A stretch of DNA of 64,000 nt from an uncultured Verrucomicrobiae bacterium (GCA_963813025.1 CAWEXO010000013.1:512001-576000); one strand, 5' to 3'; shown: positions 1 through 64,000, counted from the stretch's first letter. The notes: generated from the letters alone by a model not told the origin. Made by a program: numbers and translations.

Positions 1-41
1 ACTGACCGAAATCAAGGAGCAAAGACTCTACAACAAGGAAC

Positions 42-293
42 TATTTCGGTGCTGATCTTGCCGAAACAAAAAACGGAGACAGTGTAGCCGTGTTCGGTTG
101 TGTGTCAGTTGGCCAGTTTGCGATTGCCAGCGCCAAACTGTTGGGAGCTGGCCGGGTTTTCGCCATCGACACGATTCCGGAGCGCCTTCAGATGGCACGG
201 CAGCAAGGAGCCGAAGTGATCGATTTTAACGATGAAGATCCCGAACAGACGTTGAAGGATTTGACGGACGGGAGTGGCCCGGATCGCGGGTGA
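42..293 (+). pseudogene. Internal fragment of a zinc-dependent alcohol/formaldehyde dehydrogenase
   Basis: Reads YFGADLAE..GDSVAVFGCVSVGQFAIASAKLLGAGRVFAID..GAEVIDF..GSGPD, the Rossmann part of MDR enzymes. The Zn-binding N-terminus is absent and the frame stops early at 293. Confidence 0.75.
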
Positions 294-403
294 CCGAGAA
301 CGATGATATTACATGCGCTTCCGCTAAAAACCTGTGAACATCCCCCTGTCTTTAACCGGCACATATCAGGCAACTAGAAGATTGAAACGCAAAGAAATCT
401 GGG

Positions 404-922
404 TTGCCGTGGGACTTCTGGGTTCCTGATTTCCGCGGAACTGGTGATCGCACTCAAGAGCGCTACCCAAAGGCGGAGGATCTCACAAAAAAGCCAAGGC
501 AGACTGGGGTCGACCTGTTGCTGAATGCCAAGCCCGCTGCGCTCTCCAGCGTCGCGGATCCGGAGGGAAAGAGCACCGGCGCAATAGCTTCAGGAGAGCC
601 GACGAACGTTGATGCCGAATTCACGACTGAAGTAAGTCACCCCCAGGTACCTGCGAACGCAACTTACTCATCTTCGGCAAATCAGCGAGACTCTGCGCGG
701 ATTATTCGATCAAAGGTTCCCAAGGAATCGCATCGATCATCCGTGCGATCTAGAATAGTTGATGTGAAATTGCGACTGCTCGCACTATGGTACCAAAGCA
801 TGGCGCGATCTGAAAATCTCGCAGCTGGATGTCATTCTCGAACTCTGGCGCAGGAAAAAAGAAGAAAGTGCAGCGCGACCGGCAGTACAAGCAAACGGCT
901 GCCTGCGCTAAATCCGGGATAA
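404..922 (+). CDS. Hypothetical low-complexity protein with C-terminal KLRLLALWYQS motif; start uncertain, probable frameshift near 812
   Basis: S/T/A/P-rich ORF. The amphipathic motif resembles the C-terminus of the TIR protein at 13024-14112. The reading may continue as SRSWMSFSN in another frame after the A-run at ~813-816. Confidence 0.45.
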   Translation: MPWDFWVPDFRGTGDRTQERYPKAEDLTKKPRQTGVDLLLNAKPAALSSVADPEGKSTGAIASGEPTNVDAEFTTEVSHPQVPANATYSSSANQRDSARIIRSKVPKESHRSSVRSRIVDVKLRLLALWYQSMARSENLAAGCHSRTLAQEKRRKCSATGSTSKRLPALNPG

Positions 923-1152
923 CTGTCTGTTCTTTACACCAAAGTTGTTGCCGATGGCTTCAAAGCTTTCGGCGTAGATCTCACCGGCCTCAAACCAGGA
1001 GCACAGTGACAGCTTGCTTCCTGGTTCTCAGGCATCCAAAAAACACAAGAAGACCGAACCGTCATAGTATGCCACGCGGAAGCAAGTCCAAAAAGAGAAA
1101 ACGAATACAAGAAGATTTAAGCTAGCCAATTGAAGCAAACGATCCAAGGTCG

Positions 1153-1995
1153 TCAATCTCGTTGGCCGAAGAGTTGATTAAGTTCTCTGAACGGGGTGCC
1201 GCCGGCGAGCGTTTCGAAGGTGCCGTTTGCAGCGATGGCGCGAGCCGCCCGGACGAAGGCACCCCAAGCGGCGAGCGCCAGGCCGGAGCCGACAGAGATG
1301 CGGCGCACACCAAGGTCGCCGAGTTGCGAAACGGAGAGCTGCGAATTGAATCCGGAGACCAGCACATTGACGGGCTTCGGAGCGACAGCTTTAACGATGG
1401 CGGCGATGTCATCCGGTTCGCTGACCCCCGGCGCATACAGGCAATCGGCCCCGGCATCGGCGTAGGCGACGAGACGCGCGAGCGACGTGCCAAGCGGATC
1501 GGAGTCCCTGACGAGGAAAGCCTCGCAGCGCCCGGTCAGGATAACGGCATTGCCTGAGGTGTCGATGGCATGGCGGGCGGCCTGGATCCGCTGTACCGCG
1601 ATCGACTCTTCGTAGAGTGGAGCGTTGCTGTCTCCGGTAGAATCCTCGATCGAAAGGCCGGCGACGCCGGTGGCGACGCAGAGTGCCGTGTTAGCGGCGA
1701 CGCCTTCGGGTGCCTGGGCGAAGCCTCCCAGGAAATCCGCGTTGACCGGAAGCGGCGTGGCGGCCGCAATCTCACGGATATGCGCGAGCATTTCGTCACG
1801 CGGGACCGCGCCATCAGCCGTTCCGCGACTGAAAGCGAATCCGGCTGAAGTTGTGGCCAGCGCCTTGAAGCCCAGATGTTGCAAATAGACGGTCGTCCCA
1901 ACGTCCCACGGATTCGGCAGCACGAAGCACCTGTCGGCGTGCAAAGCATGAAAGGCCGCGATCGCGGATGGCTGAGCAGTGCGCTGATCGTTCAC
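1153..1995 (-). CDS. Isocitrate lyase/PEP mutase family protein
   Basis: Motifs LPNPWD, GFKALATTSAG, LPVNAD, GLSIED and AGADCLYAPG. Confidence 0.92.
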   Translation of the reverse strand: MNDQRTAQPSAIAAFHALHADRCFVLPNPWDVGTTVYLQHLGFKALATTSAGFAFSRGTADGAVPRDEMLAHIREIAAATPLPVNADFLGGFAQAPEGVAANTALCVATGVAGLSIEDSTGDSNAPLYEESIAVQRIQAARHAIDTSGNAVILTGRCEAFLVRDSDPLGTSLARLVAYADAGADCLYAPGVSEPDDIAAIVKAVAPKPVNVLVSGFNSQLSVSQLGDLGVRRISVGSGLALAAWGAFVRAARAIAANGTFETLAGGTPFRELNQLFGQRD

Positions 1996-2468
1996 GCCGA
2001 CATCCTACACCTGCCGCACGTGGACGCGCCAGCCTCGGGATTGCGTTGCCACGGCTCTTTATGGGCGCACCGGTTCGGAGCGTTATTCGGGCAGGTTCAC
2101 AATAGTCTCAGACATTAACCTCAAATCAAGGCATGTAGCTCCGCATGAAATACGAAGTCCCTCACATACTTGATGGTGGCGTAAATGGACTTTTTCGCTC
2201 CGGTTCGCATGTTGGCATAGACCTGACCAATCCGGTCTCTACCGTTCCGCAAACGCCCCCGTTACGTGCAAGAAGGCTGCTCGCCCGCCATCTTCGAACT
2301 AGTTGCATCCCGCTCTTCCTGGTGTCCCGTCGCTGCCGCTGAAGACTAGCGAAGATGGCTAGTCGTATATCGTATTACGGCATATATGGAAAATGCGAAA
2401 GAACATGGTATCTTTTGTCGAAAAGAAGCTGACGGATATGGCGGTCGAAATCATACACCAACTGGTGC

Positions 2469-2666
2469 ATGGCAAATACAATGAACATTATCCTTTATCT
2501 TGCAGTTGTCTGTTCAATGCTCTTCGGGCCGATTGGAGTCATTATCTTTGAAGATTGGCGCGCACGCCGCGAAACTTGCAGGCAGGACGAACGCAGGCGC
2601 CGCTGGGCGGAGTTTTTCGAAAGCGACGGCAGCCCGATCGACTCAAGGATGAAGGAGAAGCAATGA
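2469..2666 (+). CDS. Small hypothetical membrane protein
   Basis: 65 aa; one hydrophobic segment followed by a charged tail. Confidence 0.45.
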   Translation: MANTMNIILYLAVVCSMLFGPIGVIIFEDWRARRETCRQDERRRRWAEFFESDGSPIDSRMKEKQ

Positions 2667-2687
2667 CTGACGACGGATCTTATGAGA

Positions 2688-3695
2688 CTATTCGTGGTGC
2701 CAAAGATCCGAAGTCAGAAAGGCCGCAGTGGCGCCTCCTAGAATCACCGCAGCAGCGGCAAGCCATCCCTGATGTTGGGTTAGCTTCAAAGCCCAACTCA
2801 GGCCGTGCGCCCGATCGTCGAACGAGCCGTGCGCGCCGGGGTCTCCTGATACCGGTTCCCAGAGGTTGTCGGGACGATTCGGGTCTGCCGGTCCATCGTA
2901 TTGCTGCGCCTGATATCCTGTCTTGCCAAGATAGGAATCCAATAGACCGGGTACAAATCGTTGACCGAGAATCGCCTCATAGGTCGACGCGCCGACCCAG
3001 ACTTCTCGACGCTGGTGGTTGGCTGCCCACAAAATCGCCTCAGCAGCAACTTCGGGCTGGAAAATTGGCGGCACTGGTTGCGCCTTGTGGGGTAGACGGC
3101 TTTTTACCCAGCCGAACTGGGGAGTATTCAGGGCGGGCATGTGAACTATCGAAAGTTTGATCGCACTACCTTCATGAATCAGTTCACAACGCAGAGAGTC
3201 GGTAAACCCGACAATCGCGTGTTTGGAGCCGCAGTAGGCGGACTGCAACGGTATGCTGCGATAGGCTAAGGCCGAGCCGACCTGAACAATTGTGCCACGA
3301 TTTCTTGGCAGCATACGTTTGAGTGCCTCCATCGTCCCGTAAACCACGCCCAAGTAAGTTACCTCGGTGACTCGCTTGAATTCCTCAGGTCTGATTTCCG
3401 CGACTGGTGCGAAGACCGACGTCATCGCGTTGTTAATCCAGATGTCGATCGGTCCGAATGTTTCCTCGACAGCTTCTGCCGCTCTTGCCACAGCAGTCGC
3501 ATCAGCTACGTCCGTCGGGAGCCCGATTGCGTGGCCCCCGTATGCTTCTGCCTCCTTACGTGCGCCATCCAGCCCTTCGTGTCCTCGAGCCAAAAGCCCA
3601 ATGTATGCGCGCCGCTTTGCGAAAGCACAAACAGTCGCTCGACCCACGCCGGCAGATGCACCGGTAACAACAACTACTTTAGGTTTTGTGTTCAT
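2688..3695 (-). CDS. SDR family oxidoreductase
   Basis: TGASAGVG, NNA and YCGSK motifs; hydrophobic C-terminal tail. Confidence 0.93.
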   Translation of the reverse strand: MNTKPKVVVVTGASAGVGRATVCAFAKRRAYIGLLARGHEGLDGARKEAEAYGGHAIGLPTDVADATAVARAAEAVEETFGPIDIWINNAMTSVFAPVAEIRPEEFKRVTEVTYLGVVYGTMEALKRMLPRNRGTIVQVGSALAYRSIPLQSAYCGSKHAIVGFTDSLRCELIHEGSAIKLSIVHMPALNTPQFGWVKSRLPHKAQPVPPIFQPEVAAEAILWAANHQRREVWVGASTYEAILGQRFVPGLLDSYLGKTGYQAQQYDGPADPNRPDNLWEPVSGDPGAHGSFDDRAHGLSWALKLTQHQGWLAAAAVILGGATAAFLTSDLWHHE

Positions 3696-5452
3696 AAACC
3701 AAGCAATCTTTGACCCGTCCGGAACCGGGGTATGCCCACTCCGTGGGTTCCTGGTGGAGACATTCGGCGGCGAACGGGCGGTGGGGTCAGGTCACGCGTG
3801 TCGGATGTAAAAATCGTGTTTCCCTGTGAGATGAGATAATCAGCGGTGCGCGCAGCCAGCGCTTGAATGGTTAACCCAGGATTAGCAGAGCCTTGGGTCG
3901 GCAAAATACTGCCGTCACAGACGAACAAGTTAGCAACATCATGAGTCCGACCAAAGCAGTCCACAACTGATGTCGCGGGATCTTTTCCCATGCGAGCCGC
4001 GCCAACCAGGTGGGCGTAGCGTGCTTCCTGGACAACTTCTTCCGCACCGGCCGACCGCATCACTTCCATGACTTTGTTTTTCCCAAATTCGATCAGCTTC
4101 TTGTCGTTGTCGTGCAGGCTGAAAGAAACATGGGCCACCGGCAAACCGAACTGATCTCGTTCCTTCGCCAGGGTAACTCGATTCTCGGCCCACGGCAGGA
4201 TTTCGCCTAATAAGCCAAACGCCGACCAATGGTTATAATCCATCATGACTCGGCGCATTCCCCAACCCCAAGCCCCCTTTGCCGCCATCATTTGTTTCGC
4301 AAACGCGATCGGCAACGGACCGACTGTCTGGATCGCAAAACCCCGGGCGAAGTCGCGCTTCCTGTCTGTTTCGTAAAATTCTTCCGTCAGTGCATGAGCA
4401 GGCGGTGCTTTGTACATCCGGATCGGGTCCGCGAAGCGTCCCAAAATAACATTTCCGGCCTGCGCCATTAAATAGCGCCCCACAGTATCGCTGGAGTTGG
4501 CCAATCCATTTTCGTGTCGGCTGCAGGCCGAGTTTAGCAGGAGGCGTGGTGTTTCAATGGCATACCCGGAGACAATTACTGCTTTTGCTTTCTGGAAATG
4601 TTCTCGACCTTCCCGATCAAAGTACAGGACGCCGGTAACTCTCCCATTGGTCCCGAGTTCGATTCGAGCGGCCATGCAACGATCCCTGATTTCGGCGCCA
4701 CAGCGTAGCGCATCAGGCACATGGGTAACCAAGGTGCTTGCTTTCGCGCCGACTTTGCAGCCTTGAATGCAAAAACCGCGATAAATACAGTGCGGGCGCT
4801 GGCCGTGCGAGCCCGCATTGATCGCAACTGGACCGCCGGCACAAACCCGAATACCAAGTTTGGTGCAACCTCGAATCAAACTATTCCCGACCCCTCCCAT
4901 GGGGTGCGGACCGTACGGATAACCATGTGGATCCCCCCACGGGAAATATGCCGGACCGGAAACCGGCATTTCCAGTTCGAGGAGCTCATAGTATGGCTTC
5001 AGGTCCGGGTAGCCGATCGGCCAATCTACTCCCACCCCGTCTTCCGTGTGGACCCGGAAGTCCGACGGATGGAATCGCGGTGCGAAGGCGGCCCAGTGTA
5101 CGGATCCGCCGCCGACACCTTTGCCGCAGTTGTTCGCACCAAGCGTCAGCGGATTGGCGCCGCCGATGATGCGCAGATCTTCCCAGTAGAGCCGGTGAGA
5201 CCCGGCTTCATCGCTAACCCAATCTTTTTCAGTATCCCAAAAAGGTCCAGCCTCGAGTGCTACAACCGAGAACCCGGCGCGGGCGAGCCTTTGAATCAGA
5301 ACGCCTCCGGCTGAGCCTACGCCGACGACAAGATAATCGACGGCTTCGGTCTCGGCACGCCGGCGCATGGACGAACTGATGCGCTGAATCGGCCCAAGAG
5401 AGTGCGTGTGCTGGTTTGGCGAGCGAAAGGCGCCTCCGATCGGCAGTTTCAA
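3692..5452 (-). CDS. GMC family oxidoreductase (flavoprotein subunit)
   Basis: GVGSAGG FAD motif, GKGVGGGS, Cys cluster CIYRGFCIQGC, HLVGAARMG and NPGLTI. Confidence 0.92.
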   Translation of the reverse strand: MKLPIGGAFRSPNQHTHSLGPIQRISSSMRRRAETEAVDYLVVGVGSAGGVLIQRLARAGFSVVALEAGPFWDTEKDWVSDEAGSHRLYWEDLRIIGGANPLTLGANNCGKGVGGGSVHWAAFAPRFHPSDFRVHTEDGVGVDWPIGYPDLKPYYELLELEMPVSGPAYFPWGDPHGYPYGPHPMGGVGNSLIRGCTKLGIRVCAGGPVAINAGSHGQRPHCIYRGFCIQGCKVGAKASTLVTHVPDALRCGAEIRDRCMAARIELGTNGRVTGVLYFDREGREHFQKAKAVIVSGYAIETPRLLLNSACSRHENGLANSSDTVGRYLMAQAGNVILGRFADPIRMYKAPPAHALTEEFYETDRKRDFARGFAIQTVGPLPIAFAKQMMAAKGAWGWGMRRVMMDYNHWSAFGLLGEILPWAENRVTLAKERDQFGLPVAHVSFSLHDNDKKLIEFGKNKVMEVMRSAGAEEVVQEARYAHLVGAARMGKDPATSVVDCFGRTHDVANLFVCDGSILPTQGSANPGLTIQALAARTADYLISQGNTIFTSDTRDLTPPPVRRRMSPPGTHGVGIPRFRTGQRLLGL

Positions 5453-6219
5453 TGATGGATGTCCCCCTGCTGTAAATGGGCCAAATCTTCGATCTTCTCC
5501 AACTCGGCAAGATCGGAAACAGTATCTGGTGGCGCCTGCCAGAAATAGCGTTTCTCCTCGACTTCCCAGGGTTCCGGCTCACCGCGTTCGAGGCGAAAAT
5601 AGCCGCGCGGATAGGCTGGACCGCCGTATCCGATCTCATCCCAGCTCCAGGGATGCGCGTAATAAACTTCCACACAGTCTTCAATCAGGAGCGTCCAGAA
5701 ACGATGAACCGGCAGGCGTTGCCAGAGATGCAAAGCAGCGGTCGGCTTGCCGTCCCGAATCGTTTTCAATAGCTCATCCTGCTCGCGCCAGCTCAGCTCC
5801 AGAAATTCGCGGCCATGCAACTCGCGAGCCATCACTTGGAATATCTGAATCGCTAGGCGGTACGCCTCCCCGTGTGGCGGCATATTTTCGAACCGGTAGC
5901 CTCGAGTGCGGTGTTCAAAAAGACGTTCATCGATCAAAGGAACAATGGGAATCCGGTGAGCCGCGGGTCGATCATCCTGGGGGAGCACGTGCTCGCACAC
6001 GACAGTCAGCACCCGCACCTCATCGCTGTCGAAGAAACGAATCGGCGGCGGCTCATCCAATCGCCGTAGCACGACGGCGCGAGTAGCGGCATCCCAGAAA
6101 CCCTGCTGGTCGAGCGTGCTGTAGCCTGGATAGTAGCCGGGCTCCGGCTTTGGCTCAAGGCGATCGCCGGTGAACGGGTCCCGGAGACCCGCTTCACGAT
6201 TGTTTCCTTCCGTCTGCAT
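5449..6219 (-). CDS. Gluconate 2-dehydrogenase subunit 3-like protein
   Basis: FLELSWREQDELL and YYAHPWSWDEIGYGGPAYPRGY; its stop overlaps the GMC gene start. Confidence 0.85.
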   Translation of the reverse strand: MQTEGNNREAGLRDPFTGDRLEPKPEPGYYPGYSTLDQQGFWDAATRAVVLRRLDEPPPIRFFDSDEVRVLTVVCEHVLPQDDRPAAHRIPIVPLIDERLFEHRTRGYRFENMPPHGEAYRLAIQIFQVMARELHGREFLELSWREQDELLKTIRDGKPTAALHLWQRLPVHRFWTLLIEDCVEVYYAHPWSWDEIGYGGPAYPRGYFRLERGEPEPWEVEEKRYFWQAPPDTVSDLAELEKIEDLAHLQQGDIHH

Positions 6220-6231
6220 TCGTCGATTCGG

Positions 6232-7155
6232 TTATCGTTCTCGTCGCATCTGGCTGGCGAGCAGTCCGACCGCACCGCAGGCCGCAAAAAGGAGGGGCGC
6301 AAAAACTGGTGGCCCGTACATGATGTTGTAAAGCTTCAGCTTTAGCCCGCCCGGCCGGCGGAGCACCCCGCGTGCGTGATAGAAAAACCCGACCGCGCCG
6401 TCGGCCATAGCCAAAAGGGAGAGTGCCGGCAACCAGGTACGCGCAATTTGCGGGCTCTTGATTGATGCTCCCGCAGCGGCCATCAGCAGCGGCGTAAGCA
6501 TAATCGGAGTCCATTGAGCTCGATAACGGAAATTGTTCTTGTAGTGAGAGTAGAGTGCCTCGAAACCGCTGAAGAAGGTGGCGAAAACCGTAACTGCAGC
6601 CAAATGCTGCTGGTATCGTCCTTCGCTCAATGCTGCTCCTTGTAGCAAAAGCTTCAGCGGCTGCCCGGAGCCTCGGCCGGGCCAACGAACAAGGGATCGA
6701 ACCTCCGGTGTTTCTTCCGAGCGCAAGAACGACGCGAGCAAACCGAGATAAGCGCTAACTCCAAACAACAGCGGAGCGAAGATCGGCGGCCCCATGATAA
6801 TATTCGCGACTGGTACCCGCCAGCCGCCCGGCTTGCGTTGAATGCCCCGGACGTGAAAAAGAAAGCCTATCCCACTGTCGACAAGCGTGATGGCCGAAAC
6901 CCCTCGAAGCAGCGAGCGCGCCACTCGCCGGTCAATTGATCCCCACACTCCAGCTGCGGTTAAAGCCCCGCTGAGAATGACCGGCGTATACATTACGCGC
7001 TGGCCATAGCTGCCCCGATAATGCTCGTAAGCAACCTCGAGTCCCGAGAGAATGCTGGACAATCCGGCGAGCAAAGAAAGGCTTCTCTGAAATCGTCCCT
7101 CCCGGATATGGGTTCTTACTGAACGGAGATCGCGCGTCAGCGTTATACCCTTCAA
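6232..7155 (-). CDS. Polytopic membrane protein with two-fold internal repeat (start uncertain; TTG 7155 chosen)
   Basis: Two homologous halves, each with E...HY, TP, FH.RG..R.PGG and GPP.FAPLLF. Confidence 0.8.
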   Translation of the reverse strand: MKGITLTRDLRSVRTHIREGRFQRSLSLLAGLSSILSGLEVAYEHYRGSYGQRVMYTPVILSGALTAAGVWGSIDRRVARSLLRGVSAITLVDSGIGFLFHVRGIQRKPGGWRVPVANIIMGPPIFAPLLFGVSAYLGLLASFLRSEETPEVRSLVRWPGRGSGQPLKLLLQGAALSEGRYQQHLAAVTVFATFFSGFEALYSHYKNNFRYRAQWTPIMLTPLLMAAAGASIKSPQIARTWLPALSLLAMADGAVGFFYHARGVLRRPGGLKLKLYNIMYGPPVFAPLLFAACGAVGLLASQMRRER

Positions 7156-7166
7156 TCTTGTACTCC

Positions 7167-7433
7167 TCAGAATTTTCGGTGGACCCGGCACACCATGCTG
7201 GTCCACGCAGATGGGATGTTGAACGGATCGAGGCCCAGCACTGTTTTGGCGAGCATGTCACGGATCAGGACCGCCGTGCTCGTGTCCGCATAAGTGTAGC
7301 CAATGCCTGTTACCTCATTTGCTGTGGCCTCCACCAAGACCATTGTCGTTTTATCCCACGCCAAGGTTCCGTCGGATTCCGGCGCGTCGGTTGGAACAGT
7401 GTACGCCGCGACCGAGATCTTATCGATTTTCAT
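7167..7433 (-). pseudogene. N-terminal fragment of a mandelate racemase/enolase-superfamily protein
   Basis: YTVPTDAPESDGTLAWDKTTMVLVE..TGIGYTY capping domain only; stops after ~88 aa with no barrel domain. Confidence 0.85.
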
Positions 7434-7461
7434 TGAAAATAGAAATCCGAATAAACCTCCT

Positions 7462-7924
7462 TCACTTCTTCCCTTTGTGCGGCAGGATCGTGGCCGCCGC
7501 ATCTTTGATTGTCTGCTGAATGATTCCTTTCTCTTCCGGAGTCGCTACTGAGGACGCAGTTATCCGGCAGACGCGGCGACAGTTCCCAGAATACCCGCTG
7601 CGGATTGATCGGATCAGCGCCTTGCATCGCGCGCGCTTCGAGCACTTTCCACCATTCGTTTGTTTCCTTTTCGATATCTTTACGCCATGAACGATCTTTC
7701 TTGCGCTCAAGGAAGGGAGTCAGAGCGCGCAGGGTTTCCGCGCTATCGCCCATGAGATTTACTTCCATCGGATAACGGATACTGAGCATCCGTCCATCGA
7801 TGTCGATCTGGACACCACGAGCCTGACCTTCTTTAGGCAGAAACTCGCCGGGAAATCCATAAATCCGTTTGATGCCCCAGTCAGACAAGCGTTTAAGCAG
7901 GAAATCACTGACTTTATCTTTCAT
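7462..7924 (-). pseudogene. Thiamine-pyrophosphate enzyme (pyruvate oxidase/PoxB-like) with two large internal deletions
   Basis: N-terminus (..WGIKRIYGFPG) joins directly to the mid-domain (EFLP..GVQIDID..INPQRVF..SSDSG), then out of frame to a C-terminal piece (PEEKGIIQQT). Confidence 0.85.
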
Positions 7925-8120
7925 TTTCGCTTCTTGGTTCGTCCTCTGCAGTCGACACAAAAGCCAGAAATTGATGGTCCGACGACTCGCCTAGCCGATA
8001 ATACGTCGTTTTCGTGAGTGCTCGCGGATGTATCGAATCGGGCGTCAATCTCCGCCTTCAATATCTCGCTCTACGATATAACTCAATCAGCCTGGTCCGA
8101 TCAGAAAAGCGGATCCTCTG

Positions 8121-8828
8121 TCACTCTATTTGCACCGGGCTCCAGTCCAACTCGAGCACGCCGGGCTGCTGAACCAACTGCTCGAAAAAGGCCGGCGACC
8201 GGCTGAACGTGGGCCGCTCCCGCCACTGCACTTCGTAGCTTAACTTGCGCTGTTGTCCATGGCTCCGATACGTCAATCCGCAGGATATGATCTGGTATTT
8301 CGCTCCAGCAATGCAGGCGAGGATTTCTTCCTCGGTTGGTCCATCTGCACCCGCGATCAGGACTAGGTTACCGCGCCGATCGCGCTTTGTGCGCTGCTCG
8401 ACCAATTGGAGGCCCCAGAGCACGATTGAGCCCAATACCAACGCGGCGAGTCCAAGTCCGATCTGTCCGCCCCCGAAACAAAGGCCGACAACCGTGACAA
8501 ACCAGAGCGTAGCGGCAGTGGTTACGCCCAGTACGATATTGTCTCGTCGCAGAATCGCCCCTGCGCCAATGAACCCCATGCCGGACAAGATGCCCAGGGG
8601 TAGGCGCATGAGGTCCAGTGAAATGAAGGAATCCGAAGCTTTGCCGACGGTGCCCAGCAGTAGATTTGCTTGGATCATCGCGATTGATGCCGCCAGACAG
8701 ACCAGTAAGGTTGTCCGTAGCCCGGCCGGCCGGCCGTGCTCACCACGGTTGAACCCAATCAAGGCGCCCGCCACGATCGTCAAAGCCAGACGGAGGGCAA
8801 TTTCAGGCCATCCTATAGTTGTCGACAT
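8121..8828 (-). CDS. MgtC/SapB family protein
   Basis: PAGLRT, GMGFIGAGAI and GVTTAATLW motifs. Confidence 0.92.
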   Translation of the reverse strand: MSTTIGWPEIALRLALTIVAGALIGFNRGEHGRPAGLRTTLLVCLAASIAMIQANLLLGTVGKASDSFISLDLMRLPLGILSGMGFIGAGAILRRDNIVLGVTTAATLWFVTVVGLCFGGGQIGLGLAALVLGSIVLWGLQLVEQRTKRDRRGNLVLIAGADGPTEEEILACIAGAKYQIISCGLTYRSHGQQRKLSYEVQWRERPTFSRSPAFFEQLVQQPGVLELDWSPVQIE

Positions 8829-9046
8829 AAACCTTGGCTAACATTTGCTCGCAGAACCGGACTTGCCGCGGGCAGATCAATCCCTTCCGTCGTGCGGTTC
8901 GTTCCTCGAATTCGCCCCTGGGGGCAAAGCCGGATTTGCCGCCCGTGCTCGGGGTCAAAGCTTACGACCAAACCGACTCTCATCTGCGATCCCAGAGGGA
9001 TTCTTCCGACCCAGCTGAAGCCGGGTTGGGCAAGCGAAATTTAAGT

Positions 9047-9229
9047 ATGCCAGCCAAATCGAAAAAACAACAAATGGCCGCGGGCGCCGCGTTGGCTGCC
9101 AAACGGGGAAAACGTTCGACGTCCAGTCTTAAGGGCGCTTCAAAGCAAATGGAAAAATCGATGTCGGAGAAGCAGCTCAAAGATTTTGCGAAGACCAAAC
9201 GCAAAAAACTTCCGACAAAAAAAGGGTAA
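9047..9229 (+). CDS. DUF3008 family small basic protein
   Basis: MPAKSKKQQMAAGAALAAKRG..LKGAS..MSEKQL.DFA.TKRK.LP. Confidence 0.88.
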   Translation: MPAKSKKQQMAAGAALAAKRGKRSTSSLKGASKQMEKSMSEKQLKDFAKTKRKKLPTKKG

Positions 9230-9240
9230 AGCTCGAATCC

Positions 9241-10011
9241 CTATTTGCCCGTAGCCCAAACGCGTGCCGGTTTCACGGCGTACTTGCCGACCATCTCGAT
9301 TAGTCTCCGTGCGTTCAGCGGCGCACGCGTATTGACGTCATTGTTGAAATAGACAAAGCCTTTCAATCCTTGACGAGCGCATAGTCGCAGTTGTTCCGCC
9401 CACGGTTCAAGTTCATGATCGGTGTAGTCGTGGGCGGATCCGCCCTTTAGACCATGAAAACGTACATAAACAAAGTCAGCGGTCGGGGTGAGGTGCATTG
9501 GCATCGCTTGAGAACTGACAGATACGTTCGCGATCCGATAACGCTTCAGGACGTCTTCAACCTCTTTATCGAGCCAGGATGGGTGACGAAATTCTATTGC
9601 ATGCGCGTAGCGCCGGGGCAAAGATTTCGCAAAGTGGCACAGCCGCTCCATATTCTTCGTAAAATCAGGCGGCAACTGCCATAATATTGGCCCTAGGCGC
9701 GGTCGCAAAAGCCGACAGCGTTCAAGTAGGATTGGGAAAGACTTTGCTCCCGGTTTTAGCCGCTTGAAATGGGTCACTGCCCGGCTCCCTTTGAGGGCAT
9801 AGATAAATTCCTCGGGAGCTGACTTTCGCCAGGCGGCAAAAGTGGTTTTCTCGGGCAGGCGATAAAAACTTGCGTTGATTTCGACGGTGGGAAACTGAGT
9901 TGCGTAGAATTCAAGATGCCGTTGGGCTGGGCAATCATCCGGATAGAAAGACCTCGCCCAGCCCTTGTACATCCAGCCACTCGTTCCGATATAAATCTTC
10001 GCGGCGTCGAT
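9241..10011 (-). CDS. DUF72 domain protein (no canonical start before the conserved N-terminus; ATC at 10011 assumed)
   Basis: IYIGTSGW, TVEINASFY, LWQLPP, AIEFRHPSW, YVRFHG and YFNND. Confidence 0.88.
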   Translation of the reverse strand: MDAAKIYIGTSGWMYKGWARSFYPDDCPAQRHLEFYATQFPTVEINASFYRLPEKTTFAAWRKSAPEEFIYALKGSRAVTHFKRLKPGAKSFPILLERCRLLRPRLGPILWQLPPDFTKNMERLCHFAKSLPRRYAHAIEFRHPSWLDKEVEDVLKRYRIANVSVSSQAMPMHLTPTADFVYVRFHGLKGGSAHDYTDHELEPWAEQLRLCARQGLKGFVYFNNDVNTRAPLNARRLIEMVGKYAVKPARVWATGK

Positions 10012-10053
10012 AAAAACGCGGCCGGTTAATTGAATTGTGATCTTGTTGCCTGC

Positions 10054-10569
10054 TTAACGAGCATGGGCAGACGCGCTCACGTTCACCTGGCTTTCGGCGA
10101 TCGAGGTCAGCTTTTTGTTGGCTTCTCCTTCCTCCTCGAGGGTTCGCTGCAAAACAGTGGCAATCTCTTCCTCGCCGAGTCGCCGGGCTAAAGTACGCGC
10201 TGTGCCATAACCGGCCATCTCATAATGCTCAACTCTCTGGGCCGCACCGATCAGTCCGGCGTCGCGCACATCATCATCGCCTTCCGCTTTAATCATCAGC
10301 TCGCCTTCCTTGATCAGCCCTTTCATGGCTTCACAAGTTTCGTCGGAGGCCTTCTCGCGGAGCCCGTCGAACACATGTTCGAGACGAGCGGCGTGCTGTT
10401 TCGTTTGTTCAAGGTGGTGCTGAAACGCGGATTTCAAATCCGGCGTTTTCGCGGCGTCTGCCATCTTTGGGAGCGCCTCGATCAGCTGGTGCTCCGCGTT
10501 GTATAGGTCGCGAAGCTCTTCCAGCAACAGATCACGAAGGGAATGCATCTTTAAAGATTTCAATCTCAT
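10054..10569 (-). CDS. Ferritin-like DUF892 (YciE/YciF family) protein
   Basis: LRDLYNAE, HLEQT..H, CEAMKGLI.E, AQRVEHYE and TL.EE. Confidence 0.92.
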   Translation of the reverse strand: MRLKSLKMHSLRDLLLEELRDLYNAEHQLIEALPKMADAAKTPDLKSAFQHHLEQTKQHAARLEHVFDGLREKASDETCEAMKGLIKEGELMIKAEGDDDVRDAGLIGAAQRVEHYEMAGYGTARTLARRLGEEEIATVLQRTLEEEGEANKKLTSIAESQVNVSASAHAR

Positions 10570-10786
10570 ACCCAATCGTTCGCGGCTGACCTCGCAAAGG
10601 GTTTTCTGATCCCGGCCTTGGCTGGAGGGATCGGGAAAAAAATCCGCGAATGGTTTTCCCAGCTGGAAACTGAGGGGTTGCCGCAAGCTGAGCAGTGCAT
10701 TCCATATCCGGGCCGCGACGAAGACTCGTTCGAGCGGGGCGCCAGGATAGGCCGTGCTCCAGACGGCTCAACCAGTTCTCGCCTGC

Positions 10787-11206
10787 TCAAGCTTCCAGCC
10801 GCTCGATAATGAACCGTCCAAACGAGTTGATAAAGGCGCAACCGTGCACCTTCAGAATTTCGGCAAGTTCCTCGCGCGTCTTACCCTTCTTTGCTACGAC
10901 CGCTACGACCGCTTGATTTTCCTGCAGGGCTTGCCGGTATTTTTTCAGGTAAACTGTATCCTTATCGCCAAAGTCAGCCCCGGTGCTCGCCAGTTTTGCC
11001 ACGAGCCCCTCCTTCCCAATCGAGGCATCGAGCTTTTCAGCATCCGTCGGACCAGCTAACAAGCCGATGTCCTCCGAGTCGATGCCTGCCTCGTGCAAAG
11101 CCTTGACGACGGTGGCTGACTGATTCCGATCCTCGATGATCGCGAAGACCTGGTTGACGGGATGACCGAGTTCTTCCTTGCCTTCGAATTTAGTTGCGTC
11201 ATTCAC
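10787..11206 (-). CDS. Hypothetical protein
   Basis: 139-aa ORF whose GTG start overlaps the DUF4142 stop (GTGA). Confidence 0.7.
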   Translation of the reverse strand: MNDATKFEGKEELGHPVNQVFAIIEDRNQSATVVKALHEAGIDSEDIGLLAGPTDAEKLDASIGKEGLVAKLASTGADFGDKDTVYLKKYRQALQENQAVVAVVAKKGKTREELAEILKVHGCAFINSFGRFIIERLEA

Positions 11207-11703
11207 CGTTTCGCCATCGACTTCTCGATCCCCTCGACCATCGTCAAATGGCTCTCCACCACTGGAAGGGTATTATTGATATAGGTCTTTAGTTGCGGAT
11301 CCTTAACTGTTGCCTGTGCTTTCCGATAAGCCGCGGCGTCTTTTCGGTGATCTCTCACCATCGCTGTTACGTAGACATGGTCAAACTTCGGACCGCTTAG
11401 TTTTTGCAGTTCATTATAAGTTGTTTTCGCGTCGCCTTTGAGCTGATCCGGCATGGTCACGCCGGCTGCCTGGGCAATTGGTGCCAGATTATCGTTTGCC
11501 TTCCCATGGTCAGTTATCATCCGGTTGGCAAAATCCTTGACCTGAGAATCATGGGCCTTTTGTTGGGCCAATTGGGCCAATTTGATTTCCGCGGTGTTTC
11601 CGGCGGCTGCGTTCTCGACGAACTGCCTTTCAGCCGGCGTAAGACTGGCGCCGTGAACAATCGAAGCGAGGCTTAACAAACACAGTGCAATGGGTATTTT
11701 CAT
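11203..11703 (-). CDS. DUF4142 domain secreted protein
   Basis: Signal peptide; AEIKLAQLA, VKDFANRMITDH, FDHVYV..MVRDH and LPVVESHL. Confidence 0.9.
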   Translation of the reverse strand: MKIPIALCLLSLASIVHGASLTPAERQFVENAAAGNTAEIKLAQLAQQKAHDSQVKDFANRMITDHGKANDNLAPIAQAAGVTMPDQLKGDAKTTYNELQKLSGPKFDHVYVTAMVRDHRKDAAAYRKAQATVKDPQLKTYINNTLPVVESHLTMVEGIEKSMAKR

Positions 11704-11906
11704 GATTTTACTGAGTTTTAGTTCGCGGGAATCCACCGGACCGGATCCCGGCGAACGCTTTTTTCTGAGACAGTCTGGTGCTCCTTCGAGAGACCCTATT
11801 CCAGAAAGGTCTGCCGGTCCGTCAATCCAGAAAAAAAAGCTGGGAGACGAGAGCCGAACAAATCGCCGGACTTGCACGTCGAAGGTAGCTGATTCGAAGT
11901 TGATCT

Positions 11907-13010
11907 ATGTGTTACACCTGTATCGCTCTGTTGGTCTCCGCACTGCCCTTCACCCAGCCAGCTGAAGCAAACCCAAAGAAAACTGGCGGCGAAATCGTCG
12001 CCAGTCCCACCGAAGCTCCGAACGTGGCTGTGCCCGAGCCGAACCCGAGCGTTCTGCCTTCCGCATCTCCGGCAGCCAGTCCGTCAGCTCCGGCTCCCTT
12101 GTCATCAGGCTCTCCTTCCGTTCGTCTGCCTATCTCTGATGAACAGACTATCGTGCGACTCGAGATCTTTCTCGACCAGCAAGGTTTCCGCCCCGGAAAG
12201 ATCGACGGCCGGTGGGGAGAGTTTTGCGGAAAAGCACTCCAACACTACCAGAATGCCAAGGGCCGCCCCTCGAGTGAAGAGATTGACCCGGACACCCTTC
12301 GAGAACTCGAGCAAGTATCTCCGGTTTACATGGAATATCGGATCAGTCCGGAAGATTTGAAACAGGTTGGATCAGTGCCGAGGACACCAGCTGGGGAGAG
12401 CAAGCTCAAATTTGTCCCTTATAGTTCCTTCCTCGATTTCGTTGCAGAAAGGTTTCATGCGGATCCGGGTTTTCTTGCCAAGATAAACCCAGGGCTGAAA
12501 ATGAATCGGCTGAAGCCCGGAGTTTCGCTGAAAGTGCCGAATGTAAGCGCTTTTGAGATTGAAAAACTTCAAAAGCAGGACCTCCCACCGAATCCTTCCT
12601 TTGCGCCGCGCCTGATCAAAGTTGATACGCACGCCAAAATGCTGGACGTGCTCGAGGGCCAAACCGTAATCGCTTCCTACCCGATTACTCCGGGATCAAA
12701 GGCGCTTCCTGCGCCGATCGGAACCTGGAAAGTGGTCCGCCTGACCGTCCTGCCAATCTTCCGGTGGGACAAAGAGATGCTCAATCACGGCCGGCGCAGT
12801 AGCGATTTTTATAATGTTCCACCGGGCCCGCGAAACCCCGTCGGAATCGCCTGGATCGGAATTAACAAAAAGGGTATCGGCGTCCACGGCACAAACCATC
12901 CTGATTCCATTGGGCGCGCGGCCAGTCACGGCTGCATTCGTCTTGCCAACTGGGACGTTAACTCGCTTGTGGGACAGGTAACGGTTGGCAATACTGTCGA
13001 GATCTACTAG
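11907..13010 (+). CDS. L,D-transpeptidase with peptidoglycan-binding region
   Basis: PGKIDG PG-binding motif, PPGPRNPVG and catalytic GVHGT..SHGCIRL. Confidence 0.92.
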   Translation: MCYTCIALLVSALPFTQPAEANPKKTGGEIVASPTEAPNVAVPEPNPSVLPSASPAASPSAPAPLSSGSPSVRLPISDEQTIVRLEIFLDQQGFRPGKIDGRWGEFCGKALQHYQNAKGRPSSEEIDPDTLRELEQVSPVYMEYRISPEDLKQVGSVPRTPAGESKLKFVPYSSFLDFVAERFHADPGFLAKINPGLKMNRLKPGVSLKVPNVSAFEIEKLQKQDLPPNPSFAPRLIKVDTHAKMLDVLEGQTVIASYPITPGSKALPAPIGTWKVVRLTVLPIFRWDKEMLNHGRRSSDFYNVPPGPRNPVGIAWIGINKKGIGVHGTNHPDSIGRAASHGCIRLANWDVNSLVGQVTVGNTVEIY

Positions 13011-13023
13011 AAATTGCCTATCT

Positions 13024-14112
13024 CTAACGGTTCCCCGTTTTTTTGCTTGATGCCAAACTTTGGTGCCAAAGCGCGATCAGCAGGTTTTTGATCCTTGCGA
13101 CTCTCGACTCCTCAGATGCGATGAATTTTCCGTTGTGACCCCTTGGGCTCAACTTTCCCCGATGCGCTTCTCGGCGATTAACTGTGTGCGTATGGTCTTC
13201 CTCCACGGACTTTATGCTCGCGTTGTCGCGGACCGCGAGCTCCGCGTCGCCACCTGCCTTTTGGTCAAGCTCCGACCGCGGCGGAGACGTCACGCTCGCC
13301 CACGGGTCTCCCGGCGTAAACGAATGCGTATCCTGATCCTGAGAGCCCTGGTGAACCAATGGCGTTGGGCTAGGCTGCACAGGTAACGACAAGCTGGAAC
13401 GCCCTGGGGTGTACGCCGGTTTCGACGTCGATGCATCTCCGTCAGTCTGGGTTGGTGAATTCAGAGAAGTGCTGGGGCCGGAGGAGCTCGGTCGGACGGT
13501 ATTCGTTGCCAGTGGCACACCGTGTTTGGTTTGGGGCGTTGCGAACCACAAGAGGTACACAGCCGCAAGAGCCGATGCGGCGATCGCTACGTGTATCAAA
13601 TCCTTCGAAGTGCAAGTTTGCGGCACGAAGCTCCGAGAGTCCGAAAAAGCTGAGGTTGCCCTCGTCTTTACGGTAGTGTGAGGAACGATTGCGCGGCAAG
13701 GGACCGTAGCCTCAGGTACCAGATCCTTGATCCGAGCCGTTAACGCTTCCAGATGCTGCTCCGGAGAAGGACTGGATGCGTTGAACCAGCAAACCTCGCC
13801 GAGATAAAAAAGAAAGTTGCGACGTGGAGGGATGTTCGTTACTCGGAACGCGACGATCGCGCGTCCAGTGTGAAAAGCATATGCGATTTCTCTTTCTATA
13901 TGAGGTGCCGCATTGGAATTTTCGGAGAACACAAGGAGCAATACCCGACTGGACCTGATCGCGTTTCGAATCGCCTCCCTCCAATCTTCGTCCGCCGAAA
14001 TGTCCCGCGGGGCGATCCAGCATCTCAGCTGGGCAAATTCCAGCTTTTCGCAGATTGCCTCGGCAATTTTTTTGTCCTTGGCTGCATGACTAATGAAGAC
14101 GTCGTGGGCCAT
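13024..14112 (-). CDS. TIR-domain protein with a transmembrane helix and low-complexity tail
   Basis: HDVFISHA.KD, CWIAPRDI and FSENSN..HIEREI; TM segment LIHVAIAASALAAVYLLWF. Confidence 0.85.
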   Translation of the reverse strand: MAHDVFISHAAKDKKIAEAICEKLEFAQLRCWIAPRDISADEDWREAIRNAIRSSRVLLLVFSENSNAAPHIEREIAYAFHTGRAIVAFRVTNIPPRRNFLFYLGEVCWFNASSPSPEQHLEALTARIKDLVPEATVPCRAIVPHTTVKTRATSAFSDSRSFVPQTCTSKDLIHVAIAASALAAVYLLWFATPQTKHGVPLATNTVRPSSSGPSTSLNSPTQTDGDASTSKPAYTPGRSSLSLPVQPSPTPLVHQGSQDQDTHSFTPGDPWASVTSPPRSELDQKAGGDAELAVRDNASIKSVEEDHTHTVNRREAHRGKLSPRGHNGKFIASEESRVARIKNLLIALWHQSLASSKKTGNR

Positions 14113-14293
14113 AGCTGAAAGTTATCGCATTTTCGTTTAGTTCAAGCCAGTTCACCCTGGAAAACGCAGTAAATCGATCGCTGTCCAGAGCCGATCACCT
14201 CCTAAACCTTTGCCGCCATTCTGCCGATTGGCAAGAACTCTGAGACCAGCAGAAGGCCATCTGTTCCGCTGTGAGCGAATGGCTTTAACAAAT

Positions 14294-15169
14294 ATGAGTA
14301 CAAAAGATCCAAGGGAAATTTACAAAAAGCCACCCTACTCGGCGAAGGAACAACCTCCTCCCGGAACCGAAGAGGCAATGAGTCCCAAAGTTGATCATGG
14401 AGAGTCGAGCTATAAAGGCACCGGTCGGCTCGAAGGCCGCCGCGCGCTTGTCACCGGGGCTGACAGCGGCATCGGGCGCGCGGTTGCTTTGGCCTTCGCG
14501 CGCGAGGGGGCGAACGTCGCGATTTCGTATCTATCCGAAGAAAAAGACGCCCGGGAAACCGAACGTCTCGTTACCGAAGCCGGTCGCAAGTCTGTCCTTC
14601 TGCCCGGGAACATCGGCGAGGTTTCCCAAGCAAAGGCGATAGCGCAGAAGGCCATCGAGGCGCTAGGGAATATCGACCTCCTGGTGAACAATGCCGCTTT
14701 CCAGCGTTCCTACGATAAATTCGAGGGTATTCCCGATGAGGAGTTTGAGGAAACCTATCGCATAAATGTTTTTGGCATGTTCCGCCTTTGCAAGGCGATC
14801 CTCCCGCAGATGAAAGCGGGCGGGTCAATTATTAATACAGGGTCAATTCAGTCCTTTGATCCCAGTCCGCATCTTATTGCCTATGCCTCGACCAAGGCGG
14901 CGATCGTCAGCTTTACCCGATCGCTTGCCAGCTTTGCGATCGAGCGAGGCGTGCGAGTGAACGCCGTCGCGCCCGGTCCTGTTTGGACGCCGCTGATTCC
15001 CTCTACGTTGCCTCAGGAGAAGGTGACAAAATTCGGTTCACAGACCGTCTTCGGACGTGCTGCACAGCCCGCGGAAATCGCTCCGATTTTTGTATTCCTG
15101 GCTAGCGATGAAGCCAGTTACGTCACTGGGGAAATTTACGGAGTCACCGGAGGTCAGATGCCCATGTAA
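14294..15169 (+). CDS. SDR oxidoreductase, YghA/general stress protein 39-like
   Basis: DHGESSYKGTGRL, TGADSGIG, YASTK and APGPVWTPLIP. Confidence 0.92.
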   Translation: MSTKDPREIYKKPPYSAKEQPPPGTEEAMSPKVDHGESSYKGTGRLEGRRALVTGADSGIGRAVALAFAREGANVAISYLSEEKDARETERLVTEAGRKSVLLPGNIGEVSQAKAIAQKAIEALGNIDLLVNNAAFQRSYDKFEGIPDEEFEETYRINVFGMFRLCKAILPQMKAGGSIINTGSIQSFDPSPHLIAYASTKAAIVSFTRSLASFAIERGVRVNAVAPGPVWTPLIPSTLPQEKVTKFGSQTVFGRAAQPAEIAPIFVFLASDEASYVTGEIYGVTGGQMPM

Positions 15170-15182
15170 CCCTTGCCACGAC

Positions 15183-15590
15183 CTAAATCCCAGGCCGGCC
15201 CTCTTTGGCGTGTTTGTCTGGCCGCCTGACGTTCTGGTAAAGCTCTCGGGCGAGGTATGCGCTGATTACCGGCTGGGCGAACGACCAAACTTTTCTCGCA
15301 TTGCCAGGCGCATTCCGCTCTGGCTGAGGAGGAGGTACAACCTGTTCCGACCTACTGAGATAATCCGGCCACAGGTAAACCTTTTTTCGACGCGCAGGAA
15401 CACGTGATAGTAAAAAGCCGGTCAGCACCCCACCCATAATCCATTGCCAGGGATATTTCTGAACGGATGCTCTCAGCCGGCGAGGAACATTGTAATCTTT
15501 TTTTAGCTCACTCACCTGCACCGCCATTTTCTGGCGATCCTCTTCCAACCGTTCTGCTAAGGAACCTTTGTCTTCGACTGGGTCAGCCAT
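15183..15590 (-). CDS. Hypothetical protein (YqjK/DUF3618-like)
   Basis: Coiled N-terminus and PWQWIMGGVLTGFLLS anchor; follows the YqjE-like gene. Confidence 0.65.
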   Translation of the reverse strand: MADPVEDKGSLAERLEEDRQKMAVQVSELKKDYNVPRRLRASVQKYPWQWIMGGVLTGFLLSRVPARRKKVYLWPDYLSRSEQVVPPPQPERNAPGNARKVWSFAQPVISAYLARELYQNVRRPDKHAKEGRPGI

Positions 15591-15982
15591 TCCTTGTCCT
15601 TTTCAAGATCTTTCAGGGTCATTTGAAATACCGGCTTCCTGAGCCGCATTCGAAGCAGAAGAAAAGCAATTAGCGTCGAAAGTGTCAGGATTGCGCCGCA
15701 AATAAGGGCGCTCCAACCCCAAGCCAGATGCAAAAGGCGGGCGACCAAATACAAGAGAAAAGCCCCGTACATGAGGACGCTGGAAACCGCGAGAACGAGG
15801 ACCACGCCGAGGAGTATGAAGAGCCCAATGAAATGGCCGGATGCCTCCTTGGACTCGACTGAAACCAGTCGGGCTTTCAAATCAACGTAATCAAGGAAAA
15901 TCGAAGCCCAGCTCGCGACGGGCCGGCCTTGCATTGCTTCTTTTATGCTCGCCTCGCTCTGTCCTGGAGTCTCTGCATTCAT
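15557..15982 (-). CDS. YqjE-like (phage holin family annotation) membrane protein
   Basis: LKARLVSVE, two TM helices and F..T..DL.KD.EWL. Confidence 0.75.
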   Translation of the reverse strand: MNAETPGQSEASIKEAMQGRPVASWASIFLDYVDLKARLVSVESKEASGHFIGLFILLGVVLVLAVSSVLMYGAFLLYLVARLLHLAWGWSALICGAILTLSTLIAFLLLRMRLRKPVFQMTLKDLEKDKEWLTQSKTKVP

Positions 15983-16159
15983 TGGCCTCAAGAGATTCGA
16001 AAAATGTCTCGCCAGTGGTTCTCTGCTGGTTGCGTTTTTTGGAAACCTGCGGCGTTTGAGAAAACTCTCGAGGGACGCCCAAATCCCAGCGTGGATGGCG
16101 GGCGGCACTGGGGGTTGGGCTCTGCCTTGCGTAAGGCCTCGCGGGTTACGGGAGCGACG

Positions 16160-16498
16160 TCACCCGGGTTGTTCTCCGTAGGTTTCAGGTTTCTCCGTCT
16201 TTTCCAGTGAGGGCATGATCCGGACAGAACCTGGCGGCTCCGAATTGACGTCTAAGACCTTCTTTGTTTCGAACGATTCCAGCGCTTCACGAACCGTGTC
16301 GGCGTCAGCAAAATCCATCTCTAAAGTCAACTCAGGTGTGATGATCTGAATGGTGAAGTTTCCAGGTTCAGGCAGCACCTGCACTTTGGTGATATCGTTG
16401 TAAAAAATTATTACGTCGTCTTTCGAGTCAGTGATGGTATCAAGCCCCCGAACTGCAAACTCTTCTCCGGGATCTTCGGCGATCGTTAGGCGCGTCAT
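16160..16498 (-). CDS. Hypothetical acidic protein
   Basis: 112-aa ORF from ATG 16498 with protein-like composition. Confidence 0.6.
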   Translation of the reverse strand: MTRLTIAEDPGEEFAVRGLDTITDSKDDVIIFYNDITKVQVLPEPGNFTIQIITPELTLEMDFADADTVREALESFETKKVLDVNSEPPGSVRIMPSLEKTEKPETYGEQPG

Positions 16499-16613
16499 AT
16501 TGGCTAAAAATTTGTCGTTGCAACCAAACACAATTCGCCTGAGCCGAGGCCGATGGTTGCCCCGCGAGGAGAAAATCTTCCGTACTGTATGCGCGGCTGT
16601 AACTGATCTTTGG

Positions 16614-17990
16614 TCATCCGGTGGTAAAAAACATCCCAATCGCGGCTAAGGCCATGATCAGAGTTGCGGCCCATCCAAGAATCTTCAAATGGTTCGGCAG
16701 AGTGAGCTTCCTCATAATCTTGTAATTGCTGGCCATCAGCATCACAAAAACCATGATCGGCGCTGCAGTGACGCCGTTGATAATTGCTGACCAAACCAGG
16801 GCACGGATCGGATTAATTTTGGTAAAATTCAGTCCGAGTCCGATCAGGGTTGATATGGCGAGGACGCCATAGAACGCTTTTGCTTCCTTGGCTTTGCGCT
16901 CCAGTCCCACTGGCCAGTGCAACGCCTCGCCAACGGCGTAGGCGGCAGATCCACCCAGTACCGGCACAGCCAGTAAACCGGTGCCCACAACTCCAAGGCT
17001 AAAGAGCAGCGAGGCGAACTCACCAGCAACCGGTCGAAGCGCTTCGGCGGCCTGCGCCGCCGATGCAATATCCGTTTTTCCGTGCGTATTGAGCGTGGCT
17101 GCTACCGTCAGAATGATGAAGTACGCAATCAGATTGGAGAACGCCATTCCAACATAAGTATCGATCCTGATTCTCTGAAACTCTTCGGGTGCGCGGCCCG
17201 GAATTTTTCGAAGAGACTTTTCTTTTGGAGGGCTCTTCATCTGTTCAACTTCCTGGGCCGATTGCCAGAAAAAGAGATAAGGGCTGATCGTCGTGCCTAA
17301 GACTGCAACCAGAGCTCCCATATACTCGCGCGTGAACGAGATGCTTGGGATAAAGGTCCCGCTGAAGGCCCGCCCCCAGTCAATTTGCACCACAAAAACA
17401 GTTCCCACGTAGGCGAAAAGAGAGAAAGTGAGCCATTTCAGAATCGATGCATAGTTTTTGTAAGGAACAAAAACCTGTAGCAGTACCGAGATGGCTGTAA
17501 ACAGGATGCAATAGAGGAGTGTCGGACCGCCGACCAGTAGATTAACCGCCGCGCCCATTGCGCCAATATCCGCGCCAACATTGATGATATTGGCGAAGAG
17601 CAATAACGCGACAATCCCGTACAAGACCCGGGATGGATAGCAACGTTTGATATTCCCTGCTATGCCATTTCCGGTAACTCGGCCAAGCCGAGCACTAATC
17701 TCCTGAATTCCGGCCATAAATGGGTAGATGAAGGGCATAGTCCAGAGCATCGCGTATCCAAACTGCGCTCCGACCTGCGAGTACGTAGCGATTCCGCTTG
17801 GATCATCATCTGCTGCCCCCGTGACCAAGCCAATGCCCAAAGGTTTAAACAGCCGGGCAATCCAGGACAAAGACGCTGAGAGAGACAATTTTCCGGGAGG
17901 TTCAGGTGCGAGGGCTCCGTTTCCCGACCCCGCCGCGTCGATTAAGGGATCCGGTTCAACACTCTCCGGTTCTTCGTTTCGTGGCACCAC
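16614..17990 (-). CDS. NRAMP-family divalent metal transporter
   Basis: GAADDDPSGIATYSQ and GTTISPYLFFWQ; multiple TM helices. Confidence 0.92.
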   Translation of the reverse strand: MVPRNEEPESVEPDPLIDAAGSGNGALAPEPPGKLSLSASLSWIARLFKPLGIGLVTGAADDDPSGIATYSQVGAQFGYAMLWTMPFIYPFMAGIQEISARLGRVTGNGIAGNIKRCYPSRVLYGIVALLLFANIINVGADIGAMGAAVNLLVGGPTLLYCILFTAISVLLQVFVPYKNYASILKWLTFSLFAYVGTVFVVQIDWGRAFSGTFIPSISFTREYMGALVAVLGTTISPYLFFWQSAQEVEQMKSPPKEKSLRKIPGRAPEEFQRIRIDTYVGMAFSNLIAYFIILTVAATLNTHGKTDIASAAQAAEALRPVAGEFASLLFSLGVVGTGLLAVPVLGGSAAYAVGEALHWPVGLERKAKEAKAFYGVLAISTLIGLGLNFTKINPIRALVWSAIINGVTAAPIMVFVMLMASNYKIMRKLTLPNHLKILGWAATLIMALAAIGMFFTTG

Positions 17991-18190
17991 TTATTCGGTT
18001 TTGAGTTCTCTATACCTTATATAAGTGCGCGGGAGTTCTCTAGCTTGAATCTGCAGGCGCAGGCTATGATGGTACCGGAGACTTTTCTTCTGAGCGCACT
18101 CGGTCGCAGAGAAGCGAACACGGTTGTTCAACTCCGCTGTCGTTACGCCTGCGAGCTTGAATATAAACCAGAGTACCTGAACGAACTGCT

Positions 18191-18424
18191 ATGCCTGAAT
18201 GCGAAGTCTGCGGTAACGAGTACGACAAATGCTTTGAGATTACCCTGGAGGGTAAAACCCATATCTTTGACAGCTTTGAATGCGCTATCCACGCAATGGC
18301 GCCGACTTGTCCTTGCTGTGGGTGTAAAATCATTGGACACGGGGTCGAACAACAGGGGCAAGTCTTTTGCTGCGCGCATTGTGCGAGAGCTTCTGGCAAG
18401 ACTGATCTAAAAGATCGTTCCTAA
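18191..18424 (+). CDS. Small Cys-rich metal-binding protein (metallothionein/TRASH-like)
   Basis: 77 aa with 11 Cys and 4 His: CEVC..FDSFEC and CPCC..FCCAHC. Confidence 0.85.
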   Translation: MPECEVCGNEYDKCFEITLEGKTHIFDSFECAIHAMAPTCPCCGCKIIGHGVEQQGQVFCCAHCARASGKTDLKDRS

Positions 18425-18554
18425 AAAGCCCGGAGCAAGGGTCCCACTGCGCGTTGGTGAAGGGATCTGGTTCCGCGCTTCTCGACTCTTCATGCCGTGC
18501 CATTACTCGTTGAGCGTTTTGCTCCTTGACTTCGGCGCGGCCACGCACCCTGTG

Positions 18555-19124
18555 CTATTTGTTTGTTAACTGCCCGGCATCAAGCAAGTAGGCATTATTC
18601 GCCTCACTGATAATCGCCACGGCTCTTTTCCGGCCTTTCCACCCCAAAATTCTCGGGTTTTTCGCGGTAAAAAACGTTGTGCTCAAGAAAAATTGTTCGA
18701 TTTCCTCGCGCAAACGTGTTGGCAACTCAGAAGCGCGTTCAAATTCTCCCAGACGATCGTGCCATCGGGGCATCACAATGACTCGGTCATTTCTTTCGCG
18801 TTTGCCTCCCTGATCGTCCTGGTCCATTTCGATGACGCCTAACGGCTGACAGGGGAGCAGGACTCCCGGATAAGTTGTCGCATCGTGGAGAATTAGCACA
18901 TCGAGCGGATCTCCGTCCGGAGCCCGGGTGCTTGGAATAAATCCCCAGTCAAATGGATAGGATAAGCCAAGCGATAAAGCATGCGAGACAGTAAAGACTG
19001 CGAGTGCGGGCTCGTACTTGAGTTTGACCATTGAGCCCTTCGGCGCTTCGACCACGGCATGCACCGATCCATCCTCGCCATAGGTTGGCAAGTTAGAAAG
19101 CAAATGAGGATCGGTATTTTTCAT
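18555..19124 (-). CDS. ppa: Inorganic pyrophosphatase, family I
   Basis: E.PKGS..KY, YPFDWGFIP and DGDPLD. Confidence 0.9.
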   Translation of the reverse strand: MKNTDPHLLSNLPTYGEDGSVHAVVEAPKGSMVKLKYEPALAVFTVSHALSLGLSYPFDWGFIPSTRAPDGDPLDVLILHDATTYPGVLLPCQPLGVIEMDQDDQGGKRERNDRVIVMPRWHDRLGEFERASELPTRLREEIEQFFLSTTFFTAKNPRILGWKGRKRAVAIISEANNAYLLDAGQLTNK

Positions 19125-19444
19125 CTTCGTTGGTCGTTGACCCCCTTTTCCGGTGTGAAGGGCAGTGGCACTCTGTAAACATCAGAATACCTCTTATTTA
19201 CTGTAATCAGCTGATACTCAAGATATTATAAGCGCACGACCTCAACGATTGAGGTTGGCGACTCATCTGGGGCTCGGCCGCCAGGATCTCCAGTTCCTCC
19301 CGCGCGGCGACAAGGCCTGCGCGCCGTAGCCGAGCGCAGCGAAGAATCGGCTCGCCTGATCTTTTTACCAGTACTTTCCCCGACCTCCATTGACTGGGAT
19401 AGGAACGATCTTCGAAGGATTGTTTTCCCGGCTTCTCCGTCCCA

Positions 19445-20506
19445 ATGCGAATTGTCATTTTCGGTCTTACGATCAGCTCCTCTTGGGGAAACGGGCATGC
19501 AACACTTTGGCGCGGATTGGGCCGAAGTCTGGCAAAGCGCGGCCACCAAATCACCTTTTTTGAAAAAGACATCCCATACTACGCGCAGACGCGGGACTTA
19601 CCGCACTGGTCGGATGGAGAGCTGATTCTTTATAAAGATTGGGAATCGGTTCTCGAGCAGGCGCGCCATCGCTTGGCCCGCGCGGACGTAGCGCTGATCA
19701 CGTCGTATTGTCCTGATGGAGTCGCCGCGGCCCGACTGCTGGCAGACGGCTACAAAGGCCTTAAAGTTTTTTATGACATGGACACCCCGGTGACTATGCA
19801 GCGCCTTCTTGAACAAGGATCAGTCGAGTACCTGCCGGCAAATGGGCTGCACGATTTCGATCTCGTCCTGAGCTTTACCGGTGGTAACATTCTGACGGCT
19901 TTAAAGGAACGTTTGGGTGCCGCTCATGTAGAGGTGCTCCATGGGCATGCTGATCCGGACTGTTATCACCGTGAGAAGCCGGCTGCGGCGTACGCCTGCG
20001 CGCTTTCATATCTCGGCACGTTTGCCATCGATCGACAACCCGCGTTCGAGAATTTGTTTGTGAGGCCGGCTGAACAGTTGCCCAGGCAGCGCTTTGTCAT
20101 AGGCGGAGCGCTTTATCCCGAAGTTTTTCCCTGGCGGCCGAATATTTTTTTCGTCCGGCACGTTCCTCCTTCGGGGCATGCCTGTTTTTTTAGCTCGTCA
20201 AAGTGCACGCTGAACATCACCCGGCGCTCCATGGCCGACTCAGGTTATTGTCCTTCGGGGCGAATCTTTGAAGCGGTCGCGTGCCGTACGGTAGTCATCA
20301 CCGATCGTTGGACTGGTTTGGAAACGTTTTTCGAGCCCGGCGGCGAAATCATCGTGGCGGAGACCCCGGAGGATGTTGTTGAGGCTTTGGCCTTGCCCGA
20401 CGAACAGATCGATCGCATCGCTGCTGCCGCTTACCGGCGCTTTCTAGCCCGGCACAGCTCGGACCAACGAGCCGCCGAACTTGAGCGTTTATTGCGCGCT
20501 GCTTGA
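19445..20506 (+). CDS. CgeB-like glycosyltransferase
   Basis: SSWGNGHAT, FYDMDTPVT, SYLGT and PSGRIFEA. Confidence 0.88.
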   Translation: MRIVIFGLTISSSWGNGHATLWRGLGRSLAKRGHQITFFEKDIPYYAQTRDLPHWSDGELILYKDWESVLEQARHRLARADVALITSYCPDGVAAARLLADGYKGLKVFYDMDTPVTMQRLLEQGSVEYLPANGLHDFDLVLSFTGGNILTALKERLGAAHVEVLHGHADPDCYHREKPAAAYACALSYLGTFAIDRQPAFENLFVRPAEQLPRQRFVIGGALYPEVFPWRPNIFFVRHVPPSGHACFFSSSKCTLNITRRSMADSGYCPSGRIFEAVACRTVVITDRWTGLETFFEPGGEIIVAETPEDVVEALALPDEQIDRIAAAAYRRFLARHSSDQRAAELERLLRAA

Positions 20507-20527
20507 ACCCGGAACACGGACTTATTT

Positions 20528-21298
20528 ATGTGGGGGATCATTCCTGCCGCCGGTGAAGGTAAACGGATTCAGCCGCTCGCCTTCTCCAAAGAACTCCTGC
20601 CCGTCGGCATTGGCAGAATGCCAGATCGGAACCGGCCTCGGGCCGTAAGCGATTTCATTGTCGAAAGGATGGTCCTGAGCGGGGCTTCAAAATTGTGTTT
20701 CGTCATTTCGCCTTTAAAGAGCGATATCCTGCGATATCACAGCGCCGGGTCAGACCAGGTGCACATCCTCTATGAGGTTCAGCCTCGTCCCCTTGGCCTC
20801 TGCGACGCTGTCTTCCGCCCGGAACCGCTTATTTCCGCGGACGAAGACGTTTTGATCGGGCTGCCCGATACAGTCTGGTTTCCAGTCGACGGTTTCAGCA
20901 AGCTGCCGGCCGATGCGTTTTCGCTGCTTTTGTTCCCCGTGAGTGCTCCTGAGCGATTCGACTCAGTCCAGCTGGGAAGTCGATCGCACGTGAAGGAAAT
21001 CCAGGTCAAAAGCCGGGAAGCGAAATCCAAATGGATTTGGGGTGCAATGAGGATGCCCGGACAAATTTTCAAAGAACTTTGTAATCTCTGGTACCGTCGA
21101 GACAGGAGGGACGAGTTTTTAGGGACCCTGATCAATGCGTTCATTGCCGAAGGCGGGGAAGTAATCGGTGTGAAGGCAGGCACATCTTACCTTGATGTCG
21201 GCAGCGTCGAAGGTTTCTACGCTGCTTGCCGCCGGTTAGGCCTTTCCGCTGCGACGACAATGGAGGGGAAGCCAGACCCCCGGACCGGAGCCATCTGA
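20528..21298 (+). CDS. Sugar-phosphate nucleotidyltransferase
   Basis: GIIPAAGEGKR..SKELLPV, Q..PLGL and GLPDT. Confidence 0.88.
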   Translation: MWGIIPAAGEGKRIQPLAFSKELLPVGIGRMPDRNRPRAVSDFIVERMVLSGASKLCFVISPLKSDILRYHSAGSDQVHILYEVQPRPLGLCDAVFRPEPLISADEDVLIGLPDTVWFPVDGFSKLPADAFSLLLFPVSAPERFDSVQLGSRSHVKEIQVKSREAKSKWIWGAMRMPGQIFKELCNLWYRRDRRDEFLGTLINAFIAEGGEVIGVKAGTSYLDVGSVEGFYAACRRLGLSAATTMEGKPDPRTGAI

Positions 21299-21310
21299 AT
21301 AAACATTGTC

Positions 21311-22165
21311 ATGCAGAGCACCAGATGGGAGATATTGCGGGTACTGGCGGGTAGGCCGGTGGAGAGACTCGTTATTGTCGCACCCCATCCCGACGATGAA
21401 GTCATTGGAGCAAGCTCATTTCTGCCGCTCCTCCGAGAAAGAGCTTTCGTCATCTATGTTACACAGGGAGCTCCCGGTTTCGGGCAAAACGATCGCAAAG
21501 TCTTGGCCACCACTCTCGCAGGGTCAAAGAGCGGCGCCCTGAAGAAACGAATCAGCTCGGCCAAATCGATTATTGATCCCAAGCACAATGCGATGATTCG
21601 CCGCCAGGAGGCTAAGGAGGTCCTCAGCTTTTGTGAAATCCCACTACATAACGCTTTTTGGCTGAATTTTTCCGATCAACGAGTCAGTTATGAGTTGGAT
21701 CGATTCGTCGCTGAGCTTGGCCGGGTTCTTTCGCACATTAAGCCGGACGCCATCTTGACGCCTCCCTACGAGGGTGGCCATCCGGACCACGATTCTGCTG
21801 CTCTGGGCGTCGCTTCGGTCTGTGCGCAGACAGGCGCGTGTCGTCGCGTGGAAATGCTTTCCTACCATAACCGCAATGGGAGGCTGGAGTTCGGTCGCTT
21901 TCTGGCCTCGGCAGGACCGACCCGAGAGCATCACATAATCCTGAGCGAAGAGGAGCGTTCGCGTAAAGCCGCGATGTTTTCCATCTACGCATCGCAGCGG
22001 GAGGTTCTGCGCAATTTTCCGATTAACGAAGAACGATTTCGGATCGCTCCCGACTACAATTTTCTGGAGCCCCCTCACTCGGGACCGCTGTATTATGATT
22101 TTTTCCATTGGGGGATCGATGGATCTCATTGGCGGGAACGAGCGCGCTCATTCCTGGGAAGATAA
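21311..22165 (+). CDS. PIG-L/LmbE family deacetylase
   Basis: APHPDDE, RRQEA, GHPDH and YASQ. Confidence 0.9.
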   Translation: MQSTRWEILRVLAGRPVERLVIVAPHPDDEVIGASSFLPLLRERAFVIYVTQGAPGFGQNDRKVLATTLAGSKSGALKKRISSAKSIIDPKHNAMIRRQEAKEVLSFCEIPLHNAFWLNFSDQRVSYELDRFVAELGRVLSHIKPDAILTPPYEGGHPDHDSAALGVASVCAQTGACRRVEMLSYHNRNGRLEFGRFLASAGPTREHHIILSEEERSRKAAMFSIYASQREVLRNFPINEERFRIAPDYNFLEPPHSGPLYYDFFHWGIDGSHWRERARSFLGR

Positions 22166-22177
22166 AGGATTCTTCCG

Positions 22178-23242
22178 ATGCCGCTTACCGTCCTGAGCGT
22201 CGCTTATCCATTCGCACCAGTCGGGCCGGGGGCGGTTGGCGGGGCGGAACAGATTCTCAGCCGGATTGATCGCGCTTTGGTCGCGCAGGGTCACGAATCT
22301 ATCGTCATCGCCCCGGAGAATTCGATGATCTGGGGAAAGCTGTTTCCCATTCCGTCGGTAAATGTTATGATTGATGACGCCGTACGGCACCACGTATACG
22401 CGAAAGTGCGAACAGTCCTGGCCGAAGCTCGCAAATTGTATCAACCATCTTTGGTTCATCTGCACGGCGTTGACTTTTATAAGTATCTACCGACCGAATC
22501 GATTCCAATTCTGGTTACCCTCCACCTGCCAATCAGTTTCTATCCGCGAGAAATATTCCGGATTCCGCGACGAAGCACTTTCTTACAGTGCGTATCAGAG
22601 TCGCAGCATCGCAACTGCCTTCCGTACTGCCAGGCCGGCGTGAGCGGTCCCAGTCTCTTGCCTCCAATTCCGAATGGCGTCCCGCCGATCCCACAACTGG
22701 AGAAGCCCTGCCCGAAGCACGAGTTTGTGCTCTGCCTGAGCCGCATCGCGCCCGAAAAAAATGTTCACGCGGCCATCGAGGCAGCCCAATGCGCCGATGT
22801 CGATCTGTTGATTGCGGGCCAGGTTTTCCCGTACGAGGCGCACCAACGCTATTTTGATGAGCAGATCAGGCCCCGATTGACTGATCGGTGCCGGTTTATC
22901 GGCCCGGTGAATGAACTCGCCAAATGGTCCTTGCTGGCGCGCGCCCGCTGTCTTCTCCAACCAAGCCTCGCGGAGGAAACCAGCTCATTGGTCGCGCTGG
23001 AGTCGCTTGCTGCCGGAACACCGGTTGTTGCGTTCCGCTCGGGAGCACTCCCGGAAATCGTGGAAGACAATCGCACGGGATTTTTGGTCAATAGCGTCCA
23101 GGAAATGGCCATGGCTATCTCGAAGTCCCCACATTTGCAGCGGGAAGATTGCCGCCATTCAGCTCGAACTCGCTTCTGCCTGAATCGTATGCTGGAGCGT
23201 TATTTTGCTGCTTATCGCGAAATCGCTTCGAGCAATGATTGA
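22178..23242 (+). CDS. Glycosyltransferase family 4
   Basis: GGAEQ, SRIAPEK and EETSSLVALESLAAGTPV (EX7E). Confidence 0.9.
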   Translation: MPLTVLSVAYPFAPVGPGAVGGAEQILSRIDRALVAQGHESIVIAPENSMIWGKLFPIPSVNVMIDDAVRHHVYAKVRTVLAEARKLYQPSLVHLHGVDFYKYLPTESIPILVTLHLPISFYPREIFRIPRRSTFLQCVSESQHRNCLPYCQAGVSGPSLLPPIPNGVPPIPQLEKPCPKHEFVLCLSRIAPEKNVHAAIEAAQCADVDLLIAGQVFPYEAHQRYFDEQIRPRLTDRCRFIGPVNELAKWSLLARARCLLQPSLAEETSSLVALESLAAGTPVVAFRSGALPEIVEDNRTGFLVNSVQEMAMAISKSPHLQREDCRHSARTRFCLNRMLERYFAAYREIASSND

Positions 23243-24260
23243 TGGGATGCATACCCCCTGCATTCAGAATTGCAGATCTTTGGTGGTCCACGAACTCGGC
23301 GGTTTCGAAGAGGTCGAGGCGCTCAAAGCTCCATGGCTCGAGCTTTGGCAGAAGTGTCCCGACGCGACGCCGTTCCAAACGCCGCATTGGCTAATACCGT
23401 TCTACCAACATTTCGCCGATTCCACGGCGACGATTGTGACTCTGTCTCTGGACGCAAATTTGGTCGGCATCCTTCCTCTCTATCGTTATGGAGAAGAAGG
23501 CGGAGACCGTTTTCTTCTGGCCGGTAGTGGCCTTTCCGATTATCTCGACGTGTTAGTGGCGCCAAAGATTGGATGTGTTCCCGCGATCCATTCGTGGATG
23601 GATCGAGTTGGGCACAGCCAGGTTGAGTTTCAGCAACTCCGATCAAACTCTGTCTTGGCACACCTACCCGCGCCTGCGGGCTGGCAACGTTTCGTTGGAC
23701 CGACCAACTTGTCGCCGCAGATTCTGGTGCCAGATGGGCAAAGTGACATCGCCGGCGTCATCCCGCCGACGATTCGGCGAGAACTCGAATATCTGGGAAG
23801 GCGCGCGGCTAAGCTTGGTCCGTTGACAATTCGCTGCTCTGAATCGGACACACTTTCCTGCGACATTGACTCACTCTTTACCCTGCATTCCAAACGTTGG
23901 CAGGCGCGAGGTCAAACCGGAGTATTCGCTTCCAAGCAGGCGCGCGATTTTTTTCACGCGGCCTGGCGAGAGCTCTTTAACCTCGGCCTTTTACGACTGA
24001 TGCACTTAGTCGTCGGAGATTGGGCTGTCGCTGCGCTCTGCGGATTCAGTTGTCGCGGGCACTTCTACTATTATATCGGGGGCTTCGATCCGGTCGCCGC
24101 CAAACTCAGCCCAGGCTCGCTGATTATCTGGCGGGCCTTGCAGGAAGCCCAACGGGAAGGTTGTGTCGTCTTCGATTTTCTTCGCGGCGGCGAATCTTAC
24201 AAGTACCGTTGGGGCGCGCGCGCTGAAAAAACGTTCTCCGTATTTTTTCGGCGCTGTTAA
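23235..24260 (+). CDS. GNAT family (CelD/BcsL-like) acyltransferase
   Basis: TPFQ..W, SDYLD, SPGSL and FDFLRG.E.YK..W. Confidence 0.88.
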   Translation: MIDGMHTPCIQNCRSLVVHELGGFEEVEALKAPWLELWQKCPDATPFQTPHWLIPFYQHFADSTATIVTLSLDANLVGILPLYRYGEEGGDRFLLAGSGLSDYLDVLVAPKIGCVPAIHSWMDRVGHSQVEFQQLRSNSVLAHLPAPAGWQRFVGPTNLSPQILVPDGQSDIAGVIPPTIRRELEYLGRRAAKLGPLTIRCSESDTLSCDIDSLFTLHSKRWQARGQTGVFASKQARDFFHAAWRELFNLGLLRLMHLVVGDWAVAALCGFSCRGHFYYYIGGFDPVAAKLSPGSLIIWRALQEAQREGCVVFDFLRGGESYKYRWGARAEKTFSVFFRRC

Positions 24261-24339
24261 GCACTATTCTTCAGCGACTCTTGAACCGGATGCCGGAGTT
24301 GCCACTATCCAAGACAGCTCCTCCTTCGCTAACTGATGA

Positions 24340-24605
24340 GGTCAAGCTCCCGCTTGGCCTCATTAGTGTTGGATCACATCTCAATCCGGACGAGCAGGAG
24401 CTCATCCCTACCGCTCCTCCTCCTTGACGCCGCTGCGACAGCGGCTCGCATAAAGAGATTGTCTCGCAAACTCCCCAGGTCGGTAGGGTCAAGCTCCCGC
24501 TTGACCTCCTTAGTGTTGGATCACATCTCGATCCGGACGAGCGGAGCTCATCCCTACCGCTCCTCCTCCTTGACGCCAATCCGAAAGCAGCTCGAATAAA
24601 GAGAC
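24340..24605. repeat. Two tandem copies (~147 bp period) of a GTAG-type palindromic element (family A)
   Basis: GGTCAAGCTCCCGCTTG..CCGGACGAGC.GGAGCTCATCCCTACC..TTGACGCC..ATAAAGAGA starts at 24340 and 24487; a third copy lies at 45901-46049. Confidence 0.9.
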
Positions 24606-24652
24606 AATCTCCAGCTAACTTTTCGCCCTATCTAGCAATTTCCATATCCCAT

Positions 24653-25588
24653 TTAGATGTGAGATGGTGCTGGAACATCGGATTCGATCGCGACGCCAGT
24701 GCCCCGAGCATAGCGACGCACCATTTCAACACAGAACTCCGCGTAGTCGTCCGGATTCCGCGGCGCGCTAGTGTGGTGGGGAACGATGCCAAGATGTTCC
24801 GGCGTAAAGCAGAAGGTAACGGTCAGATCAAAATCACGGAGCACATCCATTTGGCGATCGAACCAGTCAAAAGCACCAGGCCGAAAGCTATCTGCCCAAC
24901 TCAGTCCGGTGCGAAGATAATGAACCCCGAGATCTTTTAAGCGGCTGGCCGCATCTTCCAGCCGATGATCCTGGAAATGAAACCATTGGCAAATACCCAT
25001 TTCCGGGACGTGACGCGCGAATTCGCGGTAGGACGGTTTTTCCGTTCCGTCCTCTCGCACTAAACCCATGTAAAAATGACGATAATAGGAAGAGCCCTCC
25101 GATTCCCGATGACGGGTAGTAGCCGGCCATGCTTTCGGCAAATCGTAAAGGCTGTACCAGTGTATCCGCGGAACTCGTCCCTTCAACAATTCAGCAGTTC
25201 GTTGCAGACCGAATACCTGAACCTCATCTGCTCCGAAAGTGGAGGCGCCTACTTCCGTGATCCACACCGGCAGAGCGATCGCGGACTCGATCGAACTCAA
25301 GCGTTCCGGCCATTCATTGATCTGCCAGTGATTCCAGTCCAAGGGAAAACCATGGACACCATACGCATCCAGACAGCGCAAGAGGCCGAGCGCATCGAGG
25401 CGTCGGGCAAAGTTTGCATCAATCGGCGATGTGCCGCCTAACACTTGGAGAAGCGTTGGATTTTCACGGCGAACCGCCCCTGAGGCGCGTTTCGCCATCT
25501 CCGAGAATTGCCGCCACTCTGGATCAACGTCGAAATCCCAGTGCGACTTGTTGTTTGGCTCATTCCAAAATGTGACTGCTTCGACCAT
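24653..25588 (-). CDS. Clan GH-A-like glycoside hydrolase (beta-xylosidase-like)
   Basis: WNEPN acid/base motif, GVHGFP, WITEVG nucleophile motif and LRTGLSW. Confidence 0.8.
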   Translation of the reverse strand: MVEAVTFWNEPNNKSHWDFDVDPEWRQFSEMAKRASGAVRRENPTLLQVLGGTSPIDANFARRLDALGLLRCLDAYGVHGFPLDWNHWQINEWPERLSSIESAIALPVWITEVGASTFGADEVQVFGLQRTAELLKGRVPRIHWYSLYDLPKAWPATTRHRESEGSSYYRHFYMGLVREDGTEKPSYREFARHVPEMGICQWFHFQDHRLEDAASRLKDLGVHYLRTGLSWADSFRPGAFDWFDRQMDVLRDFDLTVTFCFTPEHLGIVPHHTSAPRNPDDYAEFCVEMVRRYARGTGVAIESDVPAPSHI

Positions 25589-25594
25589 CCTTCT

Positions 25595-26305
25595 TCAGTT
25601 TTTGTTTATCTGGCAGACGTAGACTTCGTCTTCGGGATGTTCCAGCACCTGGAACCCGGCGGAGCGAATCATCGCTTCCAGGCACGCCTGATTTGGAACC
25701 CACCAGTTGGTTGGATCGCCGGCATACTGCCTTTCCACGAAATACATTTTTGGAAACCCGGGCCGCGAGAAAATTTCAGTATCCCAGAACGAGTAATCCG
25801 CGTCGATTGGCTCAATCTTCGAACTGCCTCGCAGCATTGATTGTACCACAAGAAGATCGCGAGTGGCGTGTTCCCGAAGCAAGTCCAATGCTAAGAGAGG
25901 ATGGCGGAGATGATAGAGAACGCCAAGAAAGAGGACCAGATCGAACCGCTCGCCCAACTCGCTCACGTTGTAGACAGATATTTCCCGAAATTCCACGTCC
26001 AATCTCAGCGCTTTTCGCATGAACTCAGCTTGCCGCAGGTACGTCTGATCAGTATCGATACCAACAACGTGTTCCGCTCCTCTTTTCTTCATCTCGAAGG
26101 CGTAGAATCCCGCATTACATCCGATCTCCAGTACTGACTTGCCTTCCAGATTCTGGGGAATGGAGCCGCGGAAACGATTCCATTTCACCCGGGGATAGTC
26201 ACCGAGCGGATGATTCGGCGCCGTCTGTACGCCGCCGAGATCGAAGTTCTGGAACCACTCACCCAGCGACTGCACTTCCCGTTCGAGTGTTTGGTGATCA
26301 GACAT
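25595..26305 (-). CDS. SAM-dependent transferase, TIGR04290/DUF1698 (CmoB-like) type
   Basis: VLEIGCNAGFY, FLGVLYHLRHPL and DPTNWW.PN. Confidence 0.85.
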   Translation of the reverse strand: MSDHQTLEREVQSLGEWFQNFDLGGVQTAPNHPLGDYPRVKWNRFRGSIPQNLEGKSVLEIGCNAGFYAFEMKKRGAEHVVGIDTDQTYLRQAEFMRKALRLDVEFREISVYNVSELGERFDLVLFLGVLYHLRHPLLALDLLREHATRDLLVVQSMLRGSSKIEPIDADYSFWDTEIFSRPGFPKMYFVERQYAGDPTNWWVPNQACLEAMIRSAGFQVLEHPEDEVYVCQINKN

Positions 26306-26346
26306 ATGGATCGAGCACCAGCAGGAGTAAAGAACGAGTCTCGTTT

Positions 26347-27513
26347 CTATAAGTGCTTGCTGTTGCGTGCCCTGCACCCCTGTCCAGCAGAGCTCATTTC
26401 CTCGGATAGAGTATTCAGCTCGGAACTCTGTCCCGTCGCTTCGTTGTTATGAATGAAATCTTCGGTTAACCGTCTCGCTTCGTCATCGGTGAATTGGACT
26501 GGCGGAGATTTCATGAAATAACCGGCGGGGCCAATCAAGGGGCCTCCAATCCCTCGATCCAGAGCGAGTTTCGCGCAGCGAATCGCGTCGATGACTACCC
26601 CGGCTGAATTAGGCGAGTCCCAGACCTCCAGCTTGATTTCGCAAGAAATCGGCGAATCACCGAATCCACAGCCCTCCAGGCGAATGTGACAGAACTTGCG
26701 ATCTTCCAGCCATTCAACATAGTCGCTGGGCCCAACATGGATCGATGACTCCGGCATCTTGCGGCCGATCTGGCTGGTGACCGCGTTAGTTTTCGATATT
26801 TTCTTCGAGATCAGGCGATCCCGCTCCAGCATGTTCAGAAAATCGGTGTTTCCACCAAAGTTAAGTTGGTATGTGCGGTCGAGCCGAACGCCACGGCGGC
26901 GGAAAAGATCAACCATAAGCCGATGCACAATCGTCGCACCGACTTGCGATTTGATGTCATCGCCGACGATGGGAAGTCGTTTGCGGAGGAACAGACGCTG
27001 CCACTCCAAAGTCGATGCTAGAAATACCGGCATACAGTTTACCAAAGCGCAACCGGCCTCAAGACACTGCTCGGCATACCAGCGAACCGCTTTTTCCGAA
27101 CCGACCGGCAGATAACAAAGGGCAACCTCAGTGCCGCTTTCCCGAAGCATGGTTGCCACGTTAACCGGTGGACGCGAATCGATCGAAATCATCGGCTGCG
27201 TGAAACGGCCTACTCCGTCCAGCAAATTACCTTGCTGCACGATCACCTTGGTCTCCGCTACTTCGGAAAATCGGCGAGTGTTGTTCGGTGGTGCAAAGAT
27301 GGCCTGAGACAAATCCACCCCAACTTTGCGGCTATCGATATCGAAGGCCGCGCTAAATTCGATGTCCCGCGGCAGATACCCACCGAGGTCGGCATGCATT
27401 AGCCCAACAACTGCATCGCCTGCTGTGATTTCGCGATAATAACTGATCCCCTGCACCAGGGCCGAGGCGCAATTACCGACTCCGAAAATCGCTGTTCTTA
27501 TTTTCTTGTTCAT
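26347..27513 (-). CDS. ino1: Inositol-3-phosphate synthase
   Basis: [47 protein letters not shown] and WDSPNSAG. Confidence 0.95.
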
Positions 27514-27531
27514 GGTCAATTACGTTCTTTT

Positions 27532-28611
27532 CTACCGCCTCTTGCGGTGTTCTTTACTGACGAGGCGCTCAAGTTTTTGCACTCGGTGAATGGCCGTGTG
27601 TGCGCCGAGAACTCGGTGGCGAGCGCGAAGCGCCAGCGCCGCCCGCTCTGTTTCCGGAAATTCCTCCAGGATCTCTCGCAATTCCTGCGTATTCTGAGCC
27701 ACCAGGATCTCCTTTCCGGGCTCGAAGAATTCATCCATACCGTCCCATGGATCCGAAATAATCGCGGTGCCGCAGGCGGCCGCCTCAAAGAGCCGGGTGC
27801 TCGGCGAATATCCGTTGGTCGCCATCGCCCTCCTCGTGAGGTTGAGCGTGAATCGCTGACGACCATAAAAAGCCCGGTGATTTGCCGGCGCAACGTGTTC
27901 CAGGCGGGCAACATTTCGCGGCCAGCGGATTGTTGCCGGATACATCGGACCAGCGACGACGAAATTTCTGGTTGGCATCGCGCGGGCCGTGCAATTCAGC
28001 AAGGTTTCCAACTTCGGCTGACGTTCTGCGCTATAGGTCCCGAGATAGCCCAGCTCCCAATCGAAGTGACTTGGACAAGGAAAATGAACTTCTGGGTCAA
28101 CTGTACACCAGAAAGAAATCGGATTCTGTACGCGATACCGCTTGGCGAGCTTGTCCAGGACGGCGCCCCCGGCGAATGAAAAATAGTAGTCGAATTCCGG
28201 CAAGAGCTCGGCCGAGATGTATTCCTCATCGCCCGCCTCGAGTTTCTCGACGGTCACCGGAGTGTCGAGATCGTAAAAGATCCGAACAGCTTGTGCAGCA
28301 TTGGTCAGAAGCCAGCGGGCCACCTCTACGCCTTGCGGAACAAACGACCCGAGAATGACACAATCGGCGATGCGCATCTCGTCGGTATAACGATCTCGAA
28401 GTTCCGTGAGGTCCTGATAAAGGTGCACGGAGCCAAGTTCGTGACCAGCAAGATAATCCCGGAAAGGTCTGTACCACAAAGTATCGCGTTCCAGAAATAG
28501 AACGCGATGTCCCCGGCGGGTGAGAGCACGGGCAAGTGCCCGATAACTGACGGCATGTCCGTTCCCCCACGATGACGTGATTGATAAACCGCAGATAATT
28601 ACCTTCATCAA
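27532..28611 (-). CDS. CgeB-like glycosyltransferase
   Basis: SSWGNGHA, FYDLDTPVT, GYLGTYS and SPSTRLFEAAACG. Confidence 0.88.
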   Translation of the reverse strand: MMKVIICGLSITSSWGNGHAVSYRALARALTRRGHRVLFLERDTLWYRPFRDYLAGHELGSVHLYQDLTELRDRYTDEMRIADCVILGSFVPQGVEVARWLLTNAAQAVRIFYDLDTPVTVEKLEAGDEEYISAELLPEFDYYFSFAGGAVLDKLAKRYRVQNPISFWCTVDPEVHFPCPSHFDWELGYLGTYSAERQPKLETLLNCTARAMPTRNFVVAGPMYPATIRWPRNVARLEHVAPANHRAFYGRQRFTLNLTRRAMATNGYSPSTRLFEAAACGTAIISDPWDGMDEFFEPGKEILVAQNTQELREILEEFPETERAALALRARHRVLGAHTAIHRVQKLERLVSKEHRKRR

Positions 28612-29678
28612 CTGGATGCGAAAGCAAAGATCGACTCAAACTGTGCTGCGCGCTTCTGGTAGGTATGGTCTCGGAGACACCGCCGGCGGCCTGCCGCCCC
28701 AATTCTGCGAGCTCGCGCCAAGGTAAGTTCGCGTGCGATTTTCACAACATCCTCGCCATTCTCGGCCACCAGGATCTCCCTGCCCGGTTCGAAGAAATCG
28801 GCAATACCGGTCCAAGAGTCCGTGATCAGGCAAGCGCCCGTTCCGGTCGCTTCGAATACGCGGGTCGCGGGCGAAAAACCATAATCCGCCATGCTGCTTC
28901 GGCAGATATTCAGCACGGCCAATGCGCTGCAGTAGAAGCTATTGTGGTCGCGTGTCCCGAGGTGTCCAATATAATTTACGTTGCCAGGAATCGATTTGTC
29001 GCCCCAACCATTGCCGGCCAGAAGAAAACGTCGATTGGGCAAAGCTTTCGCCGGCTTGAGAAAGAACTCTTCCACTCGCATCTCCCGGTCGGGCAAGCGA
29101 TTGCCTAAAAAACTCATGTCCGCCTGGTAAGCTGGTTTAGCCTGTGCGGGAAAATGTGTCGACGGATCCAGGCCGTTGTAGATTGGATAACATTCTTTGG
29201 CACCGAACGCCTTATAACCGGTGATGACCGGATCTCCTCCCCCGTAGGTTAAAATCAGATCAAACTGCGGAACCAACTTGCGAAAGGGATCTTGCTGGTT
29301 GTCGCGCAAGCGATCCAGGGTCGAAGGCGCGTCTACGTCCCAGAAAGCAACCAGAAGGGAGCTTCTCTTTGCCTGGATCACTGCCTGTTCCAAATATTCA
29401 TCGAGAGCGCCCACCCCGCTCGTCTTAATCAATAAGTCAGAGGCGGAAGCTTCTTCGATCAGACGATCTACTTCCTCGGGGATGGGTCGGTAAATGACGA
29501 CTTTCGCCCATTCCGGCGGCTCAATGTCAACATGCGCGTGTCGATCGTAAGCCGTCGGTTCATAAAACGTGATGTCATGCCCGTTTAGATGGAGAGCTTT
29601 CACCATCCCGCGGTAATAGGTCGCTGCTCCATTCCAGTAGGAGGAAAGAATGCTAGAGCCAAAAATCGAAATTCTCAT
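28608..29678 (-). CDS. CgeB-like glycosyltransferase
   Basis: SSYWNGAATYYRG, FWDVDAP, FLGNRLPDRE and SPATRVFEA. Confidence 0.88.
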   Translation of the reverse strand: MRISIFGSSILSSYWNGAATYYRGMVKALHLNGHDITFYEPTAYDRHAHVDIEPPEWAKVVIYRPIPEEVDRLIEEASASDLLIKTSGVGALDEYLEQAVIQAKRSSLLVAFWDVDAPSTLDRLRDNQQDPFRKLVPQFDLILTYGGGDPVITGYKAFGAKECYPIYNGLDPSTHFPAQAKPAYQADMSFLGNRLPDREMRVEEFFLKPAKALPNRRFLLAGNGWGDKSIPGNVNYIGHLGTRDHNSFYCSALAVLNICRSSMADYGFSPATRVFEATGTGACLITDSWTGIADFFEPGREILVAENGEDVVKIARELTLARARRIGAAGRRRCLRDHTYQKRAAQFESIFAFASS

Positions 29679-30805
29679 GCGAGCGACGCCATGATGGGAG
29701 CTACTTCTGTTTTCTGACACATCGCCGCATATAACTCAGCGTATCGTTTGCACATTCGTTCCATGCTAAAACCCAATGCGCGACGGCGAGCTCGCTCCGC
29801 CAGTTTTCGCAGAGCGATTTTGTCCGCCGAAAGGCGGTTAATCGCCGTTGACCATTCATCTTTGTTGTTCGCTTCGACAAAAATCGCCGCGTTATTCCAA
29901 ATCTCTCTTAGCGAGGGCAGATCGCTCAGGACGAGCGCGCAACGGCAAAGAGCGGCCTCGAGGATGGCCAGGCCAAAAGGTTCGTAGAGAACCGGCGCTG
30001 CATATATCGCCGCTTGACTAAGAATTTCCAGCACCGCGGAAGGCACGAGACGACCGAGGACACGCAATGACTTCGCGGTGCGTCCGGATCGGTCGGGTCC
30101 ATCATGTGGTCCAATAACGACAATCGGCCAGTTGATCTGGGAGGAAATCTTCTCCAGAAGCCCGATTCCTTTCGCTTCGTCCCAGAACCTCCCGACCGAG
30201 ACAATCTCCGGCACCTTGGTTGTTCTGACAGCGCTGCGACAGGAACGGCCATTTGGAATCACGGATCCCTGACCGCTCCACCCATAGTGCTGCCGGAGAG
30301 AGTGAAGCATCGCGCCGGAAGGCGTCACGACCGCGGTGGCCGCAGATAATCCATTGCTCACTCTCCGACGATACTCGTTGTATTTGCCGGGCGCCGGCTC
30401 GCCTTTCACCGCTTGCCACCAGGAAAGGATACACGAATGACCGGCAGCCAGGGTAGGTCGCTGCCAATCGGCTGCCGCATAGCTGTATCCGTTGAAGTGC
30501 AGGAGTGCGGCGTCGATACTCTCAGCCAGATCTCGAAGCCATTCGATGGCGGCTTCGACATCCGTCCAGGGATCCTCCATCCATTCAAGTTTGAACGAGC
30601 CGACCGTATGCCTGATTTGCTCGGCTTCCAGCTCACCCCTTTGTGCCGGGCTTGGCTCGGGGCCAAGAATTGCCAGATGCACTTCAAAACCATGTTCTCG
30701 TAGCCCACGCGCAAGATCCAGAGCGTAGGTCCAGATCCCTCCAACGCAGTCGCAGGTCATCAAGATCCGGTTCCTTCCTGACGTATTGTTCAAGCGATCA
30801 GGCAT
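29675..30805 (-). CDS. Glycosyltransferase family 4
   Basis: D.VGGIWTY, GRFWDEAK and YEPFGLAILEA. Confidence 0.9.
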   Translation of the reverse strand: MPDRLNNTSGRNRILMTCDCVGGIWTYALDLARGLREHGFEVHLAILGPEPSPAQRGELEAEQIRHTVGSFKLEWMEDPWTDVEAAIEWLRDLAESIDAALLHFNGYSYAAADWQRPTLAAGHSCILSWWQAVKGEPAPGKYNEYRRRVSNGLSAATAVVTPSGAMLHSLRQHYGWSGQGSVIPNGRSCRSAVRTTKVPEIVSVGRFWDEAKGIGLLEKISSQINWPIVVIGPHDGPDRSGRTAKSLRVLGRLVPSAVLEILSQAAIYAAPVLYEPFGLAILEAALCRCALVLSDLPSLREIWNNAAIFVEANNKDEWSTAINRLSADKIALRKLAERARRRALGFSMERMCKRYAELYAAMCQKTEVAPIMASLA

Positions 30806-30831
30806 GCTCCTCCGCGCCGCGAATGGCGATT

Positions 30832-31950
30832 TCAGGCTGACAGTCCTCGGCTCATCAACTCATGACAAGCTTGCTGGACAAGGTCTTCCGCAGATTGTGC
30901 TTCGAGCCAGCTCACCATTTCTTTCAACCCTGCCTCCAAAGAAAAACGGGGTTTGAACCCTAGAATCCGGCGGCTTCGAGCAATGTCGGCGTAACAGTGG
31001 CGGATATCCCCCACTCGGTAACGACCAGTTATTTCCGGTTCGAGATTCTCACGACCAAGGAAGCGTGACATCTCGCGGGCCAGTTGTCCGATCGTATGAT
31101 GTTTGCCGCTGCCAATGTTAAACACACTTCCGCTGGAATCCGTACTTTCCAGGGCCAATCGGCATGCCAGCGCGACGTCTTTGACATAGACAAAATCGCG
31201 TCTCTGCCGACCGTCTTCGTTCACAAGGGGGGACCGATTATTCAGGATTCGAGAGGAAAAGATGGCCAATACGCCGGTATATGGATTGGACAACGCTTGC
31301 CGGGTTCCGTATACATTGAAGAAGCGTAATCCGATGGTCGGAACTCCATAGACCGGACCCGTCGACAAACAAAGGCGCTCCTGATAGTACTTGGAAAGAG
31401 CGTACACAGAAGGAACAGACGGGCTCTTTGTCTCCGGTGTAGGCATCGGCTCCAATTGCTCCCCGTTGGGGCCGCGCAGATCCCATTCGCGCCGTTTCAG
31501 TTGATCGAGCTTTCGTTCGGCTAAACCGTAGATTTCTCCGGTGCTGCTGCGGTAAAGACCTTCGCCGTACACACTCATGCTCGAAGCGACGATCAATTTG
31601 GCGACGGGTCGCCTGGCCAGCAATTCGAGCAGCCTTGCCGTGCCTAAACAATTAGCGTCTGAGTAACTCGCAATCTGGTACATGCTTTGCCCGACACCGA
31701 CCGACGCCGCCAGATGAAAGACAGCGTCTACCCCTTCCAAAGCGCGAGCTAGCAGTCTTTCGTCCCGGATATCGCCTACCATCAGTTCGACATCATCGTT
31801 CAAATAAGCCGGCCGTCCTCGCCCGCTGCCGTGCACTTGTGGCAGCAGCGAATCGATCGCCCGCACCCGGTATCCCTGGACTAACAATTCGTCCGCTAGA
31901 TGAGAACCGATGAATCCCGCACCGCCAGTGATCAAAATCGTACTGAACAT
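30832..31950 (-). CDS. NAD-dependent nucleotide-sugar epimerase/dehydratase
   Basis: TGGAGFIGSH, SSMSVYG, YALSK, RFFNVYG and RDFV. Confidence 0.93.
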   Translation of the reverse strand: MFSTILITGGAGFIGSHLADELLVQGYRVRAIDSLLPQVHGSGRGRPAYLNDDVELMVGDIRDERLLARALEGVDAVFHLAASVGVGQSMYQIASYSDANCLGTARLLELLARRPVAKLIVASSMSVYGEGLYRSSTGEIYGLAERKLDQLKRREWDLRGPNGEQLEPMPTPETKSPSVPSVYALSKYYQERLCLSTGPVYGVPTIGLRFFNVYGTRQALSNPYTGVLAIFSSRILNNRSPLVNEDGRQRRDFVYVKDVALACRLALESTDSSGSVFNIGSGKHHTIGQLAREMSRFLGRENLEPEITGRYRVGDIRHCYADIARSRRILGFKPRFSLEAGLKEMVSWLEAQSAEDLVQQACHELMSRGLSA

Positions 31951-32230
31951 GACAAAAAATGTGAAAAAGAGGTTGCCCCTTTTGACCGGAACGCAGAGGT
32001 TTCGTTGATCTTTGTACAAACGTTTGTCAGGGAAACACCTGAGTAGTCCGTCAGGAGGAAAGGCGTCGGCAGCATTGTCCGGCTGCTCCGCGCTGAGGCC
32101 GCCCTCCACGCGCGATGAGATTTGTCGCGGTCAAGGACCTACTTGAGACGCCCATCACGATCCCGAGCGGCGAATAAAGATTAACAACCGGAAAAGAGTC
32201 CGGCTAGAACCTCAACGGCTATATTAACCC

Positions 32231-32401
32231 ATGTTACGTTACGCGGTTATTTTTCTCGTAATTGCAATCATTGCAGCATTCTTCGGTTTCAGCGGAGTCG
32301 CCGGAACCGCGGCTTGGATCGCTCAGGTGTTATTCGTTGTATTTCTGATTCTTTTTATCGCCTCTTTCTTTTTTCGAGGAGCGCCACCACCCGCGGGATG
32401 A
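32231..32401 (+). CDS. DUF1328 family small membrane protein (not in ORF track)
   Basis: Own translation, 56 aa: [56 protein letters not shown]. Confidence 0.92.
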
Positions 32402-32472
32402 AAACCGGCCGGGCCGAGGATCTTATTTCGAAATGCTGACCTGAACCGGGTCCGCAACGTTCCTATCTTCAC

Positions 32473-33462
32473 ATGCTAGCTGCTTGCTTGGTGGAACCGC
32501 GCCGTTTTGAGTGGCGCGAGGCTCCAAACCCGGTTCCTGGACCGAATGAGGTGGTGGTCAAGATTGAGGGTTGCGGCATCTGTTCATCCAATCTGGGTCC
32601 ATGGAAGGGCGCACCATGGTTTACCTATCCGTTTCCTTTGGGCGCTCCCGGACACGAGGCTTTCGGTGTGGTAACGGCCACCGGTTCGGCCGTTCAGAAA
32701 GTCGTATCCGGTGACCGCGTGGCCAGTTTGTCCCAGAACGCCTTTTCCCAATATTGCCTGTGCAGCGCGGATGATGCGCTTGTCCTCCCCCCAGATCTCA
32801 AACGAAAGACGTTTCTTGGCGAACCGCTGGCTTGCGCGGTCAACATCTTTAACCGATCCGGCATCGGTGATGGACATACAGTAGCGATTGTTGGAATCGG
32901 CTTTCTCGGTGCGCTTCTTGTGCAATTGGCCGTCCGCACCGGCGCTAAAGTGATCGCGGCGGCCCGGCGTGAAGAAGCCTTGGATCTTGCCGCCCGGCTG
33001 GGCGCCCAAGAACGTGCCGATTTTTCTGATCTCTGGTCTGGTGTTGCCGCCGTCCGGAAGCTCACTGACGATCGGGGCTGCGAGGTCGTGATCGAGGCGA
33101 CCGGAGCGCAAGCCGGACTGGACTTCGCCTCTGAGATCGCGGGCGAACGAGGCAGATTAATCATCGCCGGCTATCATCAAGACGGACCTCGGACGATCAA
33201 TCTCCAGTCTTGGAACTGGCGGGGCCTCGATGTGATCAACGCGCACGAAAGAGATCCCGCCGTCTACCGTTCAGGTATGCGCGAAGCCCTCAAGCGCGTT
33301 CTCGATGGATCCTTAGGTGGGGAAGATCTAATTACTCATCGTTTTCCAGGAGAGCACATCAATGCTGCTTTTTCCGAGGCCGAGATGCGGAAACCCGGAT
33401 TCCTGAAAGCAGTCCTTTTAGTCAGTTCCGACCTGCTGACAGTAGACAGCGAGGCCGCTTGA
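32473..33462 (+). CDS. Zinc-binding (MDR) sugar/polyol dehydrogenase
   Basis: CGICSS, GHE, EPLAC and GIGFLG; lacks the structural-Zn Cys lobe. Confidence 0.9.
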   Translation: MLAACLVEPRRFEWREAPNPVPGPNEVVVKIEGCGICSSNLGPWKGAPWFTYPFPLGAPGHEAFGVVTATGSAVQKVVSGDRVASLSQNAFSQYCLCSADDALVLPPDLKRKTFLGEPLACAVNIFNRSGIGDGHTVAIVGIGFLGALLVQLAVRTGAKVIAAARREEALDLAARLGAQERADFSDLWSGVAAVRKLTDDRGCEVVIEATGAQAGLDFASEIAGERGRLIIAGYHQDGPRTINLQSWNWRGLDVINAHERDPAVYRSGMREALKRVLDGSLGGEDLITHRFPGEHINAAFSEAEMRKPGFLKAVLLVSSDLLTVDSEAA

Positions 33463-33533
33463 CTCGGAAGCCACGCCACCCCTTGCTGCCTAACGCAAAA
33501 TAATTCGTTCGTTCGAGGCGCGGCCCCGCTCGC

Positions 33534-34607
33534 GTGAACATCGCATTTTTCATTCACTCGCTCATCTCTGACTGGAATCACGGGAACGCGCATTTTCTTC
33601 GGGGAATTTGTTCGGAGTTGATTGCCCGAGGGCATTTTCTGAAGATTTATGAACCCGCCGACGCCTGGAGCGTTGTTCAACTGATTGAATCGGAAGGTCG
33701 CTCGCGCTTAAGCGATTTTCAGCGTGCCTATCCGCATCTCCACAGTATCCGGTACGGCACAATTACGCCGGAGGATGCGTTGCGAGACATTGATGTGGCG
33801 ATCGTTCACGAATGGAATGAAGCGGGACTCATTAATTCTCTCGGTCGCTATCGTCGGGAGCACAGCAGCCCAATCTTGTTTTTCCACGACACGCATCATC
33901 GCGCAGTGTCGGACCCCGATTTTTTTGAAAGGCTGGACCTGTCCGGATTCGATGGCGTGCTCGCCTATGGCGAAGCTCTGGCCAACGTATACCGGGACCG
34001 AGGCGAGCGCGTTTGGGTCTGGCACGAAGCCGCGGATGTGCGCATTTTTTATCCTCGCCCATTTAGCGGGACTAAGCGCGACCTGATCTGGATTGGTAAT
34101 TGGGGCGATGAGGAAAGAACGGAAGAAATCACCGAGTTTTTCTTGAAACCAGTGCAAGAACTTGGTCTCGATGCCGTAGTTTTTGGCGTCCGCTATCCAG
34201 TGGAAGCCCAGGCACGTCTGGCAAAAGCCGGGATTCATTATGGCGGCTGGCTACCCAACTACGAGGTGCCTCTCCAGTTTTCCCGGTTCAAATGTACGGT
34301 CCATATTCCACGTCGACCCTACGTCAGCCGACTTTCGGGCATTCCCACGATTCGCCCGTTTGAGGCTCTCGCTTGCGGGATACCTCTCATCTCTGCTCCC
34401 TGGGACGACACCGAAGGGCTGTTCGAGCCGGGACGTGATTTTCTGATAGCCGAGACCGGTGCGGCGATGGTGAAGCATCTGTCCGACGTGCTGGAAAAAA
34501 CCGAATTGACGGCATCCCTTGCCCAGAACGGCCTACGGACCGTCCGGGCGAAGCACACCTGCGGACATCGAGTAGACGAGCTCCTGAAAATCCTGGGCGA
34601 CGTGTAG
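33534..34607 (+). CDS. CgeB-like glycosyltransferase
   Basis: [27 protein letters not shown] and [12 protein letters not shown]. Confidence 0.88.
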
Positions 34608-34999
34608 AGCGGTTGATTTGCTGGCGTACTGAAGGCGATTCCGCGATGCTTCAGCAGAACTGCTTGCTTGGCGGCTGCCAACGTCCCCGAATGCCAAAGA
34701 GCGTTGCCGAGGTTTGTTCCCAGGTTGATTCCGGAAAGAACAAGATCAGCTCCTTTCCAAATTTCAATACCGAGCGCAACGCAATCGGCAGGTGTCCCAT
34801 TCACCCGATATGCTTCAAACCCGAGGAGCGGAGTAGCTTTGAACCGAAGCGGCCGGCTCGATGTAATTGCGTGGCCCATCGAGGATTGCTCGATATCCGG
34901 AGCGACGATACGCACGTCGCCAAATCCAGTGGCTACTTCGGCGAGAGCTTTAATTCCCGGGCTGTAAATGCCGTCATCGTTTGTAATGAGAATGCGCAT
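34608..34999 (-). pseudogene. surE: 3'-truncated SurE nucleotidase
   Basis: TNDDG, VAP, GTPADC, SGIN.G.N and SGT.AAA. Similarity ends at about aa 125, after which the frame runs antisense through the neighbouring gene to 34319. Confidence 0.8.
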
Positions 35000-35107
35000 A
35001 CAAGCTTGTCTTTTAGTTTCGCGCAATCCTCTATGAATCTCGCAAGGATGCGACCGAAATGATCCGTTTCGCGAACGATTGGGTTGCTCAGCAGGAGCTC
35101 AACTGAG

Positions 35108-36211
35108 CTAGCGTTTTTCAGTTTGCCTTGTACTCTTCCGTCGAACTCGTCGCAGATATCGCAGCAATTCGCGTTCCGGACCGGATAAGCCGGAGCGGGA
35201 TAACAATTGGTGAGCCGGAGCCTTTGGAGTGGGGAGTTGTCCAGTCCGAAACCCTTCGATAATCGCTGGATGAATATAGCTCTTTCGGCAAACCGCTTCC
35301 GTGTTGCCGAGAACATTTGCTACCTGCTTCACCGCCAGGCCGATCTCGTGTCGAGCTTCCTTTTTACTGGTTGGACGTTCCAGCCGAGACAAAATTGACA
35401 GCGCAAAAGCGGAAGCTGCCCATGTCCGGAAATCTTTCGTCGAGAATTCCTGTCCAAGGTTCCTCTGAATATATTCATTGACGTCTTCGGAGCGTACGTC
35501 CCGCAGCTCGCCAGCCTCATCATAGTACTGAAACAGCCGCTGCCCCGGCAACTCCTGGCAGCGCTTCACTGTCCGCGCGACCCTCGGATCGGCGACCCGG
35601 ACTGCATGGTAGACGCCACTCTTTCCGCGGAATTGAAGTTGCAGTTCATCGCCGCGCACCCGCGCGTGGCGATTCTTTAACGTGCTCAATCCGTATGACT
35701 TATTTTCTCTTGCGTACTCGTCGTTGCCAACTCGGATCAGGGACTCCTCAAGCAGACGGACGATTGTCGAGATCACTCGCTCCTTTCGGAGGTGATGCTC
35801 ACGCATATCCTGGTTTACGCGTCGCCGAAGGCGGGGCAACTCCAGTCCAAATTGCAACAGATGGTCAAATTTCGCTGCGTCCCTTTGGGTACGCCAGGCA
35901 TCATGATAACGATATTGCTTTCGGCCTCTGGCATCCCAGCCAGTCGCCTGCAGATGACCATTCGCTGTTGGACAAATCCAAACCTTGGTCCAGGCAGGAG
36001 GGATGGCTAAAGCCTTAATCCGGGCGAGAATCTCATCGTTCTTTACGATCGTGCCATTAGTGCCGAAGTAGGCGAAATTCCTGCCAAATTTTTTGCGCGT
36101 AAAACCGGGGTGTTCATCTTGCTGCTCAACGTACACCAGCTCTGCCTGAGGAACCGGTAAAGATTGAGCGATGGCCTGGGAAAGCTGTCTGACTTTTCGG
36201 TCGACTCCCAT
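35108..36211 (-). CDS. DNA topoisomerase IB (bacterial/poxvirus type)
   Basis: IPPAW..VWI, GRKQYRYH, IRVGN, FRGKSG, KDFRTW, LGNT and SYIHP. Confidence 0.95.
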   Translation of the reverse strand: MGVDRKVRQLSQAIAQSLPVPQAELVYVEQQDEHPGFTRKKFGRNFAYFGTNGTIVKNDEILARIKALAIPPAWTKVWICPTANGHLQATGWDARGRKQYRYHDAWRTQRDAAKFDHLLQFGLELPRLRRRVNQDMREHHLRKERVISTIVRLLEESLIRVGNDEYARENKSYGLSTLKNRHARVRGDELQLQFRGKSGVYHAVRVADPRVARTVKRCQELPGQRLFQYYDEAGELRDVRSEDVNEYIQRNLGQEFSTKDFRTWAASAFALSILSRLERPTSKKEARHEIGLAVKQVANVLGNTEAVCRKSYIHPAIIEGFRTGQLPTPKAPAHQLLSRSGLSGPERELLRYLRRVRRKSTRQTEKR

Positions 36212-36786
36212 TAACGCGTTGCCGCTACTTGCCGTGCCGTGTGGTGTCCTTCAGCAAATTCCTCGACGATTTTCTTGTTGAAGGCCGGAATATCGTCCGG
36301 CTTGCGGCTGGTGACGATCCCGTTATCCGTGACAACTTGCTGGTCAACCCAATTTGCTCCGGCGTTGCGCAAATCGGTTTTCAGCGATGGCCAGGACGTC
36401 ACCGTTTTCCCTTTCACTGCTCCTGCTTCGATCAGAGTCCACGGTCCGTGACAGATCGCTCCGATAGGCTTTCCGCTGGTCACAAAAGAGCGAACGAAAT
36501 CGATCGCTTGCGGGATTATCCGCAGCTTATCCGGATTGATTTGTCCTCCGGGTAAAACGAGCGCGTCATAATCGTCCGCTTTCGCCTCATCCAGCGGAAC
36601 ATCGACTGGGAACTTGTCTCCCCAATCGGAGGTCTTCCATCCTTTGACCTGACCTTTCGCCGGAGAAACGATCTCGGTTTTCGCGCCCGCCTCGTCCAGG
36701 GCTTTTTTGGGACCTTCCAACTCGACCTGCTCAAACCCATCGGCGACCAGGATGGCGACTTTTTTTCCTTTCAGTTCTCCTGCCAT
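36211..36786 (-). CDS. PfpI/DJ-1 family protein
   Basis: DGFEQVE, LPGG, AICHGPW and TSRKPDD; TAATG overlap with the Topo IB start. Confidence 0.94.
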   Translation of the reverse strand: MAGELKGKKVAILVADGFEQVELEGPKKALDEAGAKTEIVSPAKGQVKGWKTSDWGDKFPVDVPLDEAKADDYDALVLPGGQINPDKLRIIPQAIDFVRSFVTSGKPIGAICHGPWTLIEAGAVKGKTVTSWPSLKTDLRNAGANWVDQQVVTDNGIVTSRKPDDIPAFNKKIVEEFAEGHHTARQVAATR

Positions 36787-36830
36787 ATTCTCACTGCTTT
36801 TCTTGTTGATTGTTTCTTAGCTACTGGTTC

Positions 36831-36855
36831 AACGATTGACGGAATGGCCCGTTCC
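36831..36855 (-). promoter_or_regulatory. Putative ECF-sigma promoter GGAAC-N16-CGTT upstream of pfpI-topIB
   Basis: Minus strand GGAAC gggccattccgtcaat CGTT, ~45 bp before the ATG; matches the EcfG-type consensus. Confidence 0.5.
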
Positions 36856-36880
36856 GCGATCGGTCGACGAACCACCGAAA

Positions 36881-36899
36881 CGCCGCCTACAAGGCGGCG
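36881..36899 (-). terminator. GC-rich hairpin downstream of the act-cox operon
   Basis: CGCCGCCT-3 nt loop-AGGCGGCG followed on the minus strand by only TTT. Confidence 0.35.
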
Positions 36900-36990
36900 G
36901 CTGGGCATCCGTGTGATGCGCCGGGTTCGAGTCTCATATTCCGGCCGGATGTATTCCGCGGCAGTTCGCTCAAACGGAGAAGAAGGTCAA

Positions 36991-37020
36991 CACTGACACT
37001 GGCACTGAGACTGGCACTCG
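36991..37020. repeat. Short hexamer tandem repeat
   Basis: cactga cactgg cactga gactgg cactcg. Confidence 0.5.
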
Positions 37021-37029
37021 CCCCGTCCC

Positions 37030-37293
37030 TCAGCCGATCTGACGGAAGAGATAGTCGCTCATCGTGAGAAAGAAGAGAATAAACAACCAGATCAATCCGG
37101 CGCCGGCAAAAATCAGGATCAAGTGCGTCGCGCTCCGCAGAGCCATGAAAAAAACAGCGATGAGCCCAGCCTGCAGCACCGCAATGATTATTGCGACGGG
37201 AATCGCAAACGGACCAAGGTGCAAGAGAGAGAGACCGACGTTAGCGGCCAACAGAACCAGGAATCCGAGCAAAGCCAATAAATGCTGCTTCAT
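37030..37293 (-). CDS. Cytochrome c oxidase subunit IV (caa3 type)
   Basis: Three TM helices, FFM.L and T.SDY..R; last gene of the cox operon. Confidence 0.85.
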   Translation of the reverse strand: MKQHLLALLGFLVLLAANVGLSLLHLGPFAIPVAIIIAVLQAGLIAVFFMALRSATHLILIFAGAGLIWLFILFFLTMSDYLFRQIG

Positions 37294-37368
37294 GGAATAA
37301 TTCGCCAATCGCATTGAACGCAACGTTCAAAGGCAAGAATGAAAAGCACGAAGAGAAAGTTCCTGGGA

Positions 37369-38013
37369 TCAGGCATGGCGCAGGAGATAAAGCAAAGTAA
37401 ATAGAAAAACCCAGATGACGTCGACGAAGTGCCAGTACAATGCGGCGATTTCCAGGGGCATCGGATTGGCTGGCGCGTTCCGGCGCACAACAATCCAGAG
37501 GGACAGGACCGCGATTACACCTAATCCGATCAGCAGATGGACGGCGTGCAGACCGGTCATCACAAAATAGAAAAAGAAAAACAATTGACCCGGCCCCGGA
37601 TCGCCGCCGGCAAAGAGGAAGTTCAAGCCGGGAACGAGGTGCTCCTGCCATTCCGACCGATATTCAAAACCTTTGATTCCGAGGAACACTATTCCGAGGA
37701 ACCAGGTAACCGCTAAGAACCAGAGCGTGGCTAATCGGGCGCTCCGCCGGAAAGATTGCAAAGCCAGCAGAAATACAAAACTGCTGAAGACCAGGATGAT
37801 TGAGTTGAACGTGCCGGCTGCCAGGTTAAGGCGGGCACTGCCGGCCGCGAAAGCGTGGGGATACCATAGGCGGCCGACAGTGTAGGCGAGGATGAGACCG
37901 CCGAAAAACATAACTTCCGTCCCGATAAAAACCCACATACCGGCGCGGGCGGTCTCCGACTTCTGCTCAACATCTTCAAAATGCTCGGGCAGCGCTAGTG
38001 CAGGGGTGTTCAT
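37369..38013 (-). CDS. coxC: Cytochrome c oxidase subunit III
   Basis: [22 protein letters not shown] and YWHFVDVIW. Confidence 0.93.
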
Positions 38014-39671
38014 TCTTTACCGGCTATCCGTTGTTCCAAGGTGTTCGTTGAGCTAGCGTGAGGATAGTTGTAAACGTCTTCTGTCTGGATCGGAATAGTT
38101 TCGAAATTATGTTTCGGCGGAGGGGAACTCACCTCCCATTCCAGTCCTTTGGCGTTCCAAGGATTGTTCCCGATTTTCTGTCCATACTTCAGGGACCAAA
38201 GAAAATAGAAAAAAGGTAAAAGATAGCCGATACCCAGGATGCTGGCTCCGGCGCTGGAGAGCACGTTATAGAATTGGAATTCCGGGGGATAAGTGTGGTA
38301 GCGGCGCGGCATCCCAAGATATCCAAGAATGAACTGAGGGAAAAACGTCAGGTTGAAGCCGATGAACGTAGTAAACGCTGCGAGTTTCCCAACAAGTTCC
38401 GGGTACATTCTCCCGGTGATCTTCGGCCACCAGAAGTGCAATCCTCCCATGAACGCCATCACCATGCCACCGACCATGATGTAGTGGAAATGGGCCACGA
38501 TGAAGTAGGTGGCCGTAACGTGGACATCGACGGCGAGCGACGCCTGGAACAACCCGGTCATCCCACCGATCCCGAACAAAGCCACAAAACCTAACGCATA
38601 GAGCATCGGCGTGTCCAGGCTGATCGATCCCTTGTGCAATGTCGCAGTCCAGTTGAAAACCTTGATGGCTGAAGGCACTGCCACCATGAAACTGAGAAAA
38701 GAGAACGCCATGCTTGCATAAACGGATTGGCTGCTGACGAACATATGGTGTCCCCAGACGAGGAAACCGAGCACCGCGATCGACACGCTCGAGAACGCGA
38801 CAAAGGTGTAACCAAAGACTCGCTTGCGCGCAAAGGCCGCGACCAGTTCACTGACCACACCCATCCCCGGAAGAATCATGATATAAACCGCCGGGTGCGA
38901 ATAGAACCAGAACAAATGCTGAAACAGCACCGGGTCGCCCCCGAGAACCGGATTAAATATGCCGATTTTCCAGATTCGTTCGATCGTCATCAGTGTGAGC
39001 GTGATGGCGAGTACCGGAGTAGCCAGCACCAGGATGATGCTGGTGGAATAGAGCGACCAGACAAATAACCGCAGCCGGAACCAGGTCACGCCCGGCGCGC
39101 GGAGCTTATGAGTCGTAACGATGAAATTCAGGCCGGTCAGTATGGAGGAAAATCCGGAAATAAAAATTCCTGCTGCCATCAAGGCGACATTGGAATTGGA
39201 ATAGGTCGTACTCAGGGGGGTGTAGAAGGTCCACCCAGTATCCACGCCGCCGGCTAAAAGGGCGTAAAGAGCCAAGATTCCGCCGAACATGAAGATGTAC
39301 CAGCTTAACAGGTTCAGTTTGGGGAAAGCGAGGTCGCGTGCACCGATGACCAGCGGTAGTAGAAAATTACCCAGAACATTCGGGATCGAGGGGATGAGGA
39401 AAAACCAGACCATGATCACCCCGTGCATGGTGAATAGCCGATTGTATAGCTCGGCGCTGACCAGCTCACCCCTGGGTGAAATCAGGCTGAGCCGCATCAG
39501 CGCAGCTGCCGATGCGCCCACGAAGAAGAAGCCGATCAGCGACCAAAGATAAAGAAGGGCGATTCGCTTATGGTCGGTCGTGAGAAACCACGACCGCAGA
39601 GTGTGCTCGGCCAGGTAGGAGTCGCTTGACCCACGATTGCTCACTTCGATTCGTTGGACGACAGCAGCCAT
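38010..39671 (-). CDS. coxA: Cytochrome c oxidase subunit I (A2 type)
   Basis: [29 protein letters not shown] and GMPRRY. Confidence 0.97.
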
Positions 39672-39697
39672 GGTATGTGTTGTTCGATCGTTGCTGA

Positions 39698-40654
39698 TTA
39701 TTTCGCTGATGCCGGCGAATTCTGATCGCTCAAACTCCGGATATAACTGATTAACTGAAACAGCTCATCCTCGGTCAGGCGATCCTTGAAACTGGGCATG
39801 ACCGGGTCGTAACCGGCCACGACCTGGGATTGGGGGAGCAGAATACAGTCTCGCAGGTAGCGCTCGTCGGCCACTAATACTCGACCATCCTGCATCGCCG
39901 CCGGCTTACCGTAAATCCCTTCCAAAGGAGGTGCTCGCACTGTGCCGCCCGGTTCGTGGCAGCCGCTGCAGCCAAACGAACGAAAGAGGGAGGCGCCTGC
40001 CTGTGCCATTGGGACTTCGTTCGAGCCACTCCGAAGCCAATGGGCGTACTCCGCTGGTTCCATTACCGTGACCCATCCGCGCATCGTGGAGTGATATGTG
40101 CCGCAATATTGGGAGCAGTAAAGATGGAAGGTGCCAACCCTTTCGGCCTGGAACCATTCGGTGGTGTAGCGTCCCGGCACAGCATCCTGCTTAATCCGGA
40201 AAGCAGGTAGAAAGAAACCGTGGATAACGTCCTGGGAAGCAAGAATTAGTTTGATGGGCCGGCCGACGGGCACGTGCAGCTCGTTGATCTCTCGTTTACC
40301 TTCTGAGTGCTGGACTTTCCACATCCATTGTTTCCCGACGATATGAACTTCGAGAGCGTTTTTCGGCGCACGCCGCATTTCGAAGAAGAGGATTGCCGCC
40401 CAGATAAACAGACCGAGAAAACAGAGAAAAGGAACAACCGTCCAGGTGATCTCAAGCCGCAGAGTACTGAATTTCCCCGGTGTCCGATCCGCCGGCGAAC
40501 CCTGCCGGTATTTGATCAAGAAATAGAGACCCGCGCTGGCGATCAGGACAAGCGTGACGAACGCAATCATGAGCAGACAGGTGAAGAGCAGGTCGACCTG
40601 AGCGGCTTGCGTCGAGTCCTGGGCGGGCAAGAATGGAACATCGCCGATCATCAT
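39698..40654 (-). CDS. coxB: Cytochrome c oxidase subunit II with C-terminal cytochrome c domain
   Basis: DVIH..CSQYCG..H..M CuA site plus CSGCH. Confidence 0.95.
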
Positions 40655-41456
40655 AACGATTTCCGCCGGCTTACCCCCCGGATCACGAGCGAACCGACCA
40701 ATAACACCGTGACCAGAGCGCCAATCCGCAGTGCTGTGAAGATCGCGGGTCCGTACCCGGTCTTCGAGTTGTAGTGAAAACAAAGTAACAAGAGATCGTC
40801 GACCGCCGACCCGATCTTCTGTTGGCTGGCCAGCCGCAGGCCGTTCCTCAACTGGTCAGTCGAATAATTTACTCCCATCAGGTAACTCGAGATGCGGCCC
40901 GATGGAGTAACGAAAACCAACCCGGTCGGGTGGATGAATTGTTGACTCGGCTCGTCATAACGAAATCCGAAACCGATCTCATCTGCAATCTTCCGGATAT
41001 CAGCGGACGAACCAAGGAGAAAATGCCATCCGTTGGCCCCCCCGGATTATCCAGGTGCCGCAGATAGGCTTCCTTCTTGGCGGCTGCCAGGGCCGGCGTT
41101 TCGTTTGGATCGATCCCGATAAAGATGAACTGGTAATCTTTCCCGGGAAGCAGGTCGTGAAGTTCGGCAAAGATTTTGGTAACGGAATCCAAAACCACGC
41201 CGCACAGCATCGGGCAACGATGATAACCCATCGTCAAAATGGTTGGCCGATTCATCAGATCGGCCAGACGAACCTGTTTTCCTGTTTCATCAATAAAAAT
41301 CGTGTCGGCAGAGATCTGCCGGTTCAGATGCTGTTCGAACCGAACCGCGCGGTTGGGATCGTCCGCGTTGGCCGCCCAACCCCGGGAGCAACAACCCACG
41401 GCAAGGAGCAAACAGCAGAGATACGGCCATGCCTGGTTTTCAATCCGGCCGCTCAT
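40651..41456 (-). CDS. SCO family protein, frameshifted in a C7 run at 41037-41043
   Basis: CPMLC motif; the reading continues NGWHFLLG..FIHP..LLLLCFHY in another frame. Confidence 0.85.
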
Positions 41457-41908
41457 GGCGGCGCGCTCCTGGGGTAAACGTCATTTTTTTGCTGGATCAT
41501 CTCGACTTCAGTCGGTCCGGTCTGCGCCGGGCGAACAGGCAGACCTTGTTGGAGTAAACGTTTCATCGCCTCGTCGATTGGGATTTGCACAATACCGCGC
41601 TGACGATCTACCCAGCCGTACCGGTTCAATTTTTCGTCCTGCTCCTGAAGAAACCTTTGAAAATCGACCCCTGGATTGTTCTGGATTTCAGGCTGGGGAA
41701 AGCGAGTGACCTGTTCAACCACACTTGCTCCGGGCTGGCGCTGAGGAAAAATCCGCAACGTCATGAGGTTGAGAAAACACCAGAGCACGAGGAGCAGCAT
41801 GACGAGGCCGAAAACAAATCCTGCACTCACGTACAGGAATGGACGCAATGGTACATCCTGGGATTCGAATCTCCGACGCAACGATTCTTTCGAAACGGCT
41901 TGCTTCAT
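41453..41908 (-). CDS. ActG-like single-TM subunit
   Basis: ESQDV, one TM helix and LNRYGWVD..IPIDEAM; lies between actF and sco. Confidence 0.75.
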   Translation of the reverse strand: MKQAVSKESLRRRFESQDVPLRPFLYVSAGFVFGLVMLLLVLWCFLNLMTLRIFPQRQPGASVVEQVTRFPQPEIQNNPGVDFQRFLQEQDEKLNRYGWVDRQRGIVQIPIDEAMKRLLQQGLPVRPAQTGPTEVEMIQQKNDVYPRSAPP

Positions 41909-43081
41909 GATAACGAGATGTTCTCGGCCGGACTAACTTGAAGAGGAAAGCGCGGATCATTTCGAGCGAGGACCGGGGCGCGCGCTAAACCGATCAGGTA
42001 GAGGAAAATCCACGTCCCGCCCAAGCCAAAAACTGAGGCGAGATCGTACCAGTTGATATGCAGAGTGTGCCGAGAAGAAGGCGCGATATACCAAAGCCAC
42101 CCCGCCAATTGCAGCACTAACTGTGAACCGGCGAGCAGCATCAGAGAGCGGCCCCTTTGCTTGAACGAGCGAAACAGGAGAAGGATAAAAGGCGCGAAAA
42201 ACTGGCCGGCAGCAAGTAAACAAGCAAGCCAGAGCCAACCGCCGTGGATGCGGTGCAAGTACCAAGTTACTTCATGAGGTAAATTTCCGGCATAGATAAT
42301 CAAAAGTTGGGCAAACGCCAGATAAGTCCACAGCATCACAAATGTCAGCAGCAGATTGCCAAATTGGTTAAGAATTTGTGGCGTGTAAAAATGCTCAAAT
42401 CCGGGATGGTTGCGGAACAAATAGAGCAGGATAATCGCCAGTGAAATGGCGCAGAGAACCTGGGCCGAGAGGATCAGTGGCGGAAACACGGTTGAATACC
42501 AATCTCTTTCCAGCACCATCACCCAATCGATCGTGGCAAAGGTCACGATCAGGCAATGCCAGACCAAACCCGGTCCGCTGAGGGTGCGCGCCTTAATCGT
42601 CGGCTCCGGGTCACTCGTCTTATCTTGTTCCCGCGACAGTCTGCGCAGGAAGAATCCCAGCGTAATCCAGGTTCCGAAATAAAGGATCGCCCGAATCAAA
42701 AAGCCCGGCGCATTTAAGTAGACGGCTCGTTGTTGTGCGATCGGGTCGTACCGTCCGCGTCAGGTATGCCCAAGGAAACAAAACGTGCGTCCGCAGAATG
42801 ATGGGAACAAACAGGACGGCAAACCACGGCACCGGTTCGACTGCCGCCTCTAGAAATCGACGGACACCAATTCCCCATCTGCCTCCCGTCAGATGGTGTA
42901 ACATCAGCAGCGAATAAGAGCCTAGACTGATTCCGAGCCAGAAAAGATAACCGATCAGATAGGAGGGCATCGCGCGCTGAGGATCAAACAATACGCCCGC
43001 GAAAAGCGCCAGGAGCCCGAGGCCGGCCAGCAAGAGAGCTCCGGTCCGAACTTTGGGGAAAGTTAGTTTATCGAAATTCAT
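41905..43081 (-). CDS. actF: Alternative complex III subunit F, frameshifted at ~42750-42770
   Basis: HHLTGGRW, DWVM..WYST and WTYLAFAQLLIIYAGNLP.E; two consecutive frames. Confidence 0.85.
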
Positions 43082-43089
43082 TCAGCCGT

Positions 43090-43809
43090 TCATTGGGGCA
43101 GCTTCTTTTGTTCGTCCGACGGCAATGAGGAGGCCGGCACATTCCGGGAGAGCTGGAGCGCCCGGATATAAGCGATAATTGCCCAACGATCTGCCTCATT
43201 GACCCGATCGCCGTACGCGTACATCACTCCGTAACCATGTGTGATGACATTGAAAAAATGGCCTTCCGGCGCCGCCATAAGGCGCGGTTCGTGGAAGGAA
43301 GGAGGAGCGGGGAAACCACGCTGCACGATCATGCCATCGCCGTCCCCGGAAAACCCGTGGCACTCGGAACAGTAGATATTGAAACGTTCTCGACCGTGAG
43401 CGAGGTCTTCCGATGTGACCTGTCGCGGAAAGCCGATTACAAGGTGACCGTTAATTTCGCCATCTTCGAAGAAGGGGTCGCCGATTGAGTTCTCCCGCGC
43501 GACGGTGCCCGCAATGAGCGGGCGAGCTGAACTGTGATCAGGAAAGAAGTCATTCGATTGCTGTGTCTTGATCCGCGCATCCACGCGCATCTCGCGTTGG
43601 CAACCGCAGAGGATAAGCCAGATGAAGCAGGCGAGAACTTGTTTAAGCCGGAGGTTAGGGTGGGCCACAAGCTCCAGGCGGCTCAAACAAGTTCTCGCTA
43701 AGGCTCGAATGAATTTTCGCTCTACCGGCACAGGGGAGCGAGGCACTCTGAGAGGATCGATTAGGCGGTGCACGCCACACCCGACACGTTGAAAGTTGAG
43801 CGCCCTCAT
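43090..43809 (-). CDS. actE: Alternative complex III subunit E, monoheme cytochrome c lipoprotein (alternative start GTG 43668)
   Basis: Lipobox LCGC, CSECH, G.G.M and RWAIIAYIRALQ. Confidence 0.9.
   Translation of the reverse strand: MRALNFQRVGCGVHRLIDPLRVPRSPVPVERKFIRALARTCLSRLELVAHPNLRLKQVLACFIWLILCGCQREMRVDARIKTQQSNDFFPDHSSARPLIAGTVARENSIGDPFFEDGEINGHLVIGFPRQVTSEDLAHGRERFNIYCSECHGFSGDGDGMIVQRGFPAPPSFHEPRLMAAPEGHFFNVITHGYGVMYAYGDRVNEADRWAIIAYIRALQLSRNVPASSLPSDEQKKLPQ
43631..43735 (-). repeat. Palindromic element family B inside the actE 5' region
   Basis: 20-bp inverted repeat GCGAGAACTTGTTT(A/G)AGCCG; near-identical to 56853-56954. Confidence 0.9.
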
Positions 43810-44378
43810 CGCATCACCTCCCCGTGACGCGGTACCGGATCTAAATAAAGTTCTGTTATGTTTGTTGATTGTGCGCTGCTGAGTAAGTCACGCCAGGATA
43901 CAAGATCAAAAGCCGGGTCGGACGCGGAAAGCAGCAGGCAGAAATGATCGGTAGTAACTCGTTCGAATCCGGGAACGTCAAAGACCGGATGATGTAATTG
44001 GGGCAAACCGTTTAACACGAGCATCCCGACAAGGCTGGACAATGCCGCGCCGAGCACAGTTAGTTCAAAGGTAACAGGAATAAACAATGGCCAACTGTGA
44101 AGCGGCCGGCCGCCGATATTTAATGGATAGGCCAGGCTTAACGCCCAGACTTGAAAGAAGTAGCCGGTGATCCCGCCGCCGATTCCTCCGAGAAGCGCGA
44201 TTAAGGGAACCCAGCTATGCTTTTGCTCCACGAGCTCCGGCATGCCTTCCGGCGAGGGAGCAAAGACATCGTAGCGGGTGAGGCCTGCCTGTCGCATACG
44301 GTTTACTGCGCCTTGCAGCTCCGCTTTGTCTGCGAAGAGAGCGGCTACGCCATAGAGCCGATTGGATCCGGTCTTCAT
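43806..44378 (-). CDS. actD: Alternative complex III subunit D (DUF3341)
   Basis: YPLNIGGRP and FIPVTFELTVL; ATGA overlap with actC. Confidence 0.92.
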   Translation of the reverse strand: MKTGSNRLYGVAALFADKAELQGAVNRMRQAGLTRYDVFAPSPEGMPELVEQKHSWVPLIALLGGIGGGITGYFFQVWALSLAYPLNIGGRPLHSWPLFIPVTFELTVLGAALSSLVGMLVLNGLPQLHHPVFDVPGFERVTTDHFCLLLSASDPAFDLVSWRDLLSSAQSTNITELYLDPVPRHGEVMR

Positions 44379-45778
44379 GCGACGCCTGGCTCCTGTTCCC
44401 CCAATAGCTCGCGGACTTCGTACATCGACATCAACGGGAGAAAACGAATGAACAAAAAGAGCAACGAAAGAAAAAGCCCGACAGAACCAAAAAGAACTGC
44501 CCAATCCCAGAATGTCGGAGCGTAGAATCCCCATCGGGACGGCAGAAAATCGCGGTGCAAGCTTACGATAATAATCACGAAACGCTCTACCCACATGCCG
44601 ACATTGACGCTCAAAGCGACAAAGAAGAGCTTCACCGGACTAGTGCGGATCCGGCGTGACCAGAGCAACTGCGGGATCAGTACGTTGAAGAGGATTAAGC
44701 ACCAGTAGACCCATCCATACGGGCCAATAACGCGGTTAAGCGTCATATATTGCTCGTAGATATCGCCGCTGAACCAGCCGAAGAAATTTTCGAGCACGTA
44801 TCCATAACTAACGATCAGTCCCATCGCGAGCATGACGTTCGCCATGTTGTTCAGATGGCGGAGCGTCACGACGTTTTCCAACCGATAGAAAGCTCGGAGC
44901 GGAATCAAGATGTTCAGCACCATCGCAAAACCCGAATAGACTGCGCCCGCGACAAAGTAAGGTGGAAAGATCGTTGAGTGCCAACCCGGCAGCATTGTTT
45001 CCGCAAAATCAAGGCTGACCACACTATGAACGGAAACGACCAACGGCGTGGAAAGCCCGGCGAGTAATAGGTAAAGACTCTTGTAGTTTCCCCAGTGCCG
45101 AGCAGAACCTCGCCAGCCGAGACAAAGAACCCCGAAGATTCGTCGAGAGAACCACGTCCGCGCCCGATCGCGCATCGTCGCCAGATCCGGGATCAAACCA
45201 GTATACCAGAAAACGAGTGAGACCGTGAAATAGGTGCCAACTGCAAAAAGATCCCAAATAAGAGCACTCCGAAACTGCGGCCAGAGCCCCATCGTGCTCG
45301 GATACGGAATCATCCAATAAAAAACCCAGGGGCGCCCGAGATGAAGAAGGGGAAACATCGCGGCGCATCCTACCGCGAACAACGTCATCGCTTCCGCTAA
45401 CCGGTTAATCGAATTCCGCCACTTCTGGGCGAGGAGCAAGAGAATTGCCGAGATCAGCGTTCCCGCATGGCCAATCCCGATCCACCAAACGAAGTTGACG
45501 ATGGCAAAACCCCACGCGACCGGGATGTTGATTCCCCAAACACCAACGCCGATCGCGAACAGCACGGTGATACCAAGCAAGAGGAGCATTAACAGGACGA
45601 AGGCAACGGCAAAACCAATCCACCAGGCGCGGGGATGCTCGCGGCGGAGAACGATTCCCGCAATTTGGTCAGTGACGTTCTCGCGAGTCAGACCGGCCGC
45701 GACAAGCTTTCTCGGATAGCCCAGTGGCGAAGTTTCGCCGCCTTGCCGACCTTGCCTATCGAGTTTTTCTACGGGCAT
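44375..45778 (-). CDS. actC: Alternative complex III subunit C (NrfD/PsrC family)
   Basis: NFVWWIGIGHAGTLISA, HLGRPW, SVHSVVS and WHSTIFPPYFV. Confidence 0.95.
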   Translation of the reverse strand: MPVEKLDRQGRQGGETSPLGYPRKLVAAGLTRENVTDQIAGIVLRREHPRAWWIGFAVAFVLLMLLLLGITVLFAIGVGVWGINIPVAWGFAIVNFVWWIGIGHAGTLISAILLLLAQKWRNSINRLAEAMTLFAVGCAAMFPLLHLGRPWVFYWMIPYPSTMGLWPQFRSALIWDLFAVGTYFTVSLVFWYTGLIPDLATMRDRARTWFSRRIFGVLCLGWRGSARHWGNYKSLYLLLAGLSTPLVVSVHSVVSLDFAETMLPGWHSTIFPPYFVAGAVYSGFAMVLNILIPLRAFYRLENVVTLRHLNNMANVMLAMGLIVSYGYVLENFFGWFSGDIYEQYMTLNRVIGPYGWVYWCLILFNVLIPQLLWSRRIRTSPVKLFFVALSVNVGMWVERFVIIIVSLHRDFLPSRWGFYAPTFWDWAVLFGSVGLFLSLLFLFIRFLPLMSMYEVRELLGEQEPGVA

Positions 45779-45835
45779 AGCAAGGTGGACCTTAGGTAAA
45801 TGAGATGAAGAGACCGTTTCGCAGGATTGCCCGGT

Positions 45836-46069
45836 CCTGTGACGGTAGGGCGGAAATTTATTAGAGCCTCAGGCGAGAATTTGTTTGGCGGACACGTCAG
45901 ATAAAGAGATTGTCTCGCAACGCCCGAGGTCGGTAGGGGCAAGCTCCTGCTTGACCATCTGATTGCGCACCGCCTTTCGATCCGGACGAGCCGGAGCTCA
46001 TCCCTACCGCAGCCGTTCTTGACGCCATTCCGAAAGCGGCTCGGATAAATCTTCGGCCTACCGGCACAG
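45836..46069. repeat. Composite repeat: a family A element enclosed by family B inverted ends
   Basis: CCTGTGACGGTAGGGCGGAAATTTAT ... ATAAATCTTCGGCCTACCGGCACAG flank a copy of the 24.3-24.6 kb unit. Confidence 0.85.
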
Positions 46070-46115
46070 CTTCCCGCCCACGTTGCAAAACAATAGTTAA
46101 ATTTTCGAGAGCGTT

Positions 46116-49046
46116 TCACGACGTCTCAGGGTCGGCTTTGGGTTTGCCGTTTTCTGGTTTCACTTTCGCCAAATAGGTAGTTCTGGGACGGGTATTCAGC
46201 TCGCCAAGTAAGGCGTAATTCAGCGGTGATCTTTTAAGCCGGGCGGCTCGGCCGGCGTGATTTTTGATATCGCCAAAAATGATCGCCTCGGTCGGACAAG
46301 ACTGTGCGCAGGCCGGAACAACTTCGTCAGGCCCCAGTGACCGATTTGCCACTTCTGCGTTAATCTCGGCGTTTCGAATGCGTTGGACGCAGTAGGTACA
46401 TTTCTCCATGATCCCGCGGGTGCGAACCGTGACTTCCGGGTTCCACATTAACTGCCGGACAGGAGTCTTCAGGTCGGCGTACTGCAGGAAGTTGAATCGT
46501 CGAACCTTGTAAGGGCAGTTGTTCGAGCAAAATCTGGTTCCGATGCAGCGATTGTACACCTGCTGATTGAGCCCTTCGGCGCTGTGGAGGGTGGCTTCTA
46601 CCGGGCAGACCAGCTCGCACGGCGCCGTTTCGCAATGCATGCAAGGCACCGGTTGATGATGCACTCGCGGGTTCGCGAGATCACCGTCAAAGTAGCTATC
46701 TACCCGGATCCAGTACATTTCACGGCCACGCCAGACCTGGTCCTTGCCAACCACGGAAATATTATTCTCCGCCTGGCAGGCAATCATGCAGGCGTTGCAT
46801 CCGATGCACGCGTTGAGATTAACCACCATCCCCCACTGCAGCGGTGCGGTAAGTAGCTCTGATGGATTAATGATCTCACTGCGCGCCGCTTCAGGGGAAA
46901 CCACGACCTGTTCCTTCTCCAGATCGGAACGATCAACTAGCCGTACTGGCTCGCGACCATCCATCGCGTGATGTAACTGCGTGGAAACCAGCTGATAAGT
47001 TTCGTTCAGCTTCCTGATCCGACATCCCGACCGGTTCCAGAGATCGCTCCCGCCGCGAAGCTGGTAGGTGGCAAAACCGGTGAGAGATGACACCCGTCCA
47101 TATGGAGCTCGGCCGGAATTCAGCAGCAGCGAGACAACGTTGGGCGCCTGACCCGGCTGGATCCAGACCGCGATCGCGAGCCTTTGTTGTCCAACCGCGA
47201 GCTCAACCATATCCCCGTTTCGCAGATCGAGCCTATGGGCAAGTTCAGCACTGATAAAAGCTGGGTTATCCCAACTAACTTTGCTGATCGGCAGAGGCAA
47301 CTCCTGAAGCCACGCGCAGTTCGCGTAACGCCCGTCCCAGAGTGTGGGATCAAGATGAAAGCTTATTTCGATCTGGTCGGGAGTGCCGGGCGGCGCCAAC
47401 GCTGGTAGTTTCGCTTCGCCTACTGTGATCGGCTCCAAGGCGGTGTTTGGGACGACACCATCGCGCAAAGCCTGTTCCCAGGCCAATTCAAAGTCTGCCC
47501 AATGACCCTTTTGCTGCCAGTACTGGCGAATAATCTGGTAGTCGCTTGATGAAAAATCCTCGAGGCATGCTGCCAACAATTCGTGCAAGGAGCGGCCCCC
47601 GTAGAGCGGCGCAATTAACGGCTGCACGATTGAGATTGTGCCGTCTGAGGCGCGCGCGTCGCTCCAGGTTTCCAGGGAATGCGCAGCCGGCAGGTGCCAG
47701 ACACACGCCTTTGCCGTCTCATTCTGATATTCGCCCCAATGAAGGGAATAACGCGCCCGGCGGAGCTTCGTATTTAAACCGAGTTCCGGAGGCGCCGTTG
47801 CCACTGGATCTCCGCCGAGCACCAGGACAAAATCAGCGGACTTGTTGTCCAGGGCAGAGCAGAGCTCTCGCAACCCTTCGAGTGGATCACTCGCATTGCC
47901 AATGACTGGGGAGAGGTAGCGAATGGCTGCGCCGGCGGAGCCGATCTGGTGATTCAGACTCTGCACCATCGCCTGAACTGGTGCCGGCTGACGCGGACCG
48001 GTGAGAAACAGGCAGCGAGAGCCGGCCTCTTTTGCGTCAGCAACGAGACGATCCAGCCATTCGACGATTCCCGGAGGAGGTGTTTCCGCCGGTGTCCCGG
48101 GCGTCCTCATGTTCGCTCCGAGCCGAATCGCGATTTGCAAAAGCAACGGTCCGATTCGGCTCGGTGCTACCGCGATTCGCCAGTCAGCCACCGTCCCGGT
48201 AAGTGTCATCGTCGGTTCAGCCGCATAAAGCTTTATCGGCCGAGTCGCCGCGCCGTTCTCAAAAGACCGCCGTCTGCCGAACGCGCGCGCCAATCGCAAG
48301 CTGTCGGGCTCTTCGAACAAAAAATCTGAATCGAGCGCGATGAGAACGTCGACCGAATCCAATTGGTATTCAGGTTCCAGCGGCTGACCAAAGAGCTGGC
48401 GGCAACCTTCGTGGATGTTGAAACGGGGGGCTGGTTGCCAGTGATGCCATTGCGCCTCGGGATATCGGTTTTGGAATTCTGCGATCTGCGCCTGCAAAGT
48501 CGGCGATGAGGAGTTCTCGATCAGGATATGAATCCCTCTGCCTCGAACGCCTTTCTTCGCGCGCAACTCGTCGGAGAGGTGGTCCAGCAAGACGTCCCAA
48601 GTCTGGATCGCATCACGTTCCAGAATATTTTGGGATCGATCCGGGTCATAGAGCTGTGATATTGCGGCCTGCTCAAATACGCTCGCGCCGCCCAGACTCG
48701 CAGGATGCCTTGGATTTCCCTCAACCTTGGTCGGACGACCTTCGTGGCTCTTGACAATTACTCCCGTGGCGTAGCCGTCGCGGAGCAGCACCGTCGCGAA
48801 ATGGAGCGGACGTCCCTGAGTCATTCCGTGCGGATCTTGTACATAAGGAACGATACTTTCCTGGGGCTGCTTGCTGCAGGCCCCTAGACCGGCCATTGCA
48901 AACGTCGCGCCCATGATCTTAACGAAATGCCGCCGATCAACCGGCTCGGCTGCCGCCGGGAATTCACCGGTCAGCCAAGGCGCGCATTCGGCTGCATCGG
49001 ACAGTTCGTCGACGCTCCGCCAGAAATGGGGCGTTTGACGTTTCAC
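46116..49046 (-). CDS. actB: Alternative complex III subunit B (molybdopterin-oxidoreductase-like domain fused to an Fe-S domain)
   Basis: FWRS, Tat motif DRRHFVK, GRPTKVEGNP, CIGCNAC, CMHC..APC, CIGTRFCSNNCP and KCTYC. Confidence 0.95.
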   Translation of the reverse strand: MKRQTPHFWRSVDELSDAAECAPWLTGEFPAAAEPVDRRHFVKIMGATFAMAGLGACSKQPQESIVPYVQDPHGMTQGRPLHFATVLLRDGYATGVIVKSHEGRPTKVEGNPRHPASLGGASVFEQAAISQLYDPDRSQNILERDAIQTWDVLLDHLSDELRAKKGVRGRGIHILIENSSSPTLQAQIAEFQNRYPEAQWHHWQPAPRFNIHEGCRQLFGQPLEPEYQLDSVDVLIALDSDFLFEEPDSLRLARAFGRRRSFENGAATRPIKLYAAEPTMTLTGTVADWRIAVAPSRIGPLLLQIAIRLGANMRTPGTPAETPPPGIVEWLDRLVADAKEAGSRCLFLTGPRQPAPVQAMVQSLNHQIGSAGAAIRYLSPVIGNASDPLEGLRELCSALDNKSADFVLVLGGDPVATAPPELGLNTKLRRARYSLHWGEYQNETAKACVWHLPAAHSLETWSDARASDGTISIVQPLIAPLYGGRSLHELLAACLEDFSSSDYQIIRQYWQQKGHWADFELAWEQALRDGVVPNTALEPITVGEAKLPALAPPGTPDQIEISFHLDPTLWDGRYANCAWLQELPLPISKVSWDNPAFISAELAHRLDLRNGDMVELAVGQQRLAIAVWIQPGQAPNVVSLLLNSGRAPYGRVSSLTGFATYQLRGGSDLWNRSGCRIRKLNETYQLVSTQLHHAMDGREPVRLVDRSDLEKEQVVVSPEAARSEIINPSELLTAPLQWGMVVNLNACIGCNACMIACQAENNISVVGKDQVWRGREMYWIRVDSYFDGDLANPRVHHQPVPCMHCETAPCELVCPVEATLHSAEGLNQQVYNRCIGTRFCSNNCPYKVRRFNFLQYADLKTPVRQLMWNPEVTVRTRGIMEKCTYCVQRIRNAEINAEVANRSLGPDEVVPACAQSCPTEAIIFGDIKNHAGRAARLKRSPLNYALLGELNTRPRTTYLAKVKPENGKPKADPETS

Positions 49047-49146
49047 GTTTCGGGTTTCACGTTGGCGGTCTTCGTCTTGTCTTCGAACATTTCATTGCAC
49101 GCCTGCTTCGGAGCGCTCCAACTTGACCAGTTCGCTTTCGGTTCTT

Positions 49147-49806
49147 TCAGCGATGGCATGTTGTGCAATCCATGATCTCCGTTGCGCTCTTAATTCCGGC
49201 CGGCCGAAAAACGTCGTCGTTTCTCCACTGCCGGCCTGAGGACGGTTTCCAGGTAAGGTTGAAAACCTCCGAGCGCGGCCGGAGAAACTCGGTCGGGTGT
49301 CGGTGACAACTGATGCACCACTGCATGTAAAGCGTCTGGTCTTTCCAGGTGATCGGCATCTCGCCGACATTGCCGTGACAGGTGGAGCAGCCAATGCCTT
49401 TGCTGACGTGAATGCTGTGGTTGAAATAGACAAAATCAGGCAGGTTATGGACTCGCTGCCACCTCATTGGTTTTGATTCCGCCAAACTGTCGCGCACCGG
49501 GGACAGGACCGGAGCCTGGGTCCAGATTTGCGAGTGGCATGTCATGCACGTGTGGGTGGATGGCATTCCCGCGTAAGCAGAGGTCTCGACCGAATCGTGA
49601 CAATAGCGGCAATCGATGCCGAGTTGCGCGACATGGTGTCTGTGGCTGAATGGAACCGGCTGCTCAATGGCGCGGTGGACATCGGTGTAATAAGGTGACC
49701 ACGTGACCACATAAGCGGCGTAGCAGAGGCCTCCGAGGAAAAAAGGGAACGCGATCAATCCAACTCGAAATCGTGTGTTCGCTCTCGGAGAAAAGATCTG
49801 GGACAT
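49147..49806 (-). CDS. actA: Alternative complex III subunit A, pentaheme cytochrome c
   Basis: Five CxxCH motifs (CRYCH, CMTCH, CSTCH, CISCH, CTTCH), QPVPFSH and an N-terminal TM helix. Confidence 0.95.
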   Translation of the reverse strand: MSQIFSPRANTRFRVGLIAFPFFLGGLCYAAYVVTWSPYYTDVHRAIEQPVPFSHRHHVAQLGIDCRYCHDSVETSAYAGMPSTHTCMTCHSQIWTQAPVLSPVRDSLAESKPMRWQRVHNLPDFVYFNHSIHVSKGIGCSTCHGNVGEMPITWKDQTLYMQWCISCHRHPTEFLRPRSEVFNLTWKPSSGRQWRNDDVFRPAGIKSATEIMDCTTCHR

Positions 49807-50138
49807 CGCAAGGTCCGGCTGACTGGGGAACAACCAACGGAGACGGAATGCGGAAGGGAACAGCCCGTCGGCAAAAAGGCTCCCCTTAACATCGCATTCG
49901 ACTACAAAGCTGGATGTGACGCTTTTCCTCGGGGATGACAAGCTGGGCAAAGCTGCGGACGTGGGCGTCCAGACGTAGAGACATCTGAACGGTATCAAAA
50001 GGAAAGCCGTGCCGGGCGACTACGGACAATATACAAAGATGGATTCGCGGGTCCGCCGAGCCTGTTTCATCGCACTTGGCCGATGATCGAGTGCCGAACT
50101 CCGACCACACCTCGCGGAGGTGTTAAAACCGGCAATTG

Positions 50139-50276
50139 CTAATTCGAGCCGGTCGTTTGTTTGGTTTGCTTGATCGAACTGCTGCTGGGAGAACTCGAAG
50201 TCGTCGAGCAGGCCGTAACGGCCGCCAGAACTAAACCAATGCTCAGGACAATGATAGAATGGCGCGCGATTTTCAT
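50139..50276 (-). CDS. Very small putative lipoprotein
   Basis: MKIARHSIIVLSIGLVLAAVTAC signal/lipobox followed by a Ser/Thr-rich tail; 45 aa. Confidence 0.55.
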   Translation of the reverse strand: MKIARHSIIVLSIGLVLAAVTACSTTSSSPSSSSIKQTKQTTGSN

Positions 50277-50444
50277 TATACGTTTTTCGCTTTCCGCGCC
50301 GTGATCGGTTTCCTGGAAAACGCGGTTTCGGCATGACGGATTTGTCGGGCTTCCGAACATTTCTAGCTAACACGGTGTATTTTGATTAACGCTCTGGCGA
50401 ATGGGCGAATCTGTGGGTACTGACTTACTCGTGATCCATGGCGG

Positions 50445-50581
50445 CTCGGAACAAACAAAATGCATATGCGGGCTGCCGCCGGCCAGTTCATCGGAGCCCG
50501 GAGTGTCGTCTACTTGAAGATGAGTGACCCGATTGCGCCCGGAAATGTTTCAAACTTCTGCCCGGTCGCCGTTCTATTCAT
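50445..50581 (-). pseudogene. Frameshifted, truncated remnant of a cupin-like gene
   Basis: MNRTATGQKFETFPGAIG, then in another frame VTHLQVDDTPGSDELAGGSPHMHFVCSE (HxHxxxxE); begins 6 bp after the oxidoreductase stop. Confidence 0.5.
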
Positions 50582-50586
50582 GGCTC

Positions 50587-51654
50587 TCAGTTCTCAGGCC
50601 ACAGTGAATGGTATCGTGGATGACGAGGACCGATCGGGAGATGCACCGCAAAGCCATTCTCGGACGAATCATAGGCTGCCGCAATAATTTCGAGCGCGGC
50701 TCGCGCATCCTCCAACCTCACGGGCAGTTCACCACCTATCTCCAAAGCGCGAAAGAACCGCGAAAACTGCCCGGCATAGCCCTCCGGTTCCAAGTTGTTT
50801 GCCTGCACGATCGGCCTTAACTTTTCGGCAATCTGATCTGAAGGATAGGAAAATTTCCAGGGATCGTTCGAATTCGCGTAGGGCTGCTTGCCGCTTTCCG
50901 CGGTGACGTTGCGAAAAGTGAAGCGATGACGCGAGATCTCCTCAGAGGAACCAAGCGTCACGGCCATGGTGCCCATCGAGCCGTCTGCCATTTCCAGGGA
51001 CATTGCCACGCAATCTTCAACTTCAATTGCGTTTACCCGGGTCTTTGAGAAAGCGAAGACCCTTCGCGCAGGCCCAACAATATAGAGGATCATGTCGAGG
51101 GCGTGAATAGCTTGGCTGAGAAGGGCGCCTCCCAGTTCCGTTTTTTTTCGGCCGCGCCACGGATTTGCGTAATACTGAGCGGAACGCTTCCAGGCGACAT
51201 CAACATTAAAGACAAATGCTTCTCCGGTGAGACGTTGATCGATGAGTCGCTTCAAACGTTGCAAGCCATGCCCAAAGCGGTACTGAAAGATCGGCATCAG
51301 GCGCCCACGCGCGGCCTGGGCAGATTGCTGAAGACGATCGATTTCATTTAGGCTGCCGACGACTGGTTTTTCGGAAAAGACATGCTTGCCAGCATCGAGC
51401 GCGGCCTGGATTTGCTGAAAATGAAGGTTAGGCGGTGTGCAAATATCGATAATATCGATGTCCGCACGCTCGCAAAGCGGCTCGAACTGCTCAACAATCT
51501 CGGGAACTTGATACTTCGAAGCGACTTTTTTTGCACGTTTCCGATCGATGTCGCAGACGGCAATCACTCGGAACTGATCCGGGAGGGCTCGATAACCTTC
51601 GAGATGCTGGGCACCGATTCCGACGCCGATCACTGCCACGCGGAGAGAAGCCAT
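50587..51654 (-). CDS. Gfo/Idh/MocA family oxidoreductase
   Basis: VIGVGIG, ICTP..LH, AGKHVFSEKP and HALD. Confidence 0.93.
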   Translation of the reverse strand: MASLRVAVIGVGIGAQHLEGYRALPDQFRVIAVCDIDRKRAKKVASKYQVPEIVEQFEPLCERADIDIIDICTPPNLHFQQIQAALDAGKHVFSEKPVVGSLNEIDRLQQSAQAARGRLMPIFQYRFGHGLQRLKRLIDQRLTGEAFVFNVDVAWKRSAQYYANPWRGRKKTELGGALLSQAIHALDMILYIVGPARRVFAFSKTRVNAIEVEDCVAMSLEMADGSMGTMAVTLGSSEEISRHRFTFRNVTAESGKQPYANSNDPWKFSYPSDQIAEKLRPIVQANNLEPEGYAGQFSRFFRALEIGGELPVRLEDARAALEIIAAAYDSSENGFAVHLPIGPRHPRYHSLWPEN

Positions 51655-51978
51655 AGAAAGCTCAATGCTACCTGTTAGAGTTTCTCATTCCAATGGAGTT
51701 CAGAAATGTCGTGCAACGATTCATCGACCATGCAAGCTATACTTGATTCACAGGAAAGGGAGTTCGACCGTTGCCGAGGGGAGGAGGCTTTTCGTAAAGG
51801 ATCCATACCAGTGCAGTTTCATATTGAAGAGGTCTTGGATCGATTATCTGACCAACCCCCTCCCCAGCCCATGTCGCTTGATGCCGTCAGCAAAGCTGCG
51901 TTTCCTCAGTCGTTGCCGGCGTTCGGGATCGAGCTTGGCTCTTTCTGGTTGGGGTGAAGTCCCCGGTCCTCCTCCTCT

Positions 51979-53760
51979 CTACATCCCATCATTCAGGAAG
52001 GGTGGCCCCTTGCGTCCGTGTCTGTCTATTACGGCAGGTAGCGTCACGTGTGGCACCACATGTGTCGGGAGAGCCGCCGAAAGAGGCGCCTCGATGAAAA
52101 CGTTTGCTTGCAGGTTAGGAGTGTCGGTATTTCGCTTGATAATGTCAGCCAGCGTGGTGTTTGCAATCATAGAGGCCGTTGCGTCGTTAAACCCTTCATT
52201 CATCCAGAAAAAACGATCTCCCGCCCTTAAAGCGTGAAACTGACGTGCGATAATTGCTTGGAAAGTAGGGCCTACGATGGCACCGGGAGCATGTTTCTCC
52301 GCCAAGCCGCCCATGAACAAGTCTACGTTATCGATGGTGCCGTAGACGGCCTCAAGGTTTTTCTGCAGTACAGGATCGTCGGTCAACTGCGTAAAGGAAT
52401 CGTATCGTTCAAGCCCGATCGCCTGCCGCGTCTGGTTAAGCGTGCCGAGACCTACATCCCTCTCGCGCTGTATGTCAATTGCGATGAGATCTATTTCGTC
52501 TATGCCGCCGCCGACAAGACCTGCAAACAGTAGGTTACGAAGTGCCGCCACTACGTAAACGTCGGTCGCCTGAGAGAAGTCCACGCCGATGGCGCGTATC
52601 AGCGGGTTGATGCCATTTGACTCATCTATCTCGGGCGTATTAAAGAACGCCTGCCCGATCGATTCGGTGAAGACTACGTTTCCGTTATTGTCGAGCCCCT
52701 CCTGCGTGTCCGATACCTGTGTATGCAGCCGGAAAGCGGCGGTAGAAAATTCCTGCGTCACTTGAGCATCTATATTCGGATTATAGCCACGGTAGGGTCC
52801 CAGAACTGGCCCGATGAGCAGAGGCAAATACTCCGTATAAACGATATTTTGATACTCCGCCGTCGTGATGGCTTTTGCCATATTGTAAAGCTGATCACCC
52901 GTCCATTCGGAATGCCCAGCTTTGAGAGTATGAACCCAGAAATTATGCTCGCGCATAAACAGGGTCGTAAGTGCGGTCAACTCCGGGTTCTCCATCACTC
53001 GTGGATCGCCGGTAACGAATGTGTCGTTTATTACCGGGAGGGCTTGCCCGTTGTCAGAGCTTACTAAGGTTCCGTCGGCGCTACGCAAGGAGGCAGCTAT
53101 CTCTGCGGTCGAGCCGTAAAGTTGAGAAAGATCGAGGTATCCGGCGACGGTATTGATTATCGTGTTGGTGTCCGGGCTTCTCGTGTCCCGAGTCATAAGG
53201 ATGCTGGTTCCAGAAGGAAAAACCGGATCACCCGGCGGAACGAGGATATTAATGGCTGCTGAGGTTAGCGGCGTTTCTTCCAGATCGAGGTCATGATCCA
53301 CGAATTGTCCGAAAACGTATAGCCATGCTGAAGCAACCGGATCGGTCGTCTGGCCGTTTTGACCATTCGCGCCGGTGCCTCCTGAGATGACGTTGCTGAT
53401 AGTTCTGGGATTTGGGCCGTTTACTAGTCCGTCATCAGTTCCGCGGGCGAAGTTGAGCGGAGTCAATGCGGTCTCTGGCGAGCCAGGAACGACATCAAGA
53501 TCCGGATTTTTGAGGTTGTTGCCAGAACCGCCGATCGGGCGGAACTCTTTGAGCAGGCTTATTTGAGAACTATTCGTCCCCGTAAGATCGGCGCCTGCTG
53601 CCGACACGGCCATCAAACACAAGCAACAGGCTATGGTTTCGGGAATGCGGTTGCGAAGTGCAATGGGCTTTTTGAGTTTGGTCAAATAAGTATGGCTGAA
53701 GGGGTTGTGAGGTATTCCCGGGCTTTGTGGGAATCGCAATATAAGCTTTATTTTGCGCAT
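51979..53760 (-). CDS. Animal-type heme peroxidase (peroxidase-cyclooxygenase superfamily), probably secreted; start uncertain
   Basis: GSGNN, GQFVDHDL, LDLSQLYGS, GDPRVMEN, REHN, EFSTAAFRLH, IQRERD and GDRFF. Confidence 0.92.
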   Translation of the reverse strand: MRKIKLILRFPQSPGIPHNPFSHTYLTKLKKPIALRNRIPETIACCLCLMAVSAAGADLTGTNSSQISLLKEFRPIGGSGNNLKNPDLDVVPGSPETALTPLNFARGTDDGLVNGPNPRTISNVISGGTGANGQNGQTTDPVASAWLYVFGQFVDHDLDLEETPLTSAAINILVPPGDPVFPSGTSILMTRDTRSPDTNTIINTVAGYLDLSQLYGSTAEIAASLRSADGTLVSSDNGQALPVINDTFVTGDPRVMENPELTALTTLFMREHNFWVHTLKAGHSEWTGDQLYNMAKAITTAEYQNIVYTEYLPLLIGPVLGPYRGYNPNIDAQVTQEFSTAAFRLHTQVSDTQEGLDNNGNVVFTESIGQAFFNTPEIDESNGINPLIRAIGVDFSQATDVYVVAALRNLLFAGLVGGGIDEIDLIAIDIQRERDVGLGTLNQTRQAIGLERYDSFTQLTDDPVLQKNLEAVYGTIDNVDLFMGGLAEKHAPGAIVGPTFQAIIARQFHALRAGDRFFWMNEGFNDATASMIANTTLADIIKRNTDTPNLQANVFIEAPLSAALPTHVVPHVTLPAVIDRHGRKGPPFLNDGM

Positions 53761-53992
53761 AGGAGGATTTTTTTGCTGAAATCAGGACAAAATGGCAAGC
53801 ACTTCTCGGAAAAAATACAAAAACGCGTCAAAGATGGCTTTAGAGAGTATCCCAGCGCAACGAGGAGATTGCCTACGAGTAACAACGTTCCGGTGGCATT
53901 TTGACCCGCAAGATCAAACGCCTCGGGAACAGCCGCTTAGCCGGTGGCTGGCAGCTTTGACATCCGCCCTATCGTTTTCGATATTCCGGTGA

Positions 53993-54766
53993 GTGAGCGA
54001 TCTGGATCTGAACAATCTGCTTGAGGGCTGGCCGCTCGAGCCCGGCCAAATCAGAGCACGTAAAATCATGGGGAGAGATGGGCGGGAGAAAGTGCAGTTG
54101 CGCGTTGACCTCGGTCTCATCCAGATGGAGCTCAATGGTCGCCCGGACGGAGAGAGGCCCCATGGATTTGAATCTCTGCTTGAGTATCACCAGGCCCAGG
54201 CAAAAGCTCTCCGCGATTCTGGAAAAGCCTACTTTCTTGGCGAGCAGGATCTCCTCGGTTTGCAACATGAAGGTTACCAGTACTACCACCGGTACATCAG
54301 TCTGTTTCAGCTCAGTGACTTCCGTAATGTCGTGCGCGACACCAAGCGAAATCTCGATCTGTTTGATTTTGTCTCCGAACACGCGACCGAGGACGAAACC
54401 AAATGGGCTTTTGAACAGTTCAGGCCCTACGTCATGATGATGAACACCAGGGCGAGCGCTTCGCTCGCTTTGGAGGACAAGGCCGTAGGCCTGGCCCTTG
54501 AGGTGATCCAGCAGGGCAAAGCGGAAATCGAATCCTTCTATCGAAAGATCGGCCAGCCGGAGTGGGTCGAGTCATCATCAGAACTGGCTTTTCTCGACGA
54601 ATGGCTGAGGGAGGTTGAAGAAAACATCCCACTCAGCCCGCTTGAGACAATGGAACGCGATTTACAGAGGGCCATTGCCGATGAAGCCTATGAGCGGGCG
54701 GCAGAGCTTCGGGATGCTATCCGGAATATGTCGCGCAAACGCCCGGACGAGCGGGTGGATCGTTGA
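53993..54766 (+). CDS. UvrB/UvrC-motif protein
   Basis: LRVDLGLIQME..GRPDG and C-terminal AIADEAYERAAELRD. Confidence 0.85.
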   Translation: MSDLDLNNLLEGWPLEPGQIRARKIMGRDGREKVQLRVDLGLIQMELNGRPDGERPHGFESLLEYHQAQAKALRDSGKAYFLGEQDLLGLQHEGYQYYHRYISLFQLSDFRNVVRDTKRNLDLFDFVSEHATEDETKWAFEQFRPYVMMMNTRASASLALEDKAVGLALEVIQQGKAEIESFYRKIGQPEWVESSSELAFLDEWLREVEENIPLSPLETMERDLQRAIADEAYERAAELRDAIRNMSRKRPDERVDR

Positions 54767-54780
54767 TCGGTGAACGGCCA

Positions 54781-54808
54781 TGGAGTGCGCGCGACTTGTC
54801 GCCGCTTT
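54781..54808. repeat. Solitary REP-like half element
   Basis: TGGAGTGCGCGCGACTTGTCGCCGCTTT with internal GCGAC-TT-GTCGC hairpin, just after a stop codon; single copy in the window. Confidence 0.4.
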
Positions 54809-55099
54809 GAGATCGCGCGGAGGGCTGCTACCAACAGGGACCTTTTCGCCAGGCAGAAGCCCGCATTTCGTGGTTCGGTCCTCGGCGCTACGGGAAGATC
54901 CCTTCACAAATATGCAAGTCACTTTGGCCAATATCCGTGCTCTGGAGGATCTGGGGTTTGCGATCGCCGTGCCAGATGCCATTTACGCGGAGGGCAATTC
55001 GGGCAATAGTCTTCGCCAGTGGGAAAATTGCGTTCCGACACCCGATCGATTCAGCCCTTCCTGGAAACGAAGTCAGGACTCACGGAAAGCTCGTTTTAG

Positions 55100-56788
55100 A
55101 TGAAGCGTTTGATCCTTTTTCTTATCCCGATGGTTGCCATCGGTCTGCTCTGGCTCGGCGCGGCGCGTGGCCGTGATGCAGGTGCAAGCCGGACCCTCGA
55201 AGAAGCAAACCGCGACAAGATTCTGCTGATCACGGAAGGAACCGAACCCCGTACCTTAGATCCGCAAATCGCCCAAGGAGTGACCGAGAGCCACATCATT
55301 AATGCCCTGATGTCGACCCTGGTCGAAAACGATTTGAACGATCAGTCGAAGGAAATTCCTGGTTTGGCCGAACGTTGGGAGCACAACGATGATTATTCGG
55401 TCTGGACGTTTCATATCCGAGACAACGCTCGCTGGTCGAACGGCGATCCGGTTACCGCAAGCGATTTTGTCTATTCCTATCGGCGAATGCTCACTGCCAG
55501 CCTGGGAGCGGGCTACGCGGATTCGCTCTTCATTTTGAAAGGTGCTCGTGACTACTACGAGGGCAAGACGAAGGACTTTGGGCAGGTCGGAGTAAAAGCC
55601 ATTGACGATCGCACCTTGCGAATCGAGTTGGTCGGGCCAACCCCCTATTTCCTTTCGGAATTGCTGCACTCGGCCTGGTTTCCGGTTAACGAGAAAACAA
55701 TCCTGAAATTTGGGAAAATTGATGATCGCGACACTAAATGGACCGCTCCAGGCAACTATGTCGGAACCGGGCCGTTTATTCTCAAGACGTGGCGGCCGAA
55801 CGACGTTATAGAAGTCGTACGCAATCCCTATTATTGGGACGCGCAAACTGTCAAACTGAACGGGATCAACTTTTACTCGATTGAGAACGACAATACGGAA
55901 GATCGGGCCTTTCGAGCAGGCCAGCTTCACAAAACCAACACGGTGCCGCTGGACCGCATTCCGTATTATCGGCGCGAACGTCCCGATCTCATCAAAATTA
56001 CCCCTTACGAAGGCACCTATTTTTATCGTCTCAATGTCGACCGAAAACCCCTCAACGATCCGCGAGTTCGGCTTGCCTTGAATCTTGCCCTCGACCGCGC
56101 ATCCATCTGCCGGAACATCACTCGGGCCGACCAAAAACCGGCGACGGGCTACGTTCCGCCGGGCATGGGCGACTATCAGGCGCTCAATCGCATCGCGTAC
56201 AATCCCGACCGCGCCCGCCAACTGCTCGCGAAAGCCGGTTTCCCGAACGGAAAAGGTTTTCCCAAGTTCAACATTCTGATCAACACGAATGAAGCCCATC
56301 GGACAATCGCGGAAGCGGTTCAGCAGATGTGGAAAGAGGAACTCAATATAGATGTCGGGATCGAGAACCAGGAGTGGAAAGTGTACCTGGACTCTCAGAA
56401 CAACATGAATTACGACATCTCGCGTTCGGCCTGGATCGCTGATTTCATGGATCCGGTGACTTTCCTCGACATGTGGACGACCGGAAATGGCAATAACAAC
56501 ACCCACTGGTCCAACCCGCAGTATGACGAGTTAATCGCGCAGGCGGCCAGGACCGGTGATCCGGCCAAGCGGCTCGATCTGTTGCGGCAGGCCGAGGAGG
56601 TATTCCTGAGCGAACCGCCGGTGGTGCTTATCTATTGGTATACCCGCTGTTGCCTGATGGACCCCTCCGTACAGAATTGGAACCCGCTGGTTCTGGATAA
56701 TCATAACTACAAGTTTATTGATTTGGCTGAACCGACTGGTACCCCAGAGCAACTCGCGAAGAATGAGCCGAAGCCGCACAATCGGTGA
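55100..56788 (+). CDS. oppA: Oligopeptide ABC transporter substrate-binding protein
   Basis: EPRTLDP, PGLAERW, WSNGDPVTASDFVYS, GPF and WIADFMDP. Confidence 0.93.
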   Translation: MKRLILFLIPMVAIGLLWLGAARGRDAGASRTLEEANRDKILLITEGTEPRTLDPQIAQGVTESHIINALMSTLVENDLNDQSKEIPGLAERWEHNDDYSVWTFHIRDNARWSNGDPVTASDFVYSYRRMLTASLGAGYADSLFILKGARDYYEGKTKDFGQVGVKAIDDRTLRIELVGPTPYFLSELLHSAWFPVNEKTILKFGKIDDRDTKWTAPGNYVGTGPFILKTWRPNDVIEVVRNPYYWDAQTVKLNGINFYSIENDNTEDRAFRAGQLHKTNTVPLDRIPYYRRERPDLIKITPYEGTYFYRLNVDRKPLNDPRVRLALNLALDRASICRNITRADQKPATGYVPPGMGDYQALNRIAYNPDRARQLLAKAGFPNGKGFPKFNILINTNEAHRTIAEAVQQMWKEELNIDVGIENQEWKVYLDSQNNMNYDISRSAWIADFMDPVTFLDMWTTGNGNNNTHWSNPQYDELIAQAARTGDPAKRLDLLRQAEEVFLSEPPVVLIYWYTRCCLMDPSVQNWNPLVLDNHNYKFIDLAEPTGTPEQLAKNEPKPHNR

Positions 56789-56852
56789 TTCTTACGCAGC
56801 TTCCTCTCGAGAGGGACGAGAAGCTGGAAATGTCTTGCAACGTCTCTTTGGT

Positions 56853-56996
56853 CCTGTGCCGGTAGGGCGAAAATTCACTCGAGCCTTAGCGAGAACTTGT
56901 TTGAGCCGGACGCTGGAATGGGCCACGCGCCAGACGGCTCAAACACGTTCTCGCCTGGCGCTCGTCCGCCAAGGCGGATCGCCCTACCGGAACAGG
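56853..56996. repeat. Complete palindromic element family B between oppA and oppB
   Basis: CCTGTGCCGGTAGGGCGA ... TCGCCCTACCGGAACAGG terminal inverted repeats with an inner GCGAGAAC.TGTTTGAGCCG hairpin. Confidence 0.9.
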
Positions 56997-57049
56997 GCAT
57001 TCGCCCTACCGACGCCGGGCGGTGCGCTCCTCCGAATTCTTGATGGGCC

Positions 57050-57979
57050 ATGATTAAGGTCATTCTGGGTCGCCTGCTTCAACTTATCCCAGTCCTCTGG
57101 GTCCTGGTCACCTTAACCTTCTTTCTTTCGAAGAGCATTCCGGGCGGCCCGTTCAGCGCGGAACGGCAGGTCACTCCGGAAGTCAAGGCACAGCTCGACG
57201 CATACTACGGCTTGGATAAGCCGGTTTGGCAACAGTATCTGAGTTTCCTGAGCAAAGCCGCCCGGTTCGATTTTGGGCCGTCGTATACCTACCAGACTGA
57301 TTCGGTAAACGAGGTGATCGCGCGGTCTTTTCCTATTTCCCTGCAGATCGGAGCACTGGCTTTTCTGATCGCACTTGTTCTCGGAGTAACCACGGGGGTC
57401 GTCGCGGCGGTTAAGAAAAACACGATCCTCGACTATCTGCCAATGGGACTGGCGATGGGAGGGATCTGTGTGCCCACCTTTGTCATGGGGCCGATTCTCG
57501 CGCTGGTCTTCGGCCTTGTACTGAGGCTGGCGCCGGTCAGCGGTTGGTACGGATTGAATTACGTTCCTTTTCCGCCCATGGTCATGCCGGCGGTTACCCT
57601 CGGGTTGTTTTATGCGGCTTATATTGCGCGGCTGACGCGAGGAGGCATGCTCGAAATTCTGAATCAGGATTTCATTCGGACGGCCTTGGCAAAGGGTGTG
57701 CCCTATCATCTGATCATTTTGAAGCACGCCTTGCGCGGCGGCTTGTTGCCGGTTGTCGCTTTTCTGGGTCCGGCATTTGCCGGGTTAATAACCGGTTCGT
57801 TTGTCGTCGAAAAGGTTTTCAATGTACCTGGCCTTGGCCAGGAGTTTATCAAATCGGTCTTCAACCGGGACTATCCGCTCATCCTGGGAACGGTCGTTTT
57901 CTATGGGGCGCTCATTGTCGTCTTCAATCTGGTCTCAGACGTGCTGCAATCATTGATGGATCCGCGATCGAGAAAGTGA
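57050..57979 (+). CDS. oppB: Oligopeptide ABC transporter permease
   Basis: PGGPF, YGLDKP, DFIRTALAKG, KHALR and NRDYP. Confidence 0.94.
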   Translation: MIKVILGRLLQLIPVLWVLVTLTFFLSKSIPGGPFSAERQVTPEVKAQLDAYYGLDKPVWQQYLSFLSKAARFDFGPSYTYQTDSVNEVIARSFPISLQIGALAFLIALVLGVTTGVVAAVKKNTILDYLPMGLAMGGICVPTFVMGPILALVFGLVLRLAPVSGWYGLNYVPFPPMVMPAVTLGLFYAAYIARLTRGGMLEILNQDFIRTALAKGVPYHLIILKHALRGGLLPVVAFLGPAFAGLITGSFVVEKVFNVPGLGQEFIKSVFNRDYPLILGTVVFYGALIVVFNLVSDVLQSLMDPRSRK

Positions 57980-57982
57980 GTC

Positions 57983-59071
57983 ATGAGTATTGCCTCTGCA
58001 CCGGTTGAGAGCGTTCCAATGGTGGATGAGCCGGCCATCGGCGGAGGTTCCTTGTGGGGCGACGCCTGGCATCGGCTCCAGAAAAACAAACTCGCGATCT
58101 TTGGTTTGGTCTTTGTTGCACTGATGACCCTCGTGTGTATCCTCGGCCCGTTTTTTACCGGCTACACTTACGAGCAAACCGATCTGACCCTCAAAGCAAG
58201 TCCTCCGCTCGATCCGTTGGTGGAAAGGTCGGAACCGCGGAAAAACGGGCCACCAAAAATCGCGCTGATCGCGCTTTCCAACCTTGGCGACGAATTTCTC
58301 GATCAGACCAGGGCTCAGCGACAGGAAATAGAGCGCCGGATCGAACACGGCGAGAGCTACCAGTTTGAAAAATACACTTACCGACGGATTAATCAGAAGC
58401 ATCTCTTTGGTACCGACGAACTTGGGCGTGATTTGTTGACTCGTGTTCTCGTGGGTGGGCGAATTTCCCTGGCGGTTGGGTTTGCCGCCACGCTCGTGAG
58501 CGTGGTGATTGGCGTGCTTTGGGGCGCTATCGCGGGTTTTGTCGGAGGGCAGCTCGACAACTTGATGATGCGTTTCGTTGATATTCTTTACGCTCTTCCG
58601 TTCACCGTCGTGGTCATCCTGCTTATGGTCTGGTTTGGCCGAAACATCATCCTGCTCTTTGTCGCTATTGGCGCAGTGGAATGGCTGAACATGGCTCGCA
58701 TTGTCCGTGGCCAGATCATGTCGCTCAAGAACCAGGAGTTCATTGAGGCGGCAATCTCCCTCGGCCTCCGTCAGCGCCGGATTCTCTTTCGTCACCTCCT
58801 GCCGAATGTGCTCGGGCCGATTATTATCTACGCCACGTTAACGGTTCCTAACGTGATGCTGCTTGAGGCGGTGCTTAGTTTCCTTGGTTTGGGTGTTCCT
58901 CCTCCGATGAGTTCCTGGGGAGTCCTCATTTCGGAGGGAGCGAAAGCAATGGAAACATACCCGTGGCTGCTTTGTATTCCGGCGGTTTTCTTTTCGCTGA
59001 CTCTTTTTTCGCTCAACTTCCTCGGAGACGGTTTGCGCGATGCTCTGGACCCAAAATCGAGCAAAGATTAG
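57983..59071 (+). CDS. oppC: Oligopeptide ABC transporter permease
   Basis: GTDELGRD, EFIEAA, RHLLPN and GDGLRDALDP. Confidence 0.94.
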   Translation: MSIASAPVESVPMVDEPAIGGGSLWGDAWHRLQKNKLAIFGLVFVALMTLVCILGPFFTGYTYEQTDLTLKASPPLDPLVERSEPRKNGPPKIALIALSNLGDEFLDQTRAQRQEIERRIEHGESYQFEKYTYRRINQKHLFGTDELGRDLLTRVLVGGRISLAVGFAATLVSVVIGVLWGAIAGFVGGQLDNLMMRFVDILYALPFTVVVILLMVWFGRNIILLFVAIGAVEWLNMARIVRGQIMSLKNQEFIEAAISLGLRQRRILFRHLLPNVLGPIIIYATLTVPNVMLLEAVLSFLGLGVPPPMSSWGVLISEGAKAMETYPWLLCIPAVFFSLTLFSLNFLGDGLRDALDPKSSKD

Positions 59072-59165
59072 CCGAAAGCCGAAACACCAGGTGTGCCTTA
59101 CTCCGGAGTGCGTTTTTTGGGCGCATTCGAATTCTTCGCACGAAAACAAAACGTAGCTTTGTCTT

Positions 59166-60183
59166 ATGTCGCTGCTCGAAGTTGAACATCTGAAGACTTT
59201 TTTCCACACTCGCGCGGGAGTGGTTCGGGCGGTCAATGATGTTTCTTTTTCCATTGAGCCAGGGGAAACGCTGGGAATCGTTGGCGAGTCTGGGTCAGGC
59301 AAATCGGTCACCTGTTACTCTCTTCTGCGACTCATTCCGCAGCCGCCGGGTAAGATTGAATCGGGTCGGGCGCTCTTCTCCGGAATCGACCTGTCTGACC
59401 TGCTCGGAAGAGCAGGTTCGACGCATCCGCGGGAAACGGATTTCGATGATCTTCCAGGATCCGATGACTTCGCTCAACCCTTACCTGCGGGTGGTCGATC
59501 AGTTGATTGAGCCGCTGTTAGTTCACGATCGGCTCTCACGGCCTGAGGCGATAAAGCGCGGCATTGAAAGTTTGGAAGAGGTGGGAATCCAGGACGCTGC
59601 CCGCCGGATCGGTTTTTATCCCCATCAATTTTCCGGAGGAATGCGGCAACGGGTCATGATCGCGATGGCATTGATTGCCCGGCCGGAGCTTCTGATCGCC
59701 GATGAACCAACCACCGCTTTGGATGTCACGGTTCAGGCGCAGATTCTTGAGTTGATTCGGAAGCGCCAGAAAGACCTGGGGACTGCCGTAATTTTTGTTA
59801 CTCACGATTTGGGAGTGGTGGCATCTTTCTGCCAGAAAGTGAAAGTTATGTACGCCGGGCGGATCGTTGAGGCCGGTCTGATCGACCAGATCTTTCAGCG
59901 TCCGATGCATCCGTACAATGCGGCCCTGCAGCAATCGATCCCCGCCTTGCACCAGAAAGGGCAGCTGCTTTATACCATCCCCGGTCTGCCGCCCGATTTG
60001 ACGAAAGACATTCGGGGCTGCCCGTTCGCTCCCCGATGCGCCTGGGCGGTTGACCATTGCCGGCTTCACCCGATCGAGCTCCAGGAATTGGATCCGGGAC
60101 ACGAAACGGCCTGTCTCCGTTTTCAAAATGGCGAGATCACCGATCTCCGAACGAAGCCGGCGCCGGAACCTGCAGTGGTATGA
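59166..60183 (+). CDS. oppD: Oligopeptide ABC transporter ATPase, frameshifted by one extra base near 59394
   Basis: GESGSGKS in one frame; [12 protein letters not shown] and DEPTTALD in the next. Confidence 0.9.
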
Positions 60184-61161
60184 GCGGTTTTCTTGAGCTG
60201 TCTGATCTCAAAACGCATTTCGCGATGTACCGGGGCGTCGTGCTGCGAAGGGCAGCCGGTGCGGTGAAGGCGGTCGATGGAATTTCTCTGCAGCTGAGGA
60301 AAGGCGAGATTCTTGGATTAGTTGGAGAGTCCGGTTGTGGTAAATCAACGCTGGCGCGTACCGTCATGCAGTTAGTTCCGGCAACTGGCGGAGAAGTTAT
60401 TCTGGAGGGGCGCAATCTGGCCGGCTTGAAATCGGAAACGGTGCGGCGCGAGCGGGCGAATTTCCAGATGATCTTTCAGGATCCATACGCCTCGCTGAAT
60501 CCGCGGATGACGGTTTTTGATACTCTGGCCGAAGCGCTGCAAACGCGGAAAAGGCTGCCGCGAAAAGTGCTGGCCGCCAAAGTTAGCGGGTTGATGAGAA
60601 CGGTCGGATTACCCGCCGGTCGCGTTGCGGCGTTACCCCCACGAGTTCTCGGGCGGTCAACGGCAGCGAATCGCGATCGCACGGGCCTTGGCGCCGGAAC
60701 CGAAACTCATTCTCGCGGACGAACCCGTTTCGGCTCTGGATGTTTCCATTCAGAGCCAGATCATCAATCTGCTTCTGCAGCTTTGCCGGGAACGACAACT
60801 GACGATGATCTTTATCTCTCACGATATTTCTGTCGTGAAATACATTTCCGATCGGATCGCAGTTATGTATCTCGGCCGGCTAGTCGAAATTGGCCCGGCT
60901 TCGGACGTTGTGGAGCATCCTTTGCACCCTTACACACAAGCATTGGTGAGTGCGGTGCCGATTCCGGACCCTTTCCGGGAAAGGGCGCGCCACCGTCTAA
61001 TTCTCTCCGGTGACCCGCCTTCTCCACTGAATCCGCCGCGCGGTTGCAGTTTCCATCCGCGTTGTCCCTACGCGATCGGCCCCTGCCAAGAGCAAGTGCC
61101 GCCTTTGGAACAAAAAATGTCCAATCGATTTGCCGCCTGTATTCGGGTCGGGGAAATTTGA
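60180..61161 (+). CDS. oppF: Oligopeptide ABC transporter ATPase, frameshifted near 60620
   Basis: GESGCGKS and [10 protein letters not shown], then [12 protein letters not shown] and DEPVSALD in another frame. Confidence 0.9.
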
Positions 61162-61170
61162 ATGGGAGCG

Positions 61171-61220
61171 GGGGGAGTTCAGGGAAGTTCGGGGAAGTTC
61201 AAGGAAGTTCAGGGAAGTTC
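61171..61220. repeat. 10-bp tandem repeat, 5 copies
   Basis: gggggagttc agggaagttc ggggaagttc aaggaagttc agggaagttc. Confidence 0.9.
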
Positions 61221-61227
61221 CTCCCCT

Positions 61228-61809
61228 ATGTCCGCCGTGCACCTCGCGCTTCTGCGCGCAATTAACCTTGGTCCAATCAACAAAATCTCGATGCCGGATC
61301 TGATCAAAGTTTTTGCTGAAACCGGCTGTCACAATGTTCGGAGTTACATTCAGAGCGGAAATATCATCTTCGAAGCGAGCTCTGAACTCGTTGGCGAAGT
61401 CTCGAAAAGAGTTGCGACAAGAATTCACGACCGGTTTGGATTTCGTGCGCCGGTAATTTTGCGGACCCTGCCCGACATCAAAAAAGTCGTTCGCATCAAC
61501 CCTTTCCTGGAAGAAAAGGCGCCGGCGGACAAACTGCATGTGCTCTTCCTGGCGGATCTCCCGAAAGCGTCCGCCGTTCAGAGCCTGGATCCAAATCGAT
61601 CGCCGCCTAATCGTTTCGCCGCGCGAGGAAAGGAAGTCTATTTGCTTTTCCCGGAAGGTTTTGCCCGGAACAAGCTGACGAATTCCTATTTTGATGCAAA
61701 GCTCGGCATTCAAGGCACGATCAGGACTTGGAGCACCGTCCTCAAGCTGCTTGAAATGATGGAGAAAGCGGAGTCGGGGGAGGGGCGACGGAGGAGACTT
61801 GCGTCTTAG
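61228..61809 (+). CDS. DUF1697 family protein
   Basis: ALLRAINLG, VRSYIQSGNI and T.R.W.TV. Confidence 0.9.
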   Translation: MSAVHLALLRAINLGPINKISMPDLIKVFAETGCHNVRSYIQSGNIIFEASSELVGEVSKRVATRIHDRFGFRAPVILRTLPDIKKVVRINPFLEEKAPADKLHVLFLADLPKASAVQSLDPNRSPPNRFAARGKEVYLLFPEGFARNKLTNSYFDAKLGIQGTIRTWSTVLKLLEMMEKAESGEGRRRRLAS

Positions 61810-61851
61810 CAGATCCCTTGACTCCTTAAACCCCTCCTCCAGTCTATTGCC

Positions 61852-62835
61852 ATGGACTACGTATCCTTCGGAAATACCGGCCTCAAAGTTTCCCGGCTGT
61901 GCCTTGGCTGCATGACCTACGGCAGTTCGCAATGGCGAGACTGGGTGCTTAACGAAGATGATGCCCGACCCTTCTTCAAACAGGCGGTTGACGCTGGGAT
62001 TAATTTCTTTGATACCGCCGATATGTATTCAGACGGTGCTAGCGAAGGGGTGACGGGCCGGTCTTTGAAGAAATTGGGTCTAAAGCGGGAGACTTACGTT
62101 TTGGCCACCAAAGTGTACAACCCGATGGGGGAGAGTCCGAACGAACGAGGGACCTCAAAGAAACACGTCCGTCACGCGATCGAGGCCAGTCTTCGGCGGC
62201 TCGGCCTCGATTATGTCGATCTTTATCAGATTCACCGTTACGACCATTCCACTCCGATGGAAGAGACTCTCGAAGCACTGACCGACGTCGTCTCCGCTGG
62301 TAAAGCGCTGTACATCGGAGCTTCTTCTATGTACGCGTGGGAGTTCCTCAAGTTTCTCAATCTCGCGGATCAGCATGGCTTGGCGCGTTTCGTTTCCATG
62401 CAAAATCATTACAATCTGGTCTACCGCGAAGAGGAGCGTGAGATGAATCCGCTGTGTCTGGATCAAGGCGTAGCCGTGATCCCTTGGAGTCCGCTCGCTC
62501 GAGGATTCCTCACCGGAAACCGGCGCGCGGCTGCTGACAAAGGGGATACCACGAGGGCGAAAAGCGATCAGTTCGCGCATGGAATGTACTTCCAGCCGGG
62601 CGACTTTGACGTGGTAGATCGAGTCACGGAACTTGCCAAAGAACGGGGCGTGAGCAACGCGTCAATCGCGTTGGCCTGGCTTCTTCAGCAGCGCGCAGTG
62701 ACTTCGCCAATTATCGGCGCGACAAAGCCGAATCATCTCGCGGACGCCATCAAAGCGCTGGACCTCAAGCTCACACCAGAGGAAATGAAAAGGCTCGAAG
62801 AACCGTATCGACCCCATCCGGTGCTGGGTTTCTAG
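61852..62835 (+). CDS. Aldo/keto reductase
   Basis: LGCMTYG, FDTADMY, DLYQIHR, MQNHYNL and PWSPLARG. Confidence 0.95.
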   Translation: MDYVSFGNTGLKVSRLCLGCMTYGSSQWRDWVLNEDDARPFFKQAVDAGINFFDTADMYSDGASEGVTGRSLKKLGLKRETYVLATKVYNPMGESPNERGTSKKHVRHAIEASLRRLGLDYVDLYQIHRYDHSTPMEETLEALTDVVSAGKALYIGASSMYAWEFLKFLNLADQHGLARFVSMQNHYNLVYREEEREMNPLCLDQGVAVIPWSPLARGFLTGNRRAAADKGDTTRAKSDQFAHGMYFQPGDFDVVDRVTELAKERGVSNASIALAWLLQQRAVTSPIIGATKPNHLADAIKALDLKLTPEEMKRLEEPYRPHPVLGF

Positions 62836-62837
62836 GG

Positions 62838-62892
62838 GTCCCGAGTTTCGAGTCCCGTGTCCCGAGCCCCATGTCGCGAGTTGCGGGTTGCC
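62838..62892. repeat. Degenerate heptamer tandem repeat (GTCCCGA-like)
   Basis: gtcccga gtttcga gtcccgt gtcccga gccccat gtcgcga gttgcgg, immediately after the AKR stop. Confidence 0.65.
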
Positions 62893-63194
62893 GAAGAAGC
62901 GTCTTTTCGGAAGTTTTGCGCACCCCGCGCTGTCATAAAGCAGCCAGAGTAAGCAAAGTCGTTGTTCAGGTGCTGTTTTTAATCGCGGCAGCTGGTTACT
63001 GTGTCTCGTCGGCTGTGCCAATCAGGGCGTCCTGCCTAACGTGCAGGGCAAGCCATTGTCTGGCTATGTACGACTCACGCAGAAACAGGTTGCATTTCCA
63101 GGAAGCTATTTAAACGACGGATCAGCCCGGGCGAGAGCATCAGCCTGAATATGTGGAAAGAGGAAGGTTCAATGTTGGCAGCGGCGTGCTCGAG

Positions 63195-64000
63195 TCACTC
63201 TGCACGCGCCTGTGCGGCCACGATGCTGGCAACACCTTTCTGGTTGCGCAACAGCTGACCGACATTCCACAGAATGAAACCGCCGGACTCCCGTGGTTTG
63301 ATCGAGGATTCTATAATGAGCTGACGTTGAATTTCCCCAGAAGGCCAGCCGAAGCCGGCACCCATTCTTTCTAAGGCAATACTCGGATAGACCGGAACGC
63401 CCCGTGGGTTCACTTCCGCGCTTCGCCACCAGCGGAGCAAGGCAGAGAAGCTCTGCGCTCCGCCGTCCGGCCAATAGAGTTGGGGAGAAAGGTAGTCGAC
63501 CCAGCCGTTCTTCAGCCACGCCACCGGATCGGCATAAAGATCCCGGAGTTGATCAAGATCGGCGCTGACTTCAGGAGGTTCTCCGTGGGTGTAGATGCCA
63601 AAAGGGCTCACCCCGAACTGCGCATCGGAGCGAATCGATTTTACCGCGGCGTGCAGATCGCGGACCAGCTCGTTTACATTTGCGCGTCGCCAGCTATCGA
63701 GCGGGAGTTTCCCACCGCGCGCAAGATAGTTTGCATAGATCGCCTGATCCGGAAAACTGCCTCGGGAATAGCCATTGCCGGGGTAAGGATAGAAATAGTC
63801 GTCTATCACCAGACCCGCAATCGCATAGCGCCCGACAAGATCACGCGCGACTCGGACGACGTGTTCGCGGACAGCGGGATCGCCCGGATCCATCCATAAA
63901 GCAGAGCCAACCCGATGGAGACTATGGCGAAACTCGTTGGCTTCGTGCGAGGATGCGAGCGGTGCGGAAGCGTTGGTCGCAGCCCGATACGGATTAATCC
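63195..64000 (-). CDS. Glycoside hydrolase family 10-like (GHL10/YddW-type) protein, 5' end outside the window
   Basis: Frame open to the window edge: INPYRA..LWMDPG, IDDYFYPY, FGVSPFGI and DYLSPQLYW. Confidence 0.9.
   Translation of the reverse strand, partial: INPYRAATNASAPLASSHEANEFRHSLHRVGSALWMDPGDPAVREHVVRVARDLVGRYAIAGLVIDDYFYPYPGNGYSRGSFPDQAIYANYLARGGKLPLDSWRRANVNELVRDLHAAVKSIRSDAQFGVSPFGIYTHGEPPEVSADLDQLRDLYADPVAWLKNGWVDYLSPQLYWPDGGAQSFSALLRWWRSAEVNPRGVPVYPSIALERMGAGFGWPSGEIQRQLIIESSIKPRESGGFILWNVGQLLRNQKGVASIVAAQARAE

Follow-up and report, generated by a model that had tools for sequence, protein, structure and literature searches.

A rearranged copy of the TIGR04290 glycosyltransferase cassette containing ino1 in an uncultured Verrucomicrobiae bacterium

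The closest described relative of the cluster analyzed here is a conserved gene cassette marked by the families TIGR04290 and TIGR04295, presumably the one that goes by the name "rhizo-twelve system." Hundreds of bacteria from soil or associated with plants carry the cassette; one scan returned at least 568 relatives of its marker methyltransferase, and there were 132 plasmid records. In Sinorhizobium meliloti, all 14 genes from SMb20238 to SMb20251, ino1 included, are upregulated on overexpression of RpoE2, with log2 fold changes of 0.78 to 2.96 (PMC6180224 Data Set S1). The closest solved relative of one accessory glycosyltransferase is the glucosylsucrose synthase TeGSS/Tll1591 (PDB 7FG9, 7FGA, and 8X3Q), whose products, the glucosylsucroses, are soluble oligosaccharides that have been extracted from cyanobacteria under salt stress (PMC9909042). 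No product or phenotype of the cassette was found in the searchable literature, in agreement with an earlier note on this DNA; that note's term "uncharacterized" holds for the product but not for the gene set, which is already catalogued under TIGR04290.

Gene content and genomic setting

The window is a stretch of 64,000 nucleotides from an uncultured Verrucomicrobiae bacterium (GCA_963813025.1; source assembly 80% complete). All of the genes that the earlier note had listed were confirmed as open reading frames between positions 18555 and 34999, among them four CgeB-like glycosyltransferases and two GT4 enzymes, and ino1 does start 3' of a CgeB-like gene (cgeB2) after a gap of 18 bp (Table 1). 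The strand layout gives three units, at 19445 to 24260 (plus), 31950 to 24653 (minus), and 32473 to 34607 (plus), with intergenic gaps of −38 to 71 bp within units, a layout from which co-transcription in each unit can be inferred. A genome-wide intergenic repeat lies at 24340 to 24611. The DUF1328 gene, on the plus strand, had been overlooked; its product is probably a stress-regulon passenger.

TABLE 1 Features of the cluster and its immediate neighbors (positions in the window)
Feature	Position	Strand	Evidence
Inorganic pyrophosphatase-family neighbor	18555..19124	-	PF00719
cgeB1, CgeB-like GT-B glycosyltransferase	19445..20506	+	PF13524, E 1.8e-36
ntp, RmlA-like sugar-1-phosphate nucleotidyltransferase	20528..21298	+	PDB profile matches
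PIG-L family deacetylase, accessory trio	21311..22165	+	PF02585, E 3.4e-19
GT4, glucosylsucrose-synthase/pterin-glucosyltransferase type, accessory trio	22178..23242	+	PDB profile ranking
Acetyltransf_6/FemAB-like GNAT, accessory trio	23205..24260	+	PF13480, E 3.3e-33
Putative circularly permuted PslG/GH39-like (beta/alpha)8 barrel	24653..25588	-	PslG alignment
TIGR04290 SAM-dependent methyltransferase, cassette marker	25595..26305	-	356.8 bits (cutoff, 300)
Ino1, myo-inositol-1-phosphate synthase	26347..27513	-	PF01658
cgeB2, CgeB-like GT, core	27532..28608	-	PF13524
cgeB3, CgeB-like GT, core	28608..29678	-	PF13524
gt4b, GT4 glycosyltransferase, core	29675..30805	-	PF13439/PF00534
NAD-dependent NDP-sugar epimerase/dehydratase, core	30832..31950	-	PF01370, E 1.3e-51; ATG at 31950
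DUF1328 membrane protein, 56 aa	32231..32401	+	PF07043, E 1.2e-15
Zn-dependent dehydrogenase	32473..33462	+	PF00107/PF08240
cgeB4, CgeB-like GT, core	33534..34607	+	PF13524
SurE N-terminal fragment, about 130 codons	34608..34999	-	Abuts cgeB4 stop

That these enzymes are soluble and of cytoplasmic type was supported by a Kyte-Doolittle scan with 19-residue windows: 15 of 16 listed proteins (the pyrophosphatase and the SurE fragment counted) have no window above 1.9, the sole exception being the NAD-binding motif of the Zn dehydrogenase. No multi-pass membrane protein occurs between 18555 and 34999, consistent with the stated lack of Wzx/Wzy, an exporter, or a priming transferase, and no membrane enzyme or exporter was found among the recurrent neighbors examined across related loci. 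A Wzx/Wzy- or ABC-dependent O-antigen or exopolysaccharide (EPS) locus was rejected, as neither this region nor the recurrent neighbors contain a priming transferase, flippase, polymerase, or exporter.

The pyrophosphatase and SurE genes, which had been taken to flank the cluster, proved to be local neighbors and not parts of the cassette. Only a sister genome and 1 of the 80 related loci have the pyrophosphatase near the cassette; the SurE fragment, matched by SurE models over residues 10 to 138 only, is missing at the sister-genome site and from all fetched loci. Genes for DUF892, DUF4142, DUF72, PfpI, and topoisomerase IB, which we take to be general-stress genes, also neighbor the cluster. 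They support the proposed stress-island setting. The link of the cassette to the general stress response is supported by the RpoE2-induced homologs in S. meliloti, the one species for which induction is known.

Relation to the TIGR04290 cassette and conservation of ino1

Trimmed and rearranged, the cluster is a copy of the TIGR04290 cassette, which is widespread and recurs as a gene set across phyla. The marker methyltransferase passes its model (meth_Rta_06860), and beside it stand the three core CgeB-like glycosyltransferases, the GT4, the NDP-sugar epimerase, and the permuted GH39-like barrel; the cassette clade of ino1 and the cgeB1-ntp pair are likewise shared. This copy lacks the TIGR04295 radical SAM gene (B12_rSAM_oligo; best score in the source assembly, 22.7 against 400), the histidine phosphatase (no tblastn match at 1e-8 in the source assembly, where two PF00300 genes sit elsewhere), and the Gfo partner of the dehydrogenase. 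It has one epimerase rather than two or three, adds a PIG-L/GT4/GNAT trio, is split into three units, and has its GT9-like and DUF1003 genes on another contig. The TIGR04295 gene, present in 25 of 80 loci, never occurs together with the Zn dehydrogenase or Gfo, and the window copy is therefore the dehydrogenase variant and not the strict radical-SAM form. Given the missing phosphatase, Gfo partner, and second epimerase, it may be partly degraded. One related locus carries all 14 enzyme genes of the window.

Ino1, the only copy in the source assembly (one tblastn match), scores 481.4 bits against a cutoff of 638 with the actinobacterial equivalog TIGR03450 and has what we take to be the conserved MIPS motifs. 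The earlier note had left the conservation of ino1 beside homologous clusters to a neighborhood survey, and in 80 related loci carrying the methyltransferase it held up: 46 of them, in several phyla, have ino1 no more than 10 kb from the methyltransferase, and 9 more genomes have it on another stretch, next to cassette genes (55 of 80 in all). No match was obtained in 22 of the 80 genomes, many of which are incomplete MAGs, and the remaining 3 have only an Ino1 of an unrelated clade; in an even class-level sample, ino1 was missing in 4 of 7 cassette genomes. Cassette Ino1 proteins form one clade (SH-aLRT support of 98 in a quick tree), with 59 of its 60 rows adjoining cassette genes. At a single locus (L119) the cassette Ino1 was placed outside this clade, which suggests a second recruitment. 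The histidine phosphatase gene is directly 3' of ino1 in 35 of 46 loci, and the phosphatase occurs without ino1 in 8 of 11 full-length loci. Once kin were collapsed, no partner was significantly tied to ino1 (histidine phosphatase, p = 0.065; cgeB1, p = 0.18).

Individual enzymes

Among the 80 loci, gt4b was found in 48, cgeB2 in 51, and cgeB3 and cgeB4 in 49 each. The predicted model of CgeB1 (pLDDT, 96.9) has a GT4-like fold that superposes on sucrose-phosphate synthase (Z, 29.2; rmsd, 3.7; 334 aligned), with PimA, BshA, and MshA tied; since the fold fits all of them alike, no acceptor is indicated. The best PDB profile matches of gt4b, PimA (E 3e-20) and GlgM (2e-19), are not discriminating. 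The ntp gene is present in 55 of 55 cgeB1 loci, and the top 21 PDB profile matches of its product are glucose-1-phosphate thymidylyltransferases (best E, 2.2e-14). An inositol-phosphate cytidylyltransferase (IPCT) was considered for ntp and rejected, none appearing among 32 PDB profile matches. The single PF01066 gene found in the source assembly passes the pgsA model; with an RmlA-like transferase and no second PF01066 gene found, both IPCT and DIPP synthase are wanting, and a di-myo-inositol-phosphate pathway was set aside. The best NCBIfam match of the Zn dehydrogenase is the scyllo-inosose dehydrogenase IolM, below threshold (92.8 against 450), and in other loci it pairs with a Gfo/Idh/MocA oxidoreductase. 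The methyltransferase scores 84.8 bits against a cutoff of 209 with the CmoB model.

The PIG-L/GT4/GNAT trio is an accessory set that shows no association with ino1: it occurs in 11 of 55 ino1-bearing loci and is no commoner with ino1 (9 of 32) than without it (3 of 11). The PIG-L gene, in 17 of 80 related loci, encodes intact HPDDE and HPDH motifs. The accessory GT4 matches Tll1591 (E 2.6e-37 by single sequence, 2.5e-59 by profile) and groups with glucosylsucrose synthase and pterin glucosyltransferases, whereas Corynebacterium glutamicum MshA chains reach only E 3e-11. The GNAT gene starts at either TTG 23205 or an ATG at about 23235; its product matches TIGR03019 weakly and has an Atlas value of 0.97.

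The earlier note's "GH-A hydrolase" has no Pfam or NCBIfam match and is, as judged by alignment, a circularly permuted PslG/GH39-like barrel. It matches PslG by profile (E 3.4e-7), with strands 4 to 8 first and 1 to 3 after: residues 4 to 192 align to PslG 133 to 327 and residues 200 to 232 to PslG 25 to 57. Comparison with the canonical-order paralog of R. etli shows an equal segment swap. E10 (WNEP) and E112, invariant in 46 of 46 barrel sequences, align to the PslG motifs with the catalytic Glu after strand 4 and the Glu on strand 7. Foldseek, queried with the predicted model (pLDDT, 88.8), listed TIM barrels of a generic kind with TM scores no higher than 0.52; its alignments follow sequence order and so are blind to permutation.

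Possible product and comparison with known systems

We assign a probability of about 0.5 to the reading that the cluster makes a small, soluble, methylated cytoplasmic oligosaccharide under general stress, started on myo-inositol in most carriers. In the proposed route the enzyme families are seen in the sequence, and we infer every substrate and the order of steps. Ino1 would convert glucose-6-phosphate to inositol-phosphate, from which a phosphatase would free inositol; elsewhere that enzyme may be the histidine phosphatase whose gene comes next after ino1, and since it is missing from the window copy, its place would be taken by a housekeeping enzyme. NDP-sugars would come from the epimerase and the RmlA-like transferase, and the GT4 and CgeB-like GT-B enzymes would attach the sugars singly, probably with retention (alpha-links). 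Methylation of a hydroxyl would fall to the TIGR04290 enzyme, and a change of one stereocenter or oxidation state to the Zn dehydrogenase, which in other loci has Gfo as its partner, or to the radical SAM enzyme of other lineages. The accessory trio may add and re-acylate one more sugar, and the barrel may trim, remodel, or recycle the product, whose likely role is that of a protective solute in desiccation, osmotic stress, or starvation.

The alternative that survives best, possible but tentative, is that the acceptor is not inositol: the core (epimerases, gt4b, three CgeB-like enzymes, methyltransferase, and barrel) would build an oligosaccharide or glycan in the cytoplasm on some other compound, with Ino1 and the phosphatase as a co-regulated accessory for free inositol or an optional decoration. 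One whole lineage, made up of R. etli p42b and four genomes of alphaproteobacteria, keeps the core and has a canonical fusion of GH and epimerase but lacks ino1 in the vicinity (no match anywhere in the four), and the 22 cassette genomes with no ino1 match point the same way. However, 55 of the 80 cases, from different phyla, have an Ino1 of a dedicated clade encoded within the operon or next to it, and rhizobia can import inositol, which could account for the loss of ino1.

We consider it unlikely that what the enzymes make is a glycolipid head group, a surface glycan, or a protein-linked glycan, with lipid carrier, ligase, and export encoded elsewhere in the genome, as for Bacillus CgeB in the spore crust. 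Six glycosyltransferases with NDP-sugar enzymes look like surface-glycan loci, the nearest solved glycoside hydrolase, PslG, is from an EPS pathway, and PimA is the top PDB match of gt4b. For Ramlibacter tataouinensis, namesake of the TIGR04290 model, a supplement legend lists a PI lipid class (PMC3164672). Against this, the cluster has no transmembrane enzyme, the only PF01066 gene found in the 80%-complete assembly is PgsA-like, and no flippase, polymerase, priming transferase, or acyltransferase recurs among the neighbor clusters listed. The glycolipid that had been offered as a product finds no phosphatidyltransferase or acyltransferase in the cassette; a PI/PIM/GPI-type pathway was likewise rejected, the cluster having no phosphatidylinositol(-phosphate) synthase or acyltransferase.

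A secreted cyclitol glycoside of the aminocyclitol or orthosomycin kind is highly improbable. The set of MIPS, phosphatase, Gfo and Zn dehydrogenases, RmlA, methyltransferase, and radical SAM enzyme recalls spectinomycin or hygromycin A clusters, and EvdMO1 is among the PDB matches of the methyltransferase (E 3.3e-9), but the neighbors include no recurrent aminotransferase, exporter, or resistance gene, and expression is bound to the general stress sigma factor (RpoE2 in S. meliloti). Least credible is a mycothiol-like low-molecular-weight thiol or GlcN-inositol conjugate in which the FemAB-like GNAT replaces MshC and MshD: the cluster does have Ino1 (PF01658 positive and counted as active-type) along with a GT4, a GNAT, and an intact PIG-L, and cassette ino1 is in 13 of 17 loci with GT4 and GNAT, but the trio is not tied to ino1 and the sister genome lacks the GNAT at its locus.

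The mycothiol pathway (Ino1, MshA, MshA2, MshB, MshC, and MshD) thus has the MIPS, GT4, PIG-L, and GNAT superfamilies in common with the cluster but no orthologue at model cutoff, and the mycothiol/GPI enzyme logic earlier ascribed to it does not stand. The MshA model gives 37.5 (accessory GT4) and 26.1 bits against 462.5; PIG-L matches no MshB model and BshB1/B2 only weakly; the PF13480/FemAB-like GNAT has no MshD match among NCBIfam profiles; and the one sub-threshold MshC match in the 80%-complete assembly (217.5 against 485.1 bits), on another contig, is probably CysRS. PslG (GH39) of Pseudomonas aeruginosa shares both catalytic Glu motifs (WNEP and ITE) and barrel elements, whereas the barrel here is permuted, without a signal peptide for export, and has no EPS export genes nearby. 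As for TeGSS, the cassette has no sucrose synthesis genes, and the sucrose-contacting aromatics Trp10 and Tyr18 align to Tyr and Val in the accessory GT4.

Plant methyl-inositol and galactosyl-cyclitol pathways (ononitol/pinitol and galactinol/raffinose) serve in drought and desiccation. By analogy, they also use MIPS, a phosphatase, a methyltransferase, a dehydrogenase pair, a glycosyltransferase, and a glycosidase-fold enzyme, but the glycosyltransferase families differ and the likeness implies no homology. It is conceivable, if doubtful, that the cassette is a bacterial counterpart of the plant seed desiccation pathway, assembled independently in several soil phyla, in which inositol would be made by Ino1 and a phosphatase, O-methylated by the TIGR04290 enzyme, epimerized (pinitol-like) by a dehydrogenase pair or a radical SAM enzyme, and glycosylated by CgeB-type enzymes, the permuted barrel acting as a transglycosidase with a glycosyl-inositol donor. 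Such solutes would form a new protective class in bacteria, and a CgeB-family glycosyltransferase would for the first time have a defined activity outside spores. More generally, knowing what the compound is might uncover a new protectant against desiccation, of interest for the survival of inoculants, and would assign activities to CgeB-like glycosyltransferases, TIGR04290/TIGR04295, and a naturally permuted GH-A barrel.

In S. meliloti 1021, with genes mapped by order, strand, and annotation, SMb20238 to SMb20251 include orthologues of the methyltransferase, ino1, barrel, Zn dehydrogenase, epimerase, gt4b, and cgeB2 to cgeB4 at 34 to 66% identity. That locus encodes three epimerases, a 587-aa kinase-like protein, Gfo, and a phosphatase; cgeB1/ntp and the trio, both present in the window cluster, are missing from it. 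The window copy adds little beyond a wider range and one variant gene set; as part of the general stress regulon of a tractable model, the S. meliloti cassette is better suited to experiment.

Cluster layout and neighbours

The cluster in the window is genuine, an unremarkable representative of an orphan cassette that is already catalogued and is marked by the TIGR04290 methyltransferase (mt); the window's protein scores 356.8 against that model (cut-off, 300). An ORF listing and family scans recovered every gene that the earlier note had named, and also a 56-aa DUF1328 protein that it had overlooked. The genes lie in three strand blocks, GC content is flat along the window (0.53-0.57), and a sigma-70 promoter scan gave 6 against 9.6, at or below chance. 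ino1 is single copy in the assembly (G000, 80% complete). Over the cluster, the sister genome of the same genus, G001, aligns collinearly at 75-86% nucleotide identity.

Positions of the cluster blocks, neighbouring features and related loci (epi, NDP-sugar epimerase; ntp, nucleotidyltransferase; gt4a and gt4b, GT4s; adh, Zn dehydrogenase; gh, permuted barrel)
Feature	Position	Strand	Gaps (bp)
Thiamine-pyrophosphate enzyme-like ORF	7430-7960	-	
TIR-domain membrane protein	13024-14112	-	
Block 1: cgeB1-ntp-pigL-gt4a-gnat	19445-24260	+	21, 12, 12, -38
Tandem repeat, two copies	24340-24611		
Block 2: epi-gt4b-cgeB3-cgeB2-ino1-mt-gh	31950-24653	-	26, -4, -1, 18, 41, 6
DUF1328 protein	32231-32401	+	
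Block 3: adh-cgeB4	32473-34607	+	71
Alternative complex III and cytochrome c oxidase operon	37369-49998	-	
Animal-type haem peroxidase	51979-53760	-	
GT9-like and DUF1003 genes	G000:C8:195100-196726		
Canonical-order GH39-like domain	L027:8446-10485		
587-aa protein	L050:11674-13437		
ino1 of L120	G048:C42:178948-180036		
S. meliloti 1021 cassette	pSymB 242490-257890		

A SurE piece and a pyrophosphatase flank the cluster, and neither belongs to it. The SurE piece corresponds to roughly the first 135 positions of the model and ends where cgeB4, on the opposite strand, has its stop codon; collinear comparison found neither it nor the GNAT gene at the cluster site of G001, and its N-terminus had no match in any fetched locus. 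In related loci, the apparent SurE matches come from cgeB genes read antisense, and the genuine SurE portion is unmatched. In one soil DNA run, near-identical short contigs covered parts of the region, with none listed across the putative SurE junction. Elsewhere, a pyrophosphatase next to the cassette was found only in G001 and in one of 80 further loci.

The two tandem copies of an ~146-bp element belong to an intergenic repeat family on contigs C1, C2, C4, C5, C8, C9 and C11-C15 of G000, at well over 50 blastn places; none was seen in the fetched loci of other genomes. The element is MITE- or REP-like. The oxidase operon adjoins the cassette and is collinear in G001, and the R. etli cassette is also flanked by oxidase genes. 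The gene for the TIR-domain protein is absent from the collinear G001 stretch, and an animal-type haem peroxidase lies further along the window. The ORF read from its translation as a thiamine-pyrophosphate enzyme of pyruvate oxidase type appears to carry an internal deletion, a sign of local gene decay.

Distribution of the cassette and its ino1

Of 41 genomes searched around G000, 12 scored above the TIGR04290 cut-off, every one of them in the family of G000. A scan of species-representative genomes gave at least 568 relatives of the marker, of which the best 80, biased to close matches, were kept; they include Verrucomicrobiota, Pseudomonadota, Acidobacteriota, Bacteroidota, Armatimonadota and others, and 132 plasmid records matched the methyltransferase. 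In even samples of the class, phyla or order of four chosen centres, 7/251, 2/151, 2/121 and 2/251 genomes were positive, the centre included each time. The distribution of the cassette is patchy. We take it to be the one labelled "rhizo-twelve"; database outputs give model names only. The cassette is undescribed in the searchable literature, with most subscription papers and bioRxiv supplements outside the search: TIGR04290, TIGR04295, Rta_06860 and "rhizo-twelve" were not found there, six SMb tags appeared in no main text, and combinations of CgeB with inositol, or of stress, GT and MIPS, returned nothing on it. The accessible parts of PMC6599016, PMC3164672, PMC6159551, PMC12542648 and PMC13326640 do not describe it.

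Genes were called in the 80 loci by identity thresholds to the window proteins, within at most 10 kb on each side; 43 loci were full length. The conservation of ino1 next to homologous clusters, whose absence the earlier note had named as refuting its reading, was borne out, with ino1 in 46/80 loci. For the 34 loci lacking it nearby, which were assigned to sets by hand and often come from incomplete MAGs, whole-genome searches placed a cassette-type ino1 next to cassette genes at another site in 9, gave only another clade in 3 and found none in 22. A class-level sample held ino1 in 25/251 genomes; of its seven cassette genomes, three had ino1 no more than about 3 kb from the marker and four had no ino1. 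Nine alphaproteobacterial ino1 genes inspected outside cassettes lie in unrelated contexts.

A quick Ino1 tree (72 rows, without an actinobacterial outgroup) contains a clade of 60 rows (SH-aLRT, 98), of which 58 are labelled cassette, one lies beside gt4a and gnat, and one is L120, a locus whose ino1 is interrupted by a stop codon and has no cassette gene around it over about 55 kb. The window Ino1 clusters with Verrucomicrobiota rows, and the cassette ino1 of another locus, L119, falls outside the clade. The L120 gene adjoins a nucleotidyltransferase and a Stealth-like ORF, both labels coming from reading. Given this clade and the pattern of presence and absence, ino1 has long been a dedicated member of the cassette, though a dispensable one. 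Such conservation falls short of proof that inositol is obligatory for the product, and an inositol-free core to which Ino1 is accessory is a tentative, still credible alternative.

The idea that ntp makes NDP-inositol for cgeB1 was dropped because the link of ino1 to cgeB1/ntp (27/32 against 4/11, p = 0.005) fell to 15/19 against 4/8 (p = 0.18) once Bradyrhizobium, Microvirga and one group of four kin loci were collapsed, reducing 43 loci to 27.

Enzymes and candidate product

A hydropathy scan, with Nramp as positive control, found no transmembrane segment in the cluster enzymes; the sole stretch above 1.9 was the NAD-binding motif of the dehydrogenase. We read the cluster as assembling, in the cytoplasm, a methylated oligosaccharide based on inositol (probability, about 0.5). 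The enzyme families, the conservation, the barrel permutation and the RpoE2 induction in S. meliloti are observed, while we infer the substrates, order of steps and product. This retains the cytoplasmic inositol oligosaccharide proposed earlier and abandons the accompanying mycothiol/GPI logic.

The CgeB model (pLDDT 96.9) has a GT4-like GT-B fold and tied SPS, PimA, BshA and MshA (Z 29.2-28.4, rmsd 3.1-3.7, 324-334 residues aligned); the modeled fold supports glycosyl transfer and points to no acceptor. A role in modifying DNA or tRNA, suggested by the CmoB likeness and by T4 alpha-glucosyltransferase (Z 26.5), was rejected: small-molecule GTs outrank these matches, and the role has no other support.

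By sequence, the GH barrel is a natural circular permutation. Its residues 4-192 correspond to PslG 133-327 and its residues 200-232 to PslG 25-57, with E = 0.023 from the single sequence and E = 3.4e-7 from the profile; in a canonical-order R. etli paralogue, the counterparts of residues 2-184 and 184-295 are 118-298 (E = 6e-23) and 3-116 (E = 7e-13), respectively. The two catalytic glutamates do not vary among 46 sequences. The structure was modelled with confidence (pLDDT 88.8), and Foldseek, which keeps sequence order, listed generic TIM barrels only and not PslG/GH39. Canonical-order domains occur in seven loci (L027, L031, L042, L110, L112, L113 and L116), and in R. etli the domain is fused to an NDP-sugar epimerase. 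This form replaces the permuted one in the ino1-less lineage, both forms occurring in two loci; in four ino1-less class-sample genomes and R. etli p42b it is fused to or adjoins the epimerase, and the permuted GH is absent. A literature search for permuted GH-A enzymes, mostly without subscription papers, returned nothing on the cassette.

A lipid-, surface- or protein-linked glycan is an unlikely product; with respect to a glycolipid, G000 yielded a single CDP-alcohol phosphotransferase, which is PgsA-like. A secreted cyclitol glycoside is very improbable. Among solved structures, gt4a is most closely related to Tll1591 (E = 2.5e-59) and to pterin glucosyltransferases, with MshA chains at 3e-11; Tll1591 is a glucosylsucrose synthase using UDP-glucose and sucrose, according to the accessible part of PMC9909042. 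The GNAT is PF13480/FemAB-like, with no MshD match among family models and no PDB match by profile. In the ntp profile search, RmlA enzymes come out on top and no IPCT is listed. Both gt4a and gnat occur in 9/32 full-length loci with ino1 against 3/11 without, and the full trio (pigL, gt4a, gnat) in 11/55 ino1-bearing cases. Cassette ino1 is present in 13 of the 17 loci with gt4a and gnat, and 17-18 of 18 PIG-L orthologues keep intact metal motifs; the trio module therefore probably handles an N-acetyl sugar. The same two observations favour a mycothiol-like thiol, which is nevertheless the least probable product, since MshC was not found in G000, gt4a is closer to Tll1591 than to MshA, and the trio is untied to ino1.

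Stress induction and comparison with related cassettes

By order, strand and annotation, we take the 14 cassette genes of S. meliloti 1021 to be SMb20238-SMb20251 of Data Set S1 of PMC6180224. In the accessible part of that source, all 14 rise on RpoE2 overexpression (log2 fold change, 0.78-2.96; methyltransferase 0.78, histidine phosphatase 2.96, ino1 2.24, GH 1.84). That study terms RpoE2 the general stress sigma factor and puts the genes raised on its overexpression at 320, so the induction may be indirect; we infer a protective role for the cassette. In the window, the stress pointer consists of neighbourhood genes (DUF892, DUF4142, PfpI, TopIB and DUF1328), and no RNA sequencing run containing the region was listed.

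Among the 80 loci, gh was called in 73, ntp in 59, cgeB1 and the phosphatase in 55 each, cgeB2 in 51, cgeB3 and cgeB4 in 49 each, gt4b in 48, the TIGR04295 radical SAM gene in 25, gt4a in 19, pigL and gnat in 17 each, adh in 16 and gfo (a Gfo/Idh/MocA oxidoreductase) in 13. The radical SAM gene and adh/gfo co-occur in no fetched locus and share a usual site between the epimerases and gt4b, which suggests alternative solutions to one step. A phosphopentomutase (DeoB-like) gene lies within the cassette in 15/80 loci (L043-L046 and others of Bradyrhizobium type), which may point to a pentose building block. A 587-aa cassette-associated protein, also S. meliloti SMb20248, is absent from the window and has no family match; its fold in the Atlas is in part kinase/choline-kinase-like (TM about 0.4), and some of its relatives there are fused to HAD.

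One locus, L053, carries all 14 enzyme genes of the window. The window copy lacks the histidine phosphatase, gfo, radical SAM gene and extra epimerases found in other cassettes. A protein that we take, from its motif, to be GT9-like (no Pfam or NCBIfam match) accompanies the cassette together with DUF1003 in 21/80 loci, such as L012; in G001 both genes are adjacent to the cassette, whereas in G000 they lie on contig C8.
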